This document shows, piece after piece, positions 1 to 53,563 of a stretch of 53,563 nt of DNA. The DNA is from an uncultured bacterium. GTDB lineage: Bacteria; Acidobacteriota; Aminicenantia; Aminicenantales; Aminicenantaceae. Within the stretch, counting starts at the first letter, position 1, and every line of letters begins with the position of its first letter. The stretch is taken from NCBI GenBank assembly GCA_965603705.1, contig CBFDDY010000001.1, positions 1 to 53,563 on the forward strand, written 5' to 3'. The notes beneath the pieces are model-generated. The model ran no database searches. It was not told where the DNA came from and was given only the letters and a program-made list of their open reading frames with translations. Position numbers and translations under genes: made by a program.

Positions 1-434
1 ACAGCGTGACATCCGATACAACCCTGAACTTTTCCATAAGGACCTGCTTTGCCGGTGAGGCTGTATTTAACCCAGTACCAATCACCGGCTGAAGGATTAT
101 AATCTTTGATTTTATACATGACTGTGATCGCAGTGAATTTTTTATCCTGGTTATAATTTTCCTTAACTTCGATCGAACCATATGGCACCGGGACAGCAGT
201 GGCATTAAGCAGAATTTCATTGACATATACTTTATGGAAAGGGCCGTGGGGAGCATTTCCAGGCTGCATTCCAGCATGGTCTTCCCAAAAGCCCCAATCC
301 TTATATGGGGATTCCTGAGTAATATAATCCCACAGCTTCTGCGTATCCGGTCCGGGCATATCCGCCCTGAAGCTGAAACCTAAGAAAATTATTATTATAA
401 CTAAACAAAAAGTTAAAATTGCCACCTTTTTCAT
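1..434 (-). CDS. Cytochrome P460-like haem-binding protein, N-terminal part (C-terminus runs off the left edge)
   Basis: Not in the ORF track because it is open at the window edge. Minus-strand ATG at 434-432, 5 nt after AGGAGG (rc of 440-445). My hand translation is MKKVAILTFCLVIIIIFLGFSFRADMPGPDTQKLWDYITQESPYKDWGFWEDHAGMQPGNAPHGPFHKVYVNE...GDWYWVKYSLTGKAGPYGKVQGCIGCHA. It has a signal peptide and a CxxCH haem motif at the edge. The overall pattern recalls cytochrome P460-family proteins. Confidence 0.5.
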   Translation of the reverse strand, partial: MKKVAILTFCLVIIIIFLGFSFRADMPGPDTQKLWDYITQESPYKDWGFWEDHAGMQPGNAPHGPFHKVYVNEILLNATAVPVPYGSIEVKENYNQDKKFTAITVMYKIKDYNPSAGDWYWVKYSLTGKAGPYGKVQGCIGCHA

Positions 435-563
435 TTCATCCTCCTGATTTTTTCTTTCATTATAGAAACAATGCAGAAAAATATCAATATCTATCGGAAT
501 AGTAATATCAACAGCCGGTTATCATGGGCTTGAATTTCGAGAGAGGGGTGGTTATGATGAGTC

Positions 564-1196
564 TTAATTCAGGAGGCTTACGGCCAAGTCTACTGCTTGG
601 GCTGCGTCCGGAGCATAGCCGTCCGCTTTTATCGCTTCTGCAAAAGCTGAGGTTACAGGCGCGCCGCCTACCATTACCTTGACCCTCTTTTTAAGACCGG
701 TCTTTTCCAGCTCATCGATTAAAACTTTCATAAAAGTCATAGTAGTAGTCAGGAGGGCTGACATTCCTACAATATCGGCGTCTTCTTTTTTAATCGATTC
801 CATAAATTTTTCCAGGGGAACATCAGCTCCAAGATCTATAACCTCAAAACCGGCACCCTCAAGCAGCATAGCTACAATACTTTTTCCAATATCATGAAGG
901 TCACCATTTACAGTACCCATAACTACTTTACCCTTGGGTTGGACATTTGCCTGAGCGAGAAGAGGCTTTATAACTCCCATCCCGGCTTTCATCGCCTTGG
1001 CGGAAACCAAGACTTCTGGGATAAAAACTTCATTGTTTTTGAATTTCTCGCTGACAACATTCATTCCGGCAACCAAGCCCTTATTTAAAATATCTTCCGC
1101 TGAAACGTTTTGAGAAAGGACCTGCTCTGTAAGTTTTTTAACTTCATCTGCATCTCCATTCTCAATACTGACGGCAATTTCATCTAATAAATTCAT
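564..1196 (-). CDS. Corrinoid (cobalamin)-binding protein of the methyltransferase-associated type (B12-binding-2 plus B12-binding domains)
   Basis: 210 aa. Carries the DxHxxG cobalamin-ligand motif (GDLHDIGK), followed by SALLTTT and MVGGAP Rossmann-like B12-binding motifs. The N-terminal helical cap domain is typical of MtbC/MtmC/MetH-cap-like corrinoid proteins. Confidence 0.8.
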   Translation of the reverse strand: MNLLDEIAVSIENGDADEVKKLTEQVLSQNVSAEDILNKGLVAGMNVVSEKFKNNEVFIPEVLVSAKAMKAGMGVIKPLLAQANVQPKGKVVMGTVNGDLHDIGKSIVAMLLEGAGFEVIDLGADVPLEKFMESIKKEDADIVGMSALLTTTMTFMKVLIDELEKTGLKKRVKVMVGGAPVTSAFAEAIKADGYAPDAAQAVDLAVSLLN

Positions 1197-1317
1197 TAAT
1201 ATCTCCCCTTAAAAATATCAATTGGTATTCAACCTATATAGGAATTAGATATTTAATAAGAAAAACCCAAACTAGTAAAGCTTTTTTTGATTCAATCCTC
1301 AGCTGCCCTATTTAGCT

Positions 1318-1354
1318 AAGGCTGAGCTTTGGGAGACAGTAGCAGCTCAGCCTT
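1318..1354 (-). terminator. Candidate stem-loop terminator downstream of the YeeE gene
   Basis: Perfect 11-bp inverted repeat, aaggctgagct (1318-1328) and agctcagcctt (1344-1354), with a 15-nt loop. It starts 35 nt after the YeeE stop. No immediate U-tract on the minus strand, so it is at best atypical. Confidence 0.3.
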
Positions 1355-1388
1355 AACGTTTGGCGGGAAAATTCTTAGCGTGTCTTAT

Positions 1389-2600
1389 TTATAATGCAGA
1401 GAACTTTCCTGTTTTTTCGTTCCACTTCACAAATAAATACCATAGAAGTATGATCCCAAGGAATAGCAGAATTGATCCCCCATAGCCTATTTTGTGAGGA
1501 AGATAAAATTGTTGCTTCATACCCGGAGACAAAGCTTTATAAAAAGGCGCTGCTATATACTTAGCAGTAAGAGGCATAGCGATTATCATACCGGCTACAG
1601 AAGCCCAAAGCTTTATATGGCCTTCACCGGCACGCCACAATGAACCAACAACACAACCCCCGGCCAACGTCATCCCGATGCCAAAAATCACACCGCCGAT
1701 TATTGCCGGCAACCAGAAGTGCGGCCAGACCCATATCATCTCTTTAGGAGTACCCGCAGCCATAAACTTAATAATAGCAAAGCCGAACATACTGACCAAA
1801 ATGCCGGCCATCACAGCGACAGGGGCAGAGGATTCCCCAGTCATAAACGGTTCACGCAGTGCTCTCACTATGCAGAAGCGCGATCGCTGGCAGACGAATC
1901 CAAAGAAAAGGCCGATCAATACGTAGCAGACTAAAACTTTGTTGCCACCTTTATTAAAGTTAAAGGCAATAACTAGCCCCACAATCAATAAAATTGTGCC
2001 GATCAATGGTTGTATCGATGCCCTATCAGTTGCGGCTGACAGGAATGTCGCCGATTTTCCACTGCTTATCTTTGGAAACTTTTCCATCTCAAACAGCAAG
2101 TATTTGAGGGCAACATACGTCCCAATCACCAATCCTGCCGTAAACACTATCGCACCGAGCGAAAGAGCCGGCCATCCACTGAAAAAACCTCCGATCGTAC
2201 AGGATTTACCTATAATGGCGCCTATCCCCATTAAGGCTCCGCCAAGGAAACCCTTGATTATTTCTCCTATCGGAGGAAACCTAAAAGCAAACTCTTTAGA
2301 CATCAATGCCGCTACAAAAGCACCCAGCAGCATCAAAAAACAGAGGACAGCATATGGGTGCACATTTGCAGCTGGTAGCGATGCTTCCGCGCTGCCAAAT
2401 CTTACTATGCCAAGCGAGTTGAAGATATTCTGACCCCAATTAAGGATACCTCCGCTAGCACCCCAGGGTTTTAAGACAATAAACAAGCAAATGTTACCCA
2501 CTCCTAGAAGGATACCACCTACCCACATCGCCCATGCCTTTCCAAATAGCAAATGCAATAAGCGCTTAATTCCTCCCTTTTCCGCTTCGGATTTTGACAT
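1389..2600 (-). CDS. YeeE/YedE-family sulfur-compound (thiosulfate-type) inner-membrane transporter
   Basis: 403 aa, polytopic. Conserved Cys-containing re-entrant motifs (GKSCTIGG, CQRSRFCIVR, AGGCVVGS) are typical of YeeE/YedE. It lies immediately downstream of a TusA-like gene, the classic YeeE-YeeD pairing. Confidence 0.85.
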   Translation of the reverse strand: MSKSEAEKGGIKRLLHLLFGKAWAMWVGGILLGVGNICLFIVLKPWGASGGILNWGQNIFNSLGIVRFGSAEASLPAANVHPYAVLCFLMLLGAFVAALMSKEFAFRFPPIGEIIKGFLGGALMGIGAIIGKSCTIGGFFSGWPALSLGAIVFTAGLVIGTYVALKYLLFEMEKFPKISSGKSATFLSAATDRASIQPLIGTILLIVGLVIAFNFNKGGNKVLVCYVLIGLFFGFVCQRSRFCIVRALREPFMTGESSAPVAVMAGILVSMFGFAIIKFMAAGTPKEMIWVWPHFWLPAIIGGVIFGIGMTLAGGCVVGSLWRAGEGHIKLWASVAGMIIAMPLTAKYIAAPFYKALSPGMKQQFYLPHKIGYGGSILLFLGIILLWYLFVKWNEKTGKFSAL

Positions 2601-2643
2601 AAAAAGCCTCCTTATTGATTTTAAAAACTATTACATAATACTC

Positions 2644-2880
2644 TTACTTAGTTCGACGAATATAGTATTTAAACGTTCCTTTTTCCTCAGTTGATTCTAT
2701 AAACTCATTTCCTGTTTTTTCACACCACGCCGGTACATCAGTTTTAGAACCAGGATCTGTGGCAAGCAACTCCAACACCTGGCCTACATCAATATTCTTA
2801 ATCCCTTTAGCAAGCTTGAGGATTGGCATTGGACATGAAAGTCCGCTACAGTCTAAAGTTTCATCCGCTTTGACCGTCAT
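2644..2880 (-). CDS. TusA/YeeD-family sulfurtransferase
   Basis: 78 aa with the hallmark LDCSGLSCPMPILK (CPxP) active-site motif. Confidence 0.85.
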   Translation of the reverse strand: MTVKADETLDCSGLSCPMPILKLAKGIKNIDVGQVLELLATDPGSKTDVPAWCEKTGNEFIESTEEKGTFKYYIRRTK

Positions 2881-2935
2881 AACTTTACCTCCTTAATATT
2901 TTTTTATTTTTTTTTAATGCGCCTATCAATCCAGA

Positions 2936-4030
2936 TTAGAAGAACACCTGAACTTGGATATCTGCAGTTTTTGTCCACTTATCAGCCCCGTTCACATTTA
3001 CAGAGCCAAACTGAAACTTTAAGTTGACATTGTGTCCATGCATCCACCAGTTCACACCACCCAGGATTGCTTGACGCTTGCCTACATCACCTTCACTCGG
3101 TGCATACCATTCAAATGCAATAAGGGGCTCAATATTATTGATGCGGTATCCAAAATCAGCCCACAAACCACATCCCTTAGGAAGGGCGCCACCAGGGCCA
3201 AAATTGTAAAAATTCAAAGTACTTACAATACCGTTTTTCCCCATGGGAATATCGGCGAAGGCATCAAAGGCAAAGGCGGAGTAAAACTCATCTCCATTAT
3301 CACCGCCTACCCCGGGCTGGAGGTCAAAACTCGCTCCAAATGAGAGGACCTTCTTTGTGCCAAGGTATGTCCCTGCCCAGAAAAATCCAGGCTCTGGATC
3401 AAAGACGTTGTAGCCAACCCGCCCAACAATTCGCAGGCTGTCATTCTTATTTTTGGCCGGCACGGGAAACACTGCATTGGGATTACCCGGAGCATACTCA
3501 ATACCATCCAGGATAGCGAGCCGATAATCTATGTGTTTGTCTGACAAGAGTCCTCTTGCCATGATTCCCATATCCCGGTGACCTATTCCCCCGTATCTCT
3601 GTAAAAATGAGCCGTGGAAATCAAGTCCATGCAGTTTTGCACCTGTTTGTTGCATGTGTCTTGAAAACGGCAGCTTCAACAATCCGGCATTGATCTTTAA
3701 ATAATCAGCTACAACAAATTCCACCCATGCATCTGCAATCAGAGTACGAGCAGTCATGTTGCCATCTTGGCCCATGCCTCCGTTCAGTGTCCCGATAAAA
3801 AAGTTGACCTTCGGGGCTATCTGGCCTGCAAACAAAAGCCTGACTCGCTTCAAAAAAAAGTCCGTCTTTAGACTAGGCCCCTGGTCTATTGGCATATGCA
3901 TCCAAGTCTGTACAAACCCATTGATGTTAAGGAATGCTTTATCTGAAATGTTAATCTTTGCTGCTCCAGCATTTGATGTGAAGCAGAACAGGCATACGAA
4001 TAGGGTTAATACCGCAAACAATTTTCTCAT
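2936..4030 (-). CDS. Putative outer-membrane beta-barrel porin
   Basis: 364 aa. Signal peptide MRKLFAVLTLFVCLFCFTSNAGA, alternating amphipathic strands rich in Gly and aromatics, and a C-terminal ...QVQVFF ending in Phe. Similarity to the phosphate-selective porin O/P family is suspected but unverified. Confidence 0.6.
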   Translation of the reverse strand: MRKLFAVLTLFVCLFCFTSNAGAAKINISDKAFLNINGFVQTWMHMPIDQGPSLKTDFFLKRVRLLFAGQIAPKVNFFIGTLNGGMGQDGNMTARTLIADAWVEFVVADYLKINAGLLKLPFSRHMQQTGAKLHGLDFHGSFLQRYGGIGHRDMGIMARGLLSDKHIDYRLAILDGIEYAPGNPNAVFPVPAKNKNDSLRIVGRVGYNVFDPEPGFFWAGTYLGTKKVLSFGASFDLQPGVGGDNGDEFYSAFAFDAFADIPMGKNGIVSTLNFYNFGPGGALPKGCGLWADFGYRINNIEPLIAFEWYAPSEGDVGKRQAILGGVNWWMHGHNVNLKFQFGSVNVNGADKWTKTADIQVQVFF

Positions 4031-4222
4031 CTTTTTATCTCCTTGTAAAATATAATACTTAGCATCAGGTTGATTTTATAATAGCACTGTATAACACTAT
4101 ATGCGCTTATCCTCTCTCCATCGCTCCTCCTTATTACTGGAATCTTAAAACTCCTTTACGGTGGCTATCTTCCATATCGACATATCATAGTAAAAAAATA
4201 ATTAGATATACTAAGGAAAAAA

Positions 4223-4501
4223 TCATTTCTTAAGTATTTGTAAAATTTTAATGACCCGCTTATCAATCACTTTATAGCATACTTCTAGTCCCGTTTTGCT
4301 TCCATCTATTATGCCTTTATTCCGTAATATCTGGAGGTGCTGGGAAACTGTAGATTGAGGGATGCCTATTTTTTTTTGTATTGAATTAACACTACATCCT
4401 TCCAGGTCTAATCCTACTAACAATAGCTCAATTATTTTCAAACGTGCCGGGTGAGCAAGTGCTTTTAAAAGCTCACTTTCGTCCCTGTATTTGTATTTCA
4501 T
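4223..4501 (-). CDS. ArsR/SmtB-family winged-helix transcriptional regulator
   Basis: 92 aa. LKALAHPARLKIIELL followed by the recognition helix PQSTVSQHLQILRNKGII. Two Cys residues (EGCSV, EVCYK). Confidence 0.85.
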   Translation of the reverse strand: MKYKYRDESELLKALAHPARLKIIELLLVGLDLEGCSVNSIQKKIGIPQSTVSQHLQILRNKGIIDGSKTGLEVCYKVIDKRVIKILQILKK

Positions 4502-4693
4502 TTATTTAAAATCACCTTCTTTTTTAGAATATAATAATGTTTGAGATTTATGCGTATTATATTCATAATTTCATTTATTCGGATATTTAAATATATGAAT
4601 AAAGCAATGTCAAGAAAAAAATTAATTTTGTCAAGGCAACGCAAAAACTTCCGGTTTTCAGCAAAGCAAAATCAGGGCCGTAGAGGGCTTCTA

Positions 4694-6067
4694 TTATTTC
4701 TTTTTCTTTACCTTTGTTAGGATATCACTTCTACCGTCGGGGAAACGGGCCTTGATCGCATATTCTTTTTCTTTATCATCAAGGACGAACTCAACCCGCA
4801 CATCGGCCCAGCCACCAAGAATAAAATAAGTCTCGCTTAGAGGAATCATCTTAAATTTTTGAGGGCCCGACTTAAAAAACAGCTGCCCGTCCTCCAAAGT
4901 AATGACACTACGTGTATACTGCCCCACATACTTTTTTAAGATCTCCTCTTGAACTTTTTGCGGTTCCAATCTTGCTTTGATACTGTCCAGGGCCCACTGC
5001 ATCCTCTGTTTTTTTTCCTCGTCTTCGGTCTTTTCCGTAAGTTTTTCAAGCGCCGTATAATGTGCTTTGTCCAGGGCTTTATCCCGCGGAACAGAAATAT
5101 GCGGCACAATACCTTTACCTTCCCAGTTTGTTCTAGTGATGGGATTAATGGCTCTGCCGCTCGGAACCCAGACGAGAAAATCATCATTCACAATCCGGCT
5201 TCCACCAGGATGAGCTCCCCCACCTGTTGTTTCACCAACAATAGTGGCCCTCTTAAGGTTTTTTAGGTTATAGGTAAATTCTTCGGCTGCGGAAAATGTA
5301 CGGGAACTTGTCAGGATGTAGAGATCAGTATCGTACATCTTTTTTCCGGGCACATAACGAAGAGTCCAAAACTGCTTTATGGTATCGTCCCCGCGCCATT
5401 CAAAACTGTTCAAATACGTATACTCCTCAAGAAAATAGCTGCTTATTATCTGGATCGTAAACGGGCTGCCGCCGCCGTTATCGCGAAGGTCGATGATGAC
5501 CGCATTGGAATTAGCTAAAAAATTCATGGCTGCAATGATTGTCTCGGCTGCTTGATCTAATCCGGAAAAGCCTGTCAAGTCGAGATAACCAATGTTTCCT
5601 TCCAGGATCTCCAGTCTTCGAAATCCAAAATTTCGCTGACGCTCCCGCTCGATTTGTGCTTTTTGCGCCTTCTCCCGGTCTTCTTTGCTTCTGCTGTTGC
5701 CGGCCCTAATCCTTTTGACGGCTTCGGGGTCGTAAGTGACTCGGATGTGTTTGTCCTTGCTTATTTTGTGTAAATCATTTGTGAGAGCTTGGGCAAATGT
5801 TTCCTCATTGTTAATTTTGTCATATTTTCCTTCTTTTAGCTGTGTATTCAGATGATCTTCCATTTTTTTTGCTGTCTCAGGGAAAATGTAATTGCTCTTA
5901 AGCAGCTGGCCAATCCGTTTGACGACTTCAGATTTAAGTTTAGCTGTGAAGGTAATGTCCTCTGCTGCTTTATTTTCTTGAGAAAAAGCCGGCAGGCTCC
6001 CAAGCGTGAAAAAGAGCATAAAAAGCAGAATAATCATAACCAGTTTTTTTGCCTTAATTAGAGACAT
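4694..6067 (-). CDS. Secreted S41-family (tail-specific / IRBP-like) serine peptidase
   Basis: 457 aa. Signal peptide; IIDLRDNGGGS and LTSSRTFSAAEEF motifs typical of the S41 Ser/Lys peptidase core. Confidence 0.8.
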   Translation of the reverse strand: MSLIKAKKLVMIILLFMLFFTLGSLPAFSQENKAAEDITFTAKLKSEVVKRIGQLLKSNYIFPETAKKMEDHLNTQLKEGKYDKINNEETFAQALTNDLHKISKDKHIRVTYDPEAVKRIRAGNSRSKEDREKAQKAQIERERQRNFGFRRLEILEGNIGYLDLTGFSGLDQAAETIIAAMNFLANSNAVIIDLRDNGGGSPFTIQIISSYFLEEYTYLNSFEWRGDDTIKQFWTLRYVPGKKMYDTDLYILTSSRTFSAAEEFTYNLKNLKRATIVGETTGGGAHPGGSRIVNDDFLVWVPSGRAINPITRTNWEGKGIVPHISVPRDKALDKAHYTALEKLTEKTEDEEKKQRMQWALDSIKARLEPQKVQEEILKKYVGQYTRSVITLEDGQLFFKSGPQKFKMIPLSETYFILGGWADVRVEFVLDDKEKEYAIKARFPDGRSDILTKVKKKK

Positions 6068-6273
6068 GACAGAACTCCTTATGTTATTTCTAGGTAATTT
6101 AACACATTATATCTTACATACTGGTTATATGTAATAGTTTTATCAAATTTCCACCCTCATAAAGGATTCATCAGAGTGGGAAGTGGGTGATATAGGAGGA
6201 AGAGAAACCCCTTTAAAAGCTTATTGATCACAGCTGAACATTTCACGCGCCAGTAATTGTATACACTTTTTTC

Positions 6274-7356
6274 TTAGCATGGTCTCTCTTCCTCGAAGCC
6301 CCATTTTTTTCCCCAAGCATGATGCTTCTGTATAAGATAGTTCAAGTCATTTCCTTTCGAATCCCAAAGGTTTCTCAATGGTGCCATATCGATTTCAACT
6401 TTTTTCTGCGAAGGCAAAACAAATTCAATCGCAGGTTTTTGTTTGGCGTATCCGAGGCGGATAGGATTAAAATCGATCGACTTGGCTTCTTGGATGAAGG
6501 AATTGATTTTTAAAGAGGGAATAGTAAAGATGAGTTCAAACTCTCCGTGTATGCCTGCAACCATGAACCAATAAGGTGTCTTTGTTACTTCACAAAATCT
6601 AAAAACCTCTGGCGCTAAAATTGTCTTCCAATCCGCCTCGATGACAAATCCCTTATTGTTGATGCGCGAAAGCTGGTCAAGTGTGATTAACAATCCATCA
6701 CTTGTGTCCATACAGGTTGTCGCGTATTTCCGGATCAACTGCCCTTCTCTGATACGCGCATGAGGCCGGTAAAAACTTTCAGGAAAAAGCTCCTCCGGTA
6801 ACTTTGCCAGATGCACAAGCCCAAGGGCATTTCCGCTTCCCGCTCCACTGCTCAGGAAAACACAATCTCCGGGTTTACAGCCGAGACGAGTGATCTTTTG
6901 CTCTTGAGGTACAAGTCCGATTGCACAGCCTGTTAAGGAAATATTGGGGCCTGTATTTGTGTCTCCGCCCAAGACAAAAACACCTAATTTTTTACAGGCT
7001 GCCCCTATTCCCTGGGCTATTTCCTTCCGAAAATTATTATCTCTTGTAGTCTCAAGAGAAATGGATATAACAATACCCAGAGGTTCGGCCCCTACAGCAG
7101 CCAAGTCACTAAAATTTGACATCACTGTCACCCAACCCATAGTGAAAGGATCCTGATACAAACCCTCGCTGATTTCCTCAGAAAGGGAATCAATAGTGAC
7201 TGCAAGAAAAGAGGAATCATTTCCTTTGATTTCAATCAACTCAGCATCGGTTTCATGAGGGTTGTTGATTTGATAAGGGGAGCGGCTAAAACGGCACACC
7301 CAGGAGTTTATAGTTTTATTTTCTAAAATCTCATCCATTTTATTCATTGACAACAC
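6274..7356 (-). CDS. AIR-synthase-related (PurM/ThiL/HypE/SelD superfamily) ATP-dependent enzyme, ThiL-like
   Basis: 360 aa. Motifs NFSDLAAVGAEPLG, GGDTN and DTSDGL match the ThiL/PurM fold. The start overlaps the upstream lipid-kinase stop by 13 nt. Confidence 0.6.
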   Translation of the reverse strand: MLSMNKMDEILENKTINSWVCRFSRSPYQINNPHETDAELIEIKGNDSSFLAVTIDSLSEEISEGLYQDPFTMGWVTVMSNFSDLAAVGAEPLGIVISISLETTRDNNFRKEIAQGIGAACKKLGVFVLGGDTNTGPNISLTGCAIGLVPQEQKITRLGCKPGDCVFLSSGAGSGNALGLVHLAKLPEELFPESFYRPHARIREGQLIRKYATTCMDTSDGLLITLDQLSRINNKGFVIEADWKTILAPEVFRFCEVTKTPYWFMVAGIHGEFELIFTIPSLKINSFIQEAKSIDFNPIRLGYAKQKPAIEFVLPSQKKVEIDMAPLRNLWDSKGNDLNYLIQKHHAWGKKWGFEEERPC

Positions 7357-8273
7357 CTTAATGTTTTTGAGATCAGTTTGAATCTTACCTGGTTAGCTCT
7401 GACTACTTCGCCATCCATTTCCAGATCAAACGTCTTGGGGCTTGTAATAGAGAGTTCTTTCGCCAACCATGAATAATTATTTGGCTGGTTTTGAAATTTT
7501 TGTTTGTAAAGCCCCAACATTGTCTTTACTGCCTCTCTTCTTGTCATATCAGAGGAAAGATTTACTCCGAATTTTCCATCATCCGGTTTGACTAGAGTGT
7601 CATAACAGAGGCCGCCGGCAAAATGAGGATTTTTTACTACGCCTAAATTAGTGATGGAAAAGTAGCGGAGATTGTCATTATCTAAGGTTAGTGCACATGG
7701 AATGTTACGATAGGAAAAAATTGTCTTTAAAGCAGAAACAACTACAGCTGCTTCTTGAGATATCCTTTGAATCCGGACCATATAAGGAAGCCTCGAATTG
7801 TAAAGCGCATTGGCTTGGGCCGTAATTCCAATGCTGGCATTAATGATAGAATAACGGGTTGAAAACGGCTTTTGAGATTCTTTATAGCGGATACGAATTA
7901 CATCTGGCGAGATTGTGTTTTGCCGGTCCATTCTGGTGGGGATGCCCTGGACAAAAGTCTCAGATCGAAAGGGTTTGTGAAAGTCATTGCTGGAGCCAAG
8001 GCCTACAGCTCCGAAAAGAATCTCTTTCATAACTGCTGAAGGATTTTTCATCAAAGCATTTAAAAGAAGATTGACCGTACCATCACCCCCGGCTGCAATA
8101 AAAGTCCTTTCGCCTGCTTTGATCGCTTTTTTAACTTGACTATAGATTGCCGCGGGAGATTTAATTTTCTCGAGTTGAAATCCTCCAAAACGCTGTCTGA
8201 GAGCTCTATATATTTTTTCCCATTTTCTCTGGCCTTTACCATAGTCACAATAAGGATTTAGATAGATATACAT
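7344..8273 (-). CDS. Diacylglycerol-kinase-catalytic-domain lipid kinase (YegS/sphingosine-kinase-like)
   Basis: AAGGDGTVN nucleotide-binding motif. I place the start at the internal Met (MYIYLNPYCDYGKG, ATG 8273-8271), 1 nt after the UbiA stop (8275-8277). The track's longer ORF would overlap the upstream gene by 68 nt. Confidence 0.7.
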   Translation of the reverse strand: MYIYLNPYCDYGKGQRKWEKIYRALRQRFGGFQLEKIKSPAAIYSQVKKAIKAGERTFIAAGGDGTVNLLLNALMKNPSAVMKEILFGAVGLGSSNDFHKPFRSETFVQGIPTRMDRQNTISPDVIRIRYKESQKPFSTRYSIINASIGITAQANALYNSRLPYMVRIQRISQEAAVVVSALKTIFSYRNIPCALTLDNDNLRYFSITNLGVVKNPHFAGGLCYDTLVKPDDGKFGVNLSSDMTRREAVKTMLGLYKQKFQNQPNNYSWLAKELSITSPKTFDLEMDGEVVRANQVRFKLISKTLRCCQ

Positions 8274-8274
8274 T

Positions 8275-9288
8275 TTACACCTGTCCTTTTTCCGGCCTGT
8301 GTTTAAGAGTAAGCTCAAAACTGGCATAAAAAAGAATGGCAAACAGAATCCAAGCAGGCTTTAAAAGAATAATCTCAGCAATATGCAAAAGTAAGAATCC
8401 TCTGACAACGTTAGCAATAGGCCCATGTGATTTTTTCTCTTCTCTGATACGATGGATCTTGACTTGGGCCAGAATCAACACTGCAATGGCTGTCAAATAA
8501 AAGGGAATGGATGCCCAAGACCAGGAAAAAAAATCTTCCTTCGCAAGGACTTTAGATAATCCCAACCCTGTTGCTAATACGGAAAGAAAAGCGAAAACAT
8601 CACTTCCGACAGCCGCTTTTTTCCACCCGTAAGCAACAACAAAAGTGTTATAACCACTCGCCTCGTCAGCTGAAATGTCCTTAAAATAACCCATAAGAAC
8701 AAAATTGGCATAGCTGAAAAAGACACTGATTATGATGAAAATCAGGATGCCGCTTTCAAATATATTTGAAATAGAATTTCCGGAACCTGTTGCAGCCATT
8801 TTTCCGATAATTGGAAGCAATGCCACAATCCAGGCATTGTAAAAGGGTCCGCCCCACCAACGCCGCTTAAAATATGTATAAGTGGCCAAACCTGTAATAC
8901 ATAGAATTCCCGGGAGGAGAGTCAATGGATTGAGCAAGAGGAGGACCGCACATCCTGCCAGGAGTCCGATCAGGCTCACTGGAAGGACCTGTCTTCGCCT
9001 TATAATGCCTTGGACCAGGGGACGATATGGAGAGGAGATCGAATCAGTATCCATCTGAAAACAATCGGTCAATGCCTGCCCGAATCCATAAGCAAGGAAA
9101 AAAACAAAAAAAACGCTCAGGGTCACACCAATCCCTCTTTCAGCTCCGTCGACAAATCCTGCCATTCCTGCTACTCCTGAAACAAAAAGGAGATAAGGCC
9201 GCATCGTGATCCAGTAGGCTTTCCAAAAAATAAAGCTGTTTAAGTCAGCATATTTCTGTTTCATTGTCTGTTCTTTTTTCATGAGCAC
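8275..9288 (-). CDS. UbiA-family aromatic/isoprenoid prenyltransferase (polytopic membrane protein)
   Basis: 337 aa with about 8-9 TM segments. Two Asp-rich motifs (LTDCFQMDTD and YFKDISADEASG) sit in the expected positions. Confidence 0.7.
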   Translation of the reverse strand: MLMKKEQTMKQKYADLNSFIFWKAYWITMRPYLLFVSGVAGMAGFVDGAERGIGVTLSVFFVFFLAYGFGQALTDCFQMDTDSISSPYRPLVQGIIRRRQVLPVSLIGLLAGCAVLLLLNPLTLLPGILCITGLATYTYFKRRWWGGPFYNAWIVALLPIIGKMAATGSGNSISNIFESGILIFIIISVFFSYANFVLMGYFKDISADEASGYNTFVVAYGWKKAAVGSDVFAFLSVLATGLGLSKVLAKEDFFSWSWASIPFYLTAIAVLILAQVKIHRIREEKKSHGPIANVVRGFLLLHIAEIILLKPAWILFAILFYASFELTLKHRPEKGQV

Positions 9289-9296
9289 TCCATTTT

Positions 9297-9713
9297 CTAA
9301 ATCAAATCCAGCCTCTTACCGACAAGTTTAAATTTTTCTATTGCCCGCTCTAAATTATTCTGGGAAAGGGAGGCCATAACACTTATCCTTATAAGAGAAG
9401 ATTCAGCAGACACAGCTGGAGGTACAACCGGATTAACAAATACTCCTTCCTCTTCTAATTGCGATGCCATTTGAAATGCTTTTTTATCATTTCCGATCAG
9501 CAGAGGAATGATAGGAGTCTGAGTAGGTGTGACCTTGAATCCTAATTCTTTAAGGTTTTTTCTGAGGAAATTCACATTTTGACGTAAATTTCGGAGCAAT
9601 TGAGGAGACCTTTCCAATACTTGAAGAGCAGCCAAGACTGTAGCCACAACAGAAGGAGGCGAGCTGGCAGTGAACAGAAAAGGCCGCGAGTTGAAAAGGT
9701 TTGTTAAGAAAAA
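9297..9713 (-). pseudogene. 3'-terminal remnant of a PLP-dependent alpha-oxoamine synthase (KBL/AONS/serine-palmitoyltransferase family)
   Basis: The reading frame is open back to a stop at 9750-9752. It reads ...LTNLFNSRPFLFTASSPPSVVATVLAAL...PIIPLLIGNDKKAFQMASQLEEEGVFVNPVVPPAVSAESSLIRISVMASL...KFKLVGKRL. This matches only the last ~135 residues of a ~390-aa enzyme family. The PLP-lysine region is absent and only ~50 nt separate it from the next gene. Confidence 0.65.
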
Positions 9714-9762
9714 CAGAATAGGGGAAAAACGGAGAAAATTAAGTTCGTTTTAAGCAGATTGA

Positions 9763-10446
9763 CTATTTTTGAAACTTGTAACCGGACCAGGGTACCGTGA
9801 TGATATGGGAAGGCTGGGCGGGATTATTCTCGATCTTTTGCCGCAAACTGTGGATAAAAGTATCGATTGTCCTTGTTGTGGGGAACTTATCATATCCCCA
9901 AACCTCATTGAGAATAGTTTCCCTGCTCACTACATCTCCCTTACGGGAAAATAGGAGCTTAAGAAGGCCATATTCCTTGCTTGTTAGATAAAGGTCTTTT
10001 TTTCCTTTTGAGGCAACTTGCTTTTTAAAATTAATGTATACATCCCCAAAAGAGCAATCTTCAACATCCGGCGCAGCAGGCTTTGAGCGGCGCAGCACAG
10101 CATTTATCCTGGCGAGAAGTTCTTTTGTCCCAAAAGGCTTGGTGAGGTAATCATCTGCTCCGAGCTCAAGCCCTAAGACTTTGTCAATCTCATCTTTTTT
10201 CTCTCCTGTCAGGATAATAATCGGCATCATAATTCCTTTGATCCGCAGCCTCTTGCAGATTTCCAGGCCACTTAAAGAAGGCAGGTTTAAATCTAGAACA
10301 ATCAAATCAATTTTTTCCTGGCAGGCGAGCTGAAAACCCTTTTCTCCATCCGTAGCTGTTGTAACTTTAAAGTTTTCTACATCAAGAAAAGACTTTAAAG
10401 TCTCAAGTAAGGCTTTATCGTCTTCAATGATCAAGATATTTTTCAT
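9763..10446 (-). CDS. OmpR/PhoB-family response regulator
   Basis: 227 aa. Receiver domain (IIEDD...DLIVLDLNLP...TKPF) plus a winged-helix C-terminal domain (LTSKEYGLLKLL...VWGY...RTIDTFIHSLRQKI). 4-nt overlap with the upstream kinase gene. Confidence 0.9.
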   Translation of the reverse strand: MKNILIIEDDKALLETLKSFLDVENFKVTTATDGEKGFQLACQEKIDLIVLDLNLPSLSGLEICKRLRIKGIMMPIIILTGEKKDEIDKVLGLELGADDYLTKPFGTKELLARINAVLRRSKPAAPDVEDCSFGDVYINFKKQVASKGKKDLYLTSKEYGLLKLLFSRKGDVVSRETILNEVWGYDKFPTTRTIDTFIHSLRQKIENNPAQPSHIITVPWSGYKFQK

Positions 10447-12860
10447 GGTTTTGGGAATATCAAGCTGAAAGTACTGCCTTTTTTGAGTTGACTTTCAACT
10501 ATGATTTCTCCTTTATGCGCTTCCATGATGTGCTTGACAATTTTCAGTCCCAGCCCCACTCCTTTTGGATTGTGGAGGCTCGCTTCAGCATGCCTGTAAA
10601 ATTTCTCGAATACCTTCCGGATCTCTCCTGAAGGGATTCCAATTCCTTTATCTTTAACTTGAATTTTGACCCTTTTTTCTTCCTCAATAAGCTGGATTAT
10701 GATTTCCTTTTTATCTAATGAATATTTTATAGCATTATCAATGAGATTAATCAATGCCTCTCTTACGGCATCCTTGTCTATCTTGAGAAAGAGAGGATTT
10801 TCAGGTAATTTAACCTTTAGATCATACCCATCTGATTCCACTCTGTATAAAAAAAGTTTAACAGCTTCTTTTATAACTAACTGTATTTCAACCTTTTGAA
10901 AATTATATGTTTTAACCTGCTGTTCAATCTTGCCAAAATCAAGGATATTGTGCAGGAATCGCGAAAGATGGCTGCTTTCACTGGCCACAAGGTTTATAAG
11001 TTCATTCTGCTTTGCTTTATCCTTTATCTTTCCTTCCCGGAGAATCTCAGCCAGCCCTTGGATGGAACTCATTGGAGTTCGAAGCTCGTGGGATACAGAT
11101 GAGATAAACTCAGTTTTTAGGCGGTTGAGCTCATCCAGTTTCTCATTTTCCACTCTTTCATAAATCACTTCTTCCTGAAGCCTGATCCTTTCAAGGTTTA
11201 AAGCCAGTTCCCGAGCCATAGTGAGTAATAGCTCAATGTCATCCCGCCTGAATCTCTCGCCCGATTTTTTCTTGCCAATCGATAAAAATCCAGCCAAATC
11301 AGACGATTTGAAAAAGAGAGGAATGACCAACTCGATCTTTTTCTCCTCGAATGTTCTCTCATGTGAAAAGTCCATGTTTTCTTCCGTACGAGCAGCCCTT
11401 TTTCTGGCAAATATTTTATCAGAATGGATAAAAAAAGAAGCTAGATATTTAAGGTCTTTTTCGCCATTTTTTTGAATCAAAAGCTGGGGCTTTCCAAAAT
11501 CCACTGAATAAATATAGACTCCGATATATTCCAGAGGTAAAGCGTCTTTTATCTTTGTTATAAAAAATTCGATAAGTTGACCACTGTTTGCTATCTTGTA
11601 AGCTCTCCCACTGAAACTGAGAATGCTTTTTTTGTAGTCAAAACTCACACGGAAAAATGCTTTATCCACTATCGTCTGAATTTTTCTGCGGGCAGGATGA
11701 AAAGCTACCGCAGCTGCAAGAGCTCCGATAACAGAAACGGCTGTTTTATGAGCAGAAAAAAAACTTGAAAAAATATTTTGAAGAAGCGCTACAAAAAAGA
11801 GATAAACACTGACCGTAAACACAGTCAGAATGAAATAGATTATGCTGCGGTTGATAACCAGTTCTACATCCATCAGCTTAAACTTAACAATGGAAAAGGC
11901 AAAGGAAAGAGGGACAAGAATCAAAAACAAGATAGAAAATTCTTCAGGGATCAGGGGTTCCCCTCTTATTACCAGGGGGAACTGGTATAATAGGATAAAG
12001 GGTCCCAGACCGATAAAAAGGCCATAAAAAATCCATTTTACCTGAGCCCGCTCTTCCTCCAGGAAAGTTTTTGTATAGATAATAAAAAGATGTAAAATTG
12101 CAAGAAGGACAAATACAACCAAGTAAAAACGAAGGGCAATATAAACAGATTGATAAACCCTGTATGTTGCGATAGAAGAATTTTGACTCGAATAAAGGAA
12201 TAAAGCCTCTAGAACTCCCGCAAAAATCAAAGCCGGACAGTAAATAACCAGCCTGCTTATTTTAGCTTGGCTCCTTGAGAAAAAAAGAGAAAAATGAAAA
12301 AGCAGAGCGGGCGCCAAAGGATAAAAAAAATAAAACAAAATCCCGGGGAGAAAAGAAAGCCAGTCCTCTCGCATGCACTGATACCCTCCGCTTATGATGA
12401 TAGGCGAAGTAAACGCTAAAGAACCCCAATAAAAAATGCGGGCTCTTATGTCTCCAGCGCGGAGAAAAAAAACCACAACACCTATGCCAAAACTGATAAG
12501 CCCTATAAGGAGATAGATAAAGGGAAAGGGCATCTGGGAATAGTAAGGAATGAGTTGAGCTTCTTTCTCTTCAATTTTATCATTGATCTTAAGGGAGAGG
12601 ATCACCCAATCTCCAATGGTCTTCTGGCTCATAATAAACTCGAGGTCCATAACACGCTTAATTTCTATACCATCTATCTGAATCTTCAGATTTTCTTCTT
12701 GAACGATGTTCTTGATATTCATTTCCAGCTGTCGTTCTGGAAAAATTTCATCGATCGGAGGAAGACCGGGGCGCTGGCGAAGTAAAAAGAATCCATAAAT
12801 GCTTATAAGGATGATTATAATTCCTGCGAATAAAGAGAGAAAAAACGGTGCCTTTTTCAT
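10443..12860 (-). CDS. Sensor histidine kinase with a large multi-TM N-terminal domain
   Basis: 805 aa. About 9-10 TM helices in the first ~400 aa, then a GAF-like linker, the H-box SHELRTPMSSIQG, the N-box LIDNAIKYS and G-boxes DKGIGI / GVGLGL. Confidence 0.85.
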   Translation of the reverse strand: MKKAPFFLSLFAGIIIILISIYGFFLLRQRPGLPPIDEIFPERQLEMNIKNIVQEENLKIQIDGIEIKRVMDLEFIMSQKTIGDWVILSLKINDKIEEKEAQLIPYYSQMPFPFIYLLIGLISFGIGVVVFFLRAGDIRARIFYWGSLAFTSPIIISGGYQCMREDWLSFLPGILFYFFYPLAPALLFHFSLFFSRSQAKISRLVIYCPALIFAGVLEALFLYSSQNSSIATYRVYQSVYIALRFYLVVFVLLAILHLFIIYTKTFLEEERAQVKWIFYGLFIGLGPFILLYQFPLVIRGEPLIPEEFSILFLILVPLSFAFSIVKFKLMDVELVINRSIIYFILTVFTVSVYLFFVALLQNIFSSFFSAHKTAVSVIGALAAAVAFHPARRKIQTIVDKAFFRVSFDYKKSILSFSGRAYKIANSGQLIEFFITKIKDALPLEYIGVYIYSVDFGKPQLLIQKNGEKDLKYLASFFIHSDKIFARKRAARTEENMDFSHERTFEEKKIELVIPLFFKSSDLAGFLSIGKKKSGERFRRDDIELLLTMARELALNLERIRLQEEVIYERVENEKLDELNRLKTEFISSVSHELRTPMSSIQGLAEILREGKIKDKAKQNELINLVASESSHLSRFLHNILDFGKIEQQVKTYNFQKVEIQLVIKEAVKLFLYRVESDGYDLKVKLPENPLFLKIDKDAVREALINLIDNAIKYSLDKKEIIIQLIEEEKRVKIQVKDKGIGIPSGEIRKVFEKFYRHAEASLHNPKGVGLGLKIVKHIMEAHKGEIIVESQLKKGSTFSLIFPKP

Positions 12861-13004
12861 CCTGTGGTTTTCCCTTTTACCTGGGCCAACTATAACATTT
12901 TGCTTTCTTTAATGTCAAACAGAAGCAAGCGACTATACTGAAGAAGTATCGTTTGTTCTATGACATCCTGATTTTTTCCCATGTTAAGGTGGGATCACAA
13001 ATCA

Positions 13005-16000
13005 TTACTTAACCAAGATCCACTTATCCGCTTCTTTTTTAAGGGTCAATACCGCTTTTTTTGCAGGACTGATAGTTACACTTTGCTCCAACGACTCCGG
13101 CTGCAGCAGCAGCTTTAATGTGTAGGTTCCTTCTATTATCTCAACCGGTTCTCCTCCGACAGCGCCCCGTGCTTTGATTTCTCCCTGCTCATCCAGCAGC
13201 ACAAATTCAACCTGAAGCGTTTGCTCCAGAGAATCCAAAAGCTGTTCGGAGTCTTTAGCATCCAAGTAGATCCCGCCGGTTGAAGCAGCGATCGCCTCCA
13301 ACTGTTTGCGGGCATCGACTTCCTTAATGTCAAAACCCACAATATTGACCTGAAGATCAAGCCCAGCCCCTTGTAAAGCCATGGCTATTGAATTGATGTC
13401 CCCATCACAACTTTCCACGCCATCACTGATAAGAACAATGGTCCCTCCCTTTAACTCCTTAAAATCCTTGATCCCTTCCAAAACCGAATGGACCAGCGGG
13501 GTTTTTCCCCGGGGAGTGATCTTGTTAACTGCTTCGACCAGCTGCTTTTTATTGATAGGGCCAATAGGAGCGACCAGTTCCGTATCCTGACAAGCACGGC
13601 TGTTTTTCAAATTATAACGGTGCCCATAAAGGCGCAGACCCACATTCATCTCGTCAGGCAGACCATTGATGATCTGGTTTAGAACTTCCTTTGCGATCAC
13701 GATCTTGGCTTTTCCCTGGATCTGGCCCCACATGGAATTGGAGGCATCAAGAATAAGCTCAACATTTTTGGCGGCCTTTTTCTCGGCTCCCTTTTCAAAC
13801 CGAACCTCAACCAATCCAGGTTTCTGCTCGGTTTGAATCCACTCGGCCTTGAGCCGGTAGGCAACCGGCGCAGTAAGCTGTTTAAAAATCTGATCAGCAC
13901 TTTCTTCGACTTTATCGGGTGTTGGCGAGTAATAATACTGTCCGCTGCTGGCAAAAGCGATCTCCTTGAATATCCGCTGTCGGGTGTTCCCAAAATAAGA
14001 AGTGGCCTTATCCCATCTACGCTGGACCGCAATAGTGGAAAAGCTTATCCCGGAATCCAGGATCGCATCCCACAAGTCGATATAATTTTGCAGACAGGTA
14101 CTTCCCGAGCAGTCAACAACATCAAATATCGCCAACACGGCCCGATTTCCTGGCTGCGCTTGTACGCTTCTCACCGCTGCGCCCAGCCCTTTGAACGTGT
14201 CGGTTCCCCCTCCTCCTTTAACCTCTTTTTCCAGGGCTTGTTTCAACAGGGGAGCATCATGGGTAAAGCCGGATAGAAAATGAGGTTCAGAAGTGTATTT
14301 CATGAGCTGCAGATTCAATCCTTGGCCAAGATTATCCAAATAACTCCCAAGTATTCGCTTTACAATACCGACACTTTTACTCATACTGCTGCTGTCATCA
14401 AACACGATAGTCAAATATGATTCAGGACGGTCAATTCTGAGAAAATAATCATCTTGGGCCAGCTGATATGTGACTTCTGTGTTATTAGCCACAGAGATTT
14501 CCCGGATGGGATCGATCTTTATGCTTTCTGAGGTCATAAGGGAATATCCAGGCCGCATCATACCAAGATTGTTGATGTATATAGTCAGGGTATTTCCCGG
14601 TTGGTTTTTTAAGGCAATTTTATAATAGTCGATATCTTCTCTGGCAGCCTCCCCACCCAAAAAAGCAGACAAAGGCAGCGCCTGGGCCTGCTCAAGAGAA
14701 TTGTTCGGCTCTTTCTCCTGGATTTGGACCTCGCCAAGTGTCTCTTCCCCGGGCTGGCGTATACTCAATTCCTTAAAATATCCTTTAACAAACATCTCAT
14801 GAATTTCCAATTTTTTGGCATCTGCACCTTGAGAGATTTGCATCTTAAGATATTTGGCTCTAGTGGGCGGCACGGCAAATTCCTGGTAGCTATCACGTTC
14901 CGGCTGGATGGAAATGGTTTCCAAGGGGGAAAATTCCGATTTTGGGGTATGATTGGAGACCCAAAAATTTATCTCTTTGGGAAAACGTCTTGAGCGAAGC
15001 TTAAAGCCGATCCGGTGGATCTCAACAAATCTCCCCTGAGGAAAACAGAAAACCGCTTCCTGGGGAAGGCTGTCCCGGGAATAATCCACATCATAGGTGC
15101 TTGCGCAGTTATCATCCTGGAAAAGCAAATGGTCAATCAAATCATCAAATTTGTCACCCTTAGGAAGAGTTTCTCGATAAATGACCGCGGCTCCCCTTCG
15201 GGAAGCCAAAATATCCTGCAATTCCCTATCCGGCAGGCTGGTTTCTTCTATAGAAACCACCTGGTATTTGTCAAAATTGATGACACCGACATTCAAAGCC
15301 GAAGTTCCCAGGCCCACCTTGCCGGAGACCGGATTTTCAACATTCAAATCAAAAATTATTTTATTGTCGAATCTAAACAGAATCCGATGTCGCCCAGAAT
15401 CTAACTTTAAGGGAAACCACTGCTTTCGGGGACATACAACGGCAGCGAATGCCAGTATCTCAAAACCCTGGGGAGTATGTCTTCCTAACTCAAAACGATT
15501 CTTCTGGAAATTATATCCCGCCATATAGTAATTATCAGAATCCTTATAACCAAAAACAAAACCGGAAAGATTTCCATCACTCCGCACCGCATAGAGGTTG
15601 GTCAGGAGAGAGTAGCCAGTCCAGCCTTGATCTCCTGTCAGGAGAAAAGTGGCCGGATGATCAAAGGCGTTGTAGATATCCGAGAATTCAGAGAGAACCA
15701 CAGCCCATTGGCTGTCTTCATCATTAGCATCAGGATCATTCCAGATTTGCCAATGATCGAGATTGCCTGAGGAAAAATCATCTTCAAACATGATTTTACC
15801 GGGTGGACCGGCCGATAACCCTGAGGTAGATCCTGTGGTTTGGGGGGAACCCTCGTGAAATCCTTTAACAAATATTTCGTTTATCTGCACATAATTTTCG
15901 TTCACTGAGGAGAGAATCCGAATTTTTAAATACTTGGCTTTAATCCCCTCGAATTTGTATTCCTGATAACTTTTTTTCTCAGGTTTAATTTGAAATTTAC

Positions 16001-16952
16001 CTAGAGATTCAAACATTTCATCTTGATTCTGCTCAGACACCAGGAATTCTATTTCTCCCGGAAAATATCTACCTTCCAATTGCAGACCAATACTGTGAAT
16101 CTCGACCGGCTTTTCCTGGGGAAATACATAAATCCCTTCAAGAGGAAGCGGGGTTTTTTGGATATTTATCGACATAGAAGAACCGGGATGAACCTCATCC
16201 TTATCCATATAGAAATTATGGTCGATCACAACTTTAAAGGCATTTTTTTCAATTCCTGAAACGATCTGGGCACCACGATGTAGAGCCAGCAGATCCTGCT
16301 TATCCCGGGAAGGTAAGGAGGAGGAATCTAAGGAAAATACCCTCACAGGCCCGAACAATACCCGCGAACCTTGCAGTCCGGAAATCCCCAATCCAAATCC
16401 TCCCTGGGTATAACGACCGTCGTTTATATCAAAGATAACACGCTCATTGGCACTGAAGCAGATACGATCACCCCCAAAATCCAAGCGGATCGGGATATCA
16501 ACTCCCGGGAGAAAATCGACCTTATGAAACGCCAGCAGTTCAAATCCCCCAGTAGTGCGAACCATAAATTCAAAACGCCGCTTGTAAAAATTGTATCCAA
16601 CAATAAAAAAATGCTCCGGATCCTGGTACCCACAGATAATGCCAACCAAGTAACCCTGGACAGCAGCCATATGCAGCGAGGTTTTCACAGTATAGTTCTT
16701 CCAGGTTTTTTCTCCGGCCAGAAGAGCTGTTGCCATGATATTTTCTCGGTTGGAAAATCCGGAAAGCTCAGTCAAGCCAAACCGCCAATTACCAGGGCCC
16801 CTCTTGGTTTCCGGATCATCCACAATCTCCCAATTCTCCTTAAGGTCTGAAAAATTACTTTTAAACAGGATCTTTTGAGCATTGAGGTTTCCTGTAAAAC
16901 ATAGAAGCAATATCAGAGCAATAAAAATCCAAATGATTTTATTTCCACTCAT
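13005..16952 (-). CDS. Large secreted multidomain protein: 2 x (lectin/DUF1080-like + discoidin-like) modules, a PPC-like domain and two von Willebrand factor A domains
   Basis: 1315 aa. Signal peptide MSGNKIIWIFIALILLLCFTGNLNA. EPNNSLEQAQAL...DIDYYKI resembles a pre-peptidase C-terminal domain. Two MIDAS DxSxS motifs (FDDSSSMS about residue 852; LDASNSMWG about residue 1069) with downstream SDG. Confidence 0.75.
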   Translation of the reverse strand: MSGNKIIWIFIALILLLCFTGNLNAQKILFKSNFSDLKENWEIVDDPETKRGPGNWRFGLTELSGFSNRENIMATALLAGEKTWKNYTVKTSLHMAAVQGYLVGIICGYQDPEHFFIVGYNFYKRRFEFMVRTTGGFELLAFHKVDFLPGVDIPIRLDFGGDRICFSANERVIFDINDGRYTQGGFGLGISGLQGSRVLFGPVRVFSLDSSSLPSRDKQDLLALHRGAQIVSGIEKNAFKVVIDHNFYMDKDEVHPGSSMSINIQKTPLPLEGIYVFPQEKPVEIHSIGLQLEGRYFPGEIEFLVSEQNQDEMFESLGKFQIKPEKKSYQEYKFEGIKAKYLKIRILSSVNENYVQINEIFVKGFHEGSPQTTGSTSGLSAGPPGKIMFEDDFSSGNLDHWQIWNDPDANDEDSQWAVVLSEFSDIYNAFDHPATFLLTGDQGWTGYSLLTNLYAVRSDGNLSGFVFGYKDSDNYYMAGYNFQKNRFELGRHTPQGFEILAFAAVVCPRKQWFPLKLDSGRHRILFRFDNKIIFDLNVENPVSGKVGLGTSALNVGVINFDKYQVVSIEETSLPDRELQDILASRRGAAVIYRETLPKGDKFDDLIDHLLFQDDNCASTYDVDYSRDSLPQEAVFCFPQGRFVEIHRIGFKLRSRRFPKEINFWVSNHTPKSEFSPLETISIQPERDSYQEFAVPPTRAKYLKMQISQGADAKKLEIHEMFVKGYFKELSIRQPGEETLGEVQIQEKEPNNSLEQAQALPLSAFLGGEAAREDIDYYKIALKNQPGNTLTIYINNLGMMRPGYSLMTSESIKIDPIREISVANNTEVTYQLAQDDYFLRIDRPESYLTIVFDDSSSMSKSVGIVKRILGSYLDNLGQGLNLQLMKYTSEPHFLSGFTHDAPLLKQALEKEVKGGGGTDTFKGLGAAVRSVQAQPGNRAVLAIFDVVDCSGSTCLQNYIDLWDAILDSGISFSTIAVQRRWDKATSYFGNTRQRIFKEIAFASSGQYYYSPTPDKVEESADQIFKQLTAPVAYRLKAEWIQTEQKPGLVEVRFEKGAEKKAAKNVELILDASNSMWGQIQGKAKIVIAKEVLNQIINGLPDEMNVGLRLYGHRYNLKNSRACQDTELVAPIGPINKKQLVEAVNKITPRGKTPLVHSVLEGIKDFKELKGGTIVLISDGVESCDGDINSIAMALQGAGLDLQVNIVGFDIKEVDARKQLEAIAASTGGIYLDAKDSEQLLDSLEQTLQVEFVLLDEQGEIKARGAVGGEPVEIIEGTYTLKLLLQPESLEQSVTISPAKKAVLTLKKEADKWILVK
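14778..16874 (-). repeat. Intragenic tandem duplication of a ~340-aa module inside the vWA protein (residues ~27-365 and ~387-725)
   Basis: Colinear matches between the two halves: ILFKSNFSDLKENWEIVDDP / IMFEDDFSSGNLDHWQIWNDP; GYNFYKRRFEFMVRTTGGFELLAF / GYNFQKNRFELGRHTPQGFEILAF; SLPSRDKQDLLALHRGAQIV / SLPDRELQDILASRRGAAVI; KAKYLKIRILS...INEIFVKGF / RAKYLKMQISQ...IHEMFVKGY. Confidence 0.7.
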
Positions 16953-16995
16953 TCTATCTCCCTATTTTTTTGATTGTATGCAGCCTTAAGAAAAA

Positions 16996-19164
16996 TCAAT
17001 CATACTTGCTCAGGTAATAATTCAAGATCGAGGTCGAAGCACAGGCAAACCCTTTGGCAAAGGCCTGACACCATCCCATATCGATCTTCACTCCTCCATC
17101 AAATCCCAGGGAATATTCCTTTTTGTAGCAGTCTTCTATATCAATGATCGTAGCTGAAGCAATGGTTGCGGAAACGGATTTTTCAAATCCAGGACACATA
17201 TAGGCATTTAGTTCTTTCATGTAAGCCTTTATTTCTTCCAGCGCCGCCTTATTAATTTCACCATATTTAAGGATCATTGTGGCCAGCATCCACTGCGTAT
17301 CCACAGCCCCGGTTATGGCGCCGATCGTAAAACCCATTTTTGAATTCAGCATTCCTTCGGTATCAAGTATGGTCCGCTCAAACATGGCTTGGTGCAGCCC
17401 TGTATCAAGAACACCGGTTGCCTCCCGTGTTTGGGGATCTATCTGCCACCAGCCCCAGCGGTTTTTCCCACTAAAACGGATACTTCTCTCAGGGACGATC
17501 AGGATAAAGCCGGAATCTATGGCTTTTAAAGCCCTGTCCAACACAGGATCAGGCATACCCAGTTTCTCCAGCTCACTCTTTTCCAATTCAGAATAGAACC
17601 GGATTGGAATTTTTCTCTTGGTCGCTTCCTGCATGATAAAAGCCGTGGTTAAAACTTTTTTTTCCAGGAAAAGCTCCAGGACCTTTCCCTCCAACACAGA
17701 TTCGAAAACACCTCTTCCATACAAAAAAGTTTCTTTCATCGCTAATGCCTGTCCAGGATATGGAACTGCAGCTACACTGTCCTGCCTTAGGTCCATACCC
17801 GTTGAAACATTTTTGCCGTCGCCGGCTACAGAGGTTAAAATAATCCGGGGCAGCAAATAATAACTGCAAACAGATAAAGCCTGACCCGCATCCTTAGTTA
17901 AAGAATCCGATGAATACGCAAAAATCATGTTGATCAGGTGTCCTAAATTATCCCCCAATTTTTCTTCCAGAGAAAGGCTTTCTTTTAAAAGTGAGTTCTT
18001 ATCCTTTTTGGATTTTAAACTCTTTTTAATTTCAGCGACTTTCGATTTGACCTGTTTCAGTAAACGGGAATCTGTCACTTTCTCCAGATCTTTTTCCCAG
18101 GACTCAAGCGGAATTGAATTCCCTGAGATAAAAATAGAATGTCTTTGGAAAAGCAGAAACTCGTCCTTTTCCTGAAATTTTTCAAACAAGACTCGTTCGG
18201 TTTCAAGCAAAGGTTTCCCATTGAGAGATAGACAAAAATTGATCCATACACGGCTTAGGGAATCCTTATCCGCTACAGTCTTTGATTTCTCCGGAATCTT
18301 TTCTTCGAATTTTCCCGACACCTCCATCCCTTCTTTGATTTTCAACCGGGCCAGATATTCAGCAGTCAAGCCCTTTTTCCCTTTTTTCCCGGATGCGCTC
18401 CTGCTTAAACCGCCAAAAGCCCCTCCCAGAGTACCCCCAGAGGATGCCTCTTCCTTGGACTCCTGGAAGCTTGTGGAAATAGATAAGGTAACAGGTTGAT
18501 TGGCCATATCCTGCAACTTATGCTCTAGCATCAAGACATCTTCTCTTTTTCCCCCTTTTTCGATACTCAGTGATATTTTCATTTGAGGGAAAACTTCATC
18601 CGGCAGCTTGGTATATGTTTTTTCTACTTCAGCATAGGCTTTTCCCGGTACTGCATCAGAAAAAGTGGGATCAAGGTCAAGCCACTGGTTTTCATTTTTG
18701 ATCTGAACCCAGAAATGATTCTTTACAATCGAAATAAGCTTATTATCCTCATAAGGTTTTGAAAGCGGGATCTCTTGTCCATAGGAAAAATCTTTCTTCT
18801 CCGGAAACATAGATCGTATCAGGTTTGCGGCGTTTTTTTCGCTAAGCCGCCCTGAAACCAAGCGGATATCCCGGCCTTGGTGCTTCAGAACTTCCATCAG
18901 CAGCACAGCCTGTTCCATGGCATTGCCGGAACGTCCCCAAAGCACACCCTGTGAAGACTTTAAAAGATAAGCGGATGGCTCAAAGCGGATGCAATCCTTG
19001 ACATAAACAAAAGCTTTCTGCCAATCCCCCATAAGCTCACGGCTGAGTTCAGAGGAAGATGTATAGACTTTTTGATTTTCATCAGCAAAAGAGACTGATA
19101 CATTCAGCACAACCGTGCTTAAGACATACCCAATAAGAAACAATCTAAAGAAAAATCTGAACAT
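16996..19164 (-). CDS. Secreted or membrane-anchored transglutaminase-like-fold protein (probably non-catalytic)
   Basis: 722 aa with a hydrophobic N-terminus. GRSGNAMEQAVLLMEVLKHQGRDIRLVSG ... NHFWVQIKNENQWLDLDPT matches the transglutaminase-core pattern (G-x-C...H-x-W...W-x-x-D-P-T). Ala stands where the nucleophilic Cys is expected. Confidence 0.5.
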   Translation of the reverse strand: MFRFFFRLFLIGYVLSTVVLNVSVSFADENQKVYTSSSELSRELMGDWQKAFVYVKDCIRFEPSAYLLKSSQGVLWGRSGNAMEQAVLLMEVLKHQGRDIRLVSGRLSEKNAANLIRSMFPEKKDFSYGQEIPLSKPYEDNKLISIVKNHFWVQIKNENQWLDLDPTFSDAVPGKAYAEVEKTYTKLPDEVFPQMKISLSIEKGGKREDVLMLEHKLQDMANQPVTLSISTSFQESKEEASSGGTLGGAFGGLSRSASGKKGKKGLTAEYLARLKIKEGMEVSGKFEEKIPEKSKTVADKDSLSRVWINFCLSLNGKPLLETERVLFEKFQEKDEFLLFQRHSIFISGNSIPLESWEKDLEKVTDSRLLKQVKSKVAEIKKSLKSKKDKNSLLKESLSLEEKLGDNLGHLINMIFAYSSDSLTKDAGQALSVCSYYLLPRIILTSVAGDGKNVSTGMDLRQDSVAAVPYPGQALAMKETFLYGRGVFESVLEGKVLELFLEKKVLTTAFIMQEATKRKIPIRFYSELEKSELEKLGMPDPVLDRALKAIDSGFILIVPERSIRFSGKNRWGWWQIDPQTREATGVLDTGLHQAMFERTILDTEGMLNSKMGFTIGAITGAVDTQWMLATMILKYGEINKAALEEIKAYMKELNAYMCPGFEKSVSATIASATIIDIEDCYKKEYSLGFDGGVKIDMGWCQAFAKGFACASTSILNYYLSKYD

Positions 19165-19292
19165 ATTTCCTCCTCTTACCTAACATAATACACCATAACC
19201 TAGGGCTCCCAGGTTAAAATATCAGGGCACCCTCACTCCTAAAACCTCGAAAGCGTAAGGAGGTAGGAACATCTCCGGTATTAAAGGCCAGC

Positions 19293-19517
19293 TCAAACCG
19301 CAGCGCAACTCCCGGAGGTAAAATAAACGGATCTGGTGGATGGAACAAAAGGGATGCCGTGGCTGACGATCTTGATCCGCGCTGCTTTGTTCGTTTCGTT
19401 TCCGCTTGAAGCAAAGACGGATCTATCCATCAAAAAGGATACTATGAATAATCCAACCGTACCGGTTATTGCTACAGTCCGTAAGAATATATTTTCTGAT
19501 AATAATGATTTGAACAT
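19293..19517 (-). CDS. Hypothetical small membrane/secreted protein (possibly frameshifted)
   Basis: 74-aa ORF with a GAGGGAAGGG Shine-Dalgarno-like tract just upstream of the ATG and one hydrophobic helix (VAITGTVGLFIVSFLM). It overlaps a second ORF (19214-19414) in another frame. No recognisable family. Confidence 0.25.
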   Translation of the reverse strand: MFKSLLSENIFLRTVAITGTVGLFIVSFLMDRSVFASSGNETNKAARIKIVSHGIPFVPSTRSVYFTSGSCAAV

Positions 19518-19607
19518 ATCCCTTCCCTCACATATTTTTAATTATAAAGGAAGATCAAATCTTTAACCAGCGGAACCTTATTTTTTGCAATCACATATTA
19601 TTCTTTT

Positions 19608-22031
19608 TTATTCATACTTTAAATTTTCAATAGGATTGATACTTGTTGCTTTAATTGTCTGGAAACTAACTGCAAATAATGCAATAGCAAAAGAAGCAAC
19701 AGCAGCCAGCAGAAAAACCTCTATCCCCATATTTGTACGATAAGCAAAGCCCTGCAGCCATTTGTTCATAAAATAGTAAGCAAAAGGCCAGGCAATGATA
19801 TTTGAAATCAGCACTAATTTTATAAAATTACTTATTAAGTTATTGAAAATGCCAAAACTGGAAGATCCTAATACCTTTCTAATACCAATTTCTTTCCTTC
19901 TTCTTTCAACCATAAAAGAAGCTAATCCAAACAGGCCCAATCCGGCAATTAAGATAGATAATATAAAAAAAACGCTGAGTATTTTACTGAGTTTTATTTC
20001 TTTTTGATAAAGTTTGTTAAAATCTTCATCAAGAAAAGAGTATTCAAATGGCTGGTCACCTGTTGCAGCTTTCCATTTTTTTTCAATTTTTCCTATTGTT
20101 CCCTTTAAATCATCAGATTGTATTTTAAGGGAGAGATAAAAGCCCCCGCTATTATTTCCAAGATTGCGGATTATCATTGGCTGAATTTGGTAATATAAAG
20201 ATTGGAAGTGAAAATCCTTCAGCACTCCTATTATAGTTACATATTCCCCTTTTTTGGCATTGTCATATTCTTTTAGAAGTCTTTTTCCGAGAGGATTGGT
20301 TAAGCCAAGTTCATTTACAGCTGCCTCATTAATAACCACTGCCTGAGTTTTATCAGAAAATATATCCGGTGAAAAATATCTCCCCTTCACAATCTTGAGG
20401 TCTAATAATTTTGCGTAATTATGATCTGCATACATTGTAAAGAGGGTATACTCCTCACTTAATGGTCTATTTTCCAGGCGATGCCCATTGGGATCAAAAT
20501 GTCTTCCAGGTAAAGAAGAAGTGTTTGAAACAGACAAAATATCAGGATACATTGCCAAATCCTGGATGAAGTCATCCAAATTATTACCTAAAGCAGTATT
20601 TGCTCGATGAAGAACTAATATTTGATTTTGGTTAAAACCTAATTTTGTATCCTGAACAAATTTGGTCTGTTTAAAAACCATAAATATGCCTAATAAAATT
20701 ATTATTGAAATAGTAAATTGGAATATAACTAATCCACTCCTTAGATTTTTACCTTTAAATCCTATCCTGCTAGCTCCATTAAAAATATCGGCCGGCTGAA
20801 AGGATGAAAGATAAAATGCAGGGTATATTCCGGCAACAATACCCACTAATAAGGCAACGCCAATCAAACCCAGTAAAATTAACGGATTTTCAAAATATTT
20901 TAGGACTAATTTTTCATCAATCAGATTATTATAATAGGGTTTTAAAATATCAATAATAATTATGGCACACAGCATAGAAATAAAGCTGAGTAAAATTGAT
21001 TCTGCCAGGAATTGACGGATAATTGAAGCTTTACTTGATCCGATCATTTTACGTAATCCAATTTCATTAGCTCGATTTACAGATTTTGCAGTAGATAAAT
21101 TAATAAAATTAATACAGGCAATAATTAAAATAAAAATTGCTATAATAGAAAAAATATAGACATAGTTCATATTCCCTTTATTAGGCAGATTGTCATTAAT
21201 ATTTGCATTGAGATGAATATCTTTTATCGGTTGTAACCAAAGCTCATACAGATTATTCTGATCTCTGAAAAATTCTTCTATACTTTTACCATATTCCAGT
21301 TGAATTAATTCTCCCAAATTCTTTTTAATAAAATCTGGGAATTTACTCTCCAATCGGGCAGGAGAATAATCAGGAGGCAGTACTATGTAGGTAAATAGGC
21401 AGTGACTCCCCCATCCTCCCCATTCGTCAAAATTAGCAGTGGTAATATAATCATATTGAAGATTTGAGTTAAAAGGACAATTGTTTACTACTCCGGTTAC
21501 TTGAAAGAGGTTTTCTGGGTTTTGAATATAAATGGATTCACCAACCGGATTTTTATCTCCAAAATATTTTTTAGCAATTTTTTCTGTTAAAACAACACTC
21601 CTGGGATTTAATAGAGCGGTTTTTGAATTACCCTTTAAAAAGGGGATTGTAAAGACATCAAAAATGGCTGGATCAGCATAGAGTCTTTTGTTTTCCAGGA
21701 ATTTTTTATCCTTGTAACCGACCAGTCTAATGTATGAACTTGAAATTAACCTTGTGGCCTGTAAAACTTCAGGAAAATCATTTAAAAGGGCCGCAGCTAA
21801 AGGAGGAGGGCTCCAGCTCGTTTTTATTCTACTGGCTTCAACTACAGGTCCTACTCGATAAATCCACTCTGCTTTTTCATGATATTTATCAAAACTCAAT
21901 TCATTATGTACCCATAAATAAATAAGGATACAAACAACCATCCCAACTGCCAGGCCTAAAATGTTAATCAAGGAATAAATTTTATGTTTTTTAATATTTC
22001 GAAAAGCAATTTTCAAATAATTTTTAAGCAT
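19608..22031 (-). CDS. Duplicated FtsX/MacB-type ABC permease, paralogue 1 (last gene of the long operon)
   Basis: 807 aa. N-terminus MLKNYLKIAFRNIKKHK plus TM1. Two FtsX blocks, each with the cytoplasmic R-x-x-E-I-G-x-R-K motif (NRANEIGLRKMIG; RRKEIGIRKVLG), each preceded by a large periplasmic domain. C-terminus NPIENLKYE*. Confidence 0.9.
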   Translation of the reverse strand: MLKNYLKIAFRNIKKHKIYSLINILGLAVGMVVCILIYLWVHNELSFDKYHEKAEWIYRVGPVVEASRIKTSWSPPPLAAALLNDFPEVLQATRLISSSYIRLVGYKDKKFLENKRLYADPAIFDVFTIPFLKGNSKTALLNPRSVVLTEKIAKKYFGDKNPVGESIYIQNPENLFQVTGVVNNCPFNSNLQYDYITTANFDEWGGWGSHCLFTYIVLPPDYSPARLESKFPDFIKKNLGELIQLEYGKSIEEFFRDQNNLYELWLQPIKDIHLNANINDNLPNKGNMNYVYIFSIIAIFILIIACINFINLSTAKSVNRANEIGLRKMIGSSKASIIRQFLAESILLSFISMLCAIIIIDILKPYYNNLIDEKLVLKYFENPLILLGLIGVALLVGIVAGIYPAFYLSSFQPADIFNGASRIGFKGKNLRSGLVIFQFTISIIILLGIFMVFKQTKFVQDTKLGFNQNQILVLHRANTALGNNLDDFIQDLAMYPDILSVSNTSSLPGRHFDPNGHRLENRPLSEEYTLFTMYADHNYAKLLDLKIVKGRYFSPDIFSDKTQAVVINEAAVNELGLTNPLGKRLLKEYDNAKKGEYVTIIGVLKDFHFQSLYYQIQPMIIRNLGNNSGGFYLSLKIQSDDLKGTIGKIEKKWKAATGDQPFEYSFLDEDFNKLYQKEIKLSKILSVFFILSILIAGLGLFGLASFMVERRRKEIGIRKVLGSSSFGIFNNLISNFIKLVLISNIIAWPFAYYFMNKWLQGFAYRTNMGIEVFLLAAVASFAIALFAVSFQTIKATSINPIENLKYE

Positions 22032-22059
22032 TTTTACCTCCCAAAAAATTGCTCAATCA
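22032..22059 (-). repeat. Conserved 28-nt inter-paralogue spacer, copy 1
   Basis: ttttacctcccaaaaaattgctcaatca. Nearly identical to 24430-24457 and 26801-26828. Contains the GGGAG/GGAGG ribosome-binding site of the downstream permease. Confidence 0.8.
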
Positions 22060-22099
22060 TTATTCATAGTTTACTGAGTTCCGCCATGGGCGGATGTCG
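22060..22099 (-). pseudogene. Possible 3'-terminal stub of a lost permease paralogue
   Basis: Directly upstream (minus sense) of spacer copy 1 the sequence reads ...DIRPWRNSVNYE-TAA. This mimics the canonical ...NPVESLRYE-stop that precedes the same spacer at the other junctions. The real stop of paralogue 2 lies 51 nt further upstream. Confidence 0.3.
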
Positions 22100-22110
22100 T
22101 CCAAATTATT

Positions 22111-24429
22111 CTATTCATAGCGCAAGGATTCCACCGGGTTGGCTCGGGCTGCTTTGATAATTTGCAAACTTATGGTAAAAACAGCAATGATCATAGCCAG
22201 GCCACCGGAAACAACAAAGAAAACCCAACCGATTTCAATTTTATAAGCATATGATTGGAGTAACTTATTCATGAGAAGCCAGGTCAGGGGCCAGGCAATT
22301 AACATGGCATAAACCACCCATTTAATAAAATTTTTGGATAGTAATATTAACAGACCGGCCGTTGATGAGCCCAAAACTTTTCGAATCCCGATCTCCTTGG
22401 TCTTCCTCTGGGAAAAAATTGAGGCCAGCCCAAACAGCCCCATACAGGAAATAATAATGGCTAATATGCTAAAATATTTAAAAAGAGTCCCCATCCTTTC
22501 TTCGGTAATATAAAGGAGGTCAATCTGCTCACTTAGAAAATTGTACTCAAAGGGGTAATTATCTGAATGGATTTTCCATTGACCTTTAATAAATTCTAAT
22601 GTAGCTGGAATATTATGCCCCTTAATTTTAATACAGGCCCAGGGATTATGGGAGGATAACCTCATGGCCATAGGTATAATCTCATTCCGTAAAGACTCAA
22701 AATTATAATCTTTAATAACGCCAATAATGGTTCTTTTGTTATCCCATAACTGTAACCACTTTCCTACTGGAGATTTTATTCCCATGGCCCTGACCGCTGC
22801 TTCATTCACTACCCAGGCTTCATTAGTATCTGTTAAATGCTCAGAAGAAAAAAACCGTCCACTCACAATTTTCAATCCGAAGGTTTTTGCATAATCATAA
22901 TCCACTGTAGTCTCTACCATCTTTATCTTGGTATACTCCTGTCCCTGCCATAGGACATCTCCCAGACCGGCATTAGTATTCCAGCGATAAGGGGGGATAT
23001 TGGTGGTGGTTATATTAACAACATCGCTATGACCTAAGATAGTATTCTTAAAGGCAGAAAAAGATTTTATCCGGTCACCTGCCCGAAAGGTTACCACATG
23101 CTCTTTATCAAAACCAAGGGGTACATTCCGTAGATATTCCAATTGTTTAGAAAGTACCAGAGTACCAAAAATTAGAGCAATTGAGAGAATAAACTGAAAT
23201 ACAACCAGTCCCTTCCCGAATACTGCTCCTTTAGTCCCTTTGCTCAGAATGCCTTTTAATGTGTCAACCGGTTTAAAGGAGGATATAACAAAGGCTGGAT
23301 AACTACCCGCCATTAATCCGGATAATAACAATAATCCAATAATCCCGGACATAACCGGCCACTTTACTAAACTCTCAAAGGTAAACTGTTCTCCTACCAG
23401 CATATTAAACTCAGGCAAGAATAATCTAAGAACTACCAGCCCCCCTAACCAGGCAATAAAAATCAATAAAAACGTTTCGATAAAAAATTGGGTCACCAAC
23501 TCTTTTTTATGGGCACCAATGGTTTTTCTCATTCCCACTTCTTTCATTCTCAGAGAAGACTGGGCAGTGGATAAATTTATAAAATTGATACAGGCGATCA
23601 AGAGGATAAAGATGGCAATTATTAAAAATGTTGTCACAATGGTTATTCTACCGCCACCATGGAGCTGGTAGAGATGCAATCGGGTAATCGGCCGAAGTAA
23701 TAGTGTTCGTGATTCCTGCTTATCAAATTCCTTTACCAGATGGGCAATTTTTTTATTAACTGATCCCAGATCTGCTTCCGGATGCAGCTGAACATAAGTT
23801 TGATGCCAGTTGGTTTCCCAGTTATTTAAATCCCGACCCATCTGACTGTGTAATTCAAACGGTAATAAAAACTTAAACTGAATATGTGAAGTGATTGGAT
23901 AATCTTTAATAACTCCGGTAATATTAAAATCCCTTCCATAGACAGTCAAGGTTTTTCCCAAGGAATCTTTATTACCAAAGTATTTGCTGGCAAAGGATTC
24001 AGTCAACACAATGCTCATTGGTTGTTTAAGAGCTGCTTGAGGATCCCCTTTATAAAAATTGAGGGTAAACATATCAAGAAAAGAGGGATCAACAAAAGCC
24101 CCCCCACTTTCCATCATCTCCTTATTTTGGTATTTAAATTTGGTTCTTCCTGCATAACAAAATCTGGAGGCATTAAGGATTTGAGAATATTCACTTTTTA
24201 AAAAATTTGCCAATGCCGGGGGAGTAACATTGCTGCCATTGCTAAAGTAAGCACCATAAAGGTAATTTGAATTTTCATGAAAGCGATCATAACTCAGTTG
24301 ATTCTGTACCCAAAGAAATATCAGTCCACAACAGGCAATTCCCACTCCCAATCCCACGATGTTAATAAAAGAAAATCCTTTCCGTTTTTTAAAATTCCTA
24401 AAAGCAATTATCAAATAATTCCTAAGCAT
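22111..24429 (-). CDS. Duplicated FtsX/MacB-type ABC permease, paralogue 2
   Basis: 772 aa. MLRNYLIIAFRNFKKRK. Motifs MKEVGMRKTIG and TKEIGIRKVLG. Ends NPVESLRYE*. Confidence 0.9.
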   Translation of the reverse strand: MLRNYLIIAFRNFKKRKGFSFINIVGLGVGIACCGLIFLWVQNQLSYDRFHENSNYLYGAYFSNGSNVTPPALANFLKSEYSQILNASRFCYAGRTKFKYQNKEMMESGGAFVDPSFLDMFTLNFYKGDPQAALKQPMSIVLTESFASKYFGNKDSLGKTLTVYGRDFNITGVIKDYPITSHIQFKFLLPFELHSQMGRDLNNWETNWHQTYVQLHPEADLGSVNKKIAHLVKEFDKQESRTLLLRPITRLHLYQLHGGGRITIVTTFLIIAIFILLIACINFINLSTAQSSLRMKEVGMRKTIGAHKKELVTQFFIETFLLIFIAWLGGLVVLRLFLPEFNMLVGEQFTFESLVKWPVMSGIIGLLLLSGLMAGSYPAFVISSFKPVDTLKGILSKGTKGAVFGKGLVVFQFILSIALIFGTLVLSKQLEYLRNVPLGFDKEHVVTFRAGDRIKSFSAFKNTILGHSDVVNITTTNIPPYRWNTNAGLGDVLWQGQEYTKIKMVETTVDYDYAKTFGLKIVSGRFFSSEHLTDTNEAWVVNEAAVRAMGIKSPVGKWLQLWDNKRTIIGVIKDYNFESLRNEIIPMAMRLSSHNPWACIKIKGHNIPATLEFIKGQWKIHSDNYPFEYNFLSEQIDLLYITEERMGTLFKYFSILAIIISCMGLFGLASIFSQRKTKEIGIRKVLGSSTAGLLILLSKNFIKWVVYAMLIAWPLTWLLMNKLLQSYAYKIEIGWVFFVVSGGLAMIIAVFTISLQIIKAARANPVESLRYE

Positions 24430-24457
24430 TTTTATCTCCCAAAAAATTGCTCAATCA
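24430..24457 (-). repeat. Conserved 28-nt inter-paralogue spacer, copy 2
   Basis: ttttatctcccaaaaaattgctcaatca. One mismatch to copy 3 and one to copy 1. Confidence 0.8.
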
Positions 24458-26800
24458 TTATTCATACCTCAATGAATCGACGGGATGGGCCATGGCAACT
24501 CTGATTGCTTGATAACTAACAGTAAAAAGAGCAATAATTAAAGCAATCAGGGAGGATGATAGAAACACCCATATTCCTATATTGGTCTTATAGGCAAAAC
24601 TCTTCAGCCAATTTGACATCACATAATATGCCAGGGGCCAGGCAAAAATATTTGCGAGTAGAACCCATTTTATAAATTGTTTATTTAACAAGACTACAAT
24701 CCCAGATATTGAAGCCCCTAAGACTTTCCTGACACCGATTTCTTTTGTCCGCTTCTCTGACATAAAGGATGCTAGACCAAACAAACCCAGACAGGATATA
24801 AAAATTGCCAAAAAAGCAAAATAGCCGATCATTTGCCCCATCTTTTGTTCAGACTGGTATAAAATATTCATTTCCTGATCCAAAAAAGAGTAAGTATAGG
24901 GATATTGAGGAGCTAGAGCAGTGGTTTCTTCTCTAATAAATTGAAGGGTTTGGGGAATGTTTTGAGGAGCGATTTTAATAAAAATATATCTCAATGCATT
25001 CCAGTTACGGGGATGGACTGTAAAGACTTGAGGCATGATTTCACGATGCAGAGGAACATGATGATAATTTTTTACTACTCCGATGATGATTCCCTCAATT
25101 CCCCAGAAAGACAATCGTTTTCCCACTGGATTTTTCATGCCCATATATTCTACTGCTTTTTCATTAATGATATATTTATTTATGTCTGCAGCATTATTGT
25201 ATCTAAAGCTCCGCCCATCAGTAATTTTCATTCCAAAGGTTTCCAGATAATCAGGAAGGGAAATGGAATACCGCATAAGAGGTGAAAATTGTGGATCTTT
25301 TCCATCCCATTTAATCCCGCTGGTCTTATAGTCCTCATTATAAGGGACAGATTGGCCAGCTGTAACCTGTAAAACACCCGTATTTTGGGCCAGGATGTTT
25401 TTATATTTTTTTAATTCATGGAGCAAGCTTTTGTTAATAGGAATTTTTATTATATTGTCTGTTGAGAATCCTAAAGGTCGATTCTTAACAAAATTCAACT
25501 GCTTAAAAATGATTACCATGCCCATAATAAGGATAACCGAAATAGCAAACTGACCTACTACTGAAACAATTCTGAATCGTGATCTTCTCCCAACTTTCTC
25601 TCCCGATCCTTTCAGGGAGTCCACTGGTTTCAACCGGGTTAAAAAGAAAGCTGGATAAATTCCCGCCAGAATCCCTACCAGTAAAATCACCGGCAGTAAA
25701 AAAAGAATCATGGAATAATTTTGAAATAGATAAAAGGAGAGTTGTTTATTAGTAAGATTATTTAAAAGAGGTAGAAAAAGCCATACCAGAATGAGTGAGA
25801 ACAGGAAGGAAACCAGGGAGATCAATACCGATTCAGTTAAAAATTGTTTAATAAGTTGTCCTTTCCGTGCTCCAGCTACTTTTCTCAAGCCCACTTCACG
25901 GGCTCGGTTTGCTGACCGGGAAGTAGCCAGGTTTGTGTAATTTGCACAAGCGATGAACAAAATAAAAACTGCAACTAAGAAAAAAATGGTAACATAGGTT
26001 TTGCCTCCAAAACCAAGGTGAACCTTGGTGATTGGCAATAAACCCAGCTGAAAAGACATGCGGGAATTATAGGGCATTTTTTTATTCATAAAACCGGCAA
26101 TTTTATCCTTGAACTGGAGCAGGTTTGTCTTTTGAGAGAGTAAAACATAGGATGGATCCCGCCAGTTCCAATCGTTTTCCAGTCCCTGTTGGAGAGGGAT
26201 AATAAAATCCGGTTGCAAATGAGAGTTGTCTGGTATATGGATAACACCGGTGACGGTCAGGTTTCTTTGGTTATTTAGATTCAATATTTTCCCCATGGGA
26301 TTCTCATTGCCAAAATACTTTTCAGCAATATCTTCACTGATTACCACCGAATTTTGTGCTTTTAAGGCACTCCCAGCTGTACCTTTAATAAAGGGGAATG
26401 AAAACATAGAGAAAAAATGCTTGTCCACCAGATCAATATTGGATTCATTAAAAATTACCATCGGGCCATTATCTGGCCTATATTTAAAAAAGGATTGGAC
26501 CTGATTTCCATATTCATAAATGCGTGTGAAACCGTCTATCTCCGAATATTCATCTGCCATTAAAGGGGCCAGAGCATAGGGCACATTACGATCCACAATC
26601 CCATTTTGATGGGTAATAGTTAACAGATAAAGGTTGTCTTTTTTTTTATGGAATTTATCAAAACCAAGCTCATCCTGAACCCAGAGAGTAATTAGAATAA
26701 AGCAGGCCAGTCCTACTGCCAATCCTGTAATATTGATAAATGAGTAACCTTTATATTTTTTTATATTTCGCAGTGCGATCTTTAAATAATTTTTAATCAT
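24458..26800 (-). CDS. Duplicated FtsX/MacB-type ABC permease, paralogue 3
   Basis: 780 aa. MIKNYLKIALRNIKKYK. Motifs AREVGLRKVAG and TKEIGVRKVLG. Ends HPVDSLRYE*. Confidence 0.9.
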   Translation of the reverse strand: MIKNYLKIALRNIKKYKGYSFINITGLAVGLACFILITLWVQDELGFDKFHKKKDNLYLLTITHQNGIVDRNVPYALAPLMADEYSEIDGFTRIYEYGNQVQSFFKYRPDNGPMVIFNESNIDLVDKHFFSMFSFPFIKGTAGSALKAQNSVVISEDIAEKYFGNENPMGKILNLNNQRNLTVTGVIHIPDNSHLQPDFIIPLQQGLENDWNWRDPSYVLLSQKTNLLQFKDKIAGFMNKKMPYNSRMSFQLGLLPITKVHLGFGGKTYVTIFFLVAVFILFIACANYTNLATSRSANRAREVGLRKVAGARKGQLIKQFLTESVLISLVSFLFSLILVWLFLPLLNNLTNKQLSFYLFQNYSMILFLLPVILLVGILAGIYPAFFLTRLKPVDSLKGSGEKVGRRSRFRIVSVVGQFAISVILIMGMVIIFKQLNFVKNRPLGFSTDNIIKIPINKSLLHELKKYKNILAQNTGVLQVTAGQSVPYNEDYKTSGIKWDGKDPQFSPLMRYSISLPDYLETFGMKITDGRSFRYNNAADINKYIINEKAVEYMGMKNPVGKRLSFWGIEGIIIGVVKNYHHVPLHREIMPQVFTVHPRNWNALRYIFIKIAPQNIPQTLQFIREETTALAPQYPYTYSFLDQEMNILYQSEQKMGQMIGYFAFLAIFISCLGLFGLASFMSEKRTKEIGVRKVLGASISGIVVLLNKQFIKWVLLANIFAWPLAYYVMSNWLKSFAYKTNIGIWVFLSSSLIALIIALFTVSYQAIRVAMAHPVDSLRYE

Positions 26801-26828
26801 TTATATCTCCCAAAAAATTGCTCAATCA
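26801..26828 (-). repeat. Conserved 28-nt inter-paralogue spacer, copy 3
   Basis: ttatatctcccaaaaaattgctcaatca. The following 22 nt (the 3' end of paralogue 4, ttattcatacctcaatgaatcg) are also identical to those after copy 2. Confidence 0.8.
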
Positions 26829-29189
26829 TTATTCATACCTCAATGAATCGATGGGGTTGGCATTGGCTGCTTTGATTGTTTGAGATAAAATGACCAGCAA
26901 AGATATAACAAATGCTGCTGTTGCTGCTGCTAAAAAAGGCCAAACCGTTATATTTATCCGGTAGGCGAAGTTTTGCAGCCATTGACTGACTGCCCAAAAA
27001 GCCAGAGGCCAGGCAATAATATTAGCCAGCACTACCCATCTTAAGGATTCCTTGGCCAAAAGATAAACAATATCCGATATTCTAGCCCCATTAACCTTTC
27101 GGATTCCAATCTCTTTGGTCCTTTGATTTGAGTTATACAAGGTTAATCCATAAAGACCCAGAGCAGAAATAAAAATAGCCAGGATAGTAAAATATTTCAG
27201 GGTATCAATTAAGCGCTGTTCATTAGTATACAATCTGGATAACTCCTCATCCATAAAGGAGTATTTAAGGGTATCCTGGGGAGCGATTTTTTTAAAAACC
27301 CCTTCCACATGAGATATTACCGATTGAGTGTTCTGATTGTTGATCCGTATAAACAGTTCATCCAAGCCAAAACCATAGGCCAAAACCATAGGCTCGATCT
27401 TTTCCCGAAGGGACGAGAAATGGTAATCCTGCACCACCCCGATTATTTTTCCAGAACGATTGGCATTACCAAGCTCCATGGTTTTTCCAAGAGGATCTTC
27501 AAATCCCATTATCCGGGCTGCTTCTTCATTAATCACAAAACCCTGTCCCAACTCTGAAGGAAATTCCCGGGAAAAAAACCGACCACTTTTCATTTTCATC
27601 CCAAAGGTTTTAATAAAATCGTCATAAACCCCTACTATACTCAGTCTGATTTTTTCGTCCCCCACCTTACCCTCCCAATCCCAATCTTTAGTAGTGCTCT
27701 CATTATGACCGGGGATGGTATTGGTAAATGTAAAGGCTTTGATATCAGGATTTTTCAGCAATTCGGTTCTAAAAGTACGCCAGTTTTTACTTACATCCGA
27801 GGTTAGGTCAATATGCATTACCTGGTCTTTATCAAATCCCAGCTCTTGATTAACAATAAAGACAAGCTGATTGAAGATAAACATAAAACCCACTATTAAT
27901 AAAATAAAAACTGAAAATTGGAAAAGGACAAGACCCTTACGGACGGAAAATCCTTTTTTATTAGAACTGATTTTCTCTTTTAACATAGTGAGCGGTTTCA
28001 GGGAGGAGAGGTGCAGGGCAGGATAAAGGCCGGCCACCAGGATGGTTAAGAGAAAAATAAATAAAATCATCCCCAAGCCATACCCTTCATAGAGGTTAAT
28101 CGGAACCAGGGCACCGCTTAATTTCTGCATTAATGGCAAGAGCAAGTAAGCCAGAAAAATCCCAAAAATAATAGAAAAGAGTGAAAAAACAGAGGATTCG
28201 GTGATAAATTTAAAAAGCAGGGATTTTCTGCTAGCTCCTACCACCTTCATGATTCCCACCTCTCTTCTTCTTATAGCCGCCTTGGCAATGGTCAGGTTGA
28301 TATAGTTGATGCAGGCCAAAAGAAATATTAAAAATGCTACTGTAGAAAAGATAAATACATTGGTTTTACTTCCCTGCTTATGACTCCATACATCCTGATT
28401 TAAGTGGATATCCTTTACCTTGAGGGAATAAAGTTCTTCAATGGTATCGGGCAATTGTTTTTTAATTATATCCTTGATCTTGGTATCAAACTCATTTTGG
28501 GAAGCGCCTGTATGCAGCAGCACATAGGTTTCAAAATCACTCAAATCCCATTTATTAAAACTGGTACCATAACCCCCATACTGAAGGTTAAAGGGACCTA
28601 AAAACTCAAACTCCATGTGAGAATTAGAGGGCACATCTTTAAAAACCCCTTTCACGGTAAAATCCCCTGCCCCATAACTTATTTCCGAAACCCTTTTCCC
28701 GATTGGATCCTCATCACCGAATATTTTCTTAGACAAGGATTCAGAGATAGCAATGGATCTGGGTTCAGATAACAAATTCTCAGGATTTCCCTTAGTAAAA
28801 GGGAAGGTGAACATATTTAAAAAGTCAGATTCAGTTAAGATACCTCTTGTCATAAACTGTTTTTCCCCCCTTTTTAACTGCCAGGGACGACGCCAGTAAA
28901 TTGTGGCATCCTTAACTTCAGGAATGTTTTTTCTTAGATAATCTGCCAATAACATGGAAGTCTGCCCAAAATGGGTAATCTTCCCCGAAGAAAATACATT
29001 TTTAGTGATTACCTTATAAAGGTTATCCTGGTTTTTATGAAATTTATCAAAACTCAGTTCATATTTGATCCATGAAATTAATAGCAGACAGGCAGCTATT
29101 CCAATGGCCAGACCGGCAATATTGATGATGGAAAATATTTTATCTTTTCTGACATGCCGCAAAGTAATCTTTAAATTATTTTTCACCAT
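26829..29189 (-). CDS. Duplicated FtsX/MacB-type ABC permease, paralogue 4
   Basis: 786 aa. MVKNNLKITLRHVRKDK. Motifs RREVGIMKVVG and TKEIGIRKVNG. Ends NPIDSLRYE*. Confidence 0.9.
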   Translation of the reverse strand: MVKNNLKITLRHVRKDKIFSIINIAGLAIGIAACLLLISWIKYELSFDKFHKNQDNLYKVITKNVFSSGKITHFGQTSMLLADYLRKNIPEVKDATIYWRRPWQLKRGEKQFMTRGILTESDFLNMFTFPFTKGNPENLLSEPRSIAISESLSKKIFGDEDPIGKRVSEISYGAGDFTVKGVFKDVPSNSHMEFEFLGPFNLQYGGYGTSFNKWDLSDFETYVLLHTGASQNEFDTKIKDIIKKQLPDTIEELYSLKVKDIHLNQDVWSHKQGSKTNVFIFSTVAFLIFLLACINYINLTIAKAAIRRREVGIMKVVGASRKSLLFKFITESSVFSLFSIIFGIFLAYLLLPLMQKLSGALVPINLYEGYGLGMILFIFLLTILVAGLYPALHLSSLKPLTMLKEKISSNKKGFSVRKGLVLFQFSVFILLIVGFMFIFNQLVFIVNQELGFDKDQVMHIDLTSDVSKNWRTFRTELLKNPDIKAFTFTNTIPGHNESTTKDWDWEGKVGDEKIRLSIVGVYDDFIKTFGMKMKSGRFFSREFPSELGQGFVINEEAARIMGFEDPLGKTMELGNANRSGKIIGVVQDYHFSSLREKIEPMVLAYGFGLDELFIRINNQNTQSVISHVEGVFKKIAPQDTLKYSFMDEELSRLYTNEQRLIDTLKYFTILAIFISALGLYGLTLYNSNQRTKEIGIRKVNGARISDIVYLLAKESLRWVVLANIIAWPLAFWAVSQWLQNFAYRINITVWPFLAAATAAFVISLLVILSQTIKAANANPIDSLRYE

Positions 29190-29245
29190 TCATTAACTCC
29201 AGTATTTAATAATATCTTATATATTTCCCATATATGCGGATTTTA

Positions 29246-31561
29246 TTACTCATAACGCAAGGACTCCACTGGGTTGGCCCGGGCAGCTTTGATAGTTTGA
29301 TAACAAATTGTCAACATGGATATCCCCAGGGTTAAAAGCCCGGCTATAATAAAAATGCCCAGAGACAGATTCGCATGATAGGCAAACTTCTGCAGCCAAT
29401 CGTTTATCAAAAAATAGGCCAGTGGCCAGACAATTAAATTGGCAAAAAATACCAGTATGATAAACTCCCTGGATATGTACTTAATAATATTTAAATTTGA
29501 AGCACCTAAAACCTTCCTCAAACCAATTTCTTTTGTTTTGCGAACCATTGCATAGGATGACAGACCAAACAATCCCAGACAGGAAATAAGTATAGCCAAA
29601 ATAGAAAAACTAGTCATTAAATGGCCGGTTCTACTTAGGCCCACCAGATTGGATTGGTAATCATCTTCCAAAAAACTGTAGCTATAGGGATATTGGGGAA
29701 TAATCCTTTTCCAAGTTTGCTCTATTAAAGTCAGAGTGGATGCAGTATTGCCCTTTTGGATTCGGATCAGCATGTTATCCATACTTTGGGGCTCCAGTTC
29801 CAGAACCAGGGGTTCTATTGTGTTTTCCAGGGAATTGAAATGAAAATTCTTAACCATCCCCACTATTTTTCCCGGTTGCTCTCCATGTTTTAGGGTTATA
29901 CCAGCCACCGACTTTATACCCATTAATTTGGCCATTTCTTCATTTATAATAAAGCACTTATTGTATGATCTGCCCTCTATAAAGTCCTCCCCCTCAATCA
30001 ATTTCATCTCCATGGTTGAAAAAAAATTATAATCAACGGCATTGTAGCTGATCATAGGTTTTTTATCGGGACCTTTGCCCTCCCAACTAATCCCCCCCTG
30101 CCGCCAGTTAAAAAAGGGAAGTTCTAGGGCTGTGGCAGATACCGCCTTAATCCTGGAATCTTTTAACAGTTCGTCTTTAAAGACCTTATAATATTTCTCA
30201 CTGCCTCCCCCCATGGGAATACAAACCATGTTTTTTTTATTATAACCAATATCATAATTTTGGATAAAATCAGTCTGCTGGTGGACTGCCAGCATACCAA
30301 TGATCAGCATGATCGATAGAACAAACTGGAAGGTTACGGTTGCCTTTCTTAGCCTGTTCCCTTTCAAATCCGAATCTATTTTATCCTTTATTACCTGGAT
30401 AATCTTATAATTAGAGAGGAAAAAGGCTGGATAAATACCAGCCACCAGACCGGTAAATAAGGCTAGAACTAAAGAAGCAAATATAAGAAAGGAATAATTT
30501 AAGATTATATCTCTTCCGGTCAGGTTTTTTAACAAAGGGAGCAACAAGATATATGATGCGATCGCCAATATAGCTGCAATTAAAGAAAGGAATACGGACT
30601 CACCCAAAAATTGAACAATCATCTGTTTTTTGCGGGCTCCCACCACCTTGCGCAGGCCAATCTCCCTGGCTCGCTTGGCCGATCGGGCAGTAGAGAGATT
30701 CATAAAATTAAAACAGGCAATCAACAAAATAAATACGGCAATGATAGTAAATGCATAAATACTGGTTTTATCGGAGTAAAAAAAGAAATACCTCTCCTTC
30801 AAGGGCATTACTGTAGCTGGCGCATCAACACTTGCTCTCCGGTCATTTAACAACTCGGCAATCTTGGAGTTCAAATGATCCGTTCTTGTATCCTCCCGGC
30901 ATTTGATAAAGGTATATACAAAAAGATTATTCCAGTCCATATACCATTTTTCTTTGCTTTTAATATTAAACTCTATTGGAATAAGCATATCGAATCTAAA
31001 AGTTGAATTAGGAGGAATTTGTTTTAATACGCCAGTTACGGTTAAAGGGTCCTTGTGATTTAAGGTTAAAGCTTTTCCGATGGGATTGGTGTCGCCAAAA
31101 TACTTTTTTGCTGTTGCAGGAGAGATAATTATGGAGTTGGGATCATTTAAGGCACTATTGGCATCCCCCTTCAATAGAGGAAAGTTAAAAACCTTAAAAA
31201 AAGACGGGTCCACAAACCTTATTTTATTTTCTGTATGGGTGATATTCTGATAACTAATAAAAGTTTGCCCCCAGGGCCAATGAAGCCTGGTATATTCAAT
31301 TATTTCGGGTATCTCTTTTATTAACTCTGGTCCCAAACCAGTGGGAGTAGTAGAATTATTTTTAATTTCCTTATGGGTAAACACCTGATATATGGTCTGG
31401 GAATCCTTATGAAAAGAATCTATACTCAATTCATACTTTACAAAGGAAAATATGAGCAATGCACATGCGATTCCCAAAGTCAATCCAAAAATATTGATAA
31501 AAGAAAAACCAAAGTGTTTTTTGATATTCCTAAAAGCGATTTTTAAATAGTTTTTAAGCAT
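29246..31561 (-). CDS. Duplicated FtsX/MacB-type ABC permease, paralogue 5
   Basis: 771 aa. MLKNYLKIAFRNIKKHF. Motifs AREIGLRKVVG and TKEIGLRKVLG. Ends NPVESLRYE*. Confidence 0.9.
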   Translation of the reverse strand: MLKNYLKIAFRNIKKHFGFSFINIFGLTLGIACALLIFSFVKYELSIDSFHKDSQTIYQVFTHKEIKNNSTTPTGLGPELIKEIPEIIEYTRLHWPWGQTFISYQNITHTENKIRFVDPSFFKVFNFPLLKGDANSALNDPNSIIISPATAKKYFGDTNPIGKALTLNHKDPLTVTGVLKQIPPNSTFRFDMLIPIEFNIKSKEKWYMDWNNLFVYTFIKCREDTRTDHLNSKIAELLNDRRASVDAPATVMPLKERYFFFYSDKTSIYAFTIIAVFILLIACFNFMNLSTARSAKRAREIGLRKVVGARKKQMIVQFLGESVFLSLIAAILAIASYILLLPLLKNLTGRDIILNYSFLIFASLVLALFTGLVAGIYPAFFLSNYKIIQVIKDKIDSDLKGNRLRKATVTFQFVLSIMLIIGMLAVHQQTDFIQNYDIGYNKKNMVCIPMGGGSEKYYKVFKDELLKDSRIKAVSATALELPFFNWRQGGISWEGKGPDKKPMISYNAVDYNFFSTMEMKLIEGEDFIEGRSYNKCFIINEEMAKLMGIKSVAGITLKHGEQPGKIVGMVKNFHFNSLENTIEPLVLELEPQSMDNMLIRIQKGNTASTLTLIEQTWKRIIPQYPYSYSFLEDDYQSNLVGLSRTGHLMTSFSILAILISCLGLFGLSSYAMVRKTKEIGLRKVLGASNLNIIKYISREFIILVFFANLIVWPLAYFLINDWLQKFAYHANLSLGIFIIAGLLTLGISMLTICYQTIKAARANPVESLRYE

Positions 31562-31589
31562 TTTTATTTCCTCTTAAATTACTTAATCA

Positions 31590-33929
31590 TCACTCATACC
31601 TCATACTATCAATGGGTTTGGCAGTAGCTGCCCTGATGGTTTGATAACCTACTGTAAATATGGAAACCATAAAAACTAGAACTCCAGCCAGTAAAAATGA
31701 CCATATAGTGAGATTGATATGATAGGCAAAATTCTGTAACCATTTATTTATAACAAACCATGCTATAGGCCATGCGAAAATGTTGGCAACTAAAACCCAT
31801 TTTGCGAACTCCTTGATTAAAAGAGATATAATACTCGGCACCGTCGCTCCTACTACTTTTCTTATACCAATCTCTTTTGTTCTCTGTTGGGATGAGAATT
31901 GTGCAAGAGCAAAAAGCCCAAGGCAGGAAATAAAAATTGCCAGCAATGAGAAATAGCCGAGTACCTTAGCCAGAATTGAATCCGAGCGATACATCTGGCC
32001 AACTATCTCATCCATAAAATGAAATTCAAAAGCATAATTGGGACAAAATTTCTTCCAGACTTTCTCAATTGATGCCAGTGTTTTAGCTGTATTACTCGAT
32101 TGAATTTTCAACAAAGCATACCCGGTGTATTTTGGATAATGCAGAAGAAACATTGGTTCAACTTCTTTATGAAGTGATACATAATTAAAATCCTTTACAA
32201 CTCCCAGGATTTTTCTCTCCCCCCCCAATACTTCAAATGTCTTCCCAATGGGTGATTCGATCCCCATCTCTTTTACAGCAGTTTCATTCAAAACTACACT
32301 ATTTCTATCATCTGTAATATGTTCTTTGGAAAAAAATCGCCCCATAACCATTTTCATTCCCATTGTTTCAAGAAATTCATAATCTACAAGTCTATATTGC
32401 ATCTGTACTTTTTTATCAGGGGCTTTACCTGTCCATGATGCATCGGATGTACCGCTTCCTGAGCTTGTTAAAAGAGTATCAATAAATGAAACACTTTCCA
32501 CTCCGGTGCATTTCTTGAATTCATTTTTAAAGGTTTCCACCTGTTGTCTGGTATTGTTGTTCATAGAAAGGCATAAAAGATTAGTATTTGAATAACCTAA
32601 GTCACGGTTTTTTAAATGATCAATCTGTTTGAAAACAACTATTGAAGCAATAATCAGACAAATTGTGATTGCAAACTGGAACATTACAAGTGCTTTTCTG
32701 AAGCCACTCCCAATTTTCCCGGTTTTTGATGATCTTTTCATTGCCTGTGTAGCTTTGAAAGACGATAAAATGATAAGAGGGTACAAAACAGACAATATCA
32801 ATACGGAAATCAGGACAGCAGATATCCCGAAGAAAAATAAATTCCCTGAAGACAAACCGAAGTGGAGGTTTTTCCCGGTAATACTATTAAATCCCGGCAT
32901 TATAATTTCCATTAGAACGAAGACAAAAATCAAAGTAGATAAAAGCAATAAAACGGATTCAGTAAAAAATTGTTTGAAGAGTTTTTTCTGGTTAGCTCCC
33001 AGTACTTTCCGCATTGCTATTTCTTCAGTACGTTTAAATGAGCCTGCAATTGTTAAACTTACGAAGTTAACACTTGCAACAAGAATTATAAGCAGAGCAA
33101 TAATTCCAAATATCCAGACCGATGCAATACTGCCATGCCCCGGTATGTCCCATTTATAAGAGGAATAGAGGTGAATTCTTTTTAATGGTTGAAGATTAAA
33201 ACTAGTATCAATTCCCACATCATTTTTTTTCACTAATTGTGATAGTTTGTCAGAAAACAAAGTGCCGTCAACTCCATCCCGGAACAATAAATATGTATAG
33301 AATGATCTGTTTGACCAGTTATCAATTGCCATATCAAACTGCTTCAGTATTTGAAATGGGACAATTATATTAAAATTCAAATGCGAGTTCTTTCCGGTTT
33401 CCTTTACAATTCCAGTAATTTTGAATTCCTTACCCCTGACAGATATTGTTTTACCCATTGGGTTTTTATTGCTGAAATATTTCTTCGCCATTTCCTCAGT
33501 TAGAATGACAGAATTTGGGTTGTTAAGAGCGTTTTTGGGGTTTCCCTCTGTTAATTCAAAACCGAACATTTTAAAAATTGATGCATCAGCAAAATAAAAA
33601 TTCTTCTCGTTAAAGAACTTATCTCCAATTTTTATTAAACTATCACCACTTCTGAACATCCTGCAATAATCTATCACTTCAGGAAATTCATTAACAACAG
33701 TCGGTCCAACGAGAGGCGCAGTCACTACTGCATTTGCTTCATCACATACTACTCGATAAACATTATCAGCATTTTTCGAAAATCGATCATAATCCAATTC
33801 ATCAAATACCCACATAAGAATAAGAAGAGAGCATGCAATGCTGATTGCAATACCGGAAACAGCAATAAATGAATTCCTTTTTTCTTTTAGAATATTTCTG
33901 AAAGCGATTTTTAAATAATTTTTGATCAT
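31590..33929 (-). CDS. Duplicated FtsX/MacB-type ABC permease, paralogue 6
   Basis: I place the start at the internal Met (MIKNYLKIAFRNILKEK, ATG 33929-33927), 4 nt after the ATPase stop, to match the family N-terminus. The track ORF extends 7 codons further and would overlap. Motifs TEEIAMRKVLG and TKEIGIRKVVG. Ends KPIDSMRYE*. Confidence 0.9.
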   Translation of the reverse strand: MIKNYLKIAFRNILKEKRNSFIAVSGIAISIACSLLILMWVFDELDYDRFSKNADNVYRVVCDEANAVVTAPLVGPTVVNEFPEVIDYCRMFRSGDSLIKIGDKFFNEKNFYFADASIFKMFGFELTEGNPKNALNNPNSVILTEEMAKKYFSNKNPMGKTISVRGKEFKITGIVKETGKNSHLNFNIIVPFQILKQFDMAIDNWSNRSFYTYLLFRDGVDGTLFSDKLSQLVKKNDVGIDTSFNLQPLKRIHLYSSYKWDIPGHGSIASVWIFGIIALLIILVASVNFVSLTIAGSFKRTEEIAMRKVLGANQKKLFKQFFTESVLLLLSTLIFVFVLMEIIMPGFNSITGKNLHFGLSSGNLFFFGISAVLISVLILSVLYPLIILSSFKATQAMKRSSKTGKIGSGFRKALVMFQFAITICLIIASIVVFKQIDHLKNRDLGYSNTNLLCLSMNNNTRQQVETFKNEFKKCTGVESVSFIDTLLTSSGSGTSDASWTGKAPDKKVQMQYRLVDYEFLETMGMKMVMGRFFSKEHITDDRNSVVLNETAVKEMGIESPIGKTFEVLGGERKILGVVKDFNYVSLHKEVEPMFLLHYPKYTGYALLKIQSSNTAKTLASIEKVWKKFCPNYAFEFHFMDEIVGQMYRSDSILAKVLGYFSLLAIFISCLGLFALAQFSSQQRTKEIGIRKVVGATVPSIISLLIKEFAKWVLVANIFAWPIAWFVINKWLQNFAYHINLTIWSFLLAGVLVFMVSIFTVGYQTIRAATAKPIDSMRYE

Positions 33930-33933
33930 TAGG

Positions 33934-34605
33934 TTACTCTTCATTCTCAATCCACCCGTCCTTCAGGTGGATAATGCGATGACCATAGGCTGCCTTCTCT
34001 TCTGAATGGGTGACCTGCAAAATGGTCATTCCCTCTTCTTCATTTAATTTTTTTAAAAGATCCATAATTTCTTTCCCCTGTTTGGAATTTAGGTTTCCAG
34101 TTGGCTCATCAGCCAACAGGAGTCTGGGTCTAATAATCAGAGCCCGAGCCACTGCTGTTAACTGTTGTTGACCACCAGACAGTTGAGCGGGAAAAAGATT
34201 TTTTTTTGCTACAATATTAAAACGATCCAGCATATCTGCTACCAGGCCTTTTCGTTCCGAAGATTTTACTTTTTTATATAAGAGAGGGGTTTCAATATTT
34301 TCATACACAGTCATCTCATCAATTAAATGATACTGCTGGAATATAAATCCTATGTTATGATGGTGAAGGGCTGTGCGTTCTTTCTCTTTTAACTGATGGG
34401 CCGGTTCATCCATAAAATAATATTCCCCCTCAGAGGCTGTATCAAGCATCCCCAGGATATACAGCAGCGTGGATTTTCCCGCCCCTGAAGGGCCCATGAT
34501 GGTAATAAACTCGCCCTCTTTAACCTCCAAGTTGATACTTCTCAAGACAAAGGTCTTAACAAACTTATTGGTATAATATTTATTAATATCATTTAATCTA
34601 ATCAT
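33934..34605 (-). CDS. ABC transporter ATP-binding protein (MacB/LolD-type NBD), copy 1
   Basis: 223 aa. Walker A GPSGAGKST, signature LSGGQQQ, Walker B LLLADEPTGNLN (Asn where the family normally has the D-loop Asp), H-loop VTHS. Confidence 0.9.
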   Translation of the reverse strand: MIRLNDINKYYTNKFVKTFVLRSINLEVKEGEFITIMGPSGAGKSTLLYILGMLDTASEGEYYFMDEPAHQLKEKERTALHHHNIGFIFQQYHLIDEMTVYENIETPLLYKKVKSSERKGLVADMLDRFNIVAKKNLFPAQLSGGQQQLTAVARALIIRPRLLLADEPTGNLNSKQGKEIMDLLKKLNEEEGMTILQVTHSEEKAAYGHRIIHLKDGWIENEE

Positions 34606-34617
34606 TTTTTTCCCCTT

Positions 34618-36927
34618 CTATTCATACCTCAAACTGTCAACCGGGTTGCTAATGGATGCTTTAATGGTTTGATAACCGACCGCAAATATGGAAATCATAA
34701 AAACCAGAACTCCGGCCAGTAAAAATGACCATATAGTGAGATTGCCATGATATGCAAAATTCTGTAACCACTTATTCATAACATACCAGGCAATGGGCCA
34801 GGCTATCAGGTTAGCAATAATCACCCATTTGATAAAATCTTTGGTGAATAAAAAGACGATCTGCCAGCTGGTGGAACCCAGAGTCTTTCTAATTCCCACC
34901 TCCTTTCTCCTTTCCTCGGTATTAAAGGATGCCAGGCCAAATAATCCAAGGCAGGCAATAAATACCGCTATGGCAGAAAAGACATTGACCAATTTTCCAA
35001 TTTTTTCAATATTAAAATATTTACTGTTGAATTCATTATCTAAAAATTCATATTTAAATGGATAAGCAGGCAATATTCCATCCCAAGTCCTTTTAATATA
35101 TTGAATAGTAGCTGATATATCCTGGGATTTAATTTTAACTAAGGCAAATTCAATAGTATTGGGCCGTAACAGCAGGATAAGAGGCTCAATTTTTTTTTCT
35201 AATGTTTCGTGGTTAAAATTTTTTACAACTCCGATAATCTCTCCAGGCTTATCCCAGAGACGGATAGTTTCTCCCACCGGCGATGTAAATCCCATCACCC
35301 CGGCCATTTCCTCATTTATAATATAGTTCTTAGTATCTGAAGGATATTCCTTTGAAAAAACTCTACCTTCCTTAATACCTATCATCATGGTTTTGAAAAA
35401 ATCATAATCAATATAATTAAAATTGACAAAAACATTCTGATCCTTATCCTTCCCATCCCAATCTATACCACCTGTTGTCCAGCCAAAATAAGGCATTCCA
35501 GCAATTGATCCGGATACACTTTGAATTCTTTGATCCAGATTTAAATTATTTTTAAAAACTGAATAAAATTTTAAACTTTCTCCTTTAAAGGGAATTTGAA
35601 TAACATGTTCTCTTTGATACCCAACATCCATATCTTTCATGTGATTTAACTGAGTAAAAATACCTTTTGCCCCAATAATAAGGATCACTGAGATAGAAAA
35701 TTGAAAGACAATGAGAGCATTCCTTACGATATGACTTTTTCTTTTTCCCTGCACTTTCCCTTTTAATACATCGGTCGGTTGAAAATTAGAAATGAAGAAT
35801 GCTGGATAGATGCCTGCAAAGATTCCGGAAATTAGGGTTACAAAACCCATAATCAAAATCAAAAACAGGTTGTTTAAAAGAAGTGTTTTGCCGGTGAGAT
35901 TAGTAAAAACACGGAGTAAAGGGCCTAATGCTATCAGAACTAAAAAAATAGCAATAACAGCTAAAATCAGTGATTCCCCTAAAAACTGGAAAATGATATT
36001 TTTTCTAAATGCTCCTGAAACTTTTCTTATCCCAATTTCTCTGGCTCTATTTATGGAACGAACCGTTGAAAGATTTATGAAATTAACTGAAGCGATAATC
36101 AGGATTAATATTCCTATCATTAAAAAAAGGTAGATGTATTTTTTTATACCAGAAAAAAATAAATGCCTCTCTTTAAAAGGTAAAATAGAAAGGCCCAGTT
36201 TAGAACCGGTTTGATATTTTTCTACAAAATTAGCTAACTTACTATTGATATCCTTGAGAGAAGCATTTTCATGTACTTGGATGAAAACCTTTGGGGCAAA
36301 ATTATCCCACGACAAAGCCCCGGTTGAACTAATATTTTCAAAAGGGATCACCATTTCAAACTGGATGCTTGAATTAAAGGCAATATCCTCTATAATCCCG
36401 GTAATTTTAAAATCATACTTATGATTAATCGTTAAGATTTTACCCATTGGATTTTCATGGGGAAAATATTTATCGGCTATTTTTTTTGTAATAACAATAG
36501 AATCAGGCCCCTTTAAGGCCAATTGTCTAACACCCTGTAAGAATCTAAATTTAAGTATATCAAAAAAAGTATTATCAACTTTAATGAATCCTTTCTCATA
36601 AAAAGATAAATCATTATGTTTCAATAAGACTTCCGGTTGATTTTCATATCGGCTGGCATATATTATTTCCGGAATATCCTGCTGGAGAACAGGGGCCAGG
36701 GGTTGGGGCAATGACTCAAAATTCTTAAATTTTGCTCCCTGCCCCAATACCTGGTATAGATTATTACTGTTATTATAAAATTTATCATAACTTAGTTCTG
36801 TATAGATCCATAAAGATATCATCAGAAAAGCGGCAATCCCAATCGTCAGGCTAAAAATAGTTATGAAGGAATATCCTTTTTGGCGTAGAATATTTCTAAT
36901 CGTAGTTTTTAAATAATTCCTGATCAT
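34618..36927 (-). CDS. Duplicated FtsX/MacB-type ABC permease, paralogue 7
   Basis: 769 aa. MIRNYLKTTIRNILRQK. Motifs AREIGIRKVSG and RKEVGIRKTLG. Ends NPVDSLRYE*. Confidence 0.9.
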   Translation of the reverse strand: MIRNYLKTTIRNILRQKGYSFITIFSLTIGIAAFLMISLWIYTELSYDKFYNNSNNLYQVLGQGAKFKNFESLPQPLAPVLQQDIPEIIYASRYENQPEVLLKHNDLSFYEKGFIKVDNTFFDILKFRFLQGVRQLALKGPDSIVITKKIADKYFPHENPMGKILTINHKYDFKITGIIEDIAFNSSIQFEMVIPFENISSTGALSWDNFAPKVFIQVHENASLKDINSKLANFVEKYQTGSKLGLSILPFKERHLFFSGIKKYIYLFLMIGILILIIASVNFINLSTVRSINRAREIGIRKVSGAFRKNIIFQFLGESLILAVIAIFLVLIALGPLLRVFTNLTGKTLLLNNLFLILIMGFVTLISGIFAGIYPAFFISNFQPTDVLKGKVQGKRKSHIVRNALIVFQFSISVILIIGAKGIFTQLNHMKDMDVGYQREHVIQIPFKGESLKFYSVFKNNLNLDQRIQSVSGSIAGMPYFGWTTGGIDWDGKDKDQNVFVNFNYIDYDFFKTMMIGIKEGRVFSKEYPSDTKNYIINEEMAGVMGFTSPVGETIRLWDKPGEIIGVVKNFNHETLEKKIEPLILLLRPNTIEFALVKIKSQDISATIQYIKRTWDGILPAYPFKYEFLDNEFNSKYFNIEKIGKLVNVFSAIAVFIACLGLFGLASFNTEERRKEVGIRKTLGSTSWQIVFLFTKDFIKWVIIANLIAWPIAWYVMNKWLQNFAYHGNLTIWSFLLAGVLVFMISIFAVGYQTIKASISNPVDSLRYE

Positions 36928-36947
36928 TTTTCAGCCCCGATCAGTTC

Positions 36948-37160
36948 TTACTTTTTTACCCGGTACAGAACTGCCCCTAGATACCCTGATTCATTGATTT
37001 CTGCTATATACAATCCTGGCTGGTAATGAGAGCGAATTGATAATTTTGATTCTGATAATTCATTTAAGAGACTGGCTGGCGAGTGGCTACCATTTGCATT
37101 ATAGAGGAAAAAACTTTCTGTCTCCTCCTCCAGTTTGGTCAGTATATCTTTAAGACTCAT
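36948..37160 (-). CDS. Hypothetical 70-aa soluble protein embedded in the efflux operon
   Basis: ORF with GGGAG 6 nt upstream of its ATG, lying between ATPase copy 2 and paralogue 7. No TM segment and no recognisable motif (MSLKDILTKLEEETESFFLYNANGSHSPASLLNEL...). Confidence 0.45.
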   Translation of the reverse strand: MSLKDILTKLEEETESFFLYNANGSHSPASLLNELSESKLSIRSHYQPGLYIAEINESGYLGAVLYRVKK

Positions 37161-37215
37161 TTCTGGCTCCCTATTGATTATTTACTTCTCTGCTAATTTT
37201 CCTGTTTGTCTACTC

Positions 37216-37905
37216 CTACAAATGAAACTCCTCCTTGACATTTTCTGTGACAATATGGCCGTCAAATAGATGGATTACTCTCTGGCTATATTCAGCATAG
37301 ACCGGCGAGTGAGTCACCATTATTATGGTGGTCCCTTCCTCATGCAACTGGGTAATTAAACTCATGACCTCTTCTCCATTCTCTGAATCAAGATTACCGG
37401 TCGGTTCATCCGCCAGGATCAATTTTGGTTTGGTCACAATAGCCCTGGCTACAGCCACCCTTTGCTGCTGACCCCCGGAGAGCTGCTGGGGAAAGTGTTT
37501 TCTGCGGGGAACCAGTTTTAACCGTTCCATCACCTCTTCCGCTGTTTTCTTCCGGTCGGTGGCTGATGCTTTTAAATACAAAAGGGGTAATTCAATATTT
37601 TCATATACTGTCAACTCATCAATGAGGTTAAAACTCTGGAAAACAAAACCAATGTTTCCCTTCCTCAAATTGGTCCTTTTCCGTTCCGGGAATTTTGCAA
37701 CATCCCCCCCCAGAAACAAGTATTCCCCTTCAGAAGGATTATCCAAAAGTCCCAGAACATTAAGAAGAGTGGATTTGCCACACCCTGAGGGGCCCATAAT
37801 AGAGACAAATTCCCCTTCCTTTACCTTCAGGTTAACATTGTTTAGCGCTGTGGTCTCAACCTCATCAGTGGTGTAAATTTTTTTCAAATTCTTTGTTTCA
37901 ATCAT
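37216..37905 (-). CDS. ABC transporter ATP-binding protein (MacB/LolD-type NBD), copy 2
   Basis: 229 aa. Walker A GPSGCGKST, LSGGQQQ, Walker B plus canonical D-loop LILADEPTGNLD, H-loop VTHS. Confidence 0.9.
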   Translation of the reverse strand: MIETKNLKKIYTTDEVETTALNNVNLKVKEGEFVSIMGPSGCGKSTLLNVLGLLDNPSEGEYLFLGGDVAKFPERKRTNLRKGNIGFVFQSFNLIDELTVYENIELPLLYLKASATDRKKTAEEVMERLKLVPRRKHFPQQLSGGQQQRVAVARAIVTKPKLILADEPTGNLDSENGEEVMSLITQLHEEGTTIIMVTHSPVYAEYSQRVIHLFDGHIVTENVKEEFHL

Positions 37906-37936
37906 ATTGATATCTCCTTGATAAAATCATTTTATT

Positions 37937-39196
37937 TTAATTATCTTTAAGAATTAACTCCTCAGCCTTACCAAAATTATCATAGGAAGAGGTAATTACT
38001 TTATCACCCGGCTCTAACCCCTCTAATACTTCGAAAAATAAAGGATTCTGCCTGCCCAGTTTTATGTCTCTTTTTATTGCTCTCTGTTCCTTTTCATTCA
38101 GAATAAAGACCCAATATCCTCCACTTTTTTGATAAAAACCACCCTTAGGTAATAAGAGTGCCTCTTCCAGATCTCCCAGTTCAAACCGAATATGCAGGGT
38201 TTGACCTCGACGAATTCTCTGAGGCTGTTGATCTATAAATATAAAATCTACCTTAAACTCATTTTCTTCAACCTCTGGATAGACCATGGTAGATTTCAGT
38301 TTGAAATCCTTCCCTGAATAAGGAAATGTCCCGGTTCTGCCAACCTCGACCCGGGTTATATAATGCTGATCTATTGGAGATCTTACTTTAAAACTGTTAA
38401 TAACATCCACTTGTCCCAACCGTATACCCCGAGGCATAGACTCACCGATTTGAAACTCAATCAAACTGAGTAGTCCTTCAATAGGGGCTTTAATGGTTAA
38501 TTCATCCTGCTTTTGCATAATAATTTTTAAATTACCCCTCATTCTGTTTAAGGATGATTCCAACTGTTGAATTTGCTGCTGACGAAATGATATGTCTGTT
38601 TCTTTTGAACGCCTGGTTAATTCATATTTTTCTTTTAGATAATTACAGTTATTTTCAGCTGTCTCAAAATCCTGTTTGGAGACTAGTTTTTCTTTAAATA
38701 AATAGGTGTATCTTTCATATTTATTCTGAGCTTCTTTTAACTCAAACCCAATCTGAGCCAGCTGCTGATCCAGCATTATGCCATAACGTTCAAGGTCCAA
38801 CTTGGTATTTCTCAGATTGTTGATCTGTCGATATAGTTCTGCTTCCCGGTACATAATATCCAGTAATAGGTTGGTATTGGAAAGCTTTAGAATTCTATCA
38901 CCTTTTTTTACATATAAACCAGGCTGAGCAAAAATCTTCTCAATCCGTCCTCCTTCGGTGGCTACTAAATACCTGGTATCTATAGGGATAACTTCACCTA
39001 CTATCGGGATGAATTCTTGAAAAGGTCCTTTAGTAACGGTAGAAACAGTCAATCGTTCTTTATTAACTCGCAACTGGTTGCTTTTTATAGTAAGTAGGGT
39101 ATATATTACAAAAATTATAAAAAGTCCGCTTAAAGACAAAATAACTATCCGTTTAGGCGTCCATCTTTTTTTCTTTATTTTTCGATCCATACTCAT
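37937..39196 (-). CDS. HlyD/MFP-family periplasmic adaptor (membrane fusion protein)
   Basis: 419 aa. N-terminal anchor (MSMDRKIKKKRWTPKRIVILSLSGLFIIFVIYTLL), lipoyl-like halves flanking a long coiled-coil (LDLERYGIMLDQQLAQIGFELKEAQNKYERY...), and a beta-barrel C-terminal part. First gene after cassette A. Confidence 0.85.
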   Translation of the reverse strand: MSMDRKIKKKRWTPKRIVILSLSGLFIIFVIYTLLTIKSNQLRVNKERLTVSTVTKGPFQEFIPIVGEVIPIDTRYLVATEGGRIEKIFAQPGLYVKKGDRILKLSNTNLLLDIMYREAELYRQINNLRNTKLDLERYGIMLDQQLAQIGFELKEAQNKYERYTYLFKEKLVSKQDFETAENNCNYLKEKYELTRRSKETDISFRQQQIQQLESSLNRMRGNLKIIMQKQDELTIKAPIEGLLSLIEFQIGESMPRGIRLGQVDVINSFKVRSPIDQHYITRVEVGRTGTFPYSGKDFKLKSTMVYPEVEENEFKVDFIFIDQQPQRIRRGQTLHIRFELGDLEEALLLPKGGFYQKSGGYWVFILNEKEQRAIKRDIKLGRQNPLFFEVLEGLEPGDKVITSSYDNFGKAEELILKDN

Positions 39197-39228
39197 ATTT
39201 TACTCCTGCACTTATTCACTCATTTATA

Positions 39229-39355
39229 TTCAAGAATCATGCCAAAAATTATAAAGTAAATAGAATCAACCTTTTAGAGGTTAATCCTTGAAAAATTCCC
39301 AAAAAATCCTCTTGATTATGTTTGGAAATGAACACAATCTGTCCGTTAATGAACA
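39229..39355 (-). promoter_or_regulatory. Regulatory cassette copy A: sigma-54-like -24/-12, IHF-like site and two UAS dyads, upstream of the adaptor-led operon
   Basis: Minus strand: TTGGCATGATTCTTGAA (rc of 39229-39245; fits TGGCAC-N5-TTGC apart from two mismatches, C to T and C to A). WATCAANNNNTTR match AATCAACCTTTTA at 39264-39276. Dyads TGTTCATTTCCAAACA (rc of 39319-39334) and TGTTCATTAACGGACA (rc of 39340-39355), 21 bp start-to-start. 7 mismatches in 127 positions versus copy D, by my count. Confidence 0.6.
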
Positions 39356-39387
39356 GCTTTTTAAAGGTGGAAAGGGAATCCCCAGAT

Positions 39388-41745
39388 TTATTCATAGTGG
39401 AGGGACTCAGCGGGGTTTGCCCGGGCGGCTTTGATGGCCTGGTAGCTCACGGTCAGCAGCGCGATGAGGAGGGTCGCCAACCCAGACAAAATGAATATTT
39501 CCGGGCCGATATGCGTTCTATAGGCATAACGTTCGAGGATTCTCCGCATCATGAAATAGGCAACAGGCCAGGCTATAACATTGGACAGCAACACCCATTT
39601 AGTGAAGTCTCTGGACAGCATGAATACCACGTCTTTTATGGAAGCACCCACAACCTTGCGGACGCCGATCTCTTTGGTGCGCCGTTCCGCCATAAAGGCA
39701 GTAAGGCCAAAAAGTCCGAGACTGGATATAAATAAGGCGAGCAGAGTGAAATACCCGGCAATTTTTCTCGCCTGCCTCTCTGTGGTGTAGATGTAGTTGG
39801 TGAGAACATCATTGAAGAATATGGGATTTGCCGGAGAGTCGGATTCGAATTTTGAGAAAGCTTTGTTGATGTGTTGCAAAGTCCCGGAAATGTTTTCCGG
39901 TCGTATCCTGACAAATGCAAGGGATCCGGAATCGGGCCTGAGCATGAAGACAAACGGCCTGACCTCATGATAAAGAGGCTGGAAGTGGAAGTTCTTCACA
40001 ACTCCGATGATCTTTCCTTCGTTCCGGAAAACTGACAGCCGCTTCCCGACAGGCAATTCCATTCCCATCATCTTCACCGCCTCCTCGTTCACGATGTAGG
40101 CCTCTTTTTGATCCGTGGAATATTCTCTGGAAAATGCCCGTCCTTCCATAATCTCCATATCAAGAGTGGCAAAATAATCGTATCCCACATAATCCCAGTG
40201 CATGCTCACAGTCTCATCCGGCGGCTTGCCGTCCCAGTCCACAGCGCCGACCGTAGACCCAATGTTCCATGGCCCCTGAAGACTTCTTGTCACGCCTTGG
40301 ACCTGATGATTATTCAGCAGGTCGTTCCTAAATGGCTCGAATCGCTCCTGCATTTGTTGACTCATCCGGACCATAACCAAGTTTTCTCTGTCGAATCCCA
40401 GGTCAGTGCTCATCACAAATCCGAGTTGTCTGGAGAGGACGACCGTGCTGATGATCATGATGATCGTGAGCGAAAACTGAACAACAACGAGGGTTTTGCG
40501 CAGGGAGCTCTTGATCCTGCTTCGGATCAGACCTTTAAGGATGTTCCCGGGTTGAAAGGCCGAAAGATACAGAGCCGGATAAGCTCCGGCGAGGGCTCCT
40601 GTAAACAGGGCTATTCCCAAAAAACCAAGGGCGACGACCGGTTTGAGCAGGAGACGCAGCGAAAACTGTTTTCCCAAGAGTTCATTAAACGTCGGGAGAA
40701 AGGCCGCTATAAGAGCGACCGCGATTAGCAAGGCAATGAGGGAAATCATCAGGGATTCACCGATAAACTGGCGGACAAGGTCGATCTTCCTCGCGCCGAT
40801 CACCTTGCGAACTCCGACTTCCTTTGCCCGGGTGGTCGCCTTGGCCGTGCTCAAGTTCATGAAGTTAATGCATGCGATAAGCAGAACAAAAAGGGCGATA
40901 CCAGAAAAAATCAAAAGGGATTGGATCAGACCGCCTCCTGCAGGGGAATACAAGTGTTTTTTTGTCAGGGGGTGTAGGTGAAATGTGACCTTCACATTTT
41001 CCCACTGTGCGTGTTTCTCTACGATCGTGGTGATCTTTTGCTCCACTTCAAGACGGTCAACATCCTTATGCAGCAGGACGTAGGTATTGAGCGGATTTCC
41101 TCCCCAGTGCTCAGGCTCCTTAAAATTCGGGGCAAATTTAAGGGCATAGGGCATGACGCAGTCAATCTGGAGAGAGGACTGTGTTGGGACATCCACCATG
41201 ACACCTGTGACCTGGATAACCACTTCGTTGTTCAAGGTGAGTGTTTTCCCAATGGGATCATCATTCCCAAAATATTTTTTGGCCATCTTTTCTGTCAGGA
41301 CAACGGAATAGTGCTCCGTCAGAGCCGTATCTGGATTGCCTTTTACAAAGGGAAAGGAAAAAACATCAAAGAAGCCCGGGTCGGCCAGGCCGACAGCATC
41401 GCTGGTGAATCGTTTCTCCCCATGACTTAACAACAACCCGGTTGCGTTTTCATACCGGATGGCCTCGATAACTTCTGGGCACTCCTCCTTCAGAATCTTG
41501 GCGAGGGGGTAGTAAGAGCCCATGTTTATCCGACTGCCTCCACTTGTGTTCAACATTTCGCAGTATACCTGGGAGATGTCATTCTTATTCACATGAAACC
41601 GGTCATACCCGAATTCATGCTGGACCCACAGGAAGATAAGAAGGCAAACAGCCATCCCGATAGAAAATCCCACGATGTTAATAACCGAATGAAGCGTGTG
41701 TTTTCGGATATTTCTAAGGGTCATTATGAAATAATTTTTAAACAT
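39388..41745 (-). CDS. Duplicated FtsX/MacB-type ABC permease, paralogue 8 (visibly higher G+C)
   Basis: 785 aa. MFKNYFIMTLRNIRKHT. Motifs AKEVGVRKVIG and TKEIGVRKVVG. Ends NPAESLHYE*. GGGAGGG ribosome-binding site upstream. Confidence 0.9.
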   Translation of the reverse strand: MFKNYFIMTLRNIRKHTLHSVINIVGFSIGMAVCLLIFLWVQHEFGYDRFHVNKNDISQVYCEMLNTSGGSRINMGSYYPLAKILKEECPEVIEAIRYENATGLLLSHGEKRFTSDAVGLADPGFFDVFSFPFVKGNPDTALTEHYSVVLTEKMAKKYFGNDDPIGKTLTLNNEVVIQVTGVMVDVPTQSSLQIDCVMPYALKFAPNFKEPEHWGGNPLNTYVLLHKDVDRLEVEQKITTIVEKHAQWENVKVTFHLHPLTKKHLYSPAGGGLIQSLLIFSGIALFVLLIACINFMNLSTAKATTRAKEVGVRKVIGARKIDLVRQFIGESLMISLIALLIAVALIAAFLPTFNELLGKQFSLRLLLKPVVALGFLGIALFTGALAGAYPALYLSAFQPGNILKGLIRSRIKSSLRKTLVVVQFSLTIIMIISTVVLSRQLGFVMSTDLGFDRENLVMVRMSQQMQERFEPFRNDLLNNHQVQGVTRSLQGPWNIGSTVGAVDWDGKPPDETVSMHWDYVGYDYFATLDMEIMEGRAFSREYSTDQKEAYIVNEEAVKMMGMELPVGKRLSVFRNEGKIIGVVKNFHFQPLYHEVRPFVFMLRPDSGSLAFVRIRPENISGTLQHINKAFSKFESDSPANPIFFNDVLTNYIYTTERQARKIAGYFTLLALFISSLGLFGLTAFMAERRTKEIGVRKVVGASIKDVVFMLSRDFTKWVLLSNVIAWPVAYFMMRRILERYAYRTHIGPEIFILSGLATLLIALLTVSYQAIKAARANPAESLHYE

Positions 41746-41851
41746 CGTTACCCTCCCGTAAAGCGATGCATATATAAATCCCGCTTAAAAACAGAATAGC
41801 AATCCGTTTAGGCGTCCATATTTTTTTCTTACTTTTTCGATCCATGCTCAT
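41738..41851 (-). pseudogene. Remnant of the adaptor (HlyD-type) gene 5' end, forming a 37-codon upstream ORF that overlaps the paralogue-8 start
   Basis: My translation, MSMDRKSKKKIWTPKRIAILFLSGIYICIALREGNDV*, against the adaptor N-terminus MSMDRKIKKKRWTPKRIVILSLSGLFIIFVI. Nucleotide similarity runs for ~90 nt and then stops. Its stop (TAA 41740-41738) overlaps the permease start in ATGTTTAA. Confidence 0.7.
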
Positions 41852-41883
41852 ATTTTACTTCTGCACTTTTTCATTTATTTATA

Positions 41884-42010
41884 CTCAAGAATCATGCCAA
41901 TATCTGTAAGGTAAATAGAATCAACCTTTTAGAGGTTAATCCTTGAAATATTTCCAAAAAATCCCCTTGATTATGTTTGGAGCCGAACACAATCTGTCCG
42001 TTAATGAACA
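41884..42010 (-). promoter_or_regulatory. Regulatory cassette copy B, upstream of permease paralogue 8
   Basis: Same architecture and spacing as copy A. -24/-12 is the rc of 41884-41900 (TTGGCATGATTCTTGAG). IHF-like site at 41919-41931. Dyads are the rc of 41974-41989 (TGTTCGGCTCCAAACA) and of 41995-42010 (TGTTCATTAACGGACA). Confidence 0.6.
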
Positions 42011-42041
42011 GCTTTTTAAAATTAAAGCCCATAGTGTTCCT

Positions 42042-44459
42042 TTATTCATACCGTAGACTGTTAATGGGATTGGCCAATGCGGCTTTGAGAACCTGGTAGC
42101 TGATAGTTATCATGGTAATAGCCAGTGCAATCGCTAAGGCGAAAATAAAAAACATAATATTCAGAGAGGTGCGGAAGGCAAAACCTGACAGCCACTCCCT
42201 CATCACAAAATACGCAACAGGCCACGCAATCACATTGGCAGCAATCACCCATTTGAAAAACTGCTTGGAGATAAGAATAAATATTGAGGGAGTGGAAGCC
42301 CCATGAACTTTGCGGATCCCGATCTCTTTTCTCCGCTGTTCTACAGTAAAAGAGGCTATGCCGAAGAGGCCCAAACAAGCGATAAAAAGGGCCAGAACAG
42401 TGGCAATATTGATGAGTATGCCGACCTTTCGGTCATTTTCATAAAGCTTCTCGATGGATTCATCCAGAAACTTATATTCAAAAGGATGTCCCGGGGCCAC
42501 CTTCCGCCAGATTTCTTTAAGTGTGGAAAGAATCTCCGTCAGATTCCCCGGCCGGACCTTGACTAGAAGGATGTCATAATCATCCGGTGTATAGATCATT
42601 CCAAGGGGAGCTATAGCATTGTGGAGGGTGTCAAAGTGGAAATCCTTAACAATCCCAATGATACGAAAATTACGGATCCTCTTCCCGATGGGATCCTTCA
42701 TACCTATGGCTTTGATGGTTGTCTCATTTACTATAATCGGAAGTTCTCCCTCACTTTTTTCCTCTGCTTTGAAAAACCTGCCCTCAACAAGATCTAGACC
42801 AAAAACCTTCAGATAATCATGATCAACGGATAAAAGATCCATCAAATAAGTAGCATCTGTATCCCGGCCTTCCCATTCATTCAGAGTCATAGACCTATGA
42901 TTGCCGGCGGGAGCATCGGAAGCCGCTGTAACTGCGATCGCTGCTGTGTTTCTCGAAATCTCTTTTTTTAGAACTTGAAATTTTTCATCCAGGTCTCCTT
43001 TCAGATCAAGACAGAGAATATGGTCTTTTTCGATTCCTAAATTCATGTTCCGGATATAATGCATCTGGCGGTTGATTATTACAGTCCCAATAATCAGGCA
43101 AATGGTCAGCACAAACTGAAAAACAACCAGTATTTTTCGGAACAAGCCTCCCCCGGTTCCGGATAAAGATTTCTTTTTCAGCGCTTTGATGGGCTGGAAA
43201 GAAGAGAGAAAAAGAGCAGGGTAACTGCCAGCGATCACTCCGGTAAGAGCGGCAATTCCCAGAAGGCTTAAGATAAGAGTCAGTTGAGAAGTAATCTGGA
43301 AGGTCATCTCTTTTCCGGTCAAAGAGTTGAAGGCAGGCAGCAACAACTGAGCAAGGCTTACGGCAAAAATGAGCGCCATAAAAGCCAGGAGGATGGATTC
43401 ACCAAAGAACTGGGAAATAAGATTTCCCCGCTTGGCACCAACAACTTTCCTCAATCCAACCTCAAGGGCACGGTTTTCGGATCGGGCTGTAGTCAGGTTC
43501 ATAAAATTGATGCAGGCAATCAGGAGAATAAAAAAGGCTATTAGAGAGAAAATATATACATATCTGATGTCCCCGTCCGTACCGGAAGCACGGATCCCTG
43601 TTGAGTACAGATGAACTTTTGTAAATGGCTGCAGGGAAAGTGTCATTATGGTTCCTTCATCATATTTTTTTAAAAATCCTTCAATTTGTGTATTGAATTT
43701 TAGATAATCTATTTGTTTACTCAAGAGGATATATGTATGAATTCCATAACTACCCCAATCGTCCATTTTCCAGCCATATTTTTCCAAGGAGATAAAAGGA
43801 ACCACAAAATCACATTGTATCTGGGAATTATGCGGGATGTTTTTCAGAACACCCGTGACCTGAAATTCATGTTTTCCGTCCACCTGAATGACTTGCCCGA
43901 TAGGATCCTTCCCTTTGAAGTATTTTTGAACCATCTCTTCAGTCAGAACAATGGAAGCAGGAGCCGAAAGTATTGTATCCACATTGCCTTGAAGGAGGGG
44001 AAATGTAAATATTTTGAAAAGCTCAGGATCAGCGAAGGCAAAGCCATCCTCGTAAAAGCTATTATCTCCGAACCGAACAATTCTTCCGCGGGAACGTCTA
44101 AAACGAACCGCCTCGAGGACCTGTGGATAATCTTTTTTAAAGGCAGGGCCAAAACCTGTTGGAAAGACAGGATAAGCGAGAATCCGACCGTCTGACATTT
44201 GTTCGTGCTCCACAGCTCGAAAAAGCTGATCGGCATTTTCGTGAAAGCAGTCGAAACTCAATTCATTCCAAACCCAGAGTAGAATCAGAATGCAGGAGGC
44301 CATTCCGACCGTAAGCCCAGCCAGGTTGATAAAGGAATAAGCCTTATGCCTTTTGATTTTACGGAAGGCGATTTTAATATAGCTCCATACTAGGGAAGGC
44401 TTGACATAGAAGGGATGCCAAAACGGACGACTTCTTTTTTTATTTTCAAGATCAAACAT
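42042..44459 (-). CDS. Duplicated FtsX/MacB-type ABC permease, paralogue 9 (higher G+C, N-terminal extension)
   Basis: 805 aa. Motifs ALEVGLRKVVG and RKEIGIRKVHG. Ends NPINSLRYE*. The family N-terminus appears as ...SLVWSYIKIAFRKIKRHK without a Met and is preceded by a basic 22-24-aa extension (MFDLENKKRSRPFWHPFYVKP). GAGGTG ribosome-binding site before the ATG at 44459. Confidence 0.85.
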   Translation of the reverse strand: MFDLENKKRSRPFWHPFYVKPSLVWSYIKIAFRKIKRHKAYSFINLAGLTVGMASCILILLWVWNELSFDCFHENADQLFRAVEHEQMSDGRILAYPVFPTGFGPAFKKDYPQVLEAVRFRRSRGRIVRFGDNSFYEDGFAFADPELFKIFTFPLLQGNVDTILSAPASIVLTEEMVQKYFKGKDPIGQVIQVDGKHEFQVTGVLKNIPHNSQIQCDFVVPFISLEKYGWKMDDWGSYGIHTYILLSKQIDYLKFNTQIEGFLKKYDEGTIMTLSLQPFTKVHLYSTGIRASGTDGDIRYVYIFSLIAFFILLIACINFMNLTTARSENRALEVGLRKVVGAKRGNLISQFFGESILLAFMALIFAVSLAQLLLPAFNSLTGKEMTFQITSQLTLILSLLGIAALTGVIAGSYPALFLSSFQPIKALKKKSLSGTGGGLFRKILVVFQFVLTICLIIGTVIINRQMHYIRNMNLGIEKDHILCLDLKGDLDEKFQVLKKEISRNTAAIAVTAASDAPAGNHRSMTLNEWEGRDTDATYLMDLLSVDHDYLKVFGLDLVEGRFFKAEEKSEGELPIIVNETTIKAIGMKDPIGKRIRNFRIIGIVKDFHFDTLHNAIAPLGMIYTPDDYDILLVKVRPGNLTEILSTLKEIWRKVAPGHPFEYKFLDESIEKLYENDRKVGILINIATVLALFIACLGLFGIASFTVEQRRKEIGIRKVHGASTPSIFILISKQFFKWVIAANVIAWPVAYFVMREWLSGFAFRTSLNIMFFIFALAIALAITMITISYQVLKAALANPINSLRYE

Positions 44460-44495
44460 TTTATCACCTCAACCTTTAAAAATCCTAAATCTTTA

Positions 44496-44573
44496 CTACA
44501 ATGAGGGCAAAGGCCTCCAGAGTGTTAAAAGATCCTTATATACCCTCATCCAGGGACGCCTCTCCATGCTCAT
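44496..44573 (-). other. 25-codon upstream ORF in the leader of paralogue 9, starting with the adaptor gene's first three codons
   Basis: ATGAGCATGGA (rc of 44563-44573) matches the adaptor start ATGAGTATGGA. After that the sequence is unrelated (MSMERRPWMRVYKDLLTLWRPLPSL*). Whether it is translated is unknown. Confidence 0.3.
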
Positions 44574-44605
44574 ATTTTAGTCCTGTACTTTTTCCCTCAT
44601 TTACA

Positions 44606-44734
44606 ATCAAGAATCATGCCAAAAATTATAACGTGAATAGAATCAAGCCTTTAGAGGTTAATCGTTAATTAAATTTACAAAAAAATCCTCTTGATCATGT
44701 TTGGAAACGAACACAATCTGTCCGTATATGAACA
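44606..44734 (-). promoter_or_regulatory. Regulatory cassette copy C, upstream of permease paralogue 9
   Basis: -24/-12 is the rc of 44606-44622 (TTGGCATGATTCTTGAT). IHF-like AATCAAGCCTTTA at 44641-44653. Dyads are the rc of 44698-44713 (TGTTCGTTTCCAAACA) and of 44719-44734 (TGTTCATATACGGACA), 21 bp apart. Confidence 0.6.
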
Positions 44735-44746
44735 GCTTTTTAAAAA

Positions 44747-47095
44747 TTATTCGTATCTCAAACTTTTAATCGGGTTTGCAATTGCCGCTTTAATGGATTG
44801 GTAGCTCACTGTCAAAAAAGAAATCAAGATTGCAGCAAATGCAGCAATTAAAAATGTAACAATCCCAATATTTATTTTGTAAGCAAAGGTTTGCAGCCAT
44901 TTATTCATTGCAAAATAGGAGATAGGCCAGGCAATAACAATTGCAATGAATACCCATTTTGTAAATTGTTTTGTCAACATACTTACAATTTCCGGAACAG
45001 ATGCCCCCATAACTTTTCTAACACCAATTTCTTTGGTTCTCTGAATTGTGGAAAAAGAAGCCAAACCAAATAAACCAAGACAGGCGATAAATAAGGCAAG
45101 TAAGGCAAAAAATGTAAAAATACTCTCCACTTTTTTTTCAAGTTTGTAGGAAGAATTAAAAACATCATCAAAGAATTTATATTCGAATGGATAATTGGGA
45201 GAAAATTTTGCTATTGTTTCTCGAATAAATGTTACTGTTTTTGGGACATCTTTTTCTTTTGCTTTAATAGATAAATTTCGATTTGCTCTTTCCGGATTTA
45301 AATCCAAACAGATCGGCTGAATGGATTCATGAAGCGGCAACATGTGAAAATCTTTGACAATCCCGACAATTTTCCCGCTTCTTCCTCCTAAAAAATGTTT
45401 AAATTCTTTACCAACCGGATTTTCCAAGCCGATTTCCTTAACAGCAATTTCATTTAAGAGGAAAGCTCCGGTAGCATCAGAGGAAAAGTCTTTGGAAAAA
45501 TTTCTACCTTCCACGATTTTAATCTCATAAAGATCAACATAATTATAATCTATAAAGTTTATAAAAATTTCTTGTTTTTTATCTTCTGGTTTTCCAGGCC
45601 AATCTGCAAGAGTTGCAGCCCCGGATTCATTTGGTAAATCAAAACAGGAAGAAACGGCTAAAATATTTGGATTTTTTTCTAATTCATTTTTAATCGATTC
45701 AATATTGCTTCGGAGTTTGTTGTCGCGAATATCGACTACGATAATATGGTCTTTGACAAAACCAACATCTTTATTGCGAATGAAATACATCTGATCTTTG
45801 ATAGTCAATGTGGCAATAATTAGAATGATGGAAATCATAAATTGACCAACAACAAGGCTGTTACGCAGTTTTGATCTTTTTGTACCTGCAATTTGATTTC
45901 GAAAAGTTGTCATTGGATTAAAGGTTGAAATGGCGAAAGCAGGATATCCTCCGGCAATGACACTTACAAAAATTAGCAACACAATTAGCCAGGATAAAAA
46001 TTGCATGTTTTCGAATAGGTTAAAATTCAAATTCCGTTCTGCAAAAACATTGAATGAAGGCAATAATAGCCAAACCAAAATGGTTGCCAGAAAAAAAGCT
46101 AAAATCGAAAAAAGGATCGATTCTCCTAAAAACTGTTTAATCAATTGAGGCCTGGTTGAGCCAATCACTTTGCGAATTCCGATCTCTTTCATCCGTTGAG
46201 CAGAACGTGCAGTAGCCAAATTTATGTAGTTTATACAAGCGATGATCAGGATTAAAATGGCAACGGAAGTTAGTAAATAGATTAGTTTGACTTGATCTGA
46301 TTGCAAATGAATTTTAGTAAGAGGTTGAAATTCAAATTGTATTTGTTTGGCGGTTTCTTCATCAAAATGTTTTGTTATTAGACTTGGAATTTTACTTTCT
46401 AAATCTTTCAGATTTGATTCTTTATTTAATAAAATATAGGTGCGATAAGAACTATATCTCCAGGATTTATGATCATGAAATGAATCTATTATTTGAGTCG
46501 TTTTAAATGGCGCAAGAAAATCGACAGTAAGAATAGAATTGTCCGGCAAATCTTTCAAAATTCCTGTTATTTTAAAATCATGTTCACTTTTATAGCTGAT
46601 ATTTTTCCCGATTGGATTTTCATTTCCGAAATATTTTTTCGCCATCGATTCTGAAATCACTACAGAATTAGGATCATCCAAGACTGTTTGAGGATCTCCT
46701 TCTAAGAGTTCAAATGAAAAAATGTCAAATGTCTCAGGATCGGTAAAACAGAAACCGTTTTCAAAAAAATTCTTATCTTTATAAGAAATGAAGATTTTCC
46801 CAGTTCGATAAAACCTGGTTGCTGATTCAACCTCTGGAAATTCTGCTTTAAGGGTGGGAGCAAGTGGAGGTTGAGTAAGATTGGAGAGTCGATCAGAACC
46901 TTGTTGGCCTTGTAAAATCCGATAAATTCGATCAGCATTTTTATGATATTTATCAAAACTAATTTCAAACTGAACTAAGAGTAAAATTAAAATCACAGCG
47001 GTGAGCCCTAAAGCTAATCCCGCAATATTGATAAAGGAATATCCTTTGTGTCTTTGAATATTCCTGAATACGATTTTAAGATAATTTTTGAACAT
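44747..47095 (-). CDS. Duplicated FtsX/MacB-type ABC permease, paralogue 10
   Basis: 782 aa. MFKNYLKIVFRNIQRHK. Motifs MKEIGIRKVIG and TKEIGVRKVMG. Ends NPIKSLRYE*. Lies 83 nt downstream of the TolC-type gene with no intact cassette in between. Confidence 0.9.
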   Translation of the reverse strand: MFKNYLKIVFRNIQRHKGYSFINIAGLALGLTAVILILLLVQFEISFDKYHKNADRIYRILQGQQGSDRLSNLTQPPLAPTLKAEFPEVESATRFYRTGKIFISYKDKNFFENGFCFTDPETFDIFSFELLEGDPQTVLDDPNSVVISESMAKKYFGNENPIGKNISYKSEHDFKITGILKDLPDNSILTVDFLAPFKTTQIIDSFHDHKSWRYSSYRTYILLNKESNLKDLESKIPSLITKHFDEETAKQIQFEFQPLTKIHLQSDQVKLIYLLTSVAILILIIACINYINLATARSAQRMKEIGIRKVIGSTRPQLIKQFLGESILFSILAFFLATILVWLLLPSFNVFAERNLNFNLFENMQFLSWLIVLLIFVSVIAGGYPAFAISTFNPMTTFRNQIAGTKRSKLRNSLVVGQFMISIILIIATLTIKDQMYFIRNKDVGFVKDHIIVVDIRDNKLRSNIESIKNELEKNPNILAVSSCFDLPNESGAATLADWPGKPEDKKQEIFINFIDYNYVDLYEIKIVEGRNFSKDFSSDATGAFLLNEIAVKEIGLENPVGKEFKHFLGGRSGKIVGIVKDFHMLPLHESIQPICLDLNPERANRNLSIKAKEKDVPKTVTFIRETIAKFSPNYPFEYKFFDDVFNSSYKLEKKVESIFTFFALLALFIACLGLFGLASFSTIQRTKEIGVRKVMGASVPEIVSMLTKQFTKWVFIAIVIAWPISYFAMNKWLQTFAYKINIGIVTFLIAAFAAILISFLTVSYQSIKAAIANPIKSLRYE

Positions 47096-47103
47096 GATTG
47101 AAA

Positions 47104-47154
47104 TCCATATGAATGATTGGATTAAAAATTATAGCCCATATTAACCTCAGTATT
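47104..47154 (-). repeat. Decayed partial fifth copy of the regulatory cassette (distal flank only)
   Basis: 47121-47154 (attaaaaattatagcccatattaacctcagtatt) aligns without gaps to 50771-50804 in copy D (tttaataattataggccatattgactttggtatt), 27 of 34 by my count. tccatatgaatga (47104-47116) looks like a degraded distal dyad. The -24/-12, the IHF-like site and the proximal dyad are missing. Confidence 0.45.
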
Positions 47155-47178
47155 CCGGAATAACTATTGTCACTGGTT

Positions 47179-48738
47179 TTAAAGGGGGGATATCTGAAAA
47201 AATTTTATGTCTTTACTCTCAAGAGTTGTTCCCAGCGTTTTTTCCAGCCCTGCTAAAGAGAGATTATAATCAATGACTGCTCTAATTTCAGCGCTTTTTG
47301 CATTTGCAAGGTCTCTTTGATACTGAAGCACAGTATAGTTTGTTGAAAGTCCTACTATCAGTTTTTTCTCTTCCGCCGCAAGTGTTTTTTCAGCAAGTTC
47401 TCTTGCTGTCTTATAGGCATGGACTCGCTTATAATTAGACATTACATTGCGAACGGCATTTCTTATTTCCAGAAATGCCTGTTGTTCATCATTCTGTAAT
47501 TTAAATTTCGCCTGTTTAAAATTAACTTTTGCCTGGGCAAACCGAGCACGAGAAAAAATCGTCGCCACAGGAATGGAAAGGGTCAGCCCTACAGACCAGT
47601 TTTTATAAGCAAAAGAAAAAGTGTCTTTTAAAGATTTGGTAGCATCCCCAGGAGTTTTTCCCACTACGACATCTGTAAGGGGATTATTATCTTGATAAAG
47701 TATCTGGGTTCCTGATACACCAGGGCTCCAGTATGAAACATCAAAACTTAAGCCAGGAAGAAGCTGATTCTTGGCATAACTTAATTCAACATCTTTACTT
47801 TTTATGTCAATACGGCTTGCCTTAAGGTCAGGTCTGTTCTGCATCCCAATCAGCAGGGCCTCATCAAGACTTATATCATTTTCTTTATAAGTCGGCTCAT
47901 CAATAGGGATTATATTTTTCATCTTTACATCTTCCTCTGCAACAAGATTAATAATAGTTTTCAAGGTGTCTTCATTGTTTTTAACCAGATAATCAGCTTC
48001 TATAATATCAGCTTCTCTGGCAGCTACTTCAGATTCAGCACTCAATACCTCTATGGGAGCAAGTACACCTACTTCCACCTCTTTTTTGTTTTTTGCCAGT
48101 AAGTCAAGGGCAAGTTTAAGAGACTGTTGCTTTGCTTTAAGGTTTTCTATGCTGAACACAAGTTCCCAGTAAGCTTCTTCAACATTATAAATAGTCTGTA
48201 TAAGTGATTCTTTAAAATTTGCCTCTGATATTTGAGTGTTGTTATTAGCTACAATGATTTCCCTGCGAGTCACTTTAAATCCAAAATCCTTTAAAAGAGG
48301 TTGAGACAAGCTAAATGAAAGCGAGCTACCGTAGCGGGGATTTATTGTCTGAAACTTCCTGCTGGAATCACTTTTGTAAGAATAAAGGGATACGGAAAGA
48401 CTCCCTCCTGTAGGAAAGAGCTGCTCTAATTGGACGCCGTAATCATCAACCATAGAGGTTACTTGTACTGCTGCATCAATCCAAGAAAAAGAAGGATTAT
48501 TGGTCTCCTGTGTTCCATAATTAAAAGATAGTGAAGGCAGAAATATTTCTTTCTCCACAGAAGCAGATATGTCTGCGAGCTCTGGATTTAAAACTTCAAC
48601 AGCTATGTTTAGATTGTTTTTCAAAGCACCTAATATGCATTCCTCAAGAGTAATAGGAATTTTACTCTCCTGACCGCTAAATGTGACTGCTGATAATAAT
48701 ATAATTAAAATACTTATTCCCGTTATCTTTTTATACAT
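47179..48738 (-). CDS. TolC/OEP-family outer-membrane efflux protein
   Basis: 519 aa. Signal peptide MYKKITGISILIILLSAVTFSG. Two-fold internal repeat of coiled-coil and beta-strand segments typical of outer-membrane factors. Confidence 0.85.
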   Translation of the reverse strand: MYKKITGISILIILLSAVTFSGQESKIPITLEECILGALKNNLNIAVEVLNPELADISASVEKEIFLPSLSFNYGTQETNNPSFSWIDAAVQVTSMVDDYGVQLEQLFPTGGSLSVSLYSYKSDSSRKFQTINPRYGSSLSFSLSQPLLKDFGFKVTRREIIVANNNTQISEANFKESLIQTIYNVEEAYWELVFSIENLKAKQQSLKLALDLLAKNKKEVEVGVLAPIEVLSAESEVAAREADIIEADYLVKNNEDTLKTIINLVAEEDVKMKNIIPIDEPTYKENDISLDEALLIGMQNRPDLKASRIDIKSKDVELSYAKNQLLPGLSFDVSYWSPGVSGTQILYQDNNPLTDVVVGKTPGDATKSLKDTFSFAYKNWSVGLTLSIPVATIFSRARFAQAKVNFKQAKFKLQNDEQQAFLEIRNAVRNVMSNYKRVHAYKTARELAEKTLAAEEKKLIVGLSTNYTVLQYQRDLANAKSAEIRAVIDYNLSLAGLEKTLGTTLESKDIKFFQISPL

Positions 48739-48833
48739 TTTTATTCTCCTGATAAAGTTTTTCTTTCTGGCAGATTAATTGTCATTTATCTATTAACTAT
48801 TAAGCAATAAATAGGCGTCAGAGTTCTAACTAC

Positions 48834-50594
48834 TTATTTTCTTATAAACATCGAACCCAAGAGGCGATCCACCTTTTCATTCTCTAGTTTGAAATCTCTT
48901 ATCTCTCCGTCATCATAGCGGTGGAATATCAAAAAACCCTTATCGTATCCGAAGATGTCTTTTTTCAGCGGTACAAATGAAACATCTAAATCCCCCAGGA
49001 ATTCACCCGTAAAAAGACGGCCGGCCATTGTCGAAAACCGATATGTTTTCTGAAGCTCCACCGAGAAATACCTTCCCTCGTACTCGGAAAAGTCAAATTC
49101 CACAGGAGGCTTGATCTTTTTGGCCTCATCCTGCAGTTTGTCTTTTGAAAAGAGGGCAAGCTTATATCCGGTTCCTGAAGGTCCTTCTGTGAAGCGGTAC
49201 TGTAGCCCTCTTATCCCATCGACATCGAAAACGCCCTGCCCTCGATGCTGCAGTTCCCGGGGCATGATGGCTTCGCCGATATTCCCGAACTGCTCCGACA
49301 AAACGCGGCGGGAAAGACTGCCGTTCTCATGGTAGATACAGACAAGCGAGCCGCTTCCCAATTGATAAAAGCCTTCCCAGCCTGCCGATTCTTTCGGATC
49401 CCACGGGACGGCGGTGTCCGGTTCCTTCCCTTCGGCTCCCCGGGGCGGGCCGAAGTCCATCCTCAGTTCTTCGACCAGGAAGTCACCCACCTTCTCGAAA
49501 ATATCGAAGAGTGATATCTGGTCTGACTGGATATTGCTCAAGGCAATCAGGCAGGCGTCCTTCTCGATAAACCTGTCCATGAGAGCCCGAAATCCATATG
49601 AAGAGCCTCCGGCTCGAACGATCGTTAAATTGTCTTTGCCGTCATTATAATGGGCGGACATGACGATTCCGGCCAGAGAAATATCGGAAGAATGCGGTTC
49701 AAGAAGCATTTTTTTGTTTTTTTCAGATAGGATGTTGTCGCCAACGAAATCCAATATTTTCTGAAAACTATACAGGTCTTTGGCGGTGCTCAGGATGTTA
49801 CCGGCGGCAAGGCGCGTCGATTCCTCCTCGATAGTGGCGAGTGCGTACCCTTCCAGGCCCTTCTGATAGCCGGTGGCCATATTCTTATGGATGGTCCTGT
49901 TGTTGTGCACATGAGTGTCTTTCATGCCCAGAGGACCAAAAATATTTTCCTCCAGCAGTTCTGCATAGGACTTCCCCGACACGGCTTCCAGGATAACGCC
50001 CAGTACATAATATCCGGGACTGGAATAAGTCATCCGTTCACCAGGCTCGTGCTGAAGATCGATGTCCCAGAAATGCTTCATAAACTCCAGGGGCGTGTGG
50101 AAATACTTGTCATGCACATCGAAGTACCGGGGGATGCCGATGAAATGGTGGGGGATGCCCGATTTGTGTTCCAGCAGATGACGGACTGTAATTATAGAGG
50201 CGTTTTTCTTGGGGAAATATGGGAGATAGGAGTCGATTGTTGCGTCAAGATTAATAAGACCCTTCTCAGCCATCTGCAGCACTAGGACTGCCGTGAATTG
50301 TTTTGTTATGGACCCGATGAGATATTTTGTGTCGGGTTTGTCGGGAATGTCGAAACTCCTGTTGGCGACACCGTAACCTTTGTGGACAAGAATCTTCTCT
50401 CCTACGCCAATCAAAATTGTTCCGTTGAATGGAACAGGGAGGGAGTCGAGAAATTGATCGACCTTTTCTTTCAGAGACACAGTAAGGCCTGTGTCCCCCC
50501 CCTGCTTTAGAGGATCTGCATATAAACGCAAACCACAATTGATAAACATCAGTCCGACCGAAAAAACAACTGCATACAGATGATATTTTTTCAT
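48834..50594 (-). CDS. Secreted beta-lactamase-fold serine hydrolase (class C / PBP4*-like) with a ~200-aa C-terminal extension
   Basis: SxxK nucleophile motif in IGSITKQFTA, followed by YSSPGY. Signal peptide MKKYHLYAVVFSVGLMFINCG. I start it at the ATG at 50594; the track's TTG at 50597 is an alternative. First gene after cassette D. Confidence 0.8.
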   Translation of the reverse strand: MKKYHLYAVVFSVGLMFINCGLRLYADPLKQGGDTGLTVSLKEKVDQFLDSLPVPFNGTILIGVGEKILVHKGYGVANRSFDIPDKPDTKYLIGSITKQFTAVLVLQMAEKGLINLDATIDSYLPYFPKKNASIITVRHLLEHKSGIPHHFIGIPRYFDVHDKYFHTPLEFMKHFWDIDLQHEPGERMTYSSPGYYVLGVILEAVSGKSYAELLEENIFGPLGMKDTHVHNNRTIHKNMATGYQKGLEGYALATIEEESTRLAAGNILSTAKDLYSFQKILDFVGDNILSEKNKKMLLEPHSSDISLAGIVMSAHYNDGKDNLTIVRAGGSSYGFRALMDRFIEKDACLIALSNIQSDQISLFDIFEKVGDFLVEELRMDFGPPRGAEGKEPDTAVPWDPKESAGWEGFYQLGSGSLVCIYHENGSLSRRVLSEQFGNIGEAIMPRELQHRGQGVFDVDGIRGLQYRFTEGPSGTGYKLALFSKDKLQDEAKKIKPPVEFDFSEYEGRYFSVELQKTYRFSTMAGRLFTGEFLGDLDVSFVPLKKDIFGYDKGFLIFHRYDDGEIRDFKLENEKVDRLLGSMFIRK

Positions 50595-50640
50595 CAATTT
50601 TTTCTCTTTTTTTACTCCTACACCTTTTCACGCATTTACA

Positions 50641-50767
50641 TTCAAGAATCATGCCAAAAATTATAACGCAAATAGAATCAACCTGTTAGATGTTAATCCT
50701 TGAAAAATTTCCAAAAAATCCTCTTGATTATGTTTGGAAATGAACACAATCTGTCCGTATATGAACA
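50641..50767 (-). promoter_or_regulatory. Regulatory cassette copy D, in the divergent intergenic region between the hydrolase operon and the sigma-54 activator gene
   Basis: -24/-12 is the rc of 50641-50657 (TTGGCATGATTCTTGAA). IHF-like AATCAACCTGTTA at 50676-50688. Dyads are the rc of 50731-50746 (TGTTCATTTCCAAACA) and of 50752-50767 (TGTTCATATACGGACA). Confidence 0.6.
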
Positions 50768-50790
50768 TATTTTAATAATTATAGGCCATA

Positions 50791-50820
50791 TTGACTTTGG
50801 TATTGATCTTGCTTTATCAT
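50791..50820 (+). promoter_or_regulatory. Candidate sigma-70-type promoter for the activator/kinase operon
   Basis: TTGACT (50791-50796), an 18-nt spacer, then TATCAT (50815-50820). Caveat: the predicted start site would fall within or next to the GAGGGA ribosome-binding site (50825-50830), leaving a very short leader. Confidence 0.3.
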
Positions 50821-50835
50821 TACTGAGGGAAAAAA

Positions 50836-52218
50836 ATGGAAAATCAGATTGAGGCCAGAGTGTTAATCGTAGATGATGATCTGGGTGTATTACAGGCAGC
50901 GCAGTTCTATTTAAAGCAATATGTAAAATTAATAGATATCAGGGACAATCCCGAAGAAATGATCCGGGCCTTTCAACCGGGACAGTACGACGTTATCCTT
51001 CTGGATATGAACTTCACACTGGACCTCACCAGCGGGGAAGAAGGATTATACTACCTTAGAGAATTAAAAAGAATCGATCCTGCAATTGAGGTTATTTTGA
51101 TTACTGCTTATGGGGATGTGGAATTAGCAGTAAAAGCCATCAAAGAGGGGGCCACTGATTTTATTTTAAAACCCTGGCAGAATGAAAAATTATTAGCCAC
51201 GGTTACCACCACATTTAAATTATATCAGAGCAGGAACAGGATTAAGATTCTTCAATTCCAAAAAGAACAGCTTATTGATAATATTAATAAGCATTTTTAT
51301 AACCTCATTGGGACTTCCAAACCAATGCAGGATGTTTTTTCTATAATCAAAAAGGTTTCTAAAACCGATGCCAACATATTGATCACCGGGGAGAATGGTA
51401 CCGGAAAAGAATTGGTTTCAAGAGCTATCCATCGGGATTCCTTGCGCTGTCATGAACCCTTTATCAGCGTAGATATGGGAGCAATCAGCGAAACGCTGTT
51501 TGAGAGTGAATTATTCGGACATAAAAAGGGTTCTTTTACCGATGCTAAAAAAGATAGGGCAGGACATTTTGAAATCGCTTCCAGTGGGACTCTCTTTTTA
51601 GATGAAATAGGAAATCTCCCTTATCCCTTACAGGCAAAAATTCTGCGGATTATGGAAAGCCGGGAAGTAAAAAGATTAGGAAGCAATCAAACCATCCCCA
51701 TTAATATTCGCCTAATTTGCGCCACCAACCTGGATATCCACAAAATGGTGAAGGAACGTAAATTTCGAGAAGACCTCCTTTATAGGATAAATACCATTGA
51801 AATAAAGCTACCACCCCTCAGGGATCGGGACCAGGATATCATCCTACTGGCCAATACATTTCTGGAACAATACTGTAAAAAATATAAAAAATCCCTCAAA
51901 ACCCTCACAACAAAAACCCAGGAAATGTTAAAAGTATACCATTGGCCTGGCAACATAAGAGAGTTAAAACATTCTACTGAAAGAGCCGTGATAATGAGTG
52001 ATAAGGACCGCTTAACTCCCGATGATTTCTTTTTTTCCTCTCAAAAAGACAAGATGGAAAAAGTCCCTGACAACTTAACCTTAGACCATCTTGAGCAGGA
52101 ATTCATAATCAAAACCCTTAAGAAACATAATAAAAATATTTCAAAGGCTGCCAAAGAACTGGGTTTGTCCCGTTCAGCTTTATACCGCAGAATGGATAAA
52201 TACAATATCACTCTATGA
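50836..52218 (+). CDS. NtrC-family sigma-54-dependent response regulator (REC + AAA+ + Fis-type HTH)
   Basis: 460 aa. Receiver (VLIVDDD...DVILLDMNF...ILKPW). AAA+ Walker A GENGTGKE, Walker B LFLDEIG, and GSFTDA at the position of the GAFTGA sigma-54-contact loop. C-terminal HTH NISKAAKELGLSRSALYRRM. Confidence 0.9.
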   Translation: MENQIEARVLIVDDDLGVLQAAQFYLKQYVKLIDIRDNPEEMIRAFQPGQYDVILLDMNFTLDLTSGEEGLYYLRELKRIDPAIEVILITAYGDVELAVKAIKEGATDFILKPWQNEKLLATVTTTFKLYQSRNRIKILQFQKEQLIDNINKHFYNLIGTSKPMQDVFSIIKKVSKTDANILITGENGTGKELVSRAIHRDSLRCHEPFISVDMGAISETLFESELFGHKKGSFTDAKKDRAGHFEIASSGTLFLDEIGNLPYPLQAKILRIMESREVKRLGSNQTIPINIRLICATNLDIHKMVKERKFREDLLYRINTIEIKLPPLRDRDQDIILLANTFLEQYCKKYKKSLKTLTTKTQEMLKVYHWPGNIRELKHSTERAVIMSDKDRLTPDDFFFSSQKDKMEKVPDNLTLDHLEQEFIIKTLKKHNKNISKAAKELGLSRSALYRRMDKYNITL

Positions 52219-53558
52219 AAAGATATTTTAAAAAATTTAAGATCCGGGTTTTTATCCAAGTATTATTAATCTGTATCAATATTTTCCTGGGTGTTTTCTT
52301 TTTTGTTTTATATAAAAATTTTCTGATGGTTGGAATTTTTCTGATTATATTATTGGCACTTCTCTATTACCATGTAAAATTTATAGATCAAACCAATCGC
52401 AATTTTAAACGATTCCTGGAAGCTATTAATTATTCAGACTTTTCTCAATCCTTTACCGATAAGAACCTGGGAAAATCCTTTTCTGAATTAAGCCAGGCCT
52501 TTACTCAAGTTGTAGAAAAATTTCAGAAGGCCCGGGCGGAAAAAGAAAAAAGCTTCCGCTACATGAATACTATTGTTCAGTACATTAATAATGGTCTTAT
52601 CAGCTTTGATCAGGAAGGAAATGTGGATTTTATCAACCGGGCCGCAAAGAAGATACTTAACATCCGTTTTTTAAAAAACATTCAATCCTTTAAAACCAAG
52701 AATCCCAACCTATATCAACTGATGAAAAAAATCCGGCATGGAGAAAAATTAGTAAAAAAAATCTCAATTAATAATGATACAAAACAGATGGCCTTTTCAG
52801 GTTTTGAATTTAAAGTGGGAGATAAGAATTTAAAATTGTTATCTATCCAGGATATCCACAATCTTTTGGAAGATAAGGAATTAGAAGCCTGGCAAAAATT
52901 AATTCGGGTACTAACCCACGAAATCATGAATTCCCTTACCCCTATTTCATCCCTCAGCAGTACTACCTTTGATTTAATCCAAGAGATTGAGGTACAGGAT
53001 GACCCGTTAAAAGAAAAATTACTGGATATAAAAGATGCTTTAAATACTATTCATAAAAGAAGTGAAGGCTTAACTGATTTTGTAAAAGCTTACCGCAGCT
53101 TGACTCTAATCCCCAAACCTGAATTTCAGATTATTTCGGTATCCAGTCTTTTTTCCAGAGTACACAAGATACTAAAACCCAAACTCCAGGAGCAGGGAAT
53201 CTCGTTTGAGAGAATTATAGATCCAGAGTCACTTGAGATCAGCGCCGATCCCTCCTTAATGGAACAGGTTCTGATCAACCTGCTGCTCAATTCCATCTAC
53301 GCCCTCAAAGAGATCCGGAAACCCAAAATTGAATTGAAATGTTTTTTAGGAGACAGCGGTAAAGTGGTCATCCAGGTAATTGACAATGGCAGTGGTATTT
53401 TAGAAAAAAACCTGGGGAAGATCTTTGTCCCCTTTTACTCCACCAAGAAATCATCGGGGATCGGCTTAAGCTTCTGCAAACAGATCATGAAGTTACACAA
53501 CGGCCAGATCAAGGTTGCCTCCACCCAAAACTCCATCACCTTTTCATTGTATTTTTAA
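52215..53558 (+). CDS. Histidine kinase with a TM hairpin (no periplasmic sensor domain), a cytoplasmic PAS-like domain, HisKA and HATPase_c
   Basis: 447 aa. The ATGA start overlaps the regulator stop. Two TM helices (residues ~10-32 and ~37-54) are joined by only ~4 residues (YKNF). H-box LTHEIMNSLTPISSL, N-box LINLLLNSIYAL, G-boxes DNGSGI / GIGLSF. Confidence 0.85.
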   Translation: MKRYFKKFKIRVFIQVLLICINIFLGVFFFVLYKNFLMVGIFLIILLALLYYHVKFIDQTNRNFKRFLEAINYSDFSQSFTDKNLGKSFSELSQAFTQVVEKFQKARAEKEKSFRYMNTIVQYINNGLISFDQEGNVDFINRAAKKILNIRFLKNIQSFKTKNPNLYQLMKKIRHGEKLVKKISINNDTKQMAFSGFEFKVGDKNLKLLSIQDIHNLLEDKELEAWQKLIRVLTHEIMNSLTPISSLSSTTFDLIQEIEVQDDPLKEKLLDIKDALNTIHKRSEGLTDFVKAYRSLTLIPKPEFQIISVSSLFSRVHKILKPKLQEQGISFERIIDPESLEISADPSLMEQVLINLLLNSIYALKEIRKPKIELKCFLGDSGKVVIQVIDNGSGILEKNLGKIFVPFYSTKKSSGIGLSFCKQIMKLHNGQIKVASTQNSITFSLYF

Positions 53559-53563
53559 TCTTT

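Follow-up and report, generated by a model that had tools for sequence, protein, structure and literature searches.

The permease array and its companion genes

The window, by which we mean the whole 53,563-nt stretch that was analysed, carries an array of ten intact minus-strand ORFs of 769-807 amino acids each between positions 19608 and 47095. The original prediction had described them as permeases of one architecture, and this description held for all ten. The ORF perm1 (19608..22031, 807 aa) encodes a predicted fused 8-TM Type VII ABC permease with two MacB_PCD and two FtsX domains. The same architecture was found in perm2 (22111..24429, 772 aa), perm3 (24458..26800, 780 aa), perm4 (26829..29189, 786 aa), perm5 (29246..31561, 771 aa), perm7 (34618..36927, 769 aa), perm8 (39388..41745, 785 aa), perm9 (42042..44459, 805 aa), which has an N-terminal extension of 22 amino acids, and perm10 (44747..47095, 782 aa). 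For perm6 (31590..33950) the longest ORF uses a TTG start and gives 786 amino acids; its conserved N-terminus starts at an ATG 21 nt downstream of this TTG, a few nucleotides past the stop codon of the ATPase B gene. The array is broken up by the genes of the adaptor, ATPase A, a 70-aa protein and ATPase B, an arrangement that had been overlooked in the first reading of the sequence.

When searched with domain profiles, all ten permeases matched both FtsX (PF02687; E 1e-20 to 1e-28) and MacB_PCD (PF12704; E 1e-28 to 1e-36) above the gathering score. Two FtsX stretches were found in every permease. A second MacB_PCD stretch was detected by HMM in only eight of the ten, whereas the second periplasmic domain itself is visible in all ten when the alignment and an AlphaFold2 (AF2) model are considered. 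Each protein has eight hydrophobic segments in the predicted order, and comparison of the N-terminal with the C-terminal halves revealed an internal duplication (BLAST E 1e-4 to 1e-13). The AF2 model of perm10 (pLDDT 87.9, pTM 0.82) adopts a Type VII ABC pseudo-dimer fold. Its top Foldseek match was E. coli YbbP (9ge6_A; E 3e-19, TM 0.48), followed by MacB, Spr0694-5, LolCDE and BceAB, with a Foldseek probability of 1.00 for YbbP, MacB, LolCDE, BceAB and HrtB alike. The domain searches, the model and the structural matches thus support the predicted nature of each permease as a fused pseudo-dimer of the MacB/LolCE/FtsX Type VII fold. Two predicted sequence signatures were recovered with some variation. 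The cytoplasmic motif R-x-x-E-[IV]-G-x-R-K is present in 18 of the 20 half-sites if two positions are relaxed (to [GA], for the A in place of G in perm6, and to [RM], for the M in place of R in perm4), and the remaining two half-sites begin with K. The C-terminal NPxxSLRYE occurs in all ten permeases, in some of them as a variant by one or two residues.

The ten permeases are roughly equidistant from each other, with pairwise identities of 34-42%, and the GC3 of their genes ranges from 0.26 to 0.60, with perm8 at the upper end. Because of this near-equidistance and the spread in GC3, they are not recent local tandem duplicates. The expectation that the periplasmic domains would be more diverged than the TM cores was confirmed by an identity matrix split by region: the TM and cytoplasmic (NBD-contact) parts share a mean of 46% pairwise identity and the periplasmic domains 31%. 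The most conserved parts are the NBD-contact elements, namely the coupling helices and the short helices following TM4 and TM8. Lower conservation of the periplasmic domains is normal for this family, a point against the reading presented below. At matched TM identity (44-52%), however, the periplasmic domains are ~42% identical within the perm10 subfamily and 31-32% identical between paralogues, in a test whose external sequences were picked by full-length score to perm10, which favours periplasmic-domain similarity. Over deep divergence, periplasmic identity within a subfamily is about 42-47%. Conservation within but not between subfamilies indicates purifying selection on subfamily-specific features.

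The predicted parts list of two ATPases, one adaptor, one outer-membrane factor and a dedicated regulator was also recovered by domain searches. The genes of the transport components lie on the minus strand. ATPase A (37216..37905) is an ABC NBD of 229 amino acids, whose best NCBIfam match is DarD, below the cut-off of that model. ATPase B (33934..34605, 223 aa) is a MacB/LolD-type ABC NBD with intact Walker A, LSGGQ, Walker B and H-loop. They are not a redundant pair but members of two ancient, distinct orthogroups: the 'A' orthogroup adjoins the adaptor gene in 66 related loci, and the 'B' orthogroup is elsewhere placed just before the outer-membrane factor. The adaptor, a membrane-fusion protein of 419 amino acids (37937..39196), has an N-terminal TM anchor and scores 125.9 bits on TIGR01730 (cut-off 94.9); DarC is its best match, below the DarC cut-off. 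The outer-membrane factor (47179..48738, 519 aa) is of the OEP type, with a signal peptide and two OEP repeats (E 1e-46).

Between ATPase A and perm7 lies orf70 (36948..37160, minus strand), which encodes a conserved soluble protein of 70 amino acids with the C-terminus QPGLYIAEINxxGYLGxVLYRVK. It is a frequent member of the conserved module described below, and profile searches with Pfam and NCBIfam gave no match. Upstream of the channel gene, also on the minus strand, a bla-like gene (48834..50597, 587 aa; GC3 0.56) encodes a predicted exported serine hydrolase of the beta-lactamase fold with a signal peptide and an SxxK motif. This gene leads the predicted transcription unit bla-like, OMF, perm10. 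The 70-aa ORF, the co-transcribed beta-lactamase-fold gene and the four repeated promoter modules had all escaped the first reading. Pfam scans of the cluster and the flanking ORFs revealed neither a radical-SAM or other biosynthetic enzyme nor a precursor peptide.

Sigma-54 promoter modules and the two-component system

Two regulatory genes (50836-53558) are oriented divergently from the permease array. One (50836..52218, plus strand) encodes a sigma-54-dependent response regulator with receiver, AAA+ Sigma54_activat and HTH_8 domains, and the other (52215..53558, plus strand) a histidine kinase of 447 amino acids. With two N-terminal TM helices and essentially no periplasmic loop, the kinase is of the intramembrane-sensing type. 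The contact loop of the activator reads GSFTDA, and G[AS]FTDA was found in all 43 orthologues checked; it is a variant of the canonical sigma-54-contact motif GAFTGA. No rpoN gene was found in the window.

On the minus strand, a promoter module of 180-250 nt is present in four copies, each combining paired TGTYC-N6-GRACA sites with a -24/-12 promoter, for which every copy bears the exact 16-mer TTGGCATGATTCTTGA. In copy 1 (39116..39365) this element lies at 39230-39245, and the module reaches ~80 nt into the adaptor coding sequence; its sites are the tandem palindromes TGTTC-N6-GGACA and TGTTC-N6-AAACA with an 11-pair inverted repeat. Copy 2 (41771..42020, promoter 41885-41900) includes a ~95-nt remnant of the 5' coding sequence of the adaptor. 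Copies 1 and 2 are 89% identical and form the arms of a 250-nt direct repeat flanking perm8. The promoter is located at 44607-44622 in copy 3 (44563..44742) and at 50642-50657 in copy 4 (50604..50788). In addition, a remnant of the channel gene's ancestral sigma-54 promoter, CCTATTTATTGC, was found at 48804..48815 (minus strand), and its intact form TGGCATATTTATTGC is present in a related strain. This arrangement suggests four predicted transcription units under one sigma-54 module type, one per copy.

All four window promoters read TGGCAT-N5-TTGA, so that the -12 element is TTGA and not the canonical TTGC, which counts against sigma-54 control of the units. In about 55 of the 80 related loci, on the other hand, the adaptor gene is preceded at a distance of ~40 nt by the canonical TGGCA[CT]-N5-TTGC. 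This form also precedes those permeases that are placed before the adaptor in related loci, and in the sister strain it precedes the channel gene. Pairs of TGTYC-N6-GRACA spaced by 21 bp were present in each of the four window modules and in 16 of the 21 loci that were checked for them. Of 59 loci, 41 have the activator gene as a neighbour, and linkage of the kinase gene to the transporter genes was seen in 41 of 56. The regulator is thus not only present, as had been proposed, but tied to the transport genes by conserved promoter and activator-site motifs.

Related loci and comparison with known systems

The gene module of ATPases, adaptor, channel and regulator recurs in at least 80 species-level genomes of several phyla, and arrays of multiple permeases are conserved across phyla among the related loci. 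The source resembles Aminicenantes and not Bacteroidota: the closest genomes bear the label Candidatus Aminicenantes or Acidobacteriota, and Aminicenantota is treated by NCBI as a candidate phylum of its own. The layout of the loci varies. In seven of them, with the order adaptor, A, (orf70), B and OMF, no permease was found within 10 kb on either side. In two minimal loci, L017 and L051, a single permease is located between A and B, and perm8 is 52% identical to that of L051; perm2 shares 64% identity with a permease of another related locus (L007). In more distant loci, from Neomarinimicrobiota, a single permease is accompanied by ATPase A alone, so not every locus needs B.

The closest relatives of perm10, with 81% and 60% identity, are PadR-linked orphans with an N-terminal prefix, and no ATPase gene was found near either of them on their contigs. 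These PadR-linked relatives retain the invariant coupling-helix residues. Their N-terminal 'permease prefix' is not present in the window permeases. PadR regulators typically control detoxification and efflux genes. We also compared the window with a strain 94-97% identical to it, in whose contigs perm8 and the bla-like gene are absent; both of these genes have foreign GC3. Because of its absence from the contigs of this ~96% identical strain, perm8 is regarded as a strain-variable cassette. The bla-like gene is likewise missing in that strain, and almost none of the related loci has it; the hydrolase is therefore not a core partner.

The original prediction had noted a resemblance to the ADOP family (TIGR03434), whose name stands for 'Acidobacterial duplicated orphan permease'. 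This is indeed the best-matching curated family for all ten permeases, which align end-to-end (model ~5-803; E 1e-79 to 1e-94) and share with it the internal duplication of MacB_PCD and FtsX, the length of ~800 amino acids and the occurrence in large paralogous sets. However, all ten score 267-317 bits against a cut-off of 622.3, and two of the PadR-linked relatives (P0002 and P0004) score 293-298 bits. Because of these scores, the window permeases are not members of ADOP as NCBI defines the family, and they are best classed as a sister clade or relatives of it. In the family description, 'orphan' means that there is no adjacent or fused ABC ATPase gene. This applies to the nearest relatives of perm10 but not to the window, where two ATPase genes lie inside the array. 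The linkage of the permeases to ATPases, adaptor, channel and regulator had been considered unusual. Since the module is conserved in at least 80 genomes and a precedent exists in Psychroflexus torquis (PMC3914696), it is not. There, a 42-kb cluster (GI-43) holds eight to ten ADOP paralogues along with further transporter genes, ATP-binding proteins among them, is highly expressed and was suggested to act in efflux (PMC3914696). That cluster belongs to Bacteroidota and lies in a genomic island with transposases; the likeness is by description only, and the report contains no regulator, promoter or shared-core analysis (PMC3914696).

Among systems with an assigned function, DarBCD (NF038008, NF038010, NF038007) gave the best match for the ATPases, the adaptor and, after ADOP, the permeases. 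It shares with the window a fused double-FtsX permease (~777 aa), a membrane-fusion adaptor and a separate ATPase, and is a fused-permease tripartite exporter in which deletion of darB, darC or darD cuts export 2-4 fold (PMC8442675). However, the permeases score 102-171 bits where the equivalog cut-off for DarB is 700, the adaptor 207 where DarC requires 450, and the two ATPases 250 and 269 where DarD requires 375. Moreover, DarBCD belongs to a RiPP gene cluster, has one permease and one ATPase, and lacks a dedicated channel gene, whereas the window has ten permeases, two ATPase types, a dedicated channel, sigma-54 control and no biosynthetic genes. MacAB-TolC likewise has an adaptor and a TolC-like channel, and its permease has the fold seen here: TM1 and TM2 are separated by a periplasmic Porter/Sabre-type domain, and the coupling helix lies between TM2 and TM3. 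MacB itself works as a homodimer, each subunit having four TM helices and an N-terminal NBD in the same chain. In the window, two 4-TM units follow each other head to tail within one 8-TM permease, and NBDs of two kinds, with 223 and 229 amino acids, are made as separate proteins.

In YbbAP(-TesA) (PDB 9GE6/9GE7), too, two separate NBDs bind to one fused permease, which is pseudo-symmetric and has two coupling helices and two periplasmic domains (PMC12646458). YbbP differs in having 10 TM helices, including two linker helices (TM5-6), where the window permeases have 8. Sequence similarity is negligible, as a PDB sequence search gave no YbbP match at E<=0.01 and no window permease matched NF041854, the YbbAP-type model. 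YbbAP also works with no adaptor or channel and docks the hydrolase TesA, which counts against the tripartite reading presented below.

A proposed shared core for ten alternative permeases

Taken together, the locus probably encodes a MacAB-TolC-like tripartite efflux system under sigma-54/two-component control, with one common core and ten alternative permeases. The common parts would be ATPase A, ATPase B, the periplasmic adaptor, the outer-membrane channel and orf70. Each permease would form a complete pseudo-dimeric unit (TM1, periplasmic domain, TM2-4, TM5, periplasmic domain, TM6-8), on which two NBDs, possibly an A-B heterodimer, would dock through the two coupling helices (R-x-x-E-I/V-G-x-R-K) and the helices following TM4 and TM8. 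ATP binding and hydrolysis may then be transmitted as a motion of both periplasmic domains, which would drive substrates into the duct formed by adaptor and channel after these have been taken up from the periplasm or from the inner membrane's outer leaflet. Precedents for this mechanism are the mechanotransmission of MacB and the 2:1 stoichiometry of NBDs to fused permease in YbbAP (PMC5985334, PMC12646458). The divergent, subfamily-specific periplasmic domains could give each permease its own substrate range, most likely among toxic compounds that act on membranes or target the envelope, for instance antimicrobial peptides and lipophilic toxins. For regulation, we propose that the intramembrane-type histidine kinase phosphorylates the sigma-54 activator, which would bind the paired TGTYC-N6-GRACA sites in the four module copies and so switch on four transcription units: bla-like, OMF and perm10; perm9; perm8; and adaptor, A, orf70, perm7, B and perm6 to perm1. 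As part of the same reading, permease genes probably come and go as cassettes whose boundaries are marked by the promoter-module repeats.

The modular idea gains indirect support from the permease-less core operons, the PadR-linked orphan relatives (81% identity) and the presence or absence of permease genes between strains. At the sequence level, the use of a shared core by interchangeable permeases is thus well supported indirectly. The data themselves show the gene content, the fold and motifs, the conservation of permease regions, promoters, activator sites and the module, and the cassette variation between strains. Our picture of all ten permeases physically sharing the two ATPases, the adaptor and the channel is an inference from these data, as are the way in which transport would run, the compounds transported and a possible A-B heterodimer.

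An unlikely alternative is that only one or a few permeases, for instance perm7 and perm8, belong to a tripartite pump, the candidates being of the type that directly follows ATPase A in minimal loci. The remaining permeases would be powered by the ATPases but act as stand-alone, periplasm-facing extractors resembling LolCDE or YbbAP-TesA and pass substrates to other partners, possibly the bla-like hydrolase. The best structural match, YbbP, indeed acts without adaptor or channel, and its periplasmic domains carry a hydrolase (PMC12646458). Here, a predicted transcription unit includes a secreted serine hydrolase, and the single permeases between A and B in L017 and L051 include the one that perm8 resembles. 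However, this hydrolase is missing from the near-identical strain and almost all related loci, all ten permeases share a promoter module or operon with adaptor and channel, and no sequence feature separates adaptor-binding from non-binding permeases. Still less probable is that the array, instead of being a defensive efflux repertoire, is dedicated to exporting compounds made by the cell itself, for example peptides, glycolipids or siderophores, in the manner of DarBCD, DevBCA-HgdD or PvdRT-OpmQ, even though many MacB-type pumps export endogenous products (PMC5985334, PMC12646458). DarD, DarC and DarB were the best function-assigned matches, and four related loci have a TldD/PmbA peptidase pair after the channel gene. 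Against this, the Dar scores are far under the equivalog cut-offs, the cluster and its flanks hold no precursor peptide, radical-SAM or other biosynthetic gene, and ten divergent permeases with strain-variable cassettes better fit changing external substrates. The pairing of close relatives with PadR, typical of detoxification and efflux control, also argues against endogenous products.

We consider it similarly improbable that the permeases are largely redundant and that the array is a neutral result of horizontal acquisition and recombination at the module repeats, with drift instead of functional specialisation behind the differences between periplasmic domains. The heterogeneous GC3, the presence or absence of perm8 between close strains and the fact that periplasmic domains are generally the least constrained part of the family would fit such an origin. 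Yet all ten ORFs are intact and keep every NBD-contact motif, their periplasmic domains are conserved within but not between subfamilies, and multi-permease arrays have been kept across phyla. There is also a small chance that the main role of one or more permeases is to assist the histidine kinase as co-sensors, so that the transporter reports its own load to an intramembrane-sensing kinase as in BceAB-BceS flux sensing. The kinase with its two TM helices lacks a periplasmic sensor domain, BceAB is a structural relative and the kinase-transporter gene linkage fits this role, but the kinase gave no BceS-homologue match and its partner is a sigma-54 activator, not an OmpR-type regulator. A co-sensor role would leave the ten permeases unaccounted for; it is compatible with the shared-core system and does not replace it.

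More tentatively, and with somewhat less than even confidence, the conserved core of this system, which in some loci stands without a permease, might under control of the sigma-54 activator and the intramembrane-type kinase be a trans-acting engine that serves a genome-wide, fast-exchanged pool of fused Type VII permeases, the PadR-linked orphans included. ADOP-like permeases are among the largest unexplained paralogous families in genomes of Bacteroidota and Acidobacteria-related bacteria, where annotations treat them as orphans that lack an ATPase and a known function. The locus and its relatives offer a testable wiring diagram. Its core comprises the adaptor, the channel, a small protein and ATPases of two types, a defined sigma-54 promoter and activator-site signature goes with it, and the permeases are encoded within the core operon, next to it or, under PadR control, at other sites. 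Should the shared-core model be true, it would explain how the orphan permeases of Acidobacteria-related and FCB-group bacteria are powered. It would amount to a combinatorial 'one motor, many heads' efflux repertoire, in which heads are gained and lost as promoter-tagged cassettes, and thus to a modular route to diversified efflux specificity. Ten permeases and one core would then also be defined parts for heterologous reconstitution and substrate screening. In Dyadobacter, 28-33 copies of fused double-FtsX ("ADOP-like") permeases have been reported (PMC11573002).

Ten fused permeases and the accompanying components

The array predicted between 19608 and 47095 consists of ten intact ORFs of 769-807 aa on the minus strand (perm1 to perm10, numbered by rising coordinate). 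Each of them scored above the Pfam gathering threshold in both domain families, MacB_PCD with E-values of 1e-28 to 1e-36 and FtsX with 1e-20 to 1e-28. As predicted, FtsX matched in two stretches in every permease (10/10), and MacB_PCD did so in eight of them. In a MAFFT alignment all ten follow one layout of eight hydrophobic segments and two periplasmic domains (TM1, periplasmic domain 1, TM2-4, TM5, periplasmic domain 2, TM6-8), and the N-half and C-half of each permease are detectably similar. With two positions relaxed, the motif R-x-x-E-[IV]-[GA]-x-[RM]-K was found in 18 of the 20 half-sites, the remaining two starting with K, and the C-terminus reads NPxxSLRYE or a close variant. The AlphaFold2 model of perm10, built from 66 input sequences (pLDDT 87.9, pTM 0.82), has eight long helices across the membrane and two periplasmic domains rich in beta structure. 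In this model the R-x-x-E-I/V-G-x-R-K motifs map to the coupling helices, the short helices linking TM2 to TM3 and TM6 to TM7, and short helices after TM4 and TM8 correspond to the conserved C-terminus and its N-half counterpart. The shared architecture, coupling motif and conserved C-terminus of the original prediction were thus all recovered by alignment, motif search and model.

When the perm10 model was compared to the PDB with Foldseek, the top whole-chain match was E. coli YbbP (9ge6_A, E 3e-19, TM 0.48), followed by MacB, Spr0694-5, LolCDE, BceAB and HrtB. YbbP was missed by the PDB sequence search and picked up by the fold search only. YbbP is a fused Type VII permease of 10 TM helices, whose two coupling helices bind two YbbA NBDs (PMC12646458). 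The window permeases, in contrast, are direct 8-TM fusions without the two linker helices of YbbP, and this topology is absent from those drawn in a review of the MacB family (PMC5985334).

Two ATPases, one adaptor, one outer-membrane channel and a regulator do lie in or beside the array, as had been proposed. ATPase A (37216-37905) and ATPase B (33934-34605) are separate ABC NBDs that are 54% identical, with Walker A, LSGGQ, Walker B and H-loop intact in both; the adaptor is located at 37937-39196 and the OEP-type channel at 47179-48738. Between ATPase A and perm7 we found orf70 (36948-37160, minus strand), which encodes a soluble protein of 70 aa with a nearly invariant C-terminus (QPGLYIAEINxxGYLGxVLYRVK) and a confident AF2 model (pLDDT 92.8). 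It belongs to no Pfam or NCBIfam family, and no PDB entry resembles its model (best E = 1). Among 80 related loci orf70 occurs in 20, usually as the gene following ATPase A; for 25 homologues the annotation says no more than 'hypothetical protein'.

The ten paralogues share 34-42% pairwise identity and are roughly equidistant. Their periplasmic domains are more diverged than the TM and cytoplasmic parts, as first noted by eye (mean identity 31% versus 46%). Since such a gap is normal for the family, we compared pairs at matched TM/cytoplasmic identity (44-52%); this replaced a per-domain dN/dS analysis because synonymous sites are saturated at 34-42% amino-acid identity. Periplasmic identity was then about 42% inside the perm10 subfamily and 31-32% between window paralogues or across subfamilies, for external sequences chosen by their full-length score to perm10. 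The periplasmic domains are therefore kept within a subfamily and disproportionately unlike between paralogues, a pattern that would fit specialisation of the permeases. A recent origin of the ten genes by local tandem duplication was ruled out, as the paralogues are both equidistant and compositionally heterogeneous.

A conserved module and possible action in trans

The 80 related loci were annotated with HMMs made from the window proteins, in a view of 10 kb on each side. The recurrent gene order is kinase and activator (divergent), adaptor, ATPase A, (orf70), a variable number of permeases, ATPase B and channel. The number of permeases ranged from 0 to 5 per locus within this view, and 18 of 45 downstream flanks held at least three full-length permease genes, so that larger arrays are probably common. 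The adaptor-adjacent ATPase was of the A type in all 66 of 66 loci (68-85% identity to window A), and the second ATPase was of the B type in 22 of 29 cases (65-82% identity to window B), commonly just before the channel gene. These identities and positions indicate that A and B are ancient, distinct orthogroups. Both were kept even in the minimal single-permease loci L017 and L051, which would fit an A/B heterodimer acting on an asymmetric fused permease. More distant loci contain ATPase A only, so A may also function alone.

Seven loci (L019, L043, L049, L050, L057, L058 and L069) comprise adaptor, ATPase A, (orf70), ATPase B and channel with zero permease genes and no space for any. The opposite arrangement is seen in the closest relatives of perm10 (81% and 60% identity): a PadR-family regulator gene directly precedes the permease gene (L001 3676-9270; L003 9675-12574), and the neighbouring 10 kb contain no ATPase gene. 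These relatives retain the invariant residues of the coupling helices and are longer at the N-terminus by about 75 aa; none of the ten window permeases has this extension, which in the 60% relative (L003) weakly matches the NCBIfam 'permease prefix domain 2' (NF038404). A core without permease and permeases without core would be most simply explained by action in trans. Such loci provide the strongest support, of an indirect kind, for the original idea that interchangeable permeases plug into common components.

Two further observations were made on core loci. Three contigs of one bin (L008, L010 and L012; assembly JBDLJQ01, MAG103) each open with adaptor, ATPase A, orf70 and permease, so some genomes hold several core copies. 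In L057 a TldD/PmbA metallopeptidase gene pair (6331-9225) directly follows the core channel gene, and L058, L051 and L047 have similar-sized ORFs in the same position.

Homologues of perm10 and the loci found with the adaptor were overwhelmingly from metagenome-assembled genomes of Candidatus Aminicenantes or Acidobacteriota, the remainder being from Neomarinimicrobiota, Calditrichia, Chrysiogenales, Krumholzibacteriota and Zixiibacteriota. The adaptor is only 66% identical to that of the nearest species-level genome. All close relatives come from Aminicenantes-type genomes, which rules out a Bacteroidota origin and leaves the suggested Bacteroidota association without support for the window. 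The locus is informative; it is not unique, the module being widespread in uncultivated lineages.

Putative sigma-54 promoters and turnover of cassettes

One intergenic module of 180-250 nt is present in four copies on the minus strand, upstream of the adaptor, perm8, perm9 and a gene for an exported beta-lactamase-fold serine hydrolase (bla-like). In each copy the palindromes TGTTC-N6-GGACA and TGTTC-N6-AAACA are spaced 21 bp apart and accompanied by the exact 16-mer TTGGCATGATTCTTGA, a -24/-12 element, which occurs four times where 1.1 matches with up to three mismatches would be expected. The 11-pair inverted repeat AGGATTAACCTCTAAAAGGTTGATTCT (39262-39288 and 41917-41943, minus strand; near-identical copies in the other two modules) separates the activator sites from the -24/-12 element and may serve to bind a second regulator or to bend the DNA. 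The four module promoters have TTGA as -12 element and were recognised by direct reading of the intergenic regions. The strict consensus TGGYAY-N5-TTGCW has a single match, upstream of the regulator gene. From gene spacing we read four units, each headed by a module: bla-like, channel and perm10; perm9; perm8; and adaptor, ATPase A, orf70, perm7, ATPase B and perm6 to perm1.

In about 55 of 80 related loci, TGGCA[CT]-N5-TTGC precedes the adaptor start by about 40 nt, and it also lies before permease genes placed ahead of the adaptor. Paired TGTYC-N6-GRACA sites occur at about -90/-69 or -145/-124 in 16 of the 21 loci examined, and a sigma-54 activator gene is adjacent in 41 of the 59 loci having enough upstream sequence. 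This phylogenetic footprinting supports the reading of the modules as putative sigma-54 promoters.

The divergent plus-strand genes encode a sigma-54 response regulator (50836-52218) and a histidine kinase (52215-53558). The canonical sigma-54-contact loop is GAFTGA; in the activator it reads G[AS]FTDA in every orthologue checked (window and 43 orthologues in related loci). Ahead of the activator gene, at a distance of 23 nt, is a sigma-54-type -24/-12 match, TGGTATTGATCTTGCT (50798-50813, plus strand), which suggests possible autoregulation; 15 of the 80 related loci have a reverse-strand match of this type at some position in the locus. At the N-terminus of the kinase two TM helices adjoin each other (residues about 7-59), with neither a periplasmic loop nor a periplasmic sensor domain, a layout resembling that of intramembrane-sensing kinases that work with BceAB-type transporters.

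Contigs near-identical to the window were found in JGI samples 3300033141, 3300033145 and 3300033148. The contigs L084, L085 and L086 of a sister strain are 94-97% identical to the window in the same gene order, without the bla-like gene and perm8; the strain-variable segments are 39366-41771 and 48816-50702. Direct repeats of 250 nt, 89% identical to each other, bound perm8 in the window; each consists of the promoter module and the first ~95 nt of the adaptor gene. The sister strain has an intact canonical promoter with an activator site in front of the channel gene, whereas in the window only the 3' half of this promoter is left (48804-48815), beside the inserted bla-like gene and module copy. 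Moreover, GC3 of the variable pair perm8 and bla-like is 0.60 and 0.56, versus 0.26-0.45 in the rest of the cluster (ATPase A 0.48). Strain differences, flanking repeats and GC3 together indicate that permease genes and the exported hydrolase are gained and lost as promoter-tagged cassettes. The bla-like gene (48834-50597, minus strand, 587 aa) is the first gene of the channel and perm10 unit, under a module copy. Its product carries a signal peptide and the active-site motif SITK, its C-terminal ~230 aa are uncharacterised, and it could be a detoxifying partner of the pump.

Relation to known systems and proposed function

The best NCBIfam model for all ten permeases was ADOP (TIGR03434), aligned end to end at 267-317 bits versus a curated cut-off of 622.3. 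DarB, the darobactin exporter permease, was next best, also below cut-off; the ATPases matched best to DarD and the adaptor to DarC, again below cut-offs, and the adaptor passed that of the general RND_mfp model. Given these scores, the permeases resemble ADOP and DarB in architecture and belong to neither curated family: the likeness to ADOP originally proposed holds as best match (10/10), not as membership. Overall, the original interpretation was sharpened and supported in part, with fold, divergence and regulator standing and the Bacteroidota link falling away. Multiple ADOP copies have been documented in Bacteroidota (PMC11573002), and Psychroflexus torquis has an ADOP cluster of eight to ten genes with ATP-binding transporters (PMC3914696). 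We searched the literature on TIGR03434, PadR-linked FtsX in Acidobacteria and sigma-54-linked MacB/FtsX paralogues and found nothing relevant; the system is essentially undescribed in the literature searched.

The locus would encode a tripartite Type VII ABC pump resembling MacAB-TolC and DarBCD, in which a repertoire of several permeases is combined with two conserved types of ATPase, one conserved small protein and a defined, putative sigma-54 regulon. Gene content, fold, motifs, regulatory signals and comparative patterns were established by the analysis; complex formation, transport direction and substrates we infer as follows. On the model of MacAB-TolC, YbbAP and LolCDE, two NBDs would dock on each fused permease. 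ATP would drive the stalk helices to close, moving both periplasmic domains, and the adaptor-channel duct would be the exit route for substrates taken from the periplasm or outer leaflet. The ten periplasmic-domain pairs would then define ten substrate ranges. Three features suggest that the role is to defend the cell against a variety of envelope-active compounds and not to export a single product: a kinase of the intramembrane type together with sigma-54 control, the pairing of relatives with PadR, and the acquisition of an exported serine hydrolase. A Pfam scan of the cluster and flanking ORFs revealed no biosynthetic genes nearby. Action in trans offers a possible explanation for the 'orphan' status of ADOP-type genes, a question that becomes directly testable through this system.

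Downstream of perm1, the minus-strand stretch 9763-19164 encodes a secreted transglutaminase-like protein (722 aa), a 1315-aa protein with VWA domains, an OmpR-type response regulator and an 805-aa histidine kinase.

Follow-up and report, generated by a model that had tools for sequence, protein, structure and literature searches.

Why does one block of non-coding DNA recur, in the same orientation, before four genes of a single transporter array? This question is raised by a contig of an uncultured Aminicenantaceae bacterium (GCA_965603705.1, CBFDDY010000001.1), of which the whole analysed stretch, 53,563 nt long, is called the window here. The block is ~176 nt long and present in four copies, all on the minus strand and sense-oriented to the genes downstream, at the places given in a preliminary description of this DNA: copy A (39197-39365), copy B (41852-42020), copy C (44574-44744) and copy D (50609-50777), so spaced that the complete module occurs four times within 11.5 kb. 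When aligned from ~17 nt upstream of the distal of two dyads to the base preceding the start codon (176-178 nt), the copies are 81-88% identical in pairs, with B differing from A at 12% and C from A at 15% of positions, and a recount of A against D returns exactly the 7 mismatches per 127 nt first reported. The proposed fixed spacing is found as well, with dyad starts lying 21 nt apart and the proximal dyad lying 73 nt from TTGGCA, or 75 nt in C, whose spacer carries a 2-nt insertion. Homology between A and B amounts to 250 nt in total and extends 81 nt into the adaptor coding sequence, to 39116. An nhmmer profile search of the window returned no additional diverged copy, and the core element TTGGCATGATTCTTGA has no further match there at up to 3 mismatches. 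The repeats are not an assembly artefact, because independent metagenome contigs carry the same copies: A, B and C occur in the same order on contigs from other metagenomes (L087 and L090, 97-99% identical), and D is present on two more (L088 and L001).

The array itself has Pfam matches for all four parts of an exporter, namely an ABC ATPase, a MacB_PCD plus FtsX permease, an HlyD-type adaptor and an outer-membrane OEP protein, and by this domain content it is classed as a MacAB-TolC-like tripartite ABC exporter with permeases of the duplicated, ADOP-like type. Copy A lies directly upstream of the adaptor (HlyD/MFP) gene, which heads a minus-strand operon (19608-39196) of adaptor, ABC ATPase, a ~70-aa ORF, permease 7, a second ATPase and permeases 6 to 1; the size of 19.6 kb given previously holds, while the count of ten genes rises to 11 ORFs when the conserved ~70-aa ORF is included. 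Copies B and C precede permeases 8 and 9, respectively, and copy D heads an operon of a beta-lactamase-fold lipoprotein (the hydrolase, 48834-50597), TolC (47179-48738) and permease 10 (44747-47095). The ten permease paralogues are 34-42% identical in protein, far more diverged than the cassettes, as had been noted. These units all run in one direction, 2-25 nt apart, and a conserved terminator was not found between them. Four cassettes thus do lie upstream of four genes, but they may not delimit four transcription units: because the units are co-directional, tightly packed and without a conserved terminator, B, C and A may be internal promoters of one ~31-kb array. An intrinsic terminator inside the cassette was also considered and rejected, as the hairpin there (-11.8 kcal/mol in A and B, -4.6 in C and -7.0 in D) is not conserved and the changes between copies are not compensatory; an Rfam scan of the whole window gave no match.

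Each cassette combines two TGT-N10-ACA dyads 21 bp apart with an IHF-consensus match and the invariant TTGGCATGATTCTTGA. In copy A, the distal dyad TGTTCATTAACGGACA (39340-39355, minus strand) is centred ~-130 from the predicted start and the proximal dyad TGTTCATTTCCAAACA (39319-39334, minus strand) ~-108, followed by the IHF-consensus match AATCAACCTTTTA (WATCAANNNNTTR; 39264-39276, plus strand), centred ~-52 and of presumed function, the -24/-12 element TTGGCATGATTCTTGA (39230-39245, minus strand) with a predicted transcript start at ~39218, and the ribosome-binding site AGGAG (39203-39207). The corresponding features, dyads, IHF-consensus match, exact TTGGCATGATTCTTGA and predicted start, are at 41995-42010 and 41974-41989, 41919-41931, 41885-41900 and ~41873 in B; at 44719-44734 and 44698-44713, 44641-44653, 44607-44622 and ~44595 in C; and at 50752-50767 and 50731-50746, 50676-50688, 50642-50657 and ~50630 in D. 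The core element contains TGGCA (GG at -24) and, at the fixed GG-to-G(C) spacing of 10 nt, a TTG that covers -14 to -12; its -12 dinucleotide is GA, not GC, and the base following TGGCA is T. The dyads, at ~-108 and ~-130, fall inside the ~80-150 bp enhancer range and are candidate activator sites.

How far these motifs exceed chance differs from one to the next. The dyad motif TGTYC-N7-RACA has 12 matches in the window where 1.15 are expected, all confined to the four cassettes, and 0 of 100 shuffles of the window reach 12. The sigma-54 consensus, with up to 2 mismatches allowed, is matched in the window about as often as chance predicts (23 found, 21 expected), and the IHF match is to a loose consensus whose count over the whole window equals chance; the significance of the sigma-54 element stems from its context and conservation and not from the bare motif match. 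The four window copies, moreover, share one ancestor and count as one independent observation within this genome. Between strains, TTGGCATGATTCTTGA recurs unchanged in 11 copies, the 4 of the window and 7 others, and when 10 cassette copies drawn from several strains are aligned, the 36 columns of the dyad half-sites and the -24/-12 block are all invariant, whereas 49 of the 132 columns elsewhere vary (Fisher p = 7e-7). In the same comparison, 5 of 12 columns at the dyad centres do vary. This pattern suggests that in every copy selection has preserved the binding sites.

The gene divergent from copy D encodes the NtrC-type sigma-54 activator that had been reported beside it (50836-52218, plus strand), with REC (Response_reg), sigma-54-interaction AAA+ (Sigma54_activat, 5.5e-67) and HTH_8 domains. 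No NCBIfam equivalog matches it at the cut-off, the best being PEP_resp_reg with 416 bits against a cut-off of 503. Its contact loop reads GSFTDA rather than GAFTGA, and among its 120 closest homologues 80 have GAFTDA and 40 GSFTDA, so that the family retains F and T but has D where GAFTGA has its second G. The cognate histidine kinase follows (52215-53558, plus strand), with two N-terminal membrane helices predicted from its sequence to be joined by a loop of ~4 residues. A fifth -24/-12-like element, absent from the preliminary description, precedes the activator gene: TGGTATTGATCTTGCT (50798-50813, plus strand), 38 nt upstream of the activator ATG, with a predicted start at 50824. It overlaps a sigma-70-like TTGACT-18-TATCAT, and together with the D dyads as a possible shared enhancer it suggests autoregulation of the activator.

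Homologues of the activator (55-73% identity) are linked to adaptor, ATPase, FtsX-permease and TolC genes across several phyla, in Acidobacteriota, Balneolales, KSB1, Ignavibacteria, Chrysiogenia and Cytophagales, and the orthologous activator/adaptor loci of at least 10 lineages have the same dyads and TGGCA-N6-TTG(C/A/T) at the same place, in one copy each. Upstream of orthologous adaptor starts, GGCA-N6-TTG occurs at 22-64 nt in ~20 of 40 cases, where chance would give ~0.3%. The -12 element is the canonical TTGC in six of these promoters (L005, L018, L024, L045, L063 and L068), TTGA as in the window in four (L004, L054, L065 and L072) and TTGT in Roseivirga, and because of these three forms the final base at -12 is regarded as variable within this promoter family. 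In eight loci (L004, L005, L020, L024, L045, L048, L053 and L065), two TGT-N10-ACA dyads lie 21 bp apart, with the promoter following 51-97 nt later, and in most of these loci the dyads adjoin the activator gene and are oriented with the divergent operon. Dyad positions 5-6 and 11-12 are also conserved, though the search pattern did not demand them. Among the Cytophagales loci, the strict dyad expression matches L048 (Marinoscillum) only; by eye, TGTnCG-type dyads and TGGCA elements are visible in Cytophagales loci. All relatives examined have one promoter per locus, and within their 21-kb loci no reiterated promoter of this kind was found, the repeats flagged in L048 and L055 being coding repeats.

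The same architecture in relatives and the invariant motif columns thus support what had been proposed from the window, an enhancer and sigma-54 promoter with a divergent NtrC-type activator, and we read the cassette as a complete sigma-54-dependent enhancer-promoter module, probably served by that activator, at a probability of roughly 0.78. It is highly improbable that the block is instead an ordinary sigma-70-type promoter, with the dyads as operators for a repressor or other regulator and a coincidental likeness to sigma-54 elements. In A, C and D, a TATAAT does closely precede TTGGCA, D scores 10/12 as CTAACA-18-TATAAT, and the chance frequency of sigma-54 consensus matches in the window would suit a coincidence. 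This hexamer, however, is lost in B (TACAGA) and in strain variants L086 (TACAAA) and L091 (TATGAA), whereas the 16-nt -24/-12 block is invariant in 11 of 11 copies; A, B and C lack an acceptable -35 element at 16-18 nt, what the orthologous promoters of other phyla conserve is TGGCA-N6-TTGC rather than a -10/-35 pair, and the adjoining regulator is of the obligate sigma-54 activator type. A search for the RpoN box in the window and a set of the compared loci gave one match, in an unrelated Cytophagales locus (L082). Literature searches on sigma-54 in Aminicenantes found nothing, nor did a check of a Solibacter paper for ADOP and sigma-54.

From this arrangement we infer activator binding, dependence on sigma-54, the start sites and a role for IHF, and the module would work as follows. 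Once phosphorylated, the NtrC-type regulator would bind the two 16-bp dyads (consensus TGTnCG-N4-CGnACA) near -108 and -130, two helical turns apart. The intervening DNA would be bent by an IHF-like protein at ~-52, by phased T-tracts or by both, allowing the regulator ATPase to remodel the closed complex of RNA polymerase and sigma-54 at TTGGCATGATTCTTGA, with transcription predicted to begin ~22 nt before the ribosome-binding site and ATG. In this way, a single kinase/regulator pair would switch on the 31-kb co-directional array from four points, namely hydrolase-TolC-permease 10, permease 9, permease 8 and the adaptor-ATPase-seven-permease operon, and would probably also activate its own operon through the fifth element.

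The geometry of the cassette, at -130, -108, -52 and -24/-12, is classical. NtrC/NifA-type sigma-54 promoters such as glnAp2 and nifH have dyads ~110-130 bp upstream, an IHF-type bend at ~-50 and a GG-N10-G(C) core, and are served by a response regulator with REC, AAA+ and Fis-type HTH domains paired with a kinase. The cassette shares with them its two TGT-N10-ACA dyads, the bend-site match, the core element and the NtrC-type activator with its kinase, but differs in the GA at -12, in the GSFTDA/GAFTDA activator loop where they have GAFTGA, in its targets, which are a MacAB-TolC-like exporter with ADOP-like duplicated permeases, and in being reiterated four times. Reiteration too has a precedent in the nifH promoter regions of rhizobial symbiosis plasmids (Rhizobium trifolii, R. 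phaseoli/etli), described in the 1980s, where a near-identical sigma-54 promoter with its activator site likewise came to stand before different genes of a regulon by duplication and recombination. The rhizobial copies, however, answer to NifA and lie dispersed on a plasmid, whereas those of the window are in tandem in one transporter array, each at a gene-insertion junction. The BceRS-BceAB-type systems with which Firmicutes detoxify also pair an FtsX-domain ABC permease with a two-helix kinase that has almost no outer loop, and by analogy the window kinase may sense through the transporter; in contrast, they use OmpR-type regulators and sigma-70 promoters and have no adaptor, TolC or permease array. 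Permease 8 also has counterparts in the PadR-linked ADOP 'orphan' duplicated permeases of Acidobacteriota (TIGR03434), being 76-86% identical to proteins of this kind; its score against that model (317 bits) is below the cut-off, and it stands behind a sigma-54 cassette beside ATPase, adaptor and TolC genes, with no PadR.

That a cassette of this type was undescribed, as first claimed, is overstated: according to the accessible part of a 2025 PLoS One paper, promoter prediction had already linked sigma-54 promoters to FtsX-like (COG0577) 'antimicrobial peptide' ABC permeases and ATPases, with enrichment in Gammaproteobacteria, Opitutia and Bacteroidia and with Acidobacteriota and Aminicenantes outside its coverage (PMC12316311). 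The cognate activator, the enhancer sites and the reiteration of the promoter are seen in the window and not in that part of the paper. No new mechanism is revealed here; in essence, this is a textbook kind of switch, copied at each gene insertion into the array. What the locus offers is a concrete regulatory circuit for a very widespread, unstudied neighbourhood, that of NtrC-type two-component systems beside MacB/ADOP-type exporter arrays, which occurs in several candidate phyla as well as in Acidobacteriota and Bacteroidota. The elements of this circuit are a kinase with its sigma-54 activator, the consensus of a 16-bp dyad, and a -24/-12 promoter whose -12 base varies; its binding sites and predicted transcript starts can be put to the test.

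Insertion junctions and strain differences can be read directly in the DNA, and the gene insertions marked by the cassette copies are present in some strains and absent from others; these insertions and their traces are likewise absent from the preliminary description. Behind copy B lies a 37-codon ORF (41738-41851, minus strand). Its first 27 codons are left over from the adaptor 5' end (MSMDRKSKKKIWTPKRIAILFLSGIYI), it is fused out of frame at ~41781/41780 to a truncated ADOP-type gene, and its stop codon overlaps codons 2-3 of permease 8. Permease 8 (39388-41745, minus strand) is a 5'-truncated copy of an 858-aa PadR-linked ADOP permease of other Aminicenantes, having lost the first 73 codons and the PadR neighbour; its GC3 is 0.60, compared with 0.26-0.45 in its neighbours and 0.58-0.61 in those relatives. 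Copy C is followed by a 25-codon ORF (44496-44573, minus strand), which opens with an adaptor-type start (ATGAGCATGGA), diverges thereafter and precedes permease 9 (42042-44459). An older TolC promoter has left a relic at 48798-48813 (minus strand): TATTTATTGCTTAATA corresponds to the -12 half of TGGCATATTTATTGCTTAATA in a related MAG (L006), the TGGCA half having been lost at the right-hand junction of the hydrolase insertion. L006 has neither the hydrolase nor permease 10 with cassette C, and its own TGGCATATTTATTGCT promoter stands before TolC; in L089, permease 9 is followed directly by a cassette and an A-type adaptor 5' end, and permease 8 is absent. The copies probably arose in this species' lineage, each gene insertion carrying or duplicating the promoter block, and are no ancient design. 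Permease 8 came from a higher-GC PadR-type ADOP gene; in the other two events, the hydrolase entered along with the promoter half of D, and permease 10 along with C. The locus is a clean natural record of regulon growth with states still polymorphic among strains: one promoter has been copied together with 27 codons of the gene it first served, an orphan permease has lost its own regulator and been rewired, and an insertion has halved an older promoter.

Such junctions also bear on whether all four copies work. It is rather unlikely that A alone, perhaps with D, acts as a promoter and that B and C are recombination passengers of the permease 8 and 10 insertions, devoid of a regulatory role, with the inserted genes expressed by read-through from D. 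The useless adaptor-gene remnants borne by B and C would fit such an origin, as would the tight packing of co-directional units without a conserved terminator and the single promoter that suffices per locus in all relatives examined. Neutral passengers, however, would each be expected to show ~4-5 changes relative to A at the 36 motif positions, and B and C show none; these positions are likewise unchanged in strain variants L090, L086 and L089, and L091 retains dyads and promoter before a permease 10-like gene despite a 33-nt spacer deletion.

Still less probable, and hardly tenable, is a reading of the cassette as a mobile or dispersed repeat (a MITE or a recombination site, for example) that lies between genes by chance. 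Several near-identical intergenic copies might suggest one, and in another strain a copy is split by a 3.25-kb insertion with a flanking 285-nt duplication and a weak IS110-like fragment inside. The ends of the cassettes, in contrast, have no terminal inverted repeats or target-site duplications, only A/T-rich low-complexity pairs being found there, and the ends of homology coincide with gene-fusion junctions and not with element ends. Every complete copy is sense-oriented and immediately upstream of a gene start, and all 7 stretches from a public metagenome scan carry the same transporter and two-component system; a MITE is rejected, as terminal repeats are absent and the window and these 7 stretches show one context and one orientation. 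Another thought, conceivable but doubtful, is that the promoter block is a portable homology 'landing pad' by which the array captures foreign or orphan genes under one two-component system. If so, this would be integron-like gene capture by homologous and illegitimate recombination without an integrase, and it would explain the different set of cassette-bounded modules in every strain examined. Examples would be the PadR-type ADOP permease from a higher-GC relative and the GC-rich beta-lactamase-fold hydrolase.

The 39.1-50.8 kb region of the window holds four minus-strand copies of one non-coding block, at 39197..39365 (copy A), 41852..42020 (copy B), 44574..44744 (copy C) and 50609..50777 (copy D), lying 5′ of the adaptor operon, permease 8, permease 9 and the hydrolase-TolC-permease 10 genes, respectively. 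The pairwise identity of the four cassettes is 81-88% over 176-178 nt, and a recount of A against D gives exactly the 7 differences in 127 positions claimed in the preliminary description. The array's ten MacB_PCD+FtsX permease paralogues (~780 aa) share only 34-42% protein identity, so the cassettes are far more alike than the genes 3′ of them, as had also been claimed. All four cassettes carry an exact TTGGCATGATTCTTGA, a 16-mer that has no other match in the window, even with 3 mismatches, and a search with a profile built from the four copies found no diverged fifth cassette there. Contigs from unrelated metagenomes rule out an assembly artefact as the source of the repeats: two of them (L087 and L090) preserve the order of A, B and C at 97-99% identity, and copy D is also present in two others (L088 and L001). 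Among relatives beyond this species group, no locus has more than one cassette.

Read towards the gene that it precedes, each cassette contains two 16-bp TGT-N10-ACA dyads, the candidate activator sites, whose starts are 21 nt apart, followed by a T-tract-rich spacer of 73 nt (A, B and D) or 75 nt (C); these are the same values as the fixed spacing described earlier (73-75 nt to the promoter element and 21 nt between dyads). The promoter element after the spacer reads TTGGCA-TGATTC-TTGA, with an AGGAG ribosome-binding site and the start codon ~22 nt 3′ of it. When the A of TTGA is set as position -12, the dyad centres lie at ~-108 and ~-130, and a match to the IHF consensus WATCAANNNNTTR is centred at -52 on the opposite strand in all four cassettes. 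The dyad motif is confined to the cassettes within the window (12 matches against 1.15 expected), and a spacer hairpin is stable only in A and B.

A bare match to the sigma-54 motif proves little, as a search of the window for TGGCAC-N5-TTGCW with up to 2 mismatches found 23 sites where 21 were expected, and the case for a promoter rests on comparison. The sigma-54 reading of the preliminary description draws little from the motif itself and gains from orthologous promoters, the dyads and invariant columns. GGCA-N6-TTG is present 22-64 nt before the start codon in ~20 of 40 orthologous adaptor genes (chance ~0.3%), in cases that span at least 10 lineages. The -12 element of these promoters is the canonical TTGC in six lineages (e.g., TGGCATCATTCTTGC in L005 and TGGCACCATTTTTGC in L018) and four others share the TTGA of the window; the A at this position in the window cassettes counts as a weak point. 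Two dyads 21 bp apart with a promoter 51-97 nt downstream are also found in eight other loci (L004, L005, L020, L024, L045, L048, L053 and L065), always in single copy and mostly adjoining the activator gene, and the dyad consensus across loci, TGTnCG-N4-CGnACA, exceeds what the search pattern demanded. Among 10 cassette copies from several strains, none of the 36 columns in the dyad half-sites and the -24/-12 block vary, against 49 of the 132 other cassette columns (Fisher p = 7e-7), while the dyad centres vary freely. B and C are each invariant at the 36 motif columns despite overall differences of 12% and 15% from A. Such a pattern of variation is what selection on binding sites would be expected to leave.

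The gene content that had been proposed for the array agrees with Pfam (an HlyD-type adaptor, two ABC ATPases, permeases, OEP/TolC and a beta-lactamase-fold protein), which also assigns receiver (REC), Sigma54_activat and HTH_8 domains to the regulator divergent from copy D (50836..52218, +), followed by a histidine kinase. The nearest named relatives of this activator belong to Candidatus Aminicenantes, where the GTDB MAG CSMAG_2585 (L006) encodes a 97%-identical protein. Its wider family (55-73% identity) is distributed over Acidobacteriota, Balneolales, KSB1, Ignavibacteria, Chrysiogenia, Latescibacterota and Cytophagales, with genes that usually adjoin those for adaptors, ATPases, permeases or TolC. 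A second weak point of the sigma-54 reading is the contact loop of the activator, which is GSFTDA (...GHKKGSFTDA...) where the canonical loop is GAFTGA. This variant is family-wide, with GAFTDA in 80 and GSFTDA in 40 of the 120 closest homologues and the canonical GAFTGA in none. The kinase (52215-53558, +) is of the intramembrane-sensing type, having two N-terminal membrane helices with ~4 residues between them; given so short a loop, we speculate that it probably senses its stimulus within the membrane, in the cytoplasm or via the transporter. Paired with FtsX-type permeases, the kinase recalls the transporter-dependent sensing logic of BceS/BceAB. A second, unrelated two-component system, an OmpR-type regulator with an 805-aa GAF/HisKA kinase, lies at 9763-12860 (-), upstream of VWA-domain and transglutaminase-like genes and with no cassette near. 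A 116-aa ORF at 9297-9647 (-) has as its sole match the C-terminal end of class I/II aminotransferases and is probably a gene fragment.

The preliminary description had missed a -24/-12-like element, TGGTATTGATCTTGCT, at 50798-50813 (+), 38 nt upstream of the activator ATG. TGG(C/T)A is present 30-50 nt upstream of the activator start codon in roughly 60 of 86 loci, with a proper TTGC(T/A) after it in the window, in the near-identical strains L001, L006 and L088, and also in the Acidobacteriota-type loci L004, L005, L024 and L033 and the Chrysiogenia locus L068. This element and its recurrence suggest that the two-component operon is probably autoregulated from the copy-D enhancer, while a sigma-70-like TTGACT-18-TATCAT that overlaps the element could supply basal expression. 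In the proposed mechanism, four enhancer-dependent promoters would place the 31-kb co-directional exporter array under a single kinase/activator pair, which would probably also drive its own operon from a fifth promoter. An activator oligomer on the two dyads would contact the promoter through bend-assisted DNA looping and power the ATP-driven opening of the closed sigma-54 complex, steps that we infer here and that are established for this promoter class. Because no conserved terminator was found between the four promoters, they may define separate units or lie inside a single one. The cassette architecture is the same as that of classical NtrC/NifA promoters, and reiterated sigma-54 promoter regions are known from rhizobial nifH. 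For other phyla, a link between sigma-54 promoters and FtsX-type ABC permeases had already been drawn in a 2025 computational survey, which presented it as first evidence (PMC12316311). The new elements are the phylum, this particular two-component system and the consensus of its dyads, and a well-documented case of promoter reiteration through gene insertion.

The cassette copies are scars left by gene insertions, overlooked in the preliminary description, whose "before" states persist in other strains. Copy B leads into the first 27 adaptor codons (MSMDRKSKKKIWTPKRIAILFLSGIYI, against MSMDRKIKKKRWTPKRIVILSLSGLFI in A), and this adaptor remnant is fused out of frame to the permease 8 gene (remnant and gene together at 39388-41851, -) at ...AAGCGG/GATTT..., with the stop codon of the remnant ORF overlapping codons 2-3 of permease 8. 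The closest relatives of permease 8 are 858-aa ADOP permeases of other Aminicenantes (76-86% identical), whose genes immediately follow that of a PadR regulator in genomes with ~47-49% GC; permease 8 itself is 5′-truncated, lacking the first 73 codons, and has a GC3 of 0.60 against 0.26-0.45 in the neighbouring genes. Permease 8 is absent from a contig of another strain (L089), where permease 9 is followed by a single cassette and the 5′ end of an A-type adaptor. At the copy-D end, L006 has the enhancer by the activator, then a spacer that differs and contains an additional perfect dyad, the canonical promoter TGGCATATTTATTGCT, and TolC directly after it. The window departs from L006 right after ...GGATTTTTTGG and continues with the cassette spacer, promoter, leader and the GC-rich hydrolase gene (GC3 0.56), rejoining L006 within the old TolC promoter. 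Because it rejoins inside that promoter, only the -12 half, TATTTATTGCTTAATA, survives (48798-48813, -), and the hydrolase insertion has cut the promoter that is intact in L006. This MAG also lacks permease 10 and cassette C, with permease 9 directly after TolC.

Strains differ in how many permease paralogues they have. In the Ga0114922 contig (L087), the second ATPase is joined directly to permease 4, and permeases 5 and 6 are missing (compare 29190-33900 of the window). A shortened cassette in L091 (1553-1700), with a 33-nt spacer deletion that places the dyads ~42 nt from TTGGCA, immediately precedes a permease 10-like gene and is adjoined by a divergent MFS transporter gene. In one further strain (L086 605-4424; L092 5090-8909), an insertion of 3.25 kb interrupts the cassette after the dyads; this insertion encodes DUF5128 beta-propeller, AhpC/TSA and DUF6431 proteins and a weak IS110-like transposase fragment, and is flanked by a 96%-identical 285-nt duplication of a permease 3′ end and the enhancer. 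Elsewhere in the operon, permeases 1, 2 and 3 share a nearly identical linker of ~28 nt, TAATGATTGAGCAATTTTTTGGGAGATAAAA, ahead of their ATGs (22032-22064, 24430-24457 and 26801-26828, -); the proteins are only ~38% identical, and the gene ends adjoining the linker are also 78-87% identical in DNA. The shared linker points to gene conversion or to constraint on a translational-coupling element. The first ATPase and permease 7 are separated by a ~70-aa ORF (36948-37160, -), which has no match in Pfam or NCBIfam and is conserved at that point of the operon in L004 (57% identical) and L005 (39%).

Follow-up and report, generated by a model that had tools for sequence, protein, structure and literature searches.

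Tandem dyads upstream of −24/−12 elements as a candidate enhancer of a sigma-54 response regulator next to a MacB/FtsX-type efflux array

In enteric bacteria, the NtrC enhancer at glnAp2 consists of two dyad-symmetric sites that lie on the same face of the helix ∼100–140 bp upstream of a −24/−12 promoter. They bind dimers of a response regulator of REC-AAA+-Fis-HTH architecture, whose oligomerisation is triggered by phosphorylation; the consensus of an NtrC site is TGCACC-N5-GGTGCA. The locus analysed here resembles this layout, as tandem dyads on one helix face are found upstream of −24/−12 elements with their centres ∼108 and ∼129 bp ahead of the inferred start. It differs in the sequence of the sites, in their spacing (21 bp, or two turns, as opposed to ∼32 bp, or three turns, at glnAp2) and in the targets, which are efflux genes and not those of nitrogen assimilation. 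The outer core, TGT-N10-ACA within 16 bp and upstream of sigma-54 promoters, is that of the NifA UAS. However, NifA has a GAF domain and activates nif genes, whereas the activator encoded here has a receiver domain and no GAF, and the sites of its family additionally require C5/G12, R6/Y11 and an obligate tandem at 20–22 bp.

TGT and ACA half-sites with fixed spacers also define motif groups of the Desulfovibrio vulgaris EBPs, among which are proteins with GAFTDA or GSFTGA loops, but the spacers are 9, 11 or 12 bp there and 10 bp here (PMC4641369). That paper links no EBP to FtsX/ABC efflux genes (‘FtsX’, ‘ABC’ and ‘efflux’ have 0 occurrences). In a 2025 survey, sigma-54 promoters are predicted upstream of COG0577/FtsX-like ABC permeases in Bacteroidia, Opitutia and Gammaproteobacteria, a link for which it claims the first evidence (PMC12316311). 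The prediction, in the passages found, is made at the level of promoters and without an activator or enhancer site, whereas a candidate activator family and its UAS are supplied here. Literature searches for this UAS, for sigma-54 together with FtsX/MacB/ADOP and for NtrC4 sites returned no description of the site. Judged from the DNA, the paired 16-bp dyads are very probably the enhancer of the adjacent sigma-54 activator, through which four promoter cassettes of an efflux array would be switched on.

Tandem dyads and the cassettes that carry them

Within the window (the whole 53.6-kb stretch of DNA analysed), the pattern TGTTCNNNNNNRRACA (TGTTC-N6-RRACA) has eight matches, all on the minus strand, where 0.52 are expected by chance, and no shuffle of the window gave eight. 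The matches form four pairs with a start-to-start distance of 21 bp in 4/4, and the composite TGT-N10-ACA-N5-TGT-N10-ACA is matched four times against 0.00 expected. Each pair sits in one of four copies (A–D) of a ∼175-bp promoter cassette (173 alignment columns), all oriented opposite to the activator gene. On the minus strand the order is distal dyad, the 5-bp linker GATTG, proximal dyad, a gap of 74 bp (76 bp in cassette C, the 44.7-kb copy), the −24/−12 element TGGCATGATTCTTGA, ∼45 bp with a Shine-Dalgarno sequence, and ATG (Table 1). The element (TGGCAT-N5-TTGA) is present in four exact copies, one per cassette; its −24 part and its spacing are canonical, and its −12 part reads TTGA (GA) instead of the canonical TTGC (GC). 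Copies A–C begin 12–35 nt past a stop codon. The dyad sequences, eight start coordinates and 21-bp spacing given in the initial annotation were reproduced exactly by our pattern scan, and its placement of the tandem dyads ∼75–115 bp upstream of a −24/−12 element fits the measured gap of 74–76 bp.

Table 1. Positions of the cassette elements, of the activator–kinase pair and of the presumed target genes in the window
Feature	Position	Strand	Remark
Cassette D distal dyad TGTTCATATACGGACA	50752..50767	−	pattern match
Cassette D proximal dyad TGTTCATTTCCAAACA	50731..50746	−	pattern match
Cassette D sigma-54 −24/−12 element TGGCATGATTCTTGA	50642..50656	−	ahead of beta-lactamase-fold gene (48834-50597), outer-membrane efflux protein (OEP) gene (47179-48738) and duplicated FtsX/MacB_PCD permease (44747-47095)
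Cassette C tandem dyads TGTTCATATACGGACA / TGTTCGTTTCCAAACA	44698..44734	−	starts 44698/44719
Cassette C −24/−12 element	44607..44621	−	upstream of one permease (42042-44459)
Cassette B tandem dyads TGTTCATTAACGGACA / TGTTCGGCTCCAAACA	41974..42010	−	starts 41974/41995
Cassette B −24/−12 element	41885..41899	−	upstream of 37-codon MFP remnant and one permease (39388-41745)
Cassette A tandem dyads TGTTCATTAACGGACA / TGTTCATTTCCAAACA	39319..39355	−	starts 39319/39340
Cassette A −24/−12 element	39230..39244	−	upstream of membrane-fusion protein (MFP) gene (37937-39196), then two ABC ATPases and seven more permeases, down to 19608
Candidate divergent sigma-54 promoter TGGTATTGATCTTGC	50798..50812	+	24 nt ahead of activator ATG
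Sigma-54-dependent response regulator, presumed dyad binder	50836..52218	+	REC, AAA+ with GSFTDA loop, HTH_8
Cognate histidine kinase	52215..53558	+	HATPase_c; histidine kinase homologue in 84/88 related loci collected
Presumed regulon	19608..50597	−	beta-lactamase-fold protein, OEP, 10 duplicated FtsX/MacB_PCD permeases, MFP, 2 ABC ATPases

It is very improbable that the inverted repeats act instead as RNA, forming hairpins or weak terminators where the upstream permease genes end. A consensus scan weakly flags CTGTTCAT(T/A)(A/T)ACGGACAG together with ATTGTGTT as terminator-like in copies A–C, and the 51-nt RNA folds into two hairpins of −11.7 to −11.9 kcal/mol with a z of about −3.3, but the stems are short, AT-rich and without a real U-tract, and the 69-nt context of copy C gives a z of only −1.5. 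Furthermore, copy D and most of the orthologous sites described below lie in divergent intergenic regions where no upstream gene would transcribe that strand, and the conservation is that of a protein-contact logo, TGTnCR, whose free position 4/13 would break pairing. A search of the whole window against the Rfam RNA families gave no match.

The interval between the UAS and the promoter has features of its own. The 13-bp IHF consensus WATCAANNNNTTR is found there in all four cassettes (39264, 41919, 44641 and 50676, plus strand), which hold 4/6 of its matches in the window, and substitutions among the copies are confined to its NNNN positions. As it was not found in the orthologous promoters of five related loci (L083 and L085–L088), we treat it as a side note. 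It lies within an imperfect inverted repeat, AGGATTAACC-N7-GGTTGATTCT, which is terminator-like in copies A and B and was rejected as a structured element because the arm substitutions in C and D are not compensatory.

Substitution placement and related loci

According to the initial annotation none of the 20 half-site columns varies among the cassettes and five of the 12 N6 columns do, and our alignment of the four copies (173 columns) confirms both counts: the half-sites (0/20) and the linker (0/5) have no variable column, and the N6 spacers have 5/12 and the remainder of the cassette 40/136. The corresponding Fisher tests (half-sites against the rest, p = 0.002; against the spacers, p = 0.004) and the probability of 0/20 variable columns at the cassette background rate (∼0.001) are somewhat generous, as the limits of the half-sites were set only once the sequences had been seen, and the spacers show no excess variability over the cassette background (p = 0.5). 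Since the copies are in addition young paralogues, their invariance alone does not prove selection. The linker GATTG and several flanking runs, such as GGATTTTTT, are equally invariant in the window copies, so that recent duplication or gene conversion might have produced the pattern as a by-product, with half-sites defined post hoc that stayed free of substitutions by chance among the few that occurred.

Further copies speak to this point. Metagenomes were scanned with the anchor GATTCTATT-N13-TTGGCATGATTCTTGA, which derives from the promoter portion of the cassette and contains no dyad base, and eight further cassette copies were found, four of them on one 96.7-kb contig that mirrors the A–D layout of the window. 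The initial annotation had proposed that substitution placement be tested on more copies; among the 11 distinct copies now available, 1/20 half-site columns and 5/12 spacer columns vary, as opposed to 53/120 of the other non-anchor columns (Fisher p = 4e-4 for half-sites against these). The sole half-site change, AAACA to AGACA in L094, falls at position 13, which is degenerate across the sites of the activator family, and among the family-informative positions just one varies, position 6 (A/G), where both bases fit R. The result thus repeats in independently fetched copies.

To place the cassettes in a wider context we turned to homologues of the activator, of which a protein search returned at least 8000. 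Among the matches listed, the nearest are 99%, 85% and ∼70% identical, several of the ∼70% group being from Candidatus Aminicenantes MAGs. We collected 80 genome loci from the listed matches (51–58% identity), distributed over Bacteroidota, Acidobacteriota, Latescibacterota, Zixibacteria, Ignavibacteria and others, and eight loci for closer homologues, including those at 68–71% (L083, L085–L088). The recurrent synteny is one of MFP, ABC ATPase and FtsX permease genes divergent from a response regulator–histidine kinase pair, often with an OEP gene nearby, and tblastn over the 88 collected loci, many of which are short, found MFP homologues in 51, ATPase homologues in 47 and permease homologues in 45.

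In the 80 listed loci, the spacing of TGT-N10-ACA pairs peaks at 20 bp (8 cases) and 21 bp (4 cases), and other spacings up to 80 bp mostly have one case or none, with 74 bp occurring three times. The symmetrised logo of 44 distinct tandem sites (one mismatch allowed) reads T-G-T-n-C-R-n-n-n-n-Y-G-n-A-C-A, with C in 87% at position 5, G in 87% at position 12, R/Y in 84% at positions 6/11 and a degenerate position 4/13. Positions 5, 12 and 6/11 played no part in site selection, and their conservation is therefore independent evidence; p-values for the logo are overstated because related promoters are counted as independent. The dyads of the initial annotation are real, and its half-site TGTTC can be refined, as the informative half-site of the family is TGTnCR. 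In a PWM scan with a threshold of 18 bits, 55/89 sources (the 88 collected loci and the window) have a tandem site at 20 or 21 bp and no shuffled locus has one; 18 were found at 22 bp and 0–10 for any one of the other spacings between 16 and 39 bp. Tandem TGTnCR-N4-YGnACA dyads 20–22 bp apart are present in 55–57 of the ∼88 collected loci, and 31 of the 88, some of them short, have no site of at least 20 bits. Most tandem sites adjoin the activator gene, about 100–350 bp upstream of its start, or precede MFP/ABC/FtsX efflux genes (35/75 have an MFP homologue no more than 600 bp downstream, and others are followed by permease, ATPase or OEP genes). The locus of the 85% homologue (L081/L082) has no efflux neighbour and no tandem dyad, either by PWM scan or in one 200-bp upstream stretch; given this different context, it was set aside as uninformative.

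The initial annotation had pointed to homologous cassettes in related genomes as a check on the half-sites. In L083 and L085–L088, whose activators are 68–71% identical, the half-sites and the 21-bp register are retained and the linker and central bases are wholly different (Table 2). The asymmetric distal dyad is flipped in L086–L088 relative to the window, which is expected of, and neutral for, a symmetric dimer. As the linker is not conserved outside this species, the invariance of GATTG in the window merely reflects recency. A by-product of recent copying would hardly leave half-sites and spacing intact in orthologues whose intervening sequence has diverged completely, and the diverged flanks argue against these loci being recent horizontal copies of one cassette; we accordingly give recency as the source of the whole pattern very little credence.

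Table 2. Tandem dyads in six orthologous MFP promoters, written on the activator-gene strand with the efflux-proximal dyad first
Locus	Efflux-proximal dyad	Linker	Second dyad
W (window)	TGTTTGGAAATGAACA	CAATC	TGTCCGTTAATGAACA
L086	TGTTTGATAGTGAACA	GGGAG	TGTTCATTAACGGACA
L088	TGTTTGATAGTGGACA	ATCCG	TGTTCACTATCGGACA
L087	TGTTTGATAGCGGGCA	GTATG	CGTTCATAAACGGACA
L083	TGTCTGATAATGAACA	CCTGG	TGTCCACTTGCGGACA
L085	TGTATGCTACTGGACA	GTTCC	TGTCCGTTTCTGGACA

Two groups of related loci show arrangements of their own. In L085 (16052), L087 (14465) and L088 (14409) a separate tandem dyad lies ahead of the OEP (TolC-like) gene, with a −24/−12-like element downstream only in L088 (TGGAATGAAATTTGCA); the OEP gene of the window, unlike these, sits behind cassette D after the beta-lactamase-fold gene. 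In a Cyclobacteriaceae/Cytophagales subgroup (L018, L024, L031, L033, L034, L053, L061 and L068, at ∼9860–9950) the dyads have a 20-bp spacing and read TGTTCATTTTTGAACA and TGTAC-N6-GnACA, and a TGGCAY-N5-TT(T/C)C element, whose −12 part lacks the G of GC, is found 41–42 bp away and aimed at the activator gene.

Phasing to sigma-54 promoters and the divergent promoter

If the dyads are an enhancer, their distance from the promoter should depend on the face of the helix. Across the collected loci, tandem sites of at least 24 bits have TGGCAY-N5-TTG(C/A/G)-type elements downstream that point away from the site, and in the orthologues the −12 element in the equivalent place is TTGC, TTGA or TTGG. 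Measured from the UAS to the TGGCA of the −24 element, the gaps fall into clusters at 30, 41–42, 48–54, 62–66, 73–78 and 86 bp, and the Rayleigh R is 0.64–0.73 at periods of 10.5–11.5 bp and flat at 8 bp, with p-values that are overstated because kindred promoters are treated as independent. Multimodal gaps in steps of about one turn match what is predicted from the face-of-helix dependence of an enhancer.

This phasing also bears on the identity of the binder. Sequence does not directly identify the protein that binds, and TGT...ACA half-sites are common to many regulators (PMC4641369, and papers on the NifA UAS), so the dyads could in principle be operators of another DNA-binding protein encoded elsewhere, either a repressor or a second activator. 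An operator would overlap the promoter, however, and a phased distance to the −24/−12 element is the signature of an enhancer. Moreover, across several phyla the tandem dyad accompanies this activator gene, as a rule within 300 bp of its start, and at the loci of the closer homologues the neighbourhood contains no other conserved DNA-binding gene. We consider a different binder unlikely and the adjacent activator the probable one.

Cassette D may serve two directions. On the side opposite TGGCATGATTCTTGA, and 30 bp from the dyads, lies the candidate sigma-54 promoter TGGTATTGATCTTGC. An in-register alignment pairs it with the canonical TGGCACCGGTGTTGC ahead of the true start of the 71% orthologue (L083), and it has equivalents in L087 (TGGCATCTTATTTGCA) and L088 (TGGTATCGTATTTGCT). 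Together, these elements suggest that the activator–kinase operon is probably autoregulated from the cassette D enhancer, so that the same dyads would also feed the divergent promoter of the activator, a proposal that is new here. A sigma-70-like TTGACT-18-TATCAT at 50791–50820 (plus strand) overlaps TGGTATTGATCTTGC, and the promoter of the activator in the window could thus also, or instead, be driven by sigma-70. It is possible that such dual promoters provide basal as well as autoregulated expression of the activator.

Activator, efflux array and the proposed wiring

The activator consists of Response_reg (PF00072), Sigma54_activat (PF00158, 5.5e-67), AAA_lid_14 (PF25601) and HTH_8 (PF02954, residues 416–456). 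Ten residues of the recognition helix (E441, L442, G443, L444, R446, L449, Y450, R451, R452 and K455) show no variation across 27 homologues that reach down to 60% identity. In the PDB the activator is matched best by 4l4u (7.9e-91), 1ny5, 3dzd and 1ojl, either along its full length or in the AAA+ and DNA-binding portions. The closest solved structures, Aquifex aeolicus NtrC1/NtrC4 and E. coli ZraR, share the REC-AAA+-Fis-HTH architecture, a match of the proteins at family level only. The activator falls below the NCBIfam curated cut-offs of all the named EBP equivalogs considered (NtrC, AtoC, ZraR, PrsR/PEP-CTERM, GlrR and LuxO), which were rejected as identities, with PEP_resp_reg scoring best (415.9 bits against a cut-off of 502.6); other scores are those of AtoC (366.8/714), ntrC (345.3/558.6) and ZraR (322.7/760). 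NifA was likewise rejected, as the score is 313.7 bits against a cut-off of 528.85, the receiver domain takes the place of GAF and no nif genes are present in the window.

The sigma-54 contact loop (residues 231–236; 51520–51537, plus strand) reads GSFTDA rather than GAFTGA and keeps the F and T; FTDA is invariant in the 27 homologues, and the consensus of the activator family is GAFTDA. GAFTDA and GSFTGA, whose changes GSFTDA combines, are each listed as tolerated loop variants (PMC4641369), and the effect of G-to-D in this loop is regarded as unknown (PMC10714721). This loop, the TTGA of the −12 part and the absence of rpoN from the 53.6-kb window are caveats to the reading as an NtrC-type enhancer.

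Among NCBIfam models, the permeases of the array score highest with the ADOP duplicated-permease family and the MFP with a DarC-like adaptor, in both cases below the equivalog cut-off. The ten paralogous duplicated permeases (769–807 aa; 19608–47095, minus strand) stand against only two ABC ATPases, one MFP and one OEP, an unusually high ratio of permeases to ATPases. Cassette B carries a 37-codon remnant of the 5′ end of the MFP gene (41735–41851, minus strand), MSMDRKSKKKIWTPKRIAILFLSGIYICIALREGNDV followed by a stop, compared with MSMDRKIKKKRWTPKRIVILSLSG... in the MFP itself; the stop codon overlaps the ATG of the permease behind it. Cassette C holds a more decayed MFP remnant (44480–44573, minus strand), MSMERRP.... 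The promoter and the MFP 5′ end were evidently copied along with each added permease, and the remnant may serve as a coupled leader ORF. Elsewhere in the window, a second and unrelated two-component system at 9763–12860 (minus strand) comprises an OmpR-type response regulator and an 805-aa histidine kinase and is adjoined by a 1315-aa VWA-domain protein.

The initial annotation had read the dyads as an NtrC-type enhancer bound by the activator, and its reading is supported at the level of sequence by the domains of the protein, the orthologous promoters, the co-occurrence across phyla and the helical phasing. Each 37-bp unit (dyad, 5 bp, dyad) would be the UAS (enhancer) of a sigma-54 promoter, with two dimers of the response regulator occupying the two dyads via the C-terminal Fis-type HTH; as the dyad centres are 21 bp apart, both dimers would lie on one helix face. 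Phosphorylation by the adjacent kinase would then allow the AAA+ domains to assemble into the active ring, which, by a DNA loop over the ∼74-bp gap, would meet the sigma-54 holoenzyme closed at TGGCAT-N5-TTGA and open the promoter through ATP hydrolysis. Binding, oligomerisation, looping, the inducing signal and autoregulation are inferred. By way of the four UAS-to-Shine-Dalgarno cassettes, a single two-component system would be wired to a MacB/FtsX-type tripartite efflux array of an MFP, 2 ATPases, 10 permease paralogues and an OEP, as well as to the beta-lactamase-fold protein, and cassette D probably also serves the divergent sigma-54 promoter of the activator–kinase operon, giving positive autoregulation.

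Two broader proposals are put forward jointly and tentatively, as possible rather than probable. In the first, the tandem TGTnCR-N4-YGnACA enhancer would mark a previously undescribed regulon, in which one sigma-54 two-component system may control MacB/ADOP-type efflux arrays across Bacteroidota, Acidobacteriota/Aminicenantes-like bacteria, Latescibacterota and Zixibacteria. In the second, the ∼175-bp UAS-to-Shine-Dalgarno unit would be a portable enhancer–promoter module, which seems to have been duplicated whenever a permease paralogue was added, with pieces of the MFP 5′ end left behind, and appears to front the unrelated beta-lactamase-fold gene as well; one copy may be common to two divergent sigma-54 promoters and so provide positive feedback.

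The conceptual surprise is small, because the mechanism is that of textbook NtrC-type activation: an ordinary NtrC-type enhancer, with binding predicted from its sites, in a regulator family so far uncharacterised that belongs to a widespread two-component system. For this family of sigma-54 response regulators, which adjoins MacB/FtsX-type efflux arrays in many environmental phyla, the analysis provides a concrete, testable binding motif and a set of targets. To the promoter prediction of PMC12316311 it adds a candidate activator, an enhancer logo, the tandem rule of 20–22 bp and the helical phasing to the promoter, and with the logo, the tandem rule and the phasing the regulon would be predictable from sequence.
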